A DNA stretch of 64,000 bases from Bugula neritina (Eukaryota; Animalia; Bryozoa): assembly GCA_964035545.1 (NCBI GenBank), contig OZ037772.1:7734889-7798888 (forward strand). Direction: 5' to 3'. The notes under the pieces were generated by a model. The model ran no database searches. It saw only the letters and a program-made list of their open reading frames with translations, and was not told the DNA's origin. This document shows positions 1 through 64,000 of the stretch, one piece after another. Each line of letters opens with the position of its first letter. The stretch's first letter is position 1. Both the position numbers and the translations under genes were made by a program.

Positions 1-231
1 ATTGAGAAAGCGTAGGCTATATAATTATAACCGTATAAGTACGTTGTTTAATCGCCAAAGTAATAACTAAATAACGGTGTTTACAAGGAGTTATTACTCC
101 TATTCTAAAATTGGCCGATTAAGTTATCACAGTACAAAAATTTCAACGGGTGGCTTTTACAATGCAATGCAACTCGGAGAAATTTCAACCCGGCCAAATT
201 GAAATTTTGACCGAAAATCGTGAAGGTATAA
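1..231. mobile_element. Partial copy of repeat family C
   Basis: Homologous to 61871-62101 and ends in GAAGGTATAA. Confidence 0.7.
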
Positions 232-313
232 ACGCAACTTTATTAAAATTGTTTTTTAACCAAATGATGCAGTTGGGCAATCAATATTATCAACAATAAA
301 CTTTATATTTTAG

Positions 314-3300
314 ATAGAGACCTTATTTGTACTTCATATAGTTGCTGAAGTGCAGATCAAAGAAAATGTAGCAGGGTAGGTTAGATTTACATATTACGGG
401 TTTTTTCTTTAGAGCAAATAGTTTATACTGTATTATAGTTTGCGTCAAGCAGCCAACTAAGCAACGCCCATTGATTTCATTCTCCGATTGTCTAAAAAAG
501 TTTAAACTTTCACAACATGTTGAGTGGACAAACTTGTTCAATTGAACTGGAACTTTATATAGTAAGTTTTGGTGAATTGCAAAACTATTCATTCAAATAA
601 TTTTTTGAGTTGATTAACTTAATTTATATTATAATAGTCATAGCGAAGAGAGATAAAGACTTCTTACAAATCCTGGCCTTAAGATTTATGAATTGCCTTC
701 TATAATGATTATTTGAAACTCTTCAGTGCAACTACCAGCAGTCAAATTTGAGTCATTTTTAAACGTGATGATGTGAATAGTTTTTTGATTTTTTAAAAAA
801 TGTAAATAACAAAAAAACCTAAAAGTCAAAACATTTTCTACTTATGTTAATAAAATCATCCTTGTTTTTAGATAGCATACATGCAGTTGCATAACAGCAT
901 ACTTGTCTGGTTTTAGTGTGAAGTTTCTGAAAGTTACGAAGAATGATCTAACCAAACCTCCAAAAGTTGATGAAGATGCAGAATATTTTCATTTTACCAG
1001 CTTGACTGAAGATAAGAATAACCAAGGTTCCTATTTTTTAGCCAGCCAACAAGTGATTCAAAGCACTCAAGACTTTATTAGTTTTACAGATGTTGCTGGC
1101 TCACCACGTTCTGATTGGTACCAGAGTGGTACAGATGCCATGTTTGGAGAAATTAATGGGATGGCGACCACAAAAAGTTTTTCATCTAGTGTTTTTGTAG
1201 CAGATAACACATATCATTGTATACGCGAGGTGGTGCTAGAAAGAACTGAAGGGGTGTTGACATATTTAGATAGAGAAATAGGAGGAATGTGTGAAACCAG
1301 TGGCTCCATTGACGGTGCTCGTGGGATTGCTCGGATTTCTAGTCCCTTTGACCTAATAGAGGATTCTCCAAAAAGACTTTTATTTTCAGAAAAAAGAAAA
1401 ATAAGAACTTTAACTTTTGAAAAAAATAATTGGATAGTTGGGACTATCAGACCATTGAGGGAAGACATCCACAGACTTGCCATTCATCCTAAATATAACA
1501 CTATATTGATGACAACCATCTCGAAGATATTGACTTATGAGAATGGTTACGTGAATGACCTTATAGGATCATCCAGTGGACACAAAGATGGGTTCTTTAT
1601 CAATGCACAATTTGACAATCCACAGCAGTTACTCTTTTTAGGTGAAAAAGTCCTTTTGATAGCTGATAAAAATAATCATGTGGTGCGGGTGATAGATCTC
1701 AACACATTAATTATTTCCACCATATGCAGTCCTAAACCACATTTAGCAGCTGAAGGTACATCCATTACGGACTGTCAAATGAGTCACCCTCACCTTTTGA
1801 TAAATGATAGACAAAAGAATTTGGTTTACATAATTGACTCAAAGGGGATCAAATTTCTAAGCTATAAAAGTATGTAACCAGCATATTGGTATTGCTTATT
1901 GCTATTGGTAGTAAAACACAACCATTTGCAAATGTGAAATACTTTTTCAGATTTTTACCTTGTTTGTGTCCGTGTGTGCTTTTGGACAATTTTCGAACAT
2001 ACACCTATATCATACTTTAATGTAAAATGTTGTGCATAGGTTATGTATGTATCCTACATCAATATAACCTCACAATTTCCTTTGCAGCTGAAAGCTCAAC
2101 TGGTAGCAAATCTCCTACTGCCACCAGCATCACTACCACCAGTACCAATAAACACCCTGTTAATTCAAAATTAAACTATTGGATCATTGTACCCAGTTTG
2201 TCAACTATGATATTGATGATTATGTTAGTTGCAATATGCACTGTGGTAACTGTGTGTCGAAGAAATAGAAGATTGAAGAGTGAGTATACAAAATAAATAT
2301 AATATACTTAGGAGACTGGAAACAACACTTTATAATCAAAATTATAACAAAAAATATGCTGCATACAAACAAACAACAATTTATTTCAATTTTATCCTTG
2401 CTGATTTAGAACAAATTTATAAGTTATTGCAGAGCTCACAATTTATGCTGAATTTTCAATACATTATTTCTGACTAATACACAGTTCAATTGGCATCATG
2501 AATCAAATGTATTATACTTTAGAAGAAAAACAGGCTGAAACGAAGAAAGGAGTTGAAACTTCATCAAATTCTAAGGCTGATGAAAAAGTATGTAATATTA
2601 CTATTAAAAATTGTTCATTGTTTGATCAGTATATAAAGTACCTCAAAATTTTAGTTTAAATCGTAATAAACAATATACATTCTTTTCACCATTTGGAAAA
2701 CCAACTCAATCAGGCTTCAAAGGAAAAGCAAGTTGAAGTCATAAAAGAAGGACCCAAGTCACGGGACATTCTAGCTTCACAATCTAAGACAAGCAACAAT
2801 GTGTGTATTTATTATTATAGACTTTGTGTTGCGGAATCAGTAGAACTTCTTGCTTTTAAAAACTCTTTTTACAGTTTTCAAATATTTATTCCTTTTTGGT
2901 TTCTTACAACCGACCAGTGTTTTGGCTAACTAGCGTTTAATAGAAGAATTTGGGGTAAAATAACTATGTTTTATTCTTGGCATAGACGCAACCGTAATAT
3001 TATCTGTAATTTTCTTTAATGATGTTAACCTTTATAACGATGCTTTACTGAAGTATTATTGAATTTTTTTTAATTCTTTGCTTTTTGATTTTGTGTAGCT
3101 GATTTTTATGACAACAGTTTTTTTGAATTTATGCAATTGTAGCAGATTAAATCTGTTGAGAACCAACAGCTAGTTTTAGATAATTCATTTAATGCTGCTT
3201 CAAAAGAACAACAAGTTGAAGCGGTGAAAGAAACCATCAAATCATCCAATATCTTATCTTCAGAGTCCAAGACAGACAGAAAAGTATGTAATAAATAATT

Positions 3301-6300
3301 AAGCACTTCATTTTGTCTAAGCAGAAAAGCTTTGTTGCTTCAAAAACATAACTGTGTGTTTAAGAAAATTGTTTACATTATTTATAATTATTGGCTTTTA
3401 GTTTTTGCAACTAATCAATGAATTTTGTCAAACCAGCTCTTAGTATGGAACAATTCAAAGTAAAAATCCTAAGTCTTGTTCTTGGCTTGAATGCAATTGT
3501 AGGCTTACCCGTTCTCCTAATAAAATGCATATAAATATTTTAGCACTACTAAAATGTTATTGAATTTTTTTTAAATTCTTCTTTCTTGGATTTTGTTTAG
3601 CTGCATTTTTGGAAATATGTTGGTTAGTTTTTTTTTGGATTTATGCAATTGTAGCAGGTGAGGTCTGTTGAGAACCGACAACCAGTTTTAGAGAATCCAT
3701 TTAATGCTACTTCCAATGAAGAACAAGTTGAAGCGGTGAAAGATACAGTCAAATCATCGAACATCCTAACTTCACAATCTAAGGCAGGCAACAAAGTATT
3801 TAACTAATAGATAGGCAAAGTTTAGTGTGGAGGCAGTAGAGCATTATCGCTTTTAAAAATGCATGGCTCACTGGCACAGTTTTATTTTTACAGCTCTTAT
3901 AGTAAATGCATTCTGGTTTTTGCAACTAACCAGTGTGCTTTCAAACTTATGTTTTGTAGCAAGCTCCAATGAATTTACCTAATTTTATTCTTGGCATAGA
4001 TGCAACCATAGGCTTATCTATTTCTCTAATGTTATAATCATAGATTTTAGCATTTATGGTGATCTGCTCTTCTAAAATGTTATTAAATGTTTTAATACTT
4101 TTCCTTTCTTGAAGTTGTTTAGTTGCGTGTTTCATACTTTGTTGCACAAAGTATGTTGTAACGTTAATGCAATTATAGCAGGTTAGGTCGGTTGAGAACC
4201 AACAATCAGTTTCAAAGAATCCATTTATGACTGCTTCAAATGAAGAACAAGCTGAACTCATCAAAGAAACAGCCAAATCATCAGACACCTCAACTTCAAA
4301 ATCTAGGATGGCCAGCAAAGTACTAACATATATTGTTCTGTACTTTACATCATCATAGCATGCAGTAGATAAAATACTTCAATTTGTGCAAAAATATGAA
4401 TATTAGAAAACAGGCAGTTTTTCATTCTATGCAATTTTTTTAAAAATCAAGACATGATTCTGATCTTCACCACAAAGGTTTTGTAGCTCTGTAACTCTGT
4501 AACTCATTTATTTTACAACTTTATCAAAAAATGAATTTGAGTTTTTGATCATTTTTGAAAATAGACAGCCAGTTTCATTTTTGGTTTAAAGGCAACTGTA
4601 GCTTTACCCATGAATATTAGAAAACATGCATTTTTTCATTCTATGCAATTTTTTTTAAACATCAAGTCAGGAATTCGATTTTCACAACAAAGGTTTTGTA
4701 GCTCTGTAGCTCTGTAACTTTGTAACTCAGTTAGTTTACAACTTTATAAAAAAATGAACTTGAGTTTTTGATAATTTTTGAAATTGAACAGCAAGTTTCA
4801 TTTTTGGGTTAAAGGCAACTGTAGATTTACCCATTCTTCTAAACAACTAGAATATGAATTCTAGTACTTTTGATTATGCTGTACCAAAAAATTAAGTGCA
4901 TGTTATTGAAACCTCTCTTTACTGGATTTGCTTAGCTGCATTTTTTTTAATACTGTTGTACAAATTACATTTCGTACTTATTATAAAATTGTAACAGATT
5001 AGGTCTGTCGAGAACCAACAACCAGTTTCAAAGAATCTATTTATGACTGTTTCGAATGAAAAACAAGCTGAAGTCATCAAAGAAACAGCCAAATCATCAG
5101 ACACCTCAACTTCAAAATCTAGGATGGCCAGCAAAGTACTAACATATATTGTTCTGTACTTCACATCATCATAGCAGTAGATAAAATACTTCAATTTGTG
5201 CAAAATATGAATATTAGAAAACATGCATTTTTTTATTCTATGCAATTTTTTTTAAACATCAAGTCAGGAATTCGATTTTCACAACAAAGGTTTTGTAGCT
5301 CTGTAGCTCTGTAACTTTGTAACTCAGTTAGTTTACAACTTTATAAAAAAGTGAACTTGAGTTTTTGATAATTTTTGAAATTGAACAGCGAGTTTCATTC
5401 TTGGATTAAAGGCAACTGTAGATTTACCCATTTTTTAAACAACTAAAATATAAATTTTAGTACTTCTGATTATGTTGTACCAAAAAATTTAGTGCATGTT
5501 ATTGAACCCTCTTTTTACTGGATTTGCTCAGCTGTATTTATCGGAACTGTTGGTACAAATTACATTTTGTACTCTTAATACAATTGTAGCAGGTTGAGGG
5601 CCAACAACCAGTTTTGGCTAATCCATTTATTGCTGCTTCAAATGAAGAACAAGCTGAAGTCATGAAAGAAACTGTAAAATCATCAAATATCTTAGCTTCA
5701 GAGTCTAAGAGGGGTAGCGAAGTATGTAGTAAAAAGCACTTTGTTGAATCAGTAAAAGCATAAGCTTCAATTTATGTTAAGTTTTAAATAATGAAAAGAA
5801 ATGGGGGTTTTAATTTTAGTTTATCATTCTATAAGAACTTGCAATAAATTGAAATTATGATTCTTACATCTATACATCAAAAATTTTTAACTTTATATAT
5901 ATGCATCAGATATATCATTAAGCAGTAACGGTCGAGTAAACAATTTTGAAAAAAAAACAAACTCAAGTTGTTCATAATTATTGAAAATAGCTTACTGTTT
6001 AGTGCATTTGTTTTTAACATCTCTTATGCAGTTAAAAAGTTGTTGGTTTTTTTTAACATTTTGTATAATTAGAGCTTAAGAGTTACAATTTTCATTCTTG
6101 GCTTGAATGCAATTGTCAGTTACCCATTATCCTAAGCCAAGTTAGAATCTTTAGCACTTATATACTCATGCTTGGAAAGGTAAAGCATGTTACTGAAAGG
6201 TTTATTTACTGAATTTACGTAGCTTCTTTTTACCACTATAGTTTGTACAAATTATTTTGTTTTTATACAACTCTAACAGGTTAGATCTGTTGAAAAGATA

Positions 6301-7482
6301 CAATCAGTTTCAGAGAATCCAGTCAACGTCACTTCAAAAGACGTTGAAGATGACGTTGAAGCTGGGGAGACACCCAATTCCTCGGATATTTTGCCTTCAC
6401 TATCTAAGGCAAGTAGCAGTTATTAGGTATTAATAAACATTCTGCATTGCAGAAGCAGTGGATAAAGCCTGTCTATTTGCATAGACTTAATGTAACATTT
6501 TTCATGAAATTTTGTCATATAGTGAATTACTTGTTACTTGAATAGGGCAGAACAGAGCTCAATGAGAAGGATCTCACAGGCAATTAAACATTCTAAATTA
6601 TTTAAATGTTAATTGGTAGAAAGCTACAATTGTGAACTTTTTAACAAGTGATAACCAATAATTGTCTTTTCAACTGCGTACGACATATCTCACCTCTAAA
6701 ACTACTTCAAGTCATAGTAAACATCAATGGATATAAGTGCAAAGAAACAAGACTAATGAATTAAATAGTAGTTCACTAGCAAGGGGATAATAAAATAAGA
6801 GTCAGTTTGCACATGACATGCGGTTGGCCTTCAAAAAGCAAAAAAAAACAATTATACATAATTGATGAAATATGTATGTACAAAATTACTATGCATACTT
6901 TTTGAATATTTTATCAGGGTTTCTAGTTAAACTGCAGTAGGTAAGTTTTAAAGAATAGGCTAACCTGGGTTGAGGTTGAGGGCGTTAGGAACCTACGTAG
7001 TTGTCATATTGGTAAGCAAGCAAATTGTTGGGAGTACACAGCTGGCAACATTTTTGAGTTTTTTAAATTTTCATAGAAACACAGTTCACCAAATGTTTTG
7101 ACATTTTTATATTAAACACTGTTAGTTAGAACAAAAATTATTTTAAATGTAAACTTCCACAATATACTGGAACTTCAATAGCACCTACTTGTTTCATTAA
7201 GCATTTGGTAACAGCAGCTGTCTTTCCTGATTCTGTTTTAAACTGCTATTACATAACTAAGAGTATAGTACATCTACTATTTTGGTAATGCATAAAATGC
7301 AAGCATAAACACCTGTAGGACACTAGCTTTTATACATGTATGATAGGCGAACATATGTATGTTTGTGTGCATGTTCATGGTAATTGGTATAATTTTGTTT
7401 TATTTTTATTAAACTCATGGTTGAATTTGATCTTTTTTAGATTGATAGTTCATTTGAAGAAATAGAAGAAACTAAGGAGTGA
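314..7482 (+). CDS. Gene 1 (5'-partial): NHL-repeat beta-propeller type I membrane protein with a repeat-exon cytoplasmic tail
   Basis: Predicted exons: 314-375 (62 nt, IETLFVLHIVAEVQIKENVAG, homologous to exon 2 of the paralogs); 917-1869 (NHL exon with HCIR, GxCxxxGSIDG, GHKDG..AQFDNP, IADKNNHVVRVI, STIC); 2088-2279 (Thr stalk + TM WIIVPSLSTMILMIMLVAICTVVTVC-RRNRR); 2523-2587; 2714-2800; six repeat exons within 3146-6408; last exon 7441-7482 (IDSSFEEIEETKE*). All phases are compatible. Exon 1 probably lies upstream of the window. Confidence 0.8.
3146..6408 (+). repeat. Tandem array of six homologous phase 0-0 coding exons (129-138 nt) with duplicated flanking introns
   Basis: Exons 3146-3283, 3658-3795, 4182-4319, 4998-5135, 5593-5721 and 6280-6408, consensus about VRSVENQQPVxxNPFxxASNEEQxExxKETxKSSxxxxSxSK. 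All are open and flanked by AG/GT (the last has a GC donor). The introns are also homologous, e.g. 4612-4920 vs 5208-5520. Confidence 0.85.
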
Positions 7483-8342
7483 CTTAGATAGAAAGATAAT
7501 CGAAGGCTGCAATATATTGTGTGTTATTATTTTATGCTGTTTATCGAGTCAATTATGTTGAATTTTTGAATTTTTTACCTAATGTTTTCAATTGTGCAGT
7601 TCTAAGTCAATAAAATGTATCCAAAATGAAAAAAAAGCTAAAGTATCATCTTATCTTTGTGAGAATAGATAAACCTGCTCACTGTGTGTGCAGACTGTCT
7701 TGATAAATAAGCTATAATATAGTAACCCATCATAAGTAATGGTTGTTTGCTTCAACTTCTCCAAAACTGTGCTTCCTGTATATTGCGTAAAAATTGAGCA
7801 GGATGCTTTACTTTTTAATTTTTTTTGTCAGAATTTTATAAAAAACTCATGGATTTTTATAGCCGCTATCCATTAGATAAACAGCATATGAGAGAAATCC
7901 CAGATGAAAATGGTTTTTTGTTAAAGCAAGCTAACTACAAATTTAATAGAGGCACAGGAGCAATTATGACTGGATGCTTTTCTGACATCCCCGATAGCAT
8001 TTCTCTTGCCTCGAACCGATGACCTTGTGCTTAGTAGGCAAACGCAATACCTTTAGATTACGCATATAAAATCTTTGTTTGTTTTTACTTTACAGGCTGT
8101 CTGGTTCATCATGTCTATAAGCTTCTGTAAATTTTGAAAACCTCCGTCATAAATTGAATTGAATTCGACAGCTTTTATAGAGCAAACTTGTTTGAAGTAT
8201 TTTTCCATCATGGTGATAAGTGTCCACTAAAAAAATTATTCGTAGTTTATTTTTGCTCACAATGCGATTTATAATCTTTCTAAAAAAGAATCACTGACAC
8301 TTTCACAGCCCTAAGCTCAACAGTAATAAACAAGTAATGTTT

Positions 8343-8468
8343 AGGGGCAGCCATGGTCTAAGGGTTAAAGCATTTGTCTAGTAAGTACGAAAGTCGTGGA
8401 TTCAAGCTTAGACAAAGGCAATTAGTGATGTTAGGAAGAGCATCAAGTCAACATTACTCCTGTGCCTC
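8343..8468 (+). mobile_element. tRNA-derived SINE remnant; opposite-strand copies at ~7950-8062, ~18700-18812 and ~45685-45765
   Basis: A-box-like TGGTCTAAGGG and B-box-like GGATTCAAG, followed by the shared block GATGTTAGGAAGAGCATC..GTCA....TACTCCTGTG, which occurs reverse-complemented at the other sites. Confidence 0.6.
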
Positions 8469-8769
8469 ATCTTGGTAAACCAATAGTATATTTTAACAAA
8501 AACCCTTTTCATGATGGGTTTTCTCACAGGGATAGTGACTATAAATTTGCGTGAGTTTTTTTCTTTCATTTACATTATGGCATTCACATGGCAAAAACTG
8601 TCATCAACATAATACTTTGCTTTACATATCACTAGTGTAGAACTCGCTGCTAGAAGAAAAATATTCGAAATTGGCTGAAATATTTAAATTATTGAATTCC
8701 ATAAAAATATTATGATTGGTTTCCAAACCTAACAACTAAGTTCAAGAAGGTTTCAAAGTTTTTGTAGCT

Positions 8770-8786
8770 ATGACCATCGAGACAAT

Positions 8787-8790
<4 letters not shown>
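8770..8790 (+). promoter_or_regulatory. 6-codon upstream ORF whose TGA overlaps the main ATG (ATGA); equivalents start at 12788, 19301, 24238 and 30995
   Basis: ATG ACC ATC GAG ACA ATA TGA overlaps ATG AGT. The same arrangement is seen in genes 3-6. Whether it lies in the mRNA is unknown. Confidence 0.5.
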
Positions 8791-10967
<2,177 letters not shown>

Positions 10968-11754
10968 TGAGTTTTGAGACGAATCAAGGAAAGATGTAAG
11001 TAGTAGATTAAGTCATTGCAACACATTTAGTAAAAATTGGCTCCGCAAGAACAATTTATAGAAAAGGAAATGAGAATGTCAGACAGGGTTACATTATTAG
11101 TAGCACACTGGCTCTCAAGCACGTGCTACTATACTATAGATTTTTTGGCAGCTTTAACTGTTTGATACTCATTCAATTTAGGTTTAATTCAAAGTTAAAT
11201 TTCAAATTAAGCAGTGAAGTTGCCAAAAATTAACAAGCCTAATAAAATTTTTCATATTCAGCTCTCCTTCTTACAAAATTGTCGCCAGTGATTTGTTCCG
11301 TTAGTTTTGTAGTTTCTTGTGTATCTCCAACTCTTTGTTTATTAAATATAGGGTTATTGTTTTTCGTAACATAAAGTTGATGTTCTAATGCGTGGGTTTT
11401 TGATAAAATATGTAATTTAGGCTAGTGATACTGGCAAAATGTTCCCAAACCCAACTAAGTGGTAAATCTTTGTTTTAATTCTTTTTTATTTATAATTTTT
11501 TTTCTTATTATCTAAATAGTTTGGATTTGCCACATGAGTATCAAATCACATGGTAAATTATATATTTAATGACATATTATCTTTGAAAACAATAGAATGC
11601 TATAAGTTTAATCAGAGTGACCTGATAGTCCGTTTTACTGCTCAGCTGCATGCGAGAACTCTTAGCAATAACTCTATGACTACTTGAAATTACCGTAGAC
11701 ATATATTTATATAACTGCAAGGAATTGTAATTCACATCTATCTAAAATAATTTT

Positions 11755-11818
11755 GCCCCCACTGGGATCAAACTCGAGACCTCCGGTTTGCAAACAAGTG
11801 TGCTAACCATTACCCCAA
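11755..11818 (-). mobile_element. tRNA-like SINE head or tRNA pseudogene fragment
   Basis: The reverse complement GGGTAATGGTTAGCACACTTGTTTGCAAACCGGAGGTCTCGAGTTTGATCCCAGTGGGGGC has degenerate A/B boxes and imperfect stems. Confidence 0.45.
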
Positions 11819-12804
11819 GTGTTTATACCTGTATGATATTTGGACATGTGTATGTTTTTATGTATGCTTATGCGTGCGTGCGTGTGTGCGTGCGTGCGTG
11901 TGTGTGTGTGTGTGTGTTTATTTCATCATAGACATTTACACATATTATAATATAGATAAAAAAAGAAAAGACAATAATTATCAAAAAAAGTGTAAAAAGG
12001 AAAAAAATTATTTCAAAGATGATGATGGGCCCATTAATAGGTATTATTATTTTTCATTTCTATTAAACTTATGATTGAATTTAATATTTTTAGATTGAAA
12101 ATTCACTTGAAGAAATTGATGAAATTAAGGAATAACTCAGATAGAAAGTAATTTACCAAAGCCTGCAATATATGTGTTATCGTTTCAATTTTGCTCAATT
12201 TGTAAATATTTTATCTAATGTTTTTGATTGTGCAATTCTAAGTCAGTAAAATAGACTCAAAATGCAAAACTTATGCCATCTTATCTTTGTGAGAATATTT
12301 CATAGTAAATTTGTGCATCAGAATTAGTTATTTTGTGACTTCATACACTCAATTCTTTTACTAAAGCAAACATGTACACATTGTATATAATAAATACTCC
12401 TAATACTTTAGTAACTAAACTTTTTGCCAAAAAATCCTACATGCAATATTTTTAGCAATTTTGTTCCCTACAATACTGCAAAAAATACGAGCATACTTTT
12501 TGGAGATTGTGTAATACGATTAGGAAATCAGAAGATGTATTAGCTTATATTTATATTTACACTTAAACTACATGAGCTGTCTTTAAAATAATATTGTACT
12601 GCACTTCTCACTGCTATAACTCACTGCTAGAAAAATGTATTTACAATAATGTATGTTGAAATATTTAAATTATTGAATTCCTTCATAGATAATATTATTA
12701 TGATTGTTTTTCAAACCCACCAACTAATTTTACACATAATCAAAGGAGAAAACTTGATATTTAAACTAACCAAATGTTTTTGTAGCTATGATCATTGAGA
12801 GAAT

Positions 12805-15311
<2,507 letters not shown>

Positions 15312-15776
15312 TGGCTTGCTTGCTCGCAAGTTTGTGTTACTATATAAATTTAACTGTTAAATGATCATTTAGTTTAAGTCTATAAATAAAAAGTTAATTT
15401 TTAATTGAAACAATGAGTTTGCCAAAAATGATTAAGTTTAATAATATTTTTCGAATTTAACTCTCCTTCTTACAAAACTTCTTCAGTGACTTGTTAAATT
15501 ATTTCTGTAGTTTCTTTTGCATCTCCAACTATTTGTTTATTACCTATATACGATAAATGTCTTTCGTAACATAAACTCGACATCTTTGTGAGAGTTTTCT
15601 ATGAAACTTCTCATTCAGGCTTGTGATACTATAGCAAGTTTTGAATTGCTGGTGCTTCGCTGAGCATTTCAAGTAATTGATTATTATTTTATGGAATTTT
15701 CACTTCGGCAGTTTGTCACCTAAGCTATTTTTGTTGATGCATGCGAGCACTAAGTTCTTGGGCAAATAATTTCTGT

Positions 15777-16229
15777 TTATACTTCTGCTGCAAAAAGTGC
15801 CGAGTTTTATTTAAAGACACTCTTCTGGTACCCCTTTATAGTCAAACTTGAAACTCGATGAAATCATATTGATGAAGAAGCTTGTTTTCATAACAGTTAA
15901 AAATTTATTGTCTAGTAGTTATTGGCTGTCCTTTAAAAAAGTCGTATATTTGTAAAGCTGACAGAATATAAAAACGGTACTGAGAAAGCGTAGCAGATAT
16001 AATTATTAACATATAAGCACGCCATCTAATCGCCTATGCCATAATTAAGTACCTATGTTTACAAGGGATTATTACTCTTTCTGATTTTTATTCTGATCTC
16101 GATTATTAATGTAGGTTATTACAGTATAACAGCAATTTTTAACGAGTGGCGTTTACATTGCAACGCAATTCAGTGAAATCTTAACTTGGCCAAATTAATT
16201 TTCTGACTGATACTTTTACAGGTATAAAT
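15777..16229. mobile_element. Diverged copy of repeat family C
   Basis: Shares GGTACCCCTTTATAGT.AAACT.GAAACTCG and downstream blocks with 61671-62101. Confidence 0.65.
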
Positions 16230-19200
16230 GCAAGGTCAAGTAAATAAACAAAATTATAAATCTTCAAAATACAGCATTTTTCAGTTTCATCAAAAAGAGA
16301 CACATTTTTTTTGCAAGTTTCAAGCTATGCTTCATTAGAAAGCATCTAAGACTTCTACATACACACAGTTTTGCTGAATCTTGTAAACTTTATTGTTGCA
16401 GGACTGCCAGAAACCAATGAGTGCAATAACAAAAACGAACCCAATTAGTCCGTTTAATTAAATCAATTTGAGTATAAAAGCTTTTATTTGATGACCTTCT
16501 TTCTGACAACCTAGCTACAGTCATGCATGAAGTTTTGACACCTTGAGATACGTTTTGCATTTTTGATCCGTAGCCTAACAAAATTTTGTTCTCTAAGTAC
16601 TTGAAAGAATTATTATTAACTTCATGTTATTGCTTGCAGTTTATGTAATCATTTTTTCATTTAAATAAATTGATCAAAATTTTCGTACACGTCTTTAATC
16701 TTTGGTATAATATAATAATTCTCAGTTGATGAAACCTTATAAGTTAGCAAAAAAAATTGACTAAAAAAACTAAATTCAAGTGTTCTCAGAAACTTGCAAA
16801 AGCAAGTGAATTCACTTAATTTTACACACATTTGTAATTTTCAGTTTGTTGCGATTTCTTTACAATTTAGACCTTAATGTATTTGGTTGTTTGCATAAAA
16901 ATTATTAAAATGTTAACAAACACAATTAAATGGTCAAGCTTTGTTTTAATTTTTTTTTTCAAAAGATTTTTTTTTATTCACGTAGTTTTAAGTCGCAGGG
17001 AAAGGATTTAATTACACAGTAAGTTATTACATAATAAATGACATATTAACTTTGAAAACAATCCAAGGCTACAGGTTTAACAACAATTACCTGATAATCT
17101 TCAACTGTTCAGTTGCATATGCAACATTTTAGAAATTACTCTATGACTACTTGAAGTTATGATAGACATTCACTAATATAAATGCACAAAAATGTAAAAT
17201 TGGTAATAATTTGAGGTCAGTGTGAAACATGATGTTGTGCTTGCTTTCAAACAGCAAAGAAAATGTAACTTTTTAAAATTAGTGAATTGATGTAAGAAAA
17301 TGCCTAAGTGTAAATTGTTGCAACGTTTTAAGTACATTACTAATTAAAATTCAGTAGGTAAGCTTCAAAGAACTTTAACTGAGGTCAATAATTAGTTTAA
17401 GATGCTAGCTGCATACATAAATGTCATATTAATACGCAAGTATAGTCTAGTGACAACACAGTTAGCAAGTCTTTGATTTAATTTTTTGTATTCTTATAGA
17501 AACATCTTGTAAAAGATATCTGGTATTTTGTTTGAACAATGTTGTTTATGACAAAAAACTTTTTTATTTCAAGTTACCACAAGGTGCTGGAATTTAAATG
17601 TATTTTTCTAATTTTGATATAGGCCTAAAGAAGTTTTGTTAACACCTACTTGTTTCCTCAAAAATTGTGTAACAGCAGCAGTCTTTCCTTATTTTCTTCT
17701 AAACTGCTATTACATAACTAAAAGTACAGTACATCTACTACTTTGATAATGCATCGAATGCAAGCATAAACACATGCATTTATTTCTGTATGATATCCAG
17801 ATAAACATATGTATGTTTGTGTGCATCCTTATGCTTATGACTTAATTTGTTTCATTTTTATTGAACTTATGGTGAAATTCGATCTATTTTAGAATGAAAA
17901 GTCACCTGAAGAAATTGAAGAAGTTAGGAATAAACTGCATTGAAAGATGATTAAAGGCTGTGACATATATCTGCATGGTACCATTTTACCAAGTTCATCA
18001 AGTACATGATGTCCAGTTTGCTAATTTTTCTATCATGTTTTTGTTTGTGCAAATTCTAAGTCATCAAAATAAACAAAAAATGCAAAACTTGTTGTTTTTA
18101 GTTAAAAATAACTTTTTCTTTGTGAGAATAGATAAATCTGCACACTAAAACTTTCACATTAAATCTTGTACACAATGTAATGTAATTATTAAATATTACT
18201 AATACTTTAGTTTCTAAAATTCTAGCCAAAAAGTTCTATATATGCAATGTTTCTTAGCAATTTTTTTCCTCTGAGACATTAAAAAAAACACAAACATACT
18301 TTTGTTGGACCTTATGTAATAAAAGAAAGATCAGAAAGTTTTTCAGCTGCCCTTTGTATTTTTTACAAGTAGAAACTAAACTAATACGTAGGTTACATTG
18401 CTACTCTTTAGACTTTCTTGGTGGCTTTAACTATAGGTTTCTTAGTATACTAGGTAATATATATATATATAGTATATATTATAGTATCCTCCATAGAACG
18501 ATGGTAGTTTAATGCTTTGATTTATCTAATGCAATGCTTCCAGTATATTACATAAACATTCAGCGGCATTTCATGCTTTCAGTATTCTTTTATAAAATTC
18601 TATAAATAACTCGCACAAGTTTATAATCACCATCCTTATGAAATACCTCAGATAGAAAGGGTTTTTGTTAAAGTTTGCTATAAAGACTCATTAAATTAGC
18701 CACAGGAGCAATTATGAATGGATGATTTCCCTAACATCACCAATGGCCTTTGTTTAGGCTCGAACCCATGACCTCCTGTTTAATTGGCAAAAATTCTAAC
18801 CCCTAGACTAGACAGATACAGTTTATGTTTGTTTGTTTTTACTTTACAGTTTCATCATCAAAAAATAAGCTTTTTGGTGCGTCATAGCTTCTGTAAACTT
18901 TGAAAAAGTTATGTATCATAAATTGAATTCAACAATTCAACACCCTCTAACCATGGTGGAAAGTGTCTTCTAAAAAAATTATTGGCAATTTATTTTTGGG
19001 GGAAAATGTAGTGTTTAACCGCACTCTATCTAAAAAAAGATACTGAGGCTTTTTTTTGGCTTAGGATTAACAGATAACATTTGCATTGAAGAAATTAACT
19101 TTAAATTGATTATTGTACTTCATGTGTCACTAGTATAACTCAATGCTAAGAAAATTTTTTTACAATAATGTGTTGAAATATTTAAGTTGTTGAATTCCAT

Positions 19201-19317
19201 AAAACATACGATTGTTTTACTAACTTAATAACTTGTTTAAAACAGAATCAAATTGATCTCCTTGAAAAATCCAACAAAGTTCCTAAGAATTTTGGTAGCT
19301 ATGACTACTGAGAAAAT

Positions 19318-19368
19318 ATGAGTGGGTTGATCTTCATAGTAAGTAACCTGTTGCTGTGCGTATAGGTG

Positions 19369-19453
<85 letters not shown>

Positions 19454-19470
19454 GTATATATATTTATATT

Positions 19471-19565
<95 letters not shown>

Positions 19566-21005
19566 ATATATATATGTTTATATGTTTGCATTCTAGATTT
19601 TCGCCAAGCTATATCTTTGTGTGTCTGGTGAAGTGCTGTTTAAAGATCAAATCTCAGGGTATGACATTAGAAATGACATGTTATGACGTAGCTAATGTCC
19701 TGGATAGTCCCATTTAGTATACATTGCCATATGAAAAAAATTGCCTAATGCATCTATAGTAAATAAAAATTCCATTGTAAATTAAAAATAACGTGCTTAC
19801 GGAGTCATGCTGGTAAATCACTTAGCAGATTTCTTAGAAAATTCACTGTTTAAAACGACTTATTCACAATTAATTGCTACACTGTTTTCAGTTTAAAGAT
19901 TCTCAGCGTAACCCAAGTCAAACAATCTAACACTGAGCGTGAACGGGATTTTACCGCTGTAACAAAAGACAAACATCGTAGGGGTGTTTACTTGGTAAGC
20001 TACAATCGAGTGATCTATGAAACCAGAGACTTCAAGACTTTTAACTACATTGCTGGCACATACTTGCTAAATAGTTATGCTACGGGAGATTTACCTACAT
20101 TTGGTAGCGTCACTGGGTTGCTCACGCCTACTATGTATCCAGGAGTAATTTTAGTAGTAGACTGCATATTTCACTGCATTAGAAGACTGGTTTATGATGG
20201 TATAATATATCGAGATATGGAGTTTGCGGGAAGCTGCACAAAAAGAGGCTCTGTGGATGGTCCTGTTGACAGTGCAACACTGTCTGAACCAGTAGAATTA
20301 ATGGAAATATCTAAAAATGACATCCTTTTTGTAGAAAGACGTAAAATAAGACGTTTGTATTATGAAATAAACATTTGGCACGTAAAAACAGTAGAAGTGG
20401 TTGACCAAGACATAGTTGGAATGACTGCTCATCCTACAACTAACTCAATTTACATAGCATTCAAATCTAGTTTAGGAATCTTTGAAAATAATAAGCTAAG
20501 GTTACCAATAAAGAATCTGAGAACTGGACACAGTGATGGATATCTTTTTTATGCAAAAATCCAAAGTTTTAAGGATTTAGTTTTTGTGAATGACAAAGTT
20601 CTTTTATTGACTGACCAGAGCAACCACGTGCTGAGGATGGTGAACCTCGTCGATTATACCATTTTCACCATTTGCGCTGCTCCTCCATATAATCAACCTG
20701 AAAGCACATCTATTGCTCTGTGTAGATTGACATACCCGCGCCTTTTGCAAGTAGATGAGAGTGATAAAACAGTGTATATACTTGGAGCTGATGGTGTTAA
20801 CAAACTGAAATACAAAAGTAAGTAGCCAGAGAGACATTTGCTAAATTAAATAATATCTGTTATACTTCGTGAGCTGCTTCATTACCACTTATCATTAATG
20901 ATACCTTTACTATTACACACACATGCGCACGACTGTCTAATTATACACATGTTTTTATATGCAGTAAATAATATTACAATAATTATATACATATATATAT
21001 GTATA

Positions 21006-21081
<76 letters not shown>

Positions 21082-22260
21082 TTTTTTACTGGTTTATACA
21101 TATAAGGAATACTTTTTTTCCCAAGTACTCATATGTTTGTTATCAGCCTATATATCAGCCACTACTACTTTGGTATCGATGGCTTCCAGCATATCTCCAA
21201 GCACTGGGCTCTTCATAGCAAGCATCACGTTGATGTTGGTGTTGATCACTCAAGACGAATCAAGAAAATTAGTGAGTAACAAACTTACTCATTGCAGCAA
21301 ATTTGGTAAAAGTCACTATCAAAACAAATGTTATAGTTTAGTAGCATGATCAAAGTGATCATATTGTTTGTCTTCAAAGTCTCGTAAATGCTTGAATTAA
21401 TTTTTTTAAAATGGTTGTTAGTTGATTTGATAGTGATTTACAGGAAACTTTGATTTTTCAAATATTTTTATGATATTTGTAATTTCTAGTGTATCTCTAA
21501 CCGGTATTTTTTATATTTGCTACTCTTTTGACTAATATAAGTGCAAGGAAATGTGTCTCACATCTAATAAAAATACTAATTCAGTCTCAGTTTGCAACAT
21601 GGCATTGTGTCTGCTTTCAAACAGAAAAAAAAAAATTTTTTTTAGTTACTGAATTTAGGTAGGAAGATGCTTATATATTCATACCTTTTGCAATGTTTTC
21701 AACTGTGGTTTTACTTAAGATACAGTAAGTAAATTTTGAAGAATTTTTATTGCGCTAACAACTAGGTTCAGGGTGTTAATAATATCCATATATGTCACGT
21801 TGATAAGAAAATTAATTCTTGTAACTACACTGCAATTAGCAAGTCTTTGGTTTGGTAAAATATTAGGAGGAACACGTCGTAACATATGTTGTGATATTTG
21901 ATTAAACATTAATGTTGATGACAAAAAATGCTTTGTTTTTAAGTTACCACAATGTCTTGGCATTTCGATAAACATTTTTTAATATTGCATATATAGCTTG
22001 TTTCCTCAAGTATTTGCTAACTGCAGTTGGTTTTCCTAAATAAAATTTAAACTGCTGTTAGTGATTTAAATGCAAGCATAAACACCTGAACCCATGTCTT
22101 TATACCATAGCGATATCCAGACATAAATATGTGTGTTTGTTTGCATGCTTATGCTTGTGGCTATCAATATTTTTTATTTTATTTTTGATAAACATGTTGT
22201 TGAATTTGATCTTTTTAGAATGAAAATTTACTAGAAAAAATCGAAGAAGTTAAGGAGTGA
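19318..22260 (+). CDS. Gene 4: NHL-propeller protein with shortened stalk and a TM shortened by a frameshift
   Basis: Exons 19318-19338, 19597-19658, 19892-20817 (intact NHL; the ORF-track start at 19992 is internal), 21147-21271 (a net 16-nt deletion gives [21 protein letters not shown] and makes the donor phase 0), and predicted last exon 22219-22260 ([13 protein letters not shown], phase 0). Confidence 0.72.
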
Positions 22261-23015
22261 CTCAGATAGAAAGATGATTAAAGGCTGCGATATATGTGTT
22301 ACCATTTTACTATATTTATCATTTCTAAAATTCTAATGCCTTCATTATTAAAGCAGAGATTAGTTATAAAAACAGCTATATAACACTCATGTTTATTATA
22401 TATAGGCTCTACAAGCAATATAGTTATGATCAATATAATATTTATTGAAATATGCATTTCAGGAAATTCATAGTAATAATATGGTAATTTTACATTTGCA
22501 AAGCAAAAGGTTTTTAAACTAAACATGTTTCGTGATTTTTCAATTAAAATCTAAAGTGCAGTTTCACACATTTACCCATCTAAAAAAAATGTTTGACTGC
22601 AGTGTTTAAAACCCCTCTTAGCTGGTGCTGAAAGTATATGAAAAATACTAAATTGCTATATAACATATGCGCTGTCTATAATCTCTCAACAGTGTCGGTT
22701 AGCAATAAACTTCTTTTGCTTTTTCAAAGATTATTTAGAAAAACTGTTATAGAACACATAAGAAAACATTTCACATTCTTGCAAAATCAGCAGCCTACTG
22801 CAGCAGCTTCCTTACAAAAACAGTCTGGGAGCTTGAATCTATGCTAGATATTTAGTAAATACACCAGAGCTTCATATGTGCTGCACACTGAAAATACTTG
22901 CTGGCCTGTAATCGGCAACTGTAGAGAAGTGGCTATTGCTACATGCTCTAGTACATACTAAAGAAGAAGAAGTAAGAGGTAAAAGGTTTATATTCGACTG
23001 CTACTGCTAAGCCTA

Positions 23016-23349
23016 GGGCCACACGGTGCGTATTTTCGCATGCGAAAATTGAAATCACAAGTAGCAAAGGTGTCCACCGCACGCGTTGAGAAAACATTCG
23101 CACTTGTCGCTCAGCATTCTCAACGCAAGTGCGAATCGTCTCTGTCGTCGTCACCTAATTGGCTGGTAGTTATTCAGCGAGCCCAATTTCTTCATTTTAG
23201 TGCTACATTCCAGTAAATTGCGTTTTATTGAAAGCAAGTGCGATTTAAAAATGAAAGCTTTATTTATCACGCATCACTGACGCTACAGTGGACACCTTTG
23301 CTACTTGCAAATTAAATTTTTGCCGTCAAAAATACGCACAGTGTGAGCC
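23016..23349. mobile_element. MITE family A (TIR GGGCCACACTGTGCGTATTT), copy 1
   Basis: Long imperfect terminal inverted repeats including CAAGTAGCAAAGGTGTCCAC / GTGGACACCTTTGCTACTTG, flanked by CTA / TAG. A second copy lies at 27970-28359. Confidence 0.8.
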
Positions 23350-24260
23350 TAGGCTAAGAGTATTAAGGTCAAATGTATCAAATTTATATTAATTAACAAA
23401 CCCTAAATAACTTTCTTTAGTTTGCTTTTATATTCTTTGTATTCTGCTTATAATCCTTACAACTCCAAATGCTCACTAATTGGCTTGCCACGTTGCTATT
23501 CTCTAGACTGTTCTTTTGGTGGCTTCGGCTTCTGTGACTGGACAATTTTTTTTCTACACTTGCAGCAGGGCACGCTGTCAAGAGTATGGGCAGTCAGTTA
23601 TAGTTTTTCAATACAACACTCTCAGCAATGTAGTTGAGTGGCATCTTATGCATTGTGTAATGTTTTTATAAAAAACTTTCATCACACAAATGAATTTTTT
23701 GCTTGTTTAGCAAAGGTAACTTCATGTCACAGTCTCATAATGAAAATTCTGCATCATGTGTATTGGATAATGTAATCTGAAAATAAAACTTGAAGACATT
23801 ATTGTTTATAAAATGAAGTTGAGAACTTTTATCGAGCAAGATAATCTGAAGTACTCTTTGACCATGGTGAAAACCTGTTTTCTAAAAGGGCTATAGTAAT
23901 TTCTTTTTGCTGCACAATGCAGTGTATAACCACATTTTTTTTATCTCAAAAAAATAATTACCAACACTTTCACTGGCCTAAGTTCAACAGCATTAACCAA
24001 ATAGATATTTACATAGCATGAACTGTCTTCAATGTTCTGTAGTTCATGTACCTCACTAACAGAACTCACTGCTAAAGGAAAACTATAATATTATTTGTTT
24101 ACAATATGTTGAAATATTTAAATTATTGAATTCCATAATAAATATGATTGTTTTCTAAGCCTAGCAATTTATTTTTAACATAGTCAAAGCAAAATATTTT
24201 AGTCTTGAGAAAAATTCAACCAAGTTCTGAATTTGTTATGGCTTTGACCTTCGAGATAAA

Positions 24261-27320
<3,060 letters not shown>

Positions 27321-27969
27321 ACTAATAGAAAAGTACAAGTTTGAACTTTTAACAAGGGTCACCTGAGTCTTTTCAACTGTTTTATAGCTGCACGTGAGAT
27401 TTTAGCAATAACTCTATAACTACTTGAAGTCATACTAGACATCCACTAACATAAGTGCAAGTCAATGTGATTCACATCTAATAATAATAATAATAAAAAT
27501 AATAATATTTCAGGCTCAGTTTGCAATGTGATGTTGTGCCTGCTTTCAAACAGAAAAAAAGTGTTTTTCTGCTCAGTTTATGAATTTATATAAAAAATGT
27601 TCCTATAGGTCTAAACTTTTGCAATGTTTTTAATGTGTTTTTATTTAAAGTACAGCCAGTAAATTTCAAAAATTTTCAATTGGGTCAAAAAATTGGTCAG
27701 CAAGTAAATTCTTGTGACTATACACAGTTGAAAAGTTTTTGATTTAGTAACATACTAGCCTACAAGAAACACGCTGTAAAAAATTTTGTGATATTTTATT
27801 AAACATTAATGTTGATGACAAAAAGGATTTGGATTCTAAGTTTCCATAATGTGTGGGCATTTCAATAAACTTTTTTTATTTCAGTCATATATAGCTTATT
27901 TCATAAATTATTAACTATAAATGCAGTTGTTTTTCTGATTATAGCCTAAACTGTTATCATGTAAGTGTT

Positions 27970-28359
27970 GGGCCATATTGTGCGTATTTCGCAGGCAAAC
28001 ATTTAAACCACAAGTAGAAAATGTGTCCACTGTATGCATTGAAAAAAACATTTGCATTTGTCACTCAGCATTCTGAACACAAGAGCGAATCGTCTCTGTC
28101 ATTGCCAACTAATTGGCTGGTATAGTTATTCAGAGAGCCTGCTTTTTTCAGTAAATTGAATTTTATTGAAAGCGAATTGAAAACTAAAACCTAATTAATT
28201 CAGCACGTGTAGCCATAGCAACAAGGTGAGCAGTAAAGTTAAATGAAGATATTATTAGCTGGTTATAGTTTTTCGATTTTACCTACACTACAGTGGACAC
28301 CTTTTTCTACTTGCATGCAGTTTAAATTTTCGCTGTCAAAAATACGCACAGTGTGGCCC
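27970..28359. mobile_element. MITE family A, copy 2
   Basis: Homologous to 23016-23349 and interrupts sequence that is contiguous in paralogous units. Confidence 0.78.
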
Positions 28360-31011
28360 TAGGCTAACTAAGTAGATATGTGGCTTCAATAATGTTTTAA
28401 ATGTATGCGTCCACTTGCACACATGTATAATTTATATCTGTATGGTATACGAACATATGTATGTTTGTGTGCATGCTTATGTTAATAGGTATTATTATGT
28501 TTTACTTTTATAAAACTTGTGGTTGAATTTTATATATTTTAGATTGAACATTCACTTGAAGAATTTAAGGAGTAGAAAAAATTAAAAGAGCATTAGAAGC
28601 TTCAATCTATCTGTTACCATGTTTATCATGTCAATGGTGACCAATTTGTGAATTTTTTATTTGATATTTTTGCTTGCAAAATTTTAAGTTATTATTTTAA
28701 ACAAAAAATGCAAATTTTGTTGCTTTCTAGCCAAAACATTATTTTATATAGCCTTAAAATAGAGAATTCAAGTTTATAGAAAGTCTTCCAACTAGTGTAA
28801 TCTGCATCAGCAATTATTTGGTGATTTTAAATCCTTGATTTGTTCTAATGCAAACTTGTACACAATGTAATTAATAAATTTATTCTTAATACTGTAGTCA
28901 CTGAAATTCCTGCCAAGAAGCTATACATATGCATTGTTACTTAGCAATTTCAATTTCTACAAAACATTTAGAAAAATGCATGCATACTTTTTTGGAGAGC
29001 ATATAATAAGATTGACAAAACGCAATAATTTTTTTAGTAAAATAATCTTTATACTGGCATATATGTTTGTAATGTGACAGCTTGTTGTACAAGCTACACA
29101 AGCCACATATTGTTTAACCTACATTTTCAAAAAAACACCTTTATTCCAAATAGGTTAAATTTGGAGATCAGAGAAAACAGGAAAATGAGCTGATTATTAC
29201 AAAACAACTTTTATAAAAATAAAAAAGTTTTGGAATAATAAAAAATTAGGTTTATGTAGTAGACAATTCCAGAGACTACAAGAGTTGAGAAAACATGTAG
29301 AGGGCTAAACAGCAAGCTATAAATACATTAATTGCAAAAAAAAAGTTTACGAATGGCAAAAAAATTGTAAAAATGTAAATTTAACTTCATTCTTCAGATG
29401 ATCCTTGACGTTTTAAGTAAAATTGATGACTCTTGCACTACTTAGAAGTTTTTTTTCTAGAGCTGGTCGCTTTTTAGCATTTAATTACTGCAGTGCCCAT
29501 ACATAATATATGTGTGAAGCTGGGTATCTGGGTCATATGTTTTCTGGAAATAAAGCTGATTCGGCACGCTAACGAAAATGATATAATATATCTGGAGTTA
29601 TTAAACAATATATTATATTGTTCAATAATTCCAGAATATTAGCATTATTGGTAAATTTTTTACAAAAATTTCAAATGCAAGAAACTGTTTTCAATAAAGG
29701 ATTCACAGTCAGGATAATTTATTCAGTCGTTATTTATATGCACATCGAAATTAACAAAGATGTTGAAGTTGCAATACTTTGATTGGATTTATCAAATAAT
29801 GCTACTAGTCATTACCATTTAGATTTTTATTATTTAAATAACAGGTTTGGGAAGCCTAGTAAAATAGCTGATTTAGCTGAAAATTCAATATCGTTTAACT
29901 TTAAAAGAACATTTCATTATATAAAGCGCTTTCAAAATTAAAATAAATATGTAGCCAAAGGGCCGTCGTAACTTTTTAAAAATAAGATCAGAAACAATGC
30001 CAAAAATGTTCACACTAAACTCAATTGAGCCCCAAAATGGAGTAACTTCGAAGGTGGTTGTGTAAAAATTACGATGTATAAGTCCAAGAAGTAAAAATAT
30101 TATGTTTCAAACAATTGGAAAAGTTCTTAGGCTATTTGGTTAAAAACTCGAAGTTTAGCATAAAAGCCATTTTTGGTATTATAGCCAACGTGACATATAT
30201 GTTTTTTTTGATTCGTTGATAAAATAACATATAATATGATCCCTTGATAGCTTAAGGTTTAATGCCACATTGCCCTTCTCTGAACATAACTTTTTGTAGA
30301 TTTGGCAAATCCCTGCATGCAATGAGAAATAATAGCTTTCTTAGGGCACTAGCTGCTATATGCGCATTGTCATAATAGGATATAATACCCTGTCAGGATT
30401 AACAGTAGTGTGTTTTAATATATCTAATATAGTGCTTCCTGTATATTGCATAAACCTTTAGCTGCATCCTTTACATTTTGCAATTTTTATAAAAAAAATT
30501 TTGTTTTTACTTTACATTTGATTATTATCAAATGTTTTTCTAGTCTTTAGTGCAACATGGTCATTAGTTTTTGTAAATTTAAAAAATATTATCTTTTATA
30601 AATTAAATTAAACCAAATTTTATGGAGCAAAAAATCTGAAGTACCTTTTGACCATGGTGAAAAATTTCATCGACAGAAGTGAACGGTAACTTCATTTTGT
30701 TGTACAATGCAATTTACAACCTCGTTCTTCTATCTGAAAAAATGCTGACAATTTTATTGGCTTAGGCTTAACAAATAACATTTAAACTGCAGAAACTACT
30801 TTTAAAATAATTATTGTACTTTAACACATCACTGCAAGAAAAAAGTATTTGAAATAATGTGTTAAAATATTTTAATTATTAAATTCCATAATAAATACTA
30901 TTATTGTTTTTCAAACCTAACAACTTATTTCAAATGGAATCAAAAGAAGGATTTTGAGAAAAACTCCAATGATGAGCAAATACTGTTTGTAGCTATGACC
31001 AGTGAAAAAAT

Positions 31012-38946
<7,935 letters not shown>

Positions 38947-41092
38947 TTGTGGAATTTCCTGCAACATCTGCTGGAGAAATCCCAACACGATTTCCGTGGA
39001 TTTCCCAGCGTGTACAGTTAAAAAATTCCTGCTCAAGGCACTCATGATGCAATCACAAATTCAAGCTATTTTACTTTCAATGCTTTATGTTCAATCTTTC
39101 TTCAATAATTTCTTAAAATTTATGTCTGTTCGTAAAGTAATTCTGAGAAACTAAATAAGTAAATTTTGTTTAAACTAAAATATGTTTAAATAAAACACAA
39201 TAAAAATTATGTAATTTTACGAGTTACATGCAATTTTGTATTTTCATGAAAACTTTTTAAGTATTGTATACATTGAGTTTACAACTTTTTGGTTTTGCAA
39301 TGATTAACACCTTTGTTCTTCCAATTAATCATTTTCAAACAGATGAACATGAACATTTTCTAAAACCCAAACTGTGATTAACGCAGAATCTCCGTCACCT
39401 ATAACAATCAACACCATAATTTTCAGATTAGAATTTTTGATTTAATGAAGGGAATCCAAGTGTCCTGTGTATAAAATGCACAACAACAAAAAAATTAATG
39501 AAATTATATTGAGAATAGGAAATACTAGCATAATTAAGTGATCTTGCGCAATAGAATATGCATCACTTGTGGTATTCTAGTAAAAGTCAAATGCAAGGCG
39601 CATCCTGCTACTACAGCCACTGCTTTACTGTATGATGCTGAGACCTGGAAGATACAGAATGAGTAAATAACCAAACTGCGAGCATAATATGTCATTTAAC
39701 ATTTACAATTAACACATCATGCGTATTTGATAGCGGGACAAGACTACTAACCAAAGAATTTTAAAGAATTAGGCAAGTTTGTTCTAGATTCTGAGATATA
39801 TCTTTATTCAATATAAATTGCTACAGCTGGAAAATGCCAAGAGGTCATCATTTAACATCTTCATCTATACAATGTTTTAATTTGTATCTGAAAGAACGTT
39901 CTAGAACAAACTTATTATAACACTGTCTGATAAGAAGTAAATGAGTATAACTGATTCAGGACGGGTTTATTTAACTCAATATCTCAAGTTCTTAGCTATA
40001 TTTAACAACTTTTCTGCCAATGTATGCATGTTTTCTTGCCCTAAACTAATAGAATAGTAAAAATTATTACAGCTGAACGTTCTTTTCTCAAACAGGGTTG
40101 TTTTTTTTCAAATTCTCAAATAATTTTTTTTTATACATGTGCAGACATGTGATAAGCTTTTCATCACATTAGCACATTTATATTTAGTTCATATAGCATT
40201 GCGGTGTGACCTAATGGTAAAGAATTCCTTCCAGGTGTTTTTGTTAAGCATAATAACAATCAGCACACAACTAAACAACATAATAAATTTTATGCTAATT
40301 TTATTGTTAGGTCATAATTTGCTGATGTGTACTAAAAAAAGGTAGAATGACTCACATACGCTACCGTATGACTGTGCCGCTGGGATATTAACAATAGCAG
40401 TGCTGAGACTTACAGTATATAGCTTACATAGGTAGTTTACTGTACAACAGCTGATATAAAACAGCATCAAAAAAACAATATGCAGAAAGTAAAAAAGACA
40501 ACTCCTTGACCAGAATAAAAAAATTTATTCACAGCACAGACAAAGCCCAATCCTTTTCAAAATTAACTTTTTTACAAGCAGACGTACTCATTGAAAATGT
40601 GTAACAAATCAATGCTAAGGAAATTCCTTGAGAAGAGCCAGCCAAATTTTGCATTCATACAATTATAGGAAGCAAATATCACAAGCAATTTTGCTATTCG
40701 TATGTATATATTTTATTAAACAATTACAGTTAAACATTACTATCTATATTTTATTGTTCATTGCTTTTGCACAATGCTAACGGACAATCTAGTTTTCACT
40801 ATAATTATAATGTTAAAAATTTTGGATTTCGAACGAGCAATTTTTTTCCAATAAAAGTTTAAGATTGATGATGCCAAGTAAAAAAAAGTAGATTGCACAC
40901 ATCTCTAACATAAACTACCACAATATCATATTAAAAAAAGTTCTTAAAAATATTTAGAAGGTATTTGAAATATTGAACACACTTATTCAAAATGATTGTT
41001 GTAGAAGCATAAGATATTTGTTTACCGTTTCTAAGTAAGCAATGTTAATAGTTGAATAAACTTTAATCAGTCCTCACTGATGTCTAGAGAAT

Positions 41093-43289
41093 ATGATCAA
41101 CATAAACTACATAGTAAGTTTAACGTTTTTCTGAAAGTGCAAAGTACAACCCGGAAGCATAATTACTGTATCATATGTGTCAGTTTACTTCATTTAGTAC
41201 ACACCAGCAAATTATGACCTAACATTAAAGTTTGCTCAAAATCCATTGAAATTTACTATACATAGTATTCTTATGTGCTGGTTTTAACTACGCATAACAG
41301 AAGTGGCTTGGAGGGGATTCCCCAACATTAAAGCACATGTTATTGTCATATGCACTTAATATTCTATATGTGCAACCGTTACGAAAAAACCATAACGGTC
41401 GGTAACCAAAACTAGCTGAATAATTAAGGAAAAACATGGAAAATGAAGCAAAATTAAAAAGAACTTTGATTATTTAGGTGTATTCATTGGTGTTTTACTA
41501 GTTTTGGCCAAAAAACCATGTTCATTATCAGCTTAATTGTGAAAAATAGCCAAAAACTGAAGATTTCGAGTGTGTACTAAATTAGGTAAAATGACCCATA
41601 TCTGACCCAGCTGAATATAATGTTTCAACACATGTAACATTGTCACACTGTTGCACTGTCACACACTGTCACACATCATCACACCGTCACACACTATCAC
41701 ACACTTTTACACACTGTTACTACTTCCCTCTGTCACACACAAACACACGCACACACCCATGTACATGCGCCCACGAACAGACACAGACACACAGATATTC
41801 ATCTGCGTGCTTTCTTATTTCAGGTTTTTGCGAATCTACTATTCTGTACGACTGGAGATGTCCTGATAAAAGATCGAGTATCAAAGTAAGAAATGTAAAG
41901 TGTATCACACTTAGTATAAAAAGCAAAATGTGTTGTCATAAAGAAACAATCTTCTATTATAAGTATCATGTCTAAACTTACTCATCTCATGTAGTCCCTT
42001 GGACCAATACACTCATAGTAAATCTAGTAACTTGTGAGTTGAGAACAGATTATTTACAATGTTTGTACAGCCTGCTTATTGACTATTATTCATCTCTTTC
42101 AGTTTATTCAACTTTATTTAAAAATAAAAATAGTTTTTTTGTAAACATGTTATTTACGTCAGCGGCTAAGATTTTCTTATTTTCTTTAGCCTAAAATTGT
42201 TCGACGTTGCAACAATCAAAGAACCCAACCAAATCCCACGTCAAAGTGGTCGGTTTGTCTTTACTGCTGTTACAAAGGATAGAAATAATGAAGGTTCCTA
42301 CCTCTTAAGTGCGGAAGGGGCGGTTTGGAGAACAAACAACTTTATAGATCTTACACTTATTATTGGCACACCCCAAAGTAATCAATACAAAACTGGCAAT
42401 GGTGCTACATATGGTAGCATCACCGGATTAGTCACCCCTACCATTTCCCCAACTACAATCTTTCTGATTGACCAAACCTATCATTGCATTAGAAAACTGA
42501 TCCCGAATCAGAATACTTATGAGGACACCCAATTTGGAGGAAAATGTGGAACCAGTGGTTCCGTGGACGGCACTGCAAACAATGCTCGACTTACCAGCCC
42601 TGGTGACATAATAGAACAGTCGTCAGAAAGCCTGATTTTTTCTGAAATTCGTAAAATAAGACGATTTTATTACAATGCACAAACCGGTTGGCATGTAGAA
42701 ACATTGAAAGTGGTTTACCAAGATATTAGAGGGTTCGCTCTTCCCCCTACATCTGGGAAAATTTACATAGCATTCACAGCTAATTTCAGGGTTTTAGAGA
42801 ATAGTCAACTGACTTTATTAACAAATCAGTTTGGGTATGGCCATGTTGATGGTTCCCTCACCGAATCAAAAGTCCACAATCTTAGGCATATAGTTTGTCT
42901 AACAGACAAACTGCTTTTACTGGCCGACAGCGATAACCATGTGCTAAGGCTGGTAAACCTAGAAGACAATACTATTTCTACTATATGCGCTTCTCCACCG
43001 TATATAGTAACTGAAACTACATCTATTTCTCAATGTAGAATGGTTTTCCCACACTTATTACAAATAGATGAGAAAAACAAAATAGTTTACATATTTGATG
43101 CGAATGGTGTCAAGAAGTTGACATATGACTGTGAGTAATATTAACATAAATATATTTAAGATGATATTTGAAATTATACATATGTGTGTGTGCGTGTGTG
43201 CGTGTGTGCGTGTGTGCGTGTGTGCGTGTGTGCGTGTGTGCGTGTGTGCGTGTGTGCGTGTGTGCGTGTGTGCGTGCGTGCGTGCGTGC

Positions 43290-43339
<50 letters not shown>

Positions 43340-46022
43340 AGTCATTATTGAATATCCATTCCTAATATACAGTATACTTATTATTAGTCCAAATGACTGA
43401 AGAAACTGTAAGGCCAGCTGAGCCTATTACTAGACCTGCTACCCCGACTACCAAAGCAATTACCTCTACACCACAAACAACTGCTACCACTACTAAAAGT
43501 GTTGATGTTACTGGGACATCAGTTGAATCCCAAAACAAAGGAGTTATTGTAGCAAGTAGTATCATAGCAGTGCTAGCCTTGTTAGCTGTAGCATTTGTAT
43601 TCCTGAAGCATAAGAAGAAGCAAAGTAAGTAAGAAATAAGCTACCTGTTAAAAAATTATTGTGAAAGAAACAATATAATAAATTAGCAGCACTTGAATCA
43701 ATGTTTAAGAATCTATCAACATAATGTACCTAATTTCATAGATACAATAAAAAAAAAATCCATTTTTTTTAAGCACTAAGCAACGTTTTTCACACTTTTG
43801 AGTAGTTTCAAGAAGCATTTTCTACGAAAGTGTTTTGTAGTATCACATTGGTTTAATTTTATTCAGAAGCTCAGCAAGTGCAAGCTATGAACAAGGAGAT
43901 GAGACCATCAGATATGGTTACGATCGAGTGGCAAGCAGGCACTCATGTAGGTGTTTTAATATTGTTGCTTTACCTGCAATGTAGAAGTAGTAGATCTGTA
44001 TCTATGCTATGTATTGCCATATAAGAATAAATGCCATTACTAAGTAGCAAATACTTTTTTAAGTTAGCGAACAAATTAATTCACCAACCATGTTTTTTAA
44101 GACTAATAAACAACAGCATTTTTATGTTTAGTTAAAATATTCTTTTAAAGTTTTTAATTTGAAATAACTTGTTTGCTTTGCCATGTGTTCTTAGCAATTG
44201 CTTTGCTAAAAAATCTGATTTTAGATCGACGACTAATAACTTCATTATTTTTGTGTTAAAATTTATTTACATCTGCATGCATTAAATTCGAATAACAACA
44301 TTTTGTTGCTAGTTTTTGACTAATAGGCGTTAGCCTAAAGTACGTAATATGGATGCCAGCGGCGAGAGGTTGTTGCTAGTACTTATCCAGCAAACAACTC
44401 AACTCACCACCTCCTATATGAATGGAAAACTTTTGATGACCCTTAAGTATATAGATAGCACTCAAAAGTGTAGCTTAGTAAAGACAGAAAAAAAGCTATT
44501 AAATTTTTAGTGACTTTCATTCCTACATTCAACATGTTGAATTCATGTATAATGCCAAAGTATTTGCTACAGTTTTAGTTATCTTGTGAAATGTAAATGT
44601 TGCAGGAATCCAGAAACCCCGGCACTACACCAACAAAGAAGGTGCCAAGTAGGTTATTAATATATAATAAAACTTAAAAATGGAACTGCATACAACTTCA
44701 GTTTCGTAATTTAGAATGGGCCTGACTTTTGAATACTTCGGGAGCAATGTGTTTTATTAGCCAAACTTCAAAAGTTGATTACAAAACATTTAATTTTGAG
44801 TTATAGTCTATTGATCATTTTTAAAACGTTCTACTTGACTAAAATTATTATTATGAAGTGGTTATTTTATATTGTTATATTATGTGTTACTTGCAATCAT
44901 TTATGCAACGAACGTGCTATTTTAAGGTTGCATAATATGTCTTTAAAAACTGCGCTCAAAATCTAGATATGATTAAATTAAAAGTTTCTCAAGTCGTTCA
45001 ACATTTTTAAAATCCAGATCAAAAAAATTTGAGTTTTTTAATAAATTAGTTAGCTTATCTTGCAATAATATGAAAAAAAACTGAAAATGTTTGTAGATAG
45101 TGGCAGTTGCGAATAGTTAGTTAAATATTCTGATTACAAGCATAAAAGGAAACAGCAACTATACATGAGAACTTTAATTTTTAAAATCTATACAACTTTA
45201 TTTTTTCAGTTTGTGGGAAATAGCTAGTCATTTTATTAAGCATTGATTTCAAACACATGCATTTGATATGAAAGATTTTTAGTACAGTCATAAAAAGTGA
45301 AATTGACTAAAACTACATGTATTTTAATTATATGGATAAACACAACTTTTGCATTAGATAAGTTTTATCCCTTAATTTATAGCTATGAGTTTGTTTTTAT
45401 AGAATCTGGAAAGACAAAACAGAAAATTTCAGCTGCAAAACTCAACACTTCAAACAGGGTGAGTATTTACTAAGAGTTAAAAGATAAATACTTAGGTAGT
45501 TGCAATACAGGGCTTTCTTTTTAATTTGAAAAAGCTACTTTAGAATATACTTTACAGTTTTAAATCAGTTAGCAGCTTCATCTGTTCCTATAAAACAACT
45601 CTTGAAAGTTTAAAGTCACCATACCAGTGAGAAAACTCTATTGTAAAGAGTTTGTTCAAATCAGGCTAAGGGTTTACTCAGATGTGGCACATAAGCTATT
45701 ACGACTGGATTTTCTTCCCAGCATCACCGATGGCCTTTACCAAAGTTCAAGCTCATGACCCCTAGTTCAGAGCTGCTTATACTTTTGTTTATTTTGATTA
45801 TGGGTAAAAGAAATAACTGAGTAAATGAATCGTGATTACTGTTTTCTATTCCTGCTAACTTTTACATTTGTTATTCAGTATTCTTCTTCACCTCACGAGA
45901 GAGCAAAGCCCCCTCTTCCCGCTCCACCTCCTGATCCAGTGTATGCTACATTTCCTGTGGCAGGAGGAGAGATGCAGGTTGATGAATCAGGATTTTATGC
46001 AACTCTTGTCTCAAAGAAGTAA
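41093..46022 (+). CDS. Gene 7: NHL-propeller type I membrane receptor with a Pro-rich and tandem-tyrosine tail
   Basis: Exons 41093-41113, 41824-41885, 42190-43130 (NHL), 43388-43624 (stalk + [28 protein letters not shown]), 43867-43946, 44606-44648, 45403-45458 and 45879-46022 ([18 protein letters not shown]...[13 protein letters not shown]). Exon number and phases match gene 6. Confidence 0.88.
41174..41600. mobile_element. MITE family B in gene 7 intron 1
   Basis: ~31-bp imperfect TIRs: TATGTGTCAGTTTACTTCATTTAGTACACAC / GTGTGTACTAAATTAGGTAAAATGACCCATA. Confidence 0.7.
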
Positions 46023-46034
46023 TTGGGAACCTTT

Positions 46035-46155
46035 AGCATGATTATATGGAAAACCCCAGCATGATTATATGGAAAACCCCAACATAATTTTTTGGGAAAT
46101 TCCAACATAATTATATGAAAAATTCCAACATAATTACTTGGAATTCTAACATGAT
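46035..46155 (+). repeat. Degenerate ~23-bp minisatellite immediately after the gene 7 stop codon
   Basis: CCAGCATGATTATATGGAAAACC-like units, about five copies, duplicated at ~49467-49587. Related short units follow the gene 6 stop (38947-39010). Confidence 0.7.
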
Positions 46156-47109
46156 AATCTTGATAACTTTTTGGGAAACCTTCGATATGCTTTCTTAATA
46201 AATTTTGGAAGCATAATAATTTGTTTTGGTTGTTTATTGTGAAGTTGTTTACCATATTGCATTTACAACTGTGGTCACTGATAAATTACTTTACAAAACT
46301 GCTATATAAAAGATTTTAATCTGGTGAAATAAAAATAAAACTGAAACAAAAAAAATATTTTGTTGTAGTTTACCCCGTGCCTTGAAACAACTAAAAACAG
46401 ACTGGCTGTGACATGTACATAGATATTTTTGTGAATAATAATAATCTAATTTACTAAAGAGTTATGAGGCAACTTTTAATTTTAAGGAGGGTGTGTTTCA
46501 CTTTGGCTTCTAAACTGATGTCATTATATTTATGTCAATATTTAGAATAAATAAATATAGTTGTAATTTACAGAATGCAGTTATAGTTTTTGTACACATA
46601 AGGTGGAAAGTAACAAGAATAGTATTGTGTATGGGTGATGTAAAAATAATAGAAGATCAGTGCAGCATATTGAGAGTTTTTCACTCTTGATGATTAGTCA
46701 TGTAATAGAATACCATAGTTATTAGTATGAGCCTTTAGTAGTATTTGTAGTATTATATATGTAACTGTTTATTATAATCAGAGTGGAAAATTTTATCCTA
46801 TCAACATTACCTATAGTAACATCACAAGCATAATTTATGAGCTGAAACTTTTGATATCACATGATTGTATTGCTTTGTTTGCAATATGCCTCGGTGTGTG
46901 CGATATGCGTAGGCAATATGCGTGTGCAAAGTGCAATATGTGTGTGCAATATGTGTGTGTGCGATTGTGTTCATGCGTGAGTGTGTTTTTGTGTCAGTCT
47001 GCATTCAAATTTAGATAAATTGTAAGTATATTATAATTTATAATGTTTTTATTATTGTTTTTTTCAAATAAATAAGCCTTTATAGTTTTAACTGAAATAA
47101 TTGCCGTGC

Positions 47110-48837
47110 CTACGAGATGAGATTGGAGGTGCTTAAACATGAAACTCTTTTTTTGCCGATCTTGGTTCTTTTTTTGGTTCTTCCTGATAAAACTGTCGAC
47201 TTAATAGTAAAATCTGAAGCTGGCAACGATGCTGTAAAAAGGTGAAAAGAACTTATTTAGTTATATTTGATAATAAAAATAAAATAAGTAGATACTACAT
47301 TTTGCACAAAAGAGCACCGCGTAACTCCCTGCCTGCATACTAGTTGTTTGGTAGTTCCTACTATTTGACGGCCAAACATTCAAGAGTATTCTGGTGCTAT
47401 CATAATGTAATGACTTAAATATTTCTATTTTTCAATAAAATAACCACATTTTTGATTCATTCAAAAATTTGCTTCAAAAAGTGTTTTGAAAAAACTTGCT
47501 AATTTTATTTTGGAAATAGATGAAAATTGCAGCAGAGAATCTGATAAAACTACAGAAAATATTCAATATGTGCGCTTTTAACAACTTATGGCTATTTGTA
47601 AATATGGTTTGTTATTAAAATTTCAACTGTCTACATATTATAATACAGTATTATACCTCTATTATCTTTTTTTCTAGCTTCTGTTATTGATATTTTTTGA
47701 TAGAAACATAGCTTATGTGGGATAGGTAAAAACAAGTTCCGTTACTTACTGAGGGAGTTGGTTTCAGAATCCTCATTTTTATTCAGCTTTTTCCTATATC
47801 GTATTTTCTTCCGTTTGATTTCACCACCTCTCTTTTCTACTTCTTTCTGCAATTGTCATAACAAGCTGACATATTAGGTATTGCTCTATTTAAAAGATAT
47901 ATTGGGTAATTTCTATTATCACAATTTGATTTGTGTCAAAAACAACTTCGGACCGTAAACTAATTCAACATTCAATTTACACGTTTATTTAGGCTTCCAG
48001 AAACTGTCCTGAAAATATACCCTAAATTTTCTATTGTAAAAGAAAATGAGTTAAAATTTTGTTTATACTAAAAAGGTTTATTTAATTAATATTTCAACCT
48101 TTTTCTTTGGCTTCTTTAGCTTTGATGAAGCTCGCCGTGTATGCACTGTATTTCCAGAAATCTCCCTTATTACGCTAGGTTTAGATGAATGATGTTTTCT
48201 TCTTGTAATGACAGCTAAATCTTTCTTTTTACCTAAAAATAAGCAGACGTCTCATAAATGATCATCTCACTCAGTTTTTATATCTATATATCAGTCTGTC
48301 TCTCTGTATGTGTGCCTGTGTGTCTGTCTGCATGTCTGTGTGTCTGTATGTCTGTCTGCATGTCTGTATGTCTGTCTGCATGTCTGTATGTCTGTCTGCA
48401 GGTCTGTGTGTGTGTGTGTCTGTCTGTCTCTCTGTCTGTCCGTCTGTCTGTGTGTCTGTATGTATTTTTGTTTGTCTGTCTCTCTGTCCATTTGTGTGTG
48501 TATGTCTGTCTGTATGCCTCTCTGTCTGTATGTATGTATGTGTGTCTGTCCGTCTGTCCCTCTGTGTGTCGGTCTGTCTGTCTATTGGTTTGCATGTGTC
48601 AGACTGTTATTTTCTTATTTCACTGTCTCTCATTAAAAATATTATATCATTTAGAGCTGAGTTACGTACCTGTGACTTGTTTTATAACTAGAACGGCGAT
48701 CACGGCAAAAATGGCAGCGATGATGATAAACATGGAGAAGGTGATAGCAAACAACGTGTTTCCTGATTGAGCCTCATTACTGTCTTTAGAGTTGTCTCCG
48801 TTCCTGTTAACAGGTGTCAACGGAATGACTGTCTCCA
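47110..48837 (-). pseudogene. Orphan duplicate of the gene 8 TM and tail exons
   Basis: Copy of 50543-52270 inside the tandem duplication, with no NHL or 5' exons of its own. Confidence 0.75.
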
Positions 48838-49310
48838 CTGTTATTAGAAACAAATGATTCTAATATTATGCGAAAAAATGAAATGTGATCTGATGTTAAA
48901 TGATAAAAAGCACCTCACATTTTAAGTCAAAAGATCAAATTTGAACATACAAACTACATTTTCAAGTTGCCACACTGTAAGAGGTATTATACAGGAAAAA
49001 TTATTGATTAACAGTGAATTTATTATAGACATTTCGAATACTATTTGCCTGATAGAATAAAAATTAAATAAATCCTCCCGTCCAATCAGGCAAGTCATGA
49101 TTGTGGAAGGTAAAAAGTAGAACAATAAATAAATGCCTATATGTTAGCAAGCTAGCTAATATTTTATGAGAAAATTATAAAAAATAGTTTTGCAGTGTTG
49201 AATAAAGCTTATACTTTTGTTTATTTTGATTATGGGTAAAAGAAATAACTGAGTAAATGAATCGTGATTACTGTTTTCTATTCCTGCTAACTTTTACATT
49301 TGTTATTCAG

Positions 49311-49454
49311 TATTCTTCTTCACCTCACGAGAGAGCAAAGCCCCCTCTTCCCGCTCCACCTCCTGATCCAGTGTATGCTACATTTCCTGTGGCAGGAGGA
49401 GAGATGCAGGTTGATGAATCAGGATTTTATGCAACTCTTGTCTCAAAGAAGTAA
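49311..49454 (+). pseudogene. Duplicate of the gene 7 terminal tandem-Tyr exon (possible alternative last exon)
   Basis: Identical to 45879-46022, including the acceptor site and 3' UTR. Confidence 0.75.
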
Positions 49455-50542
49455 TTGGGAACCTTTAGCATGATTATATGGAAAACCCCAGCATGATTAT
49501 ATGGAAAACCCCAACATAATTTTTTGGGAAATTCCAACATAATTATATGAAAAATTCCAACATAATTACTTGGAATTCTAACATGATAATCTTGATAACT
49601 TTTTGGGAAACCTTCGATATGCTTTCTTAATAAATTTTGGAAGCATAATAATTTGTTTTGGTTGTTTATTGTGAAGTTGTTTACCATATTGCATTTACAA
49701 CTGTGGTCACTGATAAATTACTTTACAAAACTGCTATATAAAAGATTTTAATCTGGTGAAATAAAAATAAAACTGAAACAAAAAAAATATTTTGTTGTAG
49801 TTTACCCCGTGCCTTGAAACAACTAAAAACAGACTGGCTGTGACATGTACATAGATATTTTTGTGAATAATAATAATCTAATTTACTAAAGAGTTATGAG
49901 GCAACTTTTAATTTTAAGGAGGGTGTGTTTCACTTTGGCTTCTAAACTGATGTCATTTATATTTATGTCAATATTTAGAATAAATAAATATAGTTGTAAT
50001 TTACAGAATGCAGTTATAGTTTTTGTACACATAAGGTGGAAAGTAACAAGAATAGTATTGTGTATGGGTGATGTAAAAATAATAGAAGATCAGTGCAGCA
50101 TATTGAGAGTTTTTCACTCTTGATGATTAGTCATGTAATAGAATACCATAGTTATTAGTATGAGCCTTTAGTAGTATTTGTAGTATTATATATGTAACTG
50201 TTTATTATAATCAGAGTGGAAAATTTTATCCTATCAACATTACCTATAGTAACATCACAAGCATAATTTATGAGCTGAAACTTTTGATATCACATGATTG
50301 TATTGCTTTGTTTGCAATATGCCTCGGTGTGTGCGATATGCGTAGGCAATATGCGTGTGCAAAGTGCAATATGTGTGTGCAATATGTGTGTGTGCGATTG
50401 TGTTCATGCGTGAGTGTGTTTTTGTGTCAGTCTGCATTCAAATTTAGATAAATTGTAAGTATATCATAATTTATAATGTTTTTATTATTGTTTTTTTCAA
50501 ATAAATAAGCCTTTATAGTTTTAACTGAAATAATTGCCGTGC

Positions 50543-53500
50543 CTACGAGATGAGATTGGAGGTGCTTAAACATGAAACTCTTTTTTTGCCGATCTTGGTT
50601 CTTTTTTTGGTTCTTCCTGATAAAACTGTCGACTTAATAGTAAAATCTGAAGCTGGCAACGATGCTGTAAAAAGGTGAAAAGAACTTATTTAGTTATATT
50701 TGATAATAAAAATAAAATAAGTAGATACTACATTTTGCACAAAAGAGCACCGCGTAACTCCCTGCCTGCATACTAGTTGTTTGGTAGTTCCTACTATTTG
50801 ACGGCCAAACATTCAAGAGTCTTCTGGTGCTATCATAATGTAATGACTTAAATATTTATATTTTTCAATAAAATAACCACATTTTTGATTCATTCAAAAA
50901 TTTGCTTCAAAAAGTGTTTTGAAAAAACTTGCTAATTTTATTTTGGAAATAGATGAAAATTGCAGCAGAGAATCTGATAAAACTACAGAAAATATTCAAT
51001 ATGTGCGCTTTTAACAACTTATGGCTATTTGTAAATATGGTTTGTTATTAAAATTTCAACTGTCTACATATTATAATACAGTATTATACCTCTATTATCT
51101 TTTTTTCTAGCTTCTGTTATTGATATTTTTTGATAGAAACATAGCTTATGTGGGATAGGTAAAAACAAGTTCCGTTACTTACTGAGGGAGTTGGTTTCAG
51201 AATCCTCATTTTTATTCAGCTTTTTCCTATATCGTATTTTCTTCCGTTTGATTTCACCACCTCTCTTTTCTACTTCTTTCTGCAATTGTCATAACAAGCT
51301 GACATATTAGGTATTGCTCTATTTAAAAGATATATTGGGTAATTTCTATTATCACAATTTGATTTGTGTCAAAAACAACTTCGGACCGTAAACTAATTCA
51401 ACATTCAATTTACACGTTTATTTAGGCTTCCAGAAACTGTCCTGAAAATATACCCTAAATTTTCTATTGTAAAAGAAAATGAGTTAAAATTTTGTTTATA
51501 CTAAAAAGGTTTATTTAATTAATATTTCAACCTTTTTCTTTGGCTTCTTTAGCTTTGATGAAGCTCGCCGTGTATGCACTGTATTTCCAGAAATCTCCCT
51601 TATTACGCTAGGTTTAGATGAATGATGTTTTCTTCTTGTAATGACAGCTAAATCTTTCTTTTTACCTAAAAATAAGCAGACGTCTCATAAATGATCATCT
51701 CACTCAGTTTTTATATCTATATATCAGTCTGTCTCTCTGTATGTGTGCCTGTGTGTCTGTCTGCATGTCTGTGTGTCTGTATGTCTGTCTGCATGTCTGT
51801 ATGTCTGTCTGCATGTCTGTATGTCTGTCTGCAGGTCTGTGTGTGTGTGTGTCTGTCTGTCTCTCTGTCTGTCCGTCTGTCTGTGTGTCTGTATGTATTT
51901 TTGTTTGTCTGTCTCTCTGTCCATTTGTGTGTGTATGTCTGTCTGTATGCCTCTCTGTCTGTATGTATGTATGTGTGTCTGTCCGTCTGTCCGTCTGTGT
52001 GTCGGTCTGTCTGTCTATTGGTTTGCATGTGTCAGACTGTTATTTTCTTATTTCACTGTCTCTCATTAAAAATATTATATCATTTAGAGCTGAGTTACGT
52101 ACCTGTGACTTGTTTTATAACTAGAACGGCGATCACGGCAAAAATGGCAGCGATGATGATAAACATGGAGAAGGTGATAGCAAACAACGTGTTTCCTGAT
52201 TGAGCCTCATTACTGTCTTTAGAGTTGTCTCCGTTCCTGTTAACAGGTGTCAACGGAATGACTGTCTCCACTGTTATTAGAAACAAATGATTCTAATATT
52301 ATGCGAAAAAATGAAATGTGATCTGATGTTAAATGATAAAAAGCACCTCACATTTTAAGTCAAAAGATCAAATTTGAACATACAAACTACATTTTCAAGT
52401 TGCCACACTGTAAGAGGTATTATACAGGAAAAATTATTGATTAACAGTGAATTTATTATAGACATTTCGAATACTATTTGCCTGATAGAATAAAAATTAA
52501 ATAAATCCTCCCGTCCAATCAGGCAAGTCATGATTGTGGAAGGTAAAAAGTAGAACAATAAATAAATGCCTATATGTTAGCAAGCTAGCTAATATTTTAT
52601 GAGAAAATTATAAAAAATAGTTTTGCAGTGTTGAATAAAGCTTCAGTGACTCAACTCAGAATTTTTTATCCAGTTTTTTTATTAACCACCAACACAGCTT
52701 TTCTTGTAAATGACTCTAAGGCTACATCAAAGTTTTAGACAGAATATCCAGTTATGCAATTGAGTAAATCATTGCTAGTAAAATTGATCATCAGGTCAAT
52801 ATAAATCAAAACTTTTAATCAAAACTATTATATTTTATCCGCATGTTGGTTTGGCTAAATTTCTTACCTATTTAAATAAATAATGTGTAAACGTGCATTG
52901 TAATTTTAATATAATCTGTAAAAAAAAAAGTAGTTACCTTTTCGAAACAAAAGAAGGGAGTAGCCTTCTTCTCCGAGAATGTATATAACTTGACTTCTTC
53001 TATTCAAAACAAGATTTTGAGGCCTTCGAAGTCTGCATGATGTAACAAAACCGGCCAAGACTATAATATTGTTCATTCCATGCTGTGGTGCACACACGCT
53101 AGAAATTGTGTTTTCTTGCACGTTAACTAGCCTAAGTATGTTGTTTCCTTTGTCAACTAATATAAAAAGAGACTCGTCAAGAAATAGCATTTCTCCTGGT
53201 TGACTCACACTACTACTAGATAGATTTCCATCCTTGTATCTAGTTGTGGAGTTTATCAAAGTTTTATCAGTGCCATATACATTAAGTACAGATACAGTGT
53301 TATCCTCATGAGTCATGTAAAAGTTCAATGAAGGGGGGTCTAACGCTAGACTATTGACAGGCTTGGTTCTGTGAAAGGAAGTAGTAATCTGCCATTCATT
53401 TTGAGTTTCTGACAAACTAATTTTTCGTATGCTAGGCATAGTGTTATCAAAAAATATAGCACTCTTATGATTATAAATTAGGTTGACAGGTGTTCCGATG

Positions 53501-54550
53501 AAAGCCTGTGCTACTGTCCCGTCCTTTACTTCATTGAATTGACATTTTCCTATTAGCTCTCTTGTCGTTTTTGTCTTTTGATTTATTTCTCTCAAACAGT
53601 TATTACTTTGATCTGTTACCCAAACTAGATCTGGGCTGTCAAGAGACGACATGACTCCTGAAATTTCACCAAATCTTGTAGCTACATCTGATCCCTCCAC
53701 GTATCCACTTTCTCTAAGGAGACCTGTTATCCGGTGAAACTGTTTAAATTTTTCTGTTGTGTAGACACCGTAACCAATGACAACAAAATATTTGTCTGAG
53801 TCACTTCTCCAATCCCTACCAGCGTATTTCAGAGTATAGTTTGAGAGTCTAGCATCTATATAGTGCTCATATCCATTCTGAACTTCAGTGAATATCCAAC
53901 TAAAAAAAGTATCACATTTGGGTCACAGTTTCTAAAGTCACAAATCTTGTTTGCTTAGAAAAACAAATTGTGTATAGTATTTTTTATGTACTTAAAACTA
54001 AATATTTCAAAGCTTACTTGTTTTCTTGATGGCCAGGTAGCTGAGCTGCGTTGTTTGAACCTATGAGCACTATGATGAAAATCTAAAAGAAAATAAATTG
54101 ATGCAAAATCAATTAATTATAGTACAAAGTTTGCCACTACCAATACTACTACTGGACTAACTATACTACTATAATTCTGTAGAATTGCTAACAATACTGC
54201 TACTGCTAGTACTGTTACTGCTACTACTAATAATACCTATACTACATATTATAGTGCTGCATATAACATGTATAGCTATAATGCTACAATCATTTCAGTG
54301 TATGAAATTATATGGCATAATATCAATTTATTTAGCATATTTCTAGTATCATATTTTAGTATTTGGTATATGTGTCTTAAAGGTATCTTTTTATTGCTAT
54401 AAAAAAAGTTTTTTGCTCGAAGTAACGCTTTTGAAAATAAAATATATAGTGAAAAGTCATGCAATATAGGCAGACTGGTTTTGACAGTATTGCCATTACG
54501 TAGCTAAAACTCTTTTTTTTTAAACTCACCACAATCTTCAGGCATATCAT
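50543..54550 (-). CDS. Gene 8: divergent NHL-propeller type I membrane protein with a Lys/Arg-rich tail
   Basis: Exons on the minus strand: 54550-54530 (MICLKIV), 54082-54018, 53899-52938 (NHL), 52270-52103 (short stalk + TM LFAITFSMFIIIAAIFAVIAVLVI), 51665-51532, 51279-51183 and 50664-50543. It shows the same 21-nt / 65-nt / phase 2-1 layout as the plus-strand genes. Confidence 0.85.
51725..52033. repeat. (TGTC)n/(TGTA)n compound microsatellite in a gene 8 intron (copy at 48292-48600)
   Basis: Directly visible. Confidence 0.92.
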
Positions 54551-55746
54551 GATTGTGTTCTTGCAATTGAAAAATTGCTAAAATTCTGCCCAGCCTGATT
54601 GAAAATGGCAACGCCTTCATTCTTCAGTGAGTTAAAAATGTTGAGAATGTTAAATATTTTCAAAGCAATGCAATGCTTCTTCTTTTTTTAACTAAACAAC
54701 GGTGTTTTTATGAAAGTTTTTTTGTAAAGATATTGGTATTTAAACCATTTTGTATAGGAATGACAAACATTTGCAGTTTTTACTGCTTAATCATAACAAG
54801 TGACTCAGGTTTTGTAAAATGAATTAAGTATTTACTTATAGCTATCTATAGAGCATTTTTTACCATTTTACAAAGAAACAGTTTTAATGATCAATATAAC
54901 TCAGTAGCTTTTGTGGTGCAATTGGTTAGCGCATCTGCGTGCAATCCAAATGTCGATGGTTGAAATACCAAATAAAGGGATAAAAGTTTTAAAAGGCTAA
55001 TCATTTGAAAAGGGTTTTAAGAGCAATGAATTATTTATAGAAATCCTTAATTCTTATACTACAACTAAAAGCAAGATATTTATAGCTTGTGAAAGAGGTT
55101 TTATGACAACTAAAAAAGCAAAATGTAATTTTATAGTGTTCCTGAGAAATTAAAGCGTTTCAAATTGCCAACAATGTATTTGGTTATTAGTTTTCCAGTG
55201 CTAACTAATAATATATTATAACCATTTTCTGACTCTAGATAAAAATTTTAGTCAATAAATCTAAATAACAGAAATAGATAAACATGTTTTTAACACATTT
55301 CTTTCACGTTGAGTAACATTTATTCAATACACATAAGCGTTTTAAAGCATGACAACTATACCAAAACTATATTTGCACGTAGGATTTTTACAGCTAACAT
55401 TCTCATATTTTTGACAGACAGCTAATAAAAACTTTGAGTTCATGGTAGCAAATAACAAGTTAAATTTAATTCAACAAACTGTTGCAAGAAGTGTTAGATT
55501 TTTTTGCAGTATGCCTTTTCTTGAGCAATTTAGATGATTCTTTAAAAAGATTAAATATTGCATTCGTTCATGTATTTACAATAATTTTGTGTTTTGCTGT
55601 GTGGTAAAACGTACTACTTTAATGTGAGATTTACTAAATTTTTAAAATAATATATGCAGTTGAGTTCAGAAACTTGTGCAACTCGGGCTATCACAGACTA
55701 CTGAATGCTTTTAAATGCTATTGAACGTTTTAATTCTGAGTGCCTC

Positions 55747-58700
55747 TCAGTCTGCAAAAGAGTGTACTTCAGATTTTGAATCAGATGCTACAGGCAACTT
55801 TAACTCCAGGCTGTCTTTTTGCATAAAAATTCCATCTTTCAGTTTATTTATGTCAGCTGGTGTCAGAGAAGTTCTGGGATACTTGTGATCTTGAGATGTT
55901 CTTGTTTTGGACTTTTTGGAGCTTTTTTTATGGTTAGTTGTTTCTTTCTCAATGTTTTTCACTTTTTTACCCTTTGAACCGCTTTTCTTTTTGTGCACAT
56001 TGGTGTTAGAACTTTTCAAATCTGATTTTAATTTATATGATGAAGATAAATTTAAATATAGACCCTCTGCTTGCAATGAATTCTCACTTTTTGAAACAAT
56101 TTTTTCAGTTCCTTTTAGAGATTTTTTAGAATGTTCTTGCGGTATTTTTGTTGTTGAACTCTTGGACATTTTTACAAAGTTACGTAATTCGTTTTCAGCT
56201 TTTTTCACCTTTTTCTCTGTTGTAGTCCTAGACTTTATCCTTCTCCTTTCTAACAAAATCCCAAAGACAATTCAAACTTTATCTTAATATATGCATGCAT
56301 TGAATTTAAAAAATAAAAACTAGGTTGCTTTTACATAACCTTTTTTACATTGTATGTTTTCTAGCCTGAATACTTATAAAGTTGTTTGCTATTGCCTGAG
56401 GGTCAGTTAACTTGAGGGAACTTTTTTCAGAGCAACTAATTTGACAGACAGAAAACCTAAACAAACAATGTTAATTACGCTATATTATATAATACAAACA
56501 ATCAATAAATAAAACAAAGCATGTGCGTAGCAAATTTAAAGCTAGAAACATATGCTAGCTTCAGTATAGTAGGTAGGAGTTTCAACTTTTCACTTTTTTT
56601 AATTTCAAAATCAGTCTGCGAGCATGCTGAACAAAATTATTTTTTGCAAAAGTACTTGTCTATATCTACAGGTGACATAAAAATTGGTAAGCCTCAAGTT
56701 GTTGGAGTATAATGATATGCACTCCAAATAACAATTAGCAGCAATATAGTGCTGCTACTAGATTTATTTTGGATAGTTATAAAAAATGTATATGTGTTCA
56801 GTTATGGCTTAATTTAGGATTAAAGTTTAAAGCAACTTTATCAAAAATATATCTTACTTCTTTTCTTTTTGTATAGCAAAGCTAAGATCACCAGTAAAAC
56901 TGCTACTCCAAATCCCAGTGCGATGATTACAGTACCTAAAATTACATGAATTCCGGGAGAATTCTTTTTTGCTGGTTTGGTGATTGTTTTTGGAGAAGTC
57001 ACTCGAGGTTTCGAAGCTGTCGTTATTTGTGTCTTCGGTGTCTTTATTGAGGTCTTCAAAATTTTTGGTGAAACGATTTCCACATCAACTTTTTCTAGAA
57101 CAAATATTTTATATATGGTGCTTTGAGGTTGCCAATAAAAAATAACAAAGCAAATTCAAAAAATGTTTCAAAGCTTTTCCCTCTTACCCTTGCATGCTTA
57201 CTTTCATATAAAAGTTTATATATGTCATGATCAGCCATGATGTATAGGCCACTTCCATCTAAACTCTTGAGAATAGTTTTAGGTTGTGAAAGTTCACAAG
57301 ACTGAATTGAGCTTTGGATATCGCTCGATTTCTGGTTCATCTCTGACCCGCTACACATTGTTGATAGTGTTTGGCCTTTGTAATCCACCAGGTGAAGGAC
57401 ATTATTACCATAATCAGCAATCAGAATCCGGTCTTTGTTTAAAAAATACATATCTGTTGGACTATGAAGCTGAATTGTGTTGAACACTTTCAGTTGCTGA
57501 TCTGCATTCACAAGTAAGATTCCATTTCCATGTGCCACATAAAAGTCTCTTCTATAAAGGTCAAAGGCTAAACCAAATGCTTCAACACCAAGAGTATGTC
57601 GTGTAGAAACAATCCACAAATTCCCTCCTATCTCTAACTGGCGAATGGTTCTGTTTGTATTGTCATAGAATACAATTAGGCCAGGCTCATATTCAATTAG
57701 CTCTAAAGGCTTTCCTATAACTGCATCTACTATATCACCGTCAATAACTCCCACGACAGAACATTTACCGGCAATTTCACCTGAATAGCCCGTTAAAAGA
57801 TTAACATCCCGTATGCATCCATATGACTCGTCAGCAAGCCAGAAGGCGTTGGGATTACGTGCAGTGGTGAGAATCCCTGTGATGTTGCCAAACAGTGTCT
57901 CATCTGCATATCCTTTTACATACCCGCTTTGAAAAAATTTTCCTGTCACCGGAATAAAGTTTTCGAAATCTGCAGTAGTGAACAAAGCATACCCGTAGGC
58001 AACAATATATGCATTGGAGTTGTATGTGTCATATGTTATATATTTGAACCTGAGTTCAGAGTTACTTCTGTAAGAGTAATCCTTTGAAACACTTATCACC
58101 TTTGAGAAGTGATACGTGAAAGTAGTGTCTACAAGAAGAAAAATATTGAAAGAGTGAAATCCGATATTTACTTGAGTAAATAAGTTAGAAAAAGAACTAT
58201 AGTTTGAAGCATATGCCTAATCTTGAAGAAAACTAGATAGAGTTGCAACATTATTAAGAGTAAATCAGAACAACAGAAGTTATAAACAAGTGTAAATACA
58301 TTAAAACCATGTAAAGAGGTTAATTTTTTAGTTATCAGGGAAGTAAAATTATTGTTGAATGTATAGGTCTTCGTAACATAAACTAGAAGAAACCTTCCTT
58401 CTTTCTTGATAACATCAACTTACCAGTTAACTGCAGTAGGTAAACTGTACTATTTGTAAAAACATAGATGGACAAGTCATTTTTCATATAAAAGGCAGTT
58501 GGCTTTTTAATTCTGCACACATCTATGTCTCCAGCGAAAGTGTATATATTACCTCTCTGCGGTACACATATTGAAGAAATTGTGCTTTTAGCAATATTTA
58601 TTACTCGAATTACGCTATATCCTGTATCAGCTAAAAGAATCAAATTTTTGGTCAAGAAGATTATATTCTGAGGCTCAAATACAGCCGCTTGCTCCAATGT

Positions 58701-59500
58701 CCCATCATTGTGCCCTCCATTAGAGACTATTATCTCCTCTGGCTTTTGTGACCATGTACGATGCACTTTGAGTAATCCGGTATTTGTTGTGAGGTACATA
58801 TGCAAACCGTCAACATCAAACAAGATGCCGTTTGCCCTGACGTTAGATGTGTATACAGTATTCACACTCCATATGTCATTGATTATGCGCAAGGCTCTGA
58901 TTACCATGCGGTAATTTTCATGAAAGTAAACTTCAGTTGGGTTGGGAGATGTTGAAATTAGACCTATGGGCCAAGAGATCAGCGCATCACTAAACTTCTC
59001 ATCCGTGACATTGCAGGTCTGACATTGGCCGGCAAGTTCAGTGGTAATTTTAGTTTTGAGGTCAACTTCACGGATACAACAGTTGTTGTAATCTGCCACC
59101 CAAATGAAACTATTGTCTCGTGGTGATTCTATTATACCGGTTATCTTATTGAACCGAGCAAACTGCCCTTGATCTTCTAAGTATCCGTGCTCGACGTCGT
59201 TGCCAACAATCAACTCAAATGATTGCAGGTTGGTAGTTCTGTATATGCCCGACCCAGAAGCCACCAAATAAGCTCCAGCTACAAAACTGTCTTCAACCAT
59301 TAGTGAGATTGACTTGTCAGTTAGTTTTATCATTTTGTCAAATCTCAAGCTACAACGAATTGTTGAAGAGAGTTTTTAATACAGATTTTCACAAAAACAT
59401 GTCATAATGTGTAGTTATAATTGCTATAATTTACTAATGCAAGTTATTATTTTAGTGACCTACAACATGTTAATGAATTGCGCAAATATATATATATATG

Positions 59501-59532
<32 letters not shown>

Positions 59533-59638
59533 TACGTGCAAATGTGTGTGTGTATAAAAAAAAACTAACTCACTTGTTGTAAACTTTCTCATGGTCATGA
59601 ATTGCTACTCCACAAGCGCTTTGCAGCATAGCTAAAAC
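55747..59638 (-). CDS. Gene 9: double NHL-propeller type I membrane protein with a Lys/Ser-rich tail (first exon not resolved)
   Basis: Exons on the minus strand: 59638-59574 (65-nt signal exon), 59349-58424 (NHL-A), 58128-57202 (NHL-B, phase 1-1), 57094-56858 (T/K/P stalk + TM IHVILGTVIIALGFGVAVLLVILALLY-KKKR) and 56249-55747 (basic tail). No signal or TM exon lies between the two NHL exons. Confidence 0.8.
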
Positions 59639-61177
59639 CTTCAAAAAAGATAATAGACTTTCATTAGATATAGACAACTTGCAATAAAGCAAGAAAATAA
59701 AAATACCTCTAATTACTAGCACTTTTAAACCTTATTATTTAGAGTTTGTAGCTACAAATATTACCACAATTTTTGAGTTAGATTCAACTTATTTTTTCAA
59801 ACACTACCAGGGACCCATTGCTTGAACGCTGATTGATGAGTTGTAGTGAAACAATAAATTAAACATTAAATTTCCAACAAGCTTCTGTAGTTGAAAATTA
59901 GACATTTACCATTCAGGTAATTTTAAATGAGTAGAGATAATGTTTTAAGTATTAGCAAAAAACGACGTGCAACTTTATTTTTTAAACATGGAGTTGTAAC
60001 ACTTATAATAAAATCTTTCTGCTGCTTATAGCCCATTTTTTCTAGTTTAACAAGATTATTATTTTTTAAGAAATTTCCATAATTTACAAAATTATACATT
60101 TTAACAACTTCCTATTTAAATCATTTATTTATTCTTTGTATATCGGTTGCTTAAGCTGCAATACAAAAATAGTCTTATGTTCTAATAAAATTATTTTAAT
60201 TCAGCATAGACAAAAGTTGTGTCACACAAATTTTAGTCAATTGTAAATAAATGCTTTTCGTTCTTATAAAGATATCATTGCAAACTTACAAAATATGCTT
60301 TCTGTGTATAGCTACTGTAAATCGCCCCCTCGTGCATCATTATGAGTTTGCAATTTTATAAAAAAACATAAATGTAAATGAGTATTGGCTAGTATCCAAG
60401 AACTTAACATTTAAATAAGTTATGATTGTTGCATACTTGAAAAATGACTATGTATATGAAACTTATTTATTTTGTTACCACAAAATTTATATAAAAATCT
60501 CTCGTTAATTTTTTTTACAATAAACCATCACATAAATATTATACTTAATTTACTTTCAATAAGGTAGCATAAAATAGACTTAAAAGCAAGCTAAAAAGTT
60601 ACCAAGACTTTCATACTCAACTATTAACCAATCAATACATCAAGCAGAAACAATATTTTGGAATTTGCTTTTCTTTGAAGCACAATTTTGTCAATAAACA
60701 ACTTCTTTGTTCTAATCAACGTTTTAATTTGCACCATCAAATTTAAAAAAAGTTATAATTATCGCTTTGCATATAATTGCTTTGACAAAAAGCTCAATGA
60801 CTAAAAATCTGAATAATATATTTATTCAATGATGTCAATATATAATAATTATACACAATATTTGCATCATGCATTATTTTGACATTCAAAATTAAGAGAT
60901 GGATATTTTGAATTCAAAAAAAAGTATTTAGTTTGTCAATGTTGGCAAGATGTTGTGTTTTGTAAATATGCCCATCATGAAACAACAGCTCCGTCATGAG
61001 GGATTGAAATATTTTGTGTTATTCAATTTGATAGCAGATATATGTTGTTTGTGCGTCTCTTTCTGTTGGAACTTCTAATCTTTGGTGTGTGCCCTCTACA
61101 TTTGACCCGCAGCCACAGCTGCTCCATATTTGCAGGTGAAGTCTTGAGATGGTCACCTTATCAAACTCTCTTTTGTT

Positions 61178-64000
61178 TTATTTCTTACTCTTTTTGTGCT
61201 TCTTTTTCTTTTTTTTCTTTTTACCTTTAAAGTTTGCACAAAACCAAGGTTAACTATATGAGCATTCGTCATATACTTTCAAGCAGTTTAATATATGACT
61301 TGTTGGGGAGATAATAATAAATTGTTTGTGCTTCAACAACATACTTATAGGTTTACTTTAGCATCTCTTCACAGATTTGAGATCTGCCTAATTTCTCTTT
61401 ATATAAAATTTAGGAGAAGGAAAGAGCAATAAATTTGGAATACTTTTATAAAAAAAGAAACATAAATTACTTTTTGAGTTAGTTGTAGAAGCTCTGCTTG
61501 ATCCCTCGGAATATATGGCACTGGGTGACTCATCCGGTTTCTTGGAGCGGGAGTTGCTCCCTAATAGCAAACACAAAGCATAGCTTTAGACATGTGGTAC
61601 GAAAGATGAATTTTGAGTCGCAAAACTTTTAATAATAACTACAGTTTGCGTTTGCTATAATCTCTCATGATTATACCTCTGCTGGACAAAGTACCGAGTT
61701 TAGATTAATAATGCTTGTCCGGGTACCCCTTTATAGTGAAACTGAAACTCGTTGAAATCATATTGATGCGGTTGCTCACTTTTTAAAATTGAGATTTGAC
61801 TTCTATAATAGCTATTTGATGCCCTTTGTAAATGTCGTGAATTAGTGAAGTGGACAGCATAAAAGTGATAATTGAGAAGGCGTAGGCTATATAATTATAG
61901 CCATATAAGTACGCTGTCTAATCTCCAAAGTAATAACTAAATAACATTGTTCACAGGGAGTTATTACTCCTATTCTGAACACCGTCAATTAAGTTATCAC
62001 AGCACAAAAATGTTTACATGTGGCTTTTACAATGCAATGAAACTTGGAAAAATTTCAACCAGGTCAAATTGAATTTCTGATCAAAAATCATGAAGGTATA
62101 AAGGCAGCTTTATTGCTTATAATCTCTATGGCTACAGTCTTTATATTGCTACAGTTATTGATAACCGAATAACATTTGAAAATAGTTAAGCTCCAATCCT
62201 GTAGATCATTATCATAAGCTCGAAAGAACAATCAGTTTCATATTGCATAGGGTATAGTATAATTTTAAAAATAAATCTAAACAATATTTTGACTACTAGC
62301 CTAATTAAATTGAATGTTCAATAAAAAGACTGGTACATGTCAACAATAATCATTTTTGTTGAGAAATTTTTTGTTAACATTTTTTATGTAGGGTAGAGGG
62401 GGGTGTAAAGTAATAAATAGGAAAGCAGTTGAAAACGGTCTGTGACATCAGTTCTGCAATTTTAATAACTGAATTTCATGTATTATGTTCGAAAATTGCA
62501 CAATTATGTTAAAGAATAAAGCCAACTTACGTGATGTTTCATTTCTACTGCCACCACCGTGCTCACGACCGTGTCTTTGCATCTGATTATCTATAAATAA
62601 GTCATTATTTTTAGGCAATTGTATGCAATAGAAATATTTCCGTAAATCGTATGTTAAATATGCTTTGCGTTTCAGCCATATTATCTAAAATTTGTTTATA
62701 TATACATACACACGGACATATATTGTGCGTGTGCGTGTGTGTGTGTGTGCGTGTGTGCGTGTGCGTGTGCGTGTGTGCGTGTGTGCGTGTGTGCGTGTGT
62801 GCGTGTGTGCGTGTGTGCGCGTGTGCGCGTGTGCGCGTGTACGCGTGTGCGCGTGTGCGTGTGTGCGTGTGTGTGTGTGTTCAACTCACCCTCTTTTAAA
62901 AAGTTCTTCCTTCCAAGATAAACTAATGCAACCAGTACTATCAGTCCAGCCACAGCTCCTCCTCCAATCCCAATATATTTGATTAAACTATTTGGAGCAG
63001 CTTGCTCCAATGCGCTCTGGGATATATTTTGCGATACATCTACAAGAAAAGCATCTATTCTATCTGAACCCATTTTGCTATATATGATCACACAAGCATT
63101 TACGATGCTTATTTTATGAATTTTGTCTGTAATGCCTAATTAAGCACAAACTGTCAATAATAATATTATTATGTACTATCTTTAAATAATTAGCAGTCAA
63201 AAGTACATTAGTCATTCAATAACATTTTTTCAAATTTTAATTACAATGTTTCTAAAGTTTAGTAAAATTATTTGATCAATAAAATTTCTAACAGCGGTAA
63301 ATACAATTTTACTGGTTTCAGTGACTGTGAAAGAGATGTTGAAATAGAGAGAGTTTGGTAGGGTTATATGATAGCCAACCACAATCGTACCCTGATTGGA
63401 GGAATTTCCAGTAATCCCAGTTTCTTTCGTCAAGGTTACTGGAGCATTGCTTGTACTTGAAGTTTTATCTGAACAAATCAACAGAAAATTGTCCATTGAC
63501 TAATTTAAAGTGCAGCTGGTGATGATAACAGATAAAAATTTTAAGCAATTTGTATTTGTTTTCACTTTTTAGCTTAATCTGTTTGCATACAAACATTTCC
63601 AGCCGTTGTGAATATAATTTCGGTTCACCATCACAAATGCATAGCAGGCCATGCTTGGTGAGTAAATAGGGCTGTGTTTTCAAGCAAAATCAAAAATTTT
63701 AGTAGAAAAAATAGCTACAACAAGAACTCACCAAAATATTCCAAGCTGTAAATTTCAGAGTCCCCTAAAATGTATAACGTTGACGATTCATCTAATAGAA
63801 AGACCTGGTTAGGAAATCGTATTTTACAGTCTTTGGTGTCTCCTTCCATAACAGACACCTCACCTGTCTGTGGTTGACAAATAGTTGAGACTTCTGAGGT
63901 CAAAAGGTCAACCACTCTTATCACATGATTTGAATTGTCAGCTAACAGTAAGTTGTTCTCATCAAAGAAATAAAGACCAAGTGGCTTTCTAACCAGTGCA
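61178..64000 (-). CDS. Gene 10 (5'-partial): NHL-propeller membrane protein with a poly-Lys C-terminus
   Basis: Exons on the minus strand: >64000-63732 (end of NHL: [18 protein letters not shown]), 63468-63391, 63039-62890 ([23 protein letters not shown]), 62590-62531, 61560-61471 (contains SAIYSE), and a tentative last exon 61224-61178 ([14 protein letters not shown]). Confidence 0.72.
61671..62101. mobile_element. Dispersed ~430-bp repeat family C (short TIR TTATACCT/AGGTATAA); other copies at 1-231 and ~15777-16229
   Basis: 61871-62101 aligns with 1-231 and 15979-16229. 61671-61870 aligns with 15777-15978. Confidence 0.72.

What the first reader, a model, noticed from the sequence alone, without database searches (positions are those of the whole stretch)
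314..64000. Cluster of at least 10 NHL-propeller surface receptors with diversified ectodomains and divergent tails: candidate novel recognition (immune or allorecognition) complex
Seen: ten paralogs share signal peptide + single-exon NHL-like propeller + mucin-like stalk + TM exon. All ten complete propeller exons are open, while their tails fall into Tyr-motif, truncated, unanchored, repeat and polybasic classes. Known: this logic (variable ectodomain on a stalk, with signalling, tail-less and soluble members in a birth-and-death array) typifies paired receptor clusters such as KIR/LILR/Siglec and the Hydractinia Alr complex, which are Ig-fold based. Extracellular NHL propellers are implicated in teneurin homophilic specificity, and some beta-propellers are lectins. 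Inference: this is a self/non-self or microbe recognition family using an NHL propeller. I do not recognise it as a named family.
Basis: partly seen in the sequence, partly recalled or inferred. Interest (0 to 1): 0.92.

Follow-up and report, generated by a model that had tools for sequence, protein, structure and literature searches.

The report
Bryozoan NHL-propeller surface receptor gene array

Summary
The window has ten complete, open, single-exon propeller domains and an eleventh cut by the window end. They have canonical splice sites, a split signal peptide, Ser/Thr-rich stalk plus TM exons, and divergent tails.

Two corrections:
- Propellers 9 and 10 belong to one two-propeller gene, so the window holds nine genes plus a partial one.
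- The window is part of a 443-kb array with at least 59 such exons, of which 58 are open. Six more lie 0.7 Mb away.

The fold is a confident six-bladed NHL propeller (pLDDT 88.5). Its best matches are NHLRC2, SOQ1, TRIM71 and teneurin NHL domains. Four cysteines are invariant in 64 paralogs. The only named relatives are Bugula neritina hypothetical proteins, and I found no paper on the family.

Paralogs are old (median identity 28.5%) and individually conserved. Ortholog dN/dS is about 0.2, paralog dN/dS 0.3-0.7, and no propeller face is hypervariable. One DNA run shows ordinary polymorphism. No RNA data were available.

Best reading: a germline repertoire of ligand-binding surface receptors or adhesion molecules. 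An allorecognition or immune role remains possible but is not supported. The scan had already flagged this family in neighbouring windows and on another contig.

The parts
314..6411 (+). Gene 1. Signal-peptide exon 2 at 314-375, propeller exon at 917-1869, stalk plus TM exon at 2088-2279, and a region of serially repeated ~600-bp units at 2715-6411. Each unit carries an open ~30-codon cassette (SNEEQAEV.KET.KSS-like).
8787..10970 (+). Gene 2. Signal-peptide exon 1 at 8787-8825, (TA)n intron, exon 2 at 9068-9129, propeller exon at 9419-10344, (CA)n intron. The Thr-rich stalk exon starts at 10795 and its TM is cut by two stop codons near 10965, so the product is anchorless or possibly GPI-signal-like.
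12805..15005 (+). Gene 3. Signal-peptide exons at 12805-12846 and 13202-13263, propeller exon at 13529-14454, stalk plus complete TM exon at 14772-15005.
19318..21275 (+). Gene 4. Signal-peptide exons at 19318-19359 and 19597-19658, propeller exon at 19892-20817. A short stalk exon starts at 21147 and a frameshift shortens its TM to about 15 residues.
24261..26550 (+). Gene 5. Signal-peptide exons at 24261-24296 and 24776-24837, propeller exon at 25112-26037, stalk plus TM exon at 26350-26550.
   Evidence: Its ortholog is on metagenome contig L063 (82.5% nt identity).
31012..38946 (+). Gene 6. Signal-peptide exons at 31012-31044 and 31726-31787, propeller exon at 32329-33254, poly-Thr stalk plus TM exon at 36789-37022, and a terminal exon with the double-Tyr module at 38803-38943. 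The intron between the propeller and stalk exons holds a Penelope-like retroelement.
41824..46022 (+). Gene 7. Signal-peptide exon 2 at 41824-41885, propeller exon at 42190-43130, stalk plus TM exon at 43388-43624, and a terminal exon with a Pro-rich stretch and the double-Tyr module ending at 46022. A second copy of that terminal exon lies at 49257-49454.
52094..53899 (-). Gene 8. Propeller exon at 53899-52938 and stalk plus TM exon at about 52272-52094. A second copy of the stalk plus TM exon lies at about 48839-48661. Signal-peptide exons were not found.
56858..59638 (-). Signal-peptide exon 2 at 59638-59574, propeller A at 59349-58424, a 295-nt intron, propeller B at 58128-57202, a 107-nt intron, then the stalk plus TM plus KKKRSK exon at 57094-56858.
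   Evidence: It is colinear with Bugula neritina contig L062, and GenBank KAF6021169.1 joins both propellers.
62699..64000 (-). 3' part of an eleventh gene. The end of the propeller exon lies at 63999-63727 and continues beyond the window. Stalk segment at 63499-63233 and TM segment within 63139-62699.
45775..52643 (.). A 3.4-kb direct tandem duplication (45775-49210 and 49207-52643, 99.86% identical). It doubles the last exon of gene 7 and the TM exon of gene 8.

Best explanation
The window is part of a large, old, tandemly arrayed gene family of a bugulid bryozoan. There are at least 59 propeller exons in 443 kb of a 13-Mb contig.

Shown: each gene encodes a secretory-pathway protein built as follows.
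- A signal peptide split over two exons.
- One six-bladed NHL beta-propeller in a single exon (two in one gene). Four invariant cysteines suggest that two disulfides pin its long D-to-A loops.
- A Ser/Thr/Pro-rich stalk, presumably O-glycosylated.
- One TM helix with a polybasic stop-transfer sequence.
- A variable cytoplasmic tail.

Inferred mechanism: the propeller is a non-enzymatic binding module. Only its structural NHL residues are conserved, while every surface loop differs between paralogs. The array is therefore a germline repertoire of surface receptors or adhesion molecules with many fixed, different specificities. Each specificity is kept by purifying selection (ortholog dN/dS about 0.2).

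Tails carrying the YA[ST]F-x14-YA[ST]L pair would couple binding to tyrosine-based signalling or to AP-2-type (YxxPhi) uptake. Members with a broken anchor would be released or GPI-held forms.

The ligands (microbial or glycan, neighbouring cells, gametes, settlement cues) are unknown.
For: - Architecture and splice phases.
- Fold: AF2 pLDDT 88.5, pTM 0.88, 24 strands. Foldseek gives SOQ1 and NHLRC2 at E about 1e-11 (TM 0.76), then TRIM71 and teneurin NHL domains. The family profile hits NHLRC2 at 6e-15 and SOQ1 at 9e-14 in the PDB.
- Extracellular hallmarks: four Cys invariant in 64 paralogs and a median of two N-glycosylation sequons.
- No catalytic constellation. The invariant residues are Gly, Pro, Cys, the blade Asp and Arg, and Trp and Tyr. 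There is no PAL match.
- Family size and intactness: 98 matches, 97 without a stop.
- Age: median identity 28.5% with long terminal branches.
- Constraint: orthologs 0.19-0.20. In paralogs, strands give 0.36 and loops 0.6-0.66.
- The Tyr module recurs in five places in the array.
- The family is separated from generic NHL proteins. Members score 200-480 bits against at most 89 bits for the best unrelated single-domain protein.
Against: - There is no expression evidence at all. No RNA run holds the stretch, and all database relatives are single-exon genomic ORFs.
- No ligand or binding data exist.
- The Pfam NHL model is below threshold on single sequences (11-14 bits against a cut-off of 20).
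- Disulfides, glycosylation and topology are inferred from sequence only.
- Selection tests are pairwise counts on a few genes, not site models.
Confidence: 0.55

Rival explanations
1. Allorecognition or mating-compatibility complex. The propellers would be polymorphic self-markers that bind homophilically between colonies or between sperm and maternal tissue, and the Tyr tails would trigger fusion or rejection.
For: - The host is a colonial bryozoan, and the papers I searched name no allorecognition genes for the phylum.
- The layout resembles the Hydractinia ARC: 41 Alr genes for type-I TM proteins, some with ITAM or ITIM tails (PMC9546547).
- Teneurin NHL domains are among the fold matches.
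Against: - Ortholog dN/dS is 0.19-0.20.
- Exons of propellers 9 and 10 differ from run X1 by 0.5-2.7%, no more than the flanks.
- No propeller face is hypervariable.
- One-to-one orthologs with conserved gene order exist in a species that is 81% identical in DNA.
- The Tyr module fails the ITAM and ITIM definitions used in PMC9546547.
- Only 3 of about 60 genes and one individual were sampled, so this is weak evidence.
Confidence: 0.12
2. Cell-adhesion code. Propellers on apposed membranes would bind each other in paralog-specific pairs to hold or sort tissues within the colony, as the trypanosome FLA1 and FLA1BP proteins and the teneurins do.
For: - The architecture matches FLA1 and FLA1BP: signal peptide, glycosylated NHL ectodomain, TM and a short tail (PMC10675206).
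- The paralogs are old and individually conserved.
- One gene has two propellers.
Against: There are no binding data. About 60 paralogs is many for a body plan with few tissue types. Anchorless members fit adhesion poorly.
Confidence: 0.2
3. The propellers are secreted or membrane-bound enzymes of the NHL, SGL or PAL type (lyase or lactonase).
For: Some six-bladed NHL-like propellers are enzymes. Virginiamycin B lyase appears among the weaker fold matches, and distant sequence hits carry source names such as 'sugar lactone lactonase YvrE'.
Against: Across 64 paralogs no His, Asp or Glu metal or catalytic set is conserved beyond the structural blade Asp and Arg. No PAL or lactonase chain is matched by the profile at E<=0.01.
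Confidence: 0.03
4. The array is largely unexpressed duplicated DNA, so the open frames do not reflect function.
For: No RNA evidence could be obtained. Genes 2 and 4 have damaged anchors.
Against: Of 98 exons of about 930 nt, 97 are free of stops despite saturated synonymous divergence between most copies. dN/dS is 0.2 between species. Splice sites and phases are conserved.
Confidence: 0.03

Closest known systems
NHLRC2 and SOQ1 NHL domains (PDB 6g7w, 6gc1, 7djk)
   Same: They are the best sequence and fold matches: a six-bladed NHL propeller with the G..DG....A....P type of repeat.
   Different: Those domains sit behind a thioredoxin-like domain in single-copy cytosolic or lumenal proteins. 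They have no signal-peptide, stalk and TM layout, no gene array, and only about 16% identity.
Trypanosomatid FLA1 / FLA1BP / GP72 flagellar adhesion glycoproteins
   Same: They are described as having a signal peptide, a glycosylated extracellular NHL-repeat domain, one TM helix and a short tail, and as adhering membrane to membrane through their NHL domains (PMC10675206).
   Different: They are protist proteins in a few copies, with no mucin stalk exon or Tyr module. I did not test homology beyond the shared NHL fold.
Teneurin NHL domain (PF25021)
   Same: It is an extracellular NHL propeller of an animal surface protein that takes part in partner recognition. Fold matches are 6vhh, 6ske and 7ban, with TM 0.66-0.70.
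   Different: Teneurins are giant type-II proteins with EGF, YD-shell and Tox-GHH parts, encoded by one to four genes. Here the propeller stands alone on a stalk in a type-I protein.
Hydractinia Allorecognition Complex (Alr family) and vertebrate KIR / LILR-type clusters
   Same: Both are tandem arrays of type-I TM receptors with variable ectodomains, divergent tails, tyrosine motifs in some members, and truncated members (PMC9546547).
   Different: Those use the Ig fold, have canonical ITAM or ITIM motifs and demonstrated extreme polymorphism. None of these three features is met here in the tests made.

Membership tests
NHL-repeat beta-propeller superfamily | Six-bladed beta-propeller with four-stranded blades | tested here: met
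   The AF2 model has 24 strands, pLDDT 88.5 and pTM 0.88. The top 50 Foldseek hits are mostly NHL and other beta-propellers; the best are NHL domains, with TM up to 0.76.
NHL-repeat beta-propeller superfamily | Significant sequence match to NHL repeats | tested here: met
   The family profile hits NHLRC2 at 6.3e-15 and SOQ1 at 9e-14. More distant database hits carry PF01436 and PF25021.
NHL-repeat beta-propeller superfamily | Pfam PF01436 gathering score reached by single sequences | tested here: not met
   Scores are 11-14 bits against a cut-off of 20, and three of seven propellers give no hit. The family is too divergent for the 28-residue model.
Teneurins | Type-II topology with EGF repeats and a YD shell next to the NHL domain | tested here: not met
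   The propeller is preceded by signal-peptide exons and followed directly by the stalk and TM exons.
PAL (peptidyl-alpha-hydroxyglycine alpha-amidating lyase) propellers | Sequence relation to PAL and a conserved metal or catalytic residue set | tested here: not met
   No PAL chain is hit at E<=0.01 or in the top 50 Foldseek hits. No invariant His was found in 64 paralogs.
ITAM/ITIM paired immune-receptor clusters (KIR, LILR, Alr-like) | Tandem cluster of type-I TM receptors with variable ectodomains | tested here: met
ITAM/ITIM paired immune-receptor clusters (KIR, LILR, Alr-like) | Canonical ITAM Yxx[IL]-x6-9-Yxx[LI] or ITIM [ILVS]xYxx[IVL], as defined in PMC9546547 | tested here: not met
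   The module is YA[ST]F-x14-YA[ST]L. The first motif ends in Phe and the spacer is 14 residues. The -2 residues are S, G, P and G, and the only motif with S at -2 ends in Phe. All four motifs fit YxxPhi.
ITAM/ITIM paired immune-receptor clusters (KIR, LILR, Alr-like) | Charged TM residue in short-tailed activating members | tested here: not met
   The TM helices of genes 1, 3, 5, 6, 7, 8 and 9 contain no Asp, Glu, Lys or Arg.
Allorecognition determinants (Alr1/2, fuhc-like) | Extreme allelic polymorphism and diversifying selection in the ectodomain | tested here: inconclusive
   Run X1 differs by 0.5-2.7% in the exons of propellers 9 and 10, against 0-2.4% in the flanks. Ortholog dN/dS is 0.19-0.20. 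Only one individual and three genes were sampled.
Allorecognition determinants (Alr1/2, fuhc-like) | Genetic linkage to fusion or rejection phenotype | not testable with these tools
   This needs crosses or association mapping in the bryozoan.

The most novel reading that the evidence does not exclude
The ~60-gene NHL-propeller array on contig C8 (7.58-8.03 Mb) is the bryozoan histocompatibility or spermcast-mate recognition complex. It would be the first allorecognition system built on a beta-propeller instead of an Ig-like fold, with a few highly polymorphic determinants hidden among conserved paralogs, as Alr1 and Alr2 are within the Hydractinia ARC.
Probability: 0.1. Interest if true: 0.9.

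Novelty: new variant of a known kind. Interest (0 to 1): 0.58.

Why it matters
Large tandem arrays of surface receptors are a recurrent answer to recognition problems in animals, and the well-known examples use Ig, LRR, lectin or cadherin folds. Here an under-studied colonial phylum has built a family of about 60 genes on an extracellular NHL propeller. That fold is otherwise known on animal cell surfaces mainly from teneurins.

The papers I could search name no genes for colony fusion, kin recognition or spermcast mate choice in bryozoans. Bugula also carries a vertically transmitted bacterial symbiont. A defined, compact locus of candidate recognition receptors makes those questions testable by expression mapping, population resequencing and binding assays. 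Even if the function turns out to be ordinary adhesion, the family shows how single-exon domains with compatible phases are shuffled with stalk, anchor and tail exons.

Tried and rejected
- RNA validation. The look-up of sequencing runs (kind rna) returned only one run, of unrecorded kind ('?'), which I read as DNA because it holds 75% of the stretch's words, introns included. No expression or splice check was possible.
- Spliced transcripts among database relatives. All relatives are genomic single-exon ORFs that read into introns.
- Pfam on single propellers gave only sub-threshold NHL hits.
- An automatic signal-peptide exon finder based on hydrophobicity was uninformative. Alignment of the paralogs' upstream regions solved the problem.
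- Looking for a hypervariable face. Entropy was 2.65 for top loops and 2.71 for bottom loops (p=0.38), so there is no face-specific signal.
- Gene-wide positive selection. No pair or 50-codon window clearly exceeds 1. The highest values are gene 6 against genes 2-5, about 0.9-1.0 in residues 151-200. Synonymous divergence is also raised in residues 51-150 (dS 0.64-0.95), which points to mosaic ancestry.
- Site models (PAML, HyPhy) were not available.
- PAL-like or other enzyme origin: rejected.
- ESM Atlas look-alikes were only generic bacterial NHL 'cell surface' clusters.


Full report
**What is in the window**

The window is AT-rich animal DNA (27-35% GC). It corresponds to G000:C8:7734889-7798888 of a 216-Mb assembly.

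A tblastn of the long ORFs against the window finds ten full-length copies of a ~310-residue domain. Seven lie on the + strand (genes 1-7) and three on the - strand. An eleventh copy is cut by the window end at 63727-63999.

All ten copies are open. Each is one exon with a polypyrimidine-AG acceptor and a GTAAGT-type donor. Lengths are 926-962 nt, with phase 2 in and phase 1 out.

**Gene models**

- *Signal peptide.* Aligning the upstream regions of genes 2-6 shows a conserved 62-nt exon that ends in phase 2. This exon is present for genes 1-7 and for propeller 10. A further ~14-codon exon beginning with ATG lies upstream of a (TA)n intron in genes 2-6. Together the two exons read as a hydrophobic signal peptide.
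- *Stalk and TM.* Downstream of each propeller exon, after an intron that often holds a (CA)n run, lies a phase-1/phase-1 exon. It encodes a Ser/Thr/Pro-rich stalk, a TM helix and a polybasic stop-transfer sequence. It is complete in genes 1, 3, 5, 6, 7, 8 and after propeller 9.
- *Damaged anchors.* Gene 2 has two stop codons in the middle of the TM. Gene 4 has a frameshift that leaves about 15 hydrophobic residues.
- *Tails.* Gene 1 is followed by about six ~600-bp repeat units, each with an open ~30-codon cassette. Genes 6 and 7 end with a conserved module, YA[ST]F-x14-YA[ST]L. The module recurs in two more genes of the array outside the window and in a duplicated copy of gene 7's last exon.

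**Correction to the gene count**

- Propeller 9 has no signal-peptide exon.
- Propeller 9 begins in phase 1, not phase 2, and lies 295 nt downstream of propeller 10, whose exon ends in phase 1. The two join in frame.
- No stalk or TM exon lies between them. One follows propeller 9.
- The same pair is colinear over 3.1 kb with a Bugula neritina contig at 81% nt identity. GenBank KAF6021169.1 joins the two orthologs.

The window therefore holds nine genes, one of them with two propellers, plus part of a tenth gene.

**Extent of the family**

A six-frame search of the whole assembly with the family profile gives 98 matches at E<=1e-10, and 97 of them have no internal stop. These counts are lower bounds.

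- 59 strong matches lie between C8:7.583 and 8.026 Mb, typically 4-7 kb apart.
- Six lie at C8:8.71-8.73 Mb and one on C3.
- A more distant cluster (E about 1e-20) lies on C2 at 24.67-24.85 Mb.

The scan's earlier notes flag the same family in both neighbouring windows and on another contig.

**Fold and family**

An AlphaFold2 model of the gene 2 propeller, built with the ten paralogs as its alignment, is confident (pLDDT 88.5, pTM 0.88). It has 24 strands, that is six four-stranded blades, with the N-terminal strand closing blade 6.

- Foldseek's best matches are the NHL domains of SOQ1 and NHLRC2 (E about 1e-11, TM up to 0.76). TRIM71/Lin41, a teneurin-like protein and teneurins follow.
- The family profile hits NHLRC2 at 6e-15 and SOQ1 at 9e-14 in the PDB. 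It hits no amidating lyase.
- Pfam's short NHL model stays below threshold on single sequences.

In the exhaustive protein search, the single-domain relatives scoring 200-480 bits are short genomic ORFs. The sampled ones trace to Bugula neritina runs or hypothetical proteins. The best unrelated single-domain NHL protein scores 89 bits. I found no paper on the family. The B. neritina genome paper mentions only weak similarities to Alr1.

**Evolutionary pattern**

I fetched 54 further propeller exons and aligned 64 copies.

- Four cysteines are invariant (C95, C115, C261, C277 in gene 2 numbering). Each pair links a strand to the following long D-to-A loop. This suggests two disulfides, which fits an extracellular domain.
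- The other near-invariant residues are Gly, Pro, Trp, Tyr and the blade Asp and Arg of the NHL motif. No catalytic constellation is conserved.
- Median pairwise identity is 28.5%, and the tree has long terminal branches with few recent duplicates.
- Entropy is higher in loops than in strands. It is equal for top-face loops (B-C and D-A, 2.65) and bottom-face loops (A-B and C-D, 2.71; p=0.38).
- Pairwise Nei-Gojobori dN/dS among the close paralogs is 0.3-0.4. It reaches 0.56-0.69 for gene 6. By class it is 0.36 in strands and 0.6-0.66 in loops.
- Gene 6 looks mosaic, because both dN and dS are raised in residues 51-150, and dN/dS comes close to 1 in residues 151-200.
- Three orthologous pairs with B. 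neritina-type contigs (gene 5, propellers 9 and 10) give dN/dS of 0.19-0.20 at dS 0.33-0.60.

**Polymorphism and expression**

No RNA run holds the sequence.

The one run found has no recorded kind. I read it as DNA because it holds 75% of the stretch's words, introns included. Its contigs, laid on 53401-59400, differ from the assembly as follows.

| Region | Differences |
|---|---|
| Propeller 9 exon | 4 in 512 |
| Propeller 10 exon, first stretch | 3 in 572 |
| Propeller 10 exon, second stretch | 10 in 364 |
| Non-coding or tail stretches | 0-2.4% |

There is no sign of hyperpolymorphism, though this is one individual and two exons.

**Interpretation**

Shown:
- a real, intact, lineage-restricted multigene family;
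- a secretory, type-I membrane architecture;
- an NHL propeller fold;
- old paralogs under moderate purifying selection;
- exon-level mixing of stalks, anchors and tails.

Inferred: the propeller is a binding module, and the array is a repertoire of receptors or adhesion molecules with fixed specificities.

The tyrosine pair is neither a canonical ITAM nor an ITIM by the definitions in PMC9546547. All four motifs fit the YxxPhi sorting signal, so endocytic uptake is as likely as SH2 signalling. The identification of YxxPhi as an AP-2 motif rests on general knowledge.

The architectural analogues are the trypanosome FLA1 and FLA1BP adhesion proteins (PMC10675206) and the teneurin NHL domain.

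The limited selection and polymorphism data lean against it, and several defining features of such systems are not met. I give it about 0.1.

**Verdict**

This is a new variant of a known kind: a tandem surface-receptor array built on an unusual fold. Interest is moderate to high, mainly as a defined candidate locus for recognition biology in an under-studied phylum.

Noticed in passing
window 34054-36749: A Penelope-like retroelement fragment sits as an inverted pair (34054-35124 against 36749-35684, 94% identical). It holds a 360-aa ORF (34542-35624, - strand) with a sub-threshold reverse-transcriptase match (27.4 bits against a cut-off of 29.6) and a C-terminal motif that I recognise as GIY-YIG-like (not checked against a profile). 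It lies inside the intron between the propeller and stalk exons of gene 6.
   Followed up: partly
window 45775-52643: A 3.4-kb direct tandem duplication at 99.86% identity sits where genes 7 and 8 converge. It doubles gene 7's last (Tyr-module) exon and gene 8's TM exon. It is either very recent or an assembly artefact.
   Followed up: partly
window 8850-9060, 12880-13190, 19400-19560, 10374-10715, 43125-43345 and others: Long (TA)n microsatellites sit in the intron that splits the signal peptide, and (CA/GT)n runs sit in the intron after the propeller exon. They occupy the same relative position in several paralogs.
   Followed up: no
window 46613-46666 and 50046-50099: A weak look-alike of signal-peptide exon 2 (TRIVLCMGDVKIIEDQCS) lies in each unit of the tandem duplication with no propeller exon behind it. 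It may be an exon relic.
   Followed up: no
G000:C2:24.67-24.85 Mb and C8:8.71-8.73 Mb: Further clusters of the same superfamily lie elsewhere in the genome. The C2 set is only distantly related (E about 1e-20) and was described separately by the scan (s1-441600).
   Followed up: partly
window 1-244 against 61871-62114 and 15981-16233: A ~240-bp dispersed repeat (70-86% identical) is shared between intergenic parts of the array.
   Followed up: no
L062 and L063 against the window: The window's genome is only 81-83% identical in DNA to the Bugula neritina-type contigs, with synonymous divergence of 0.33-0.60. It is therefore a different species or a deep cryptic lineage, not the sequenced B. 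neritina.
   Followed up: partly
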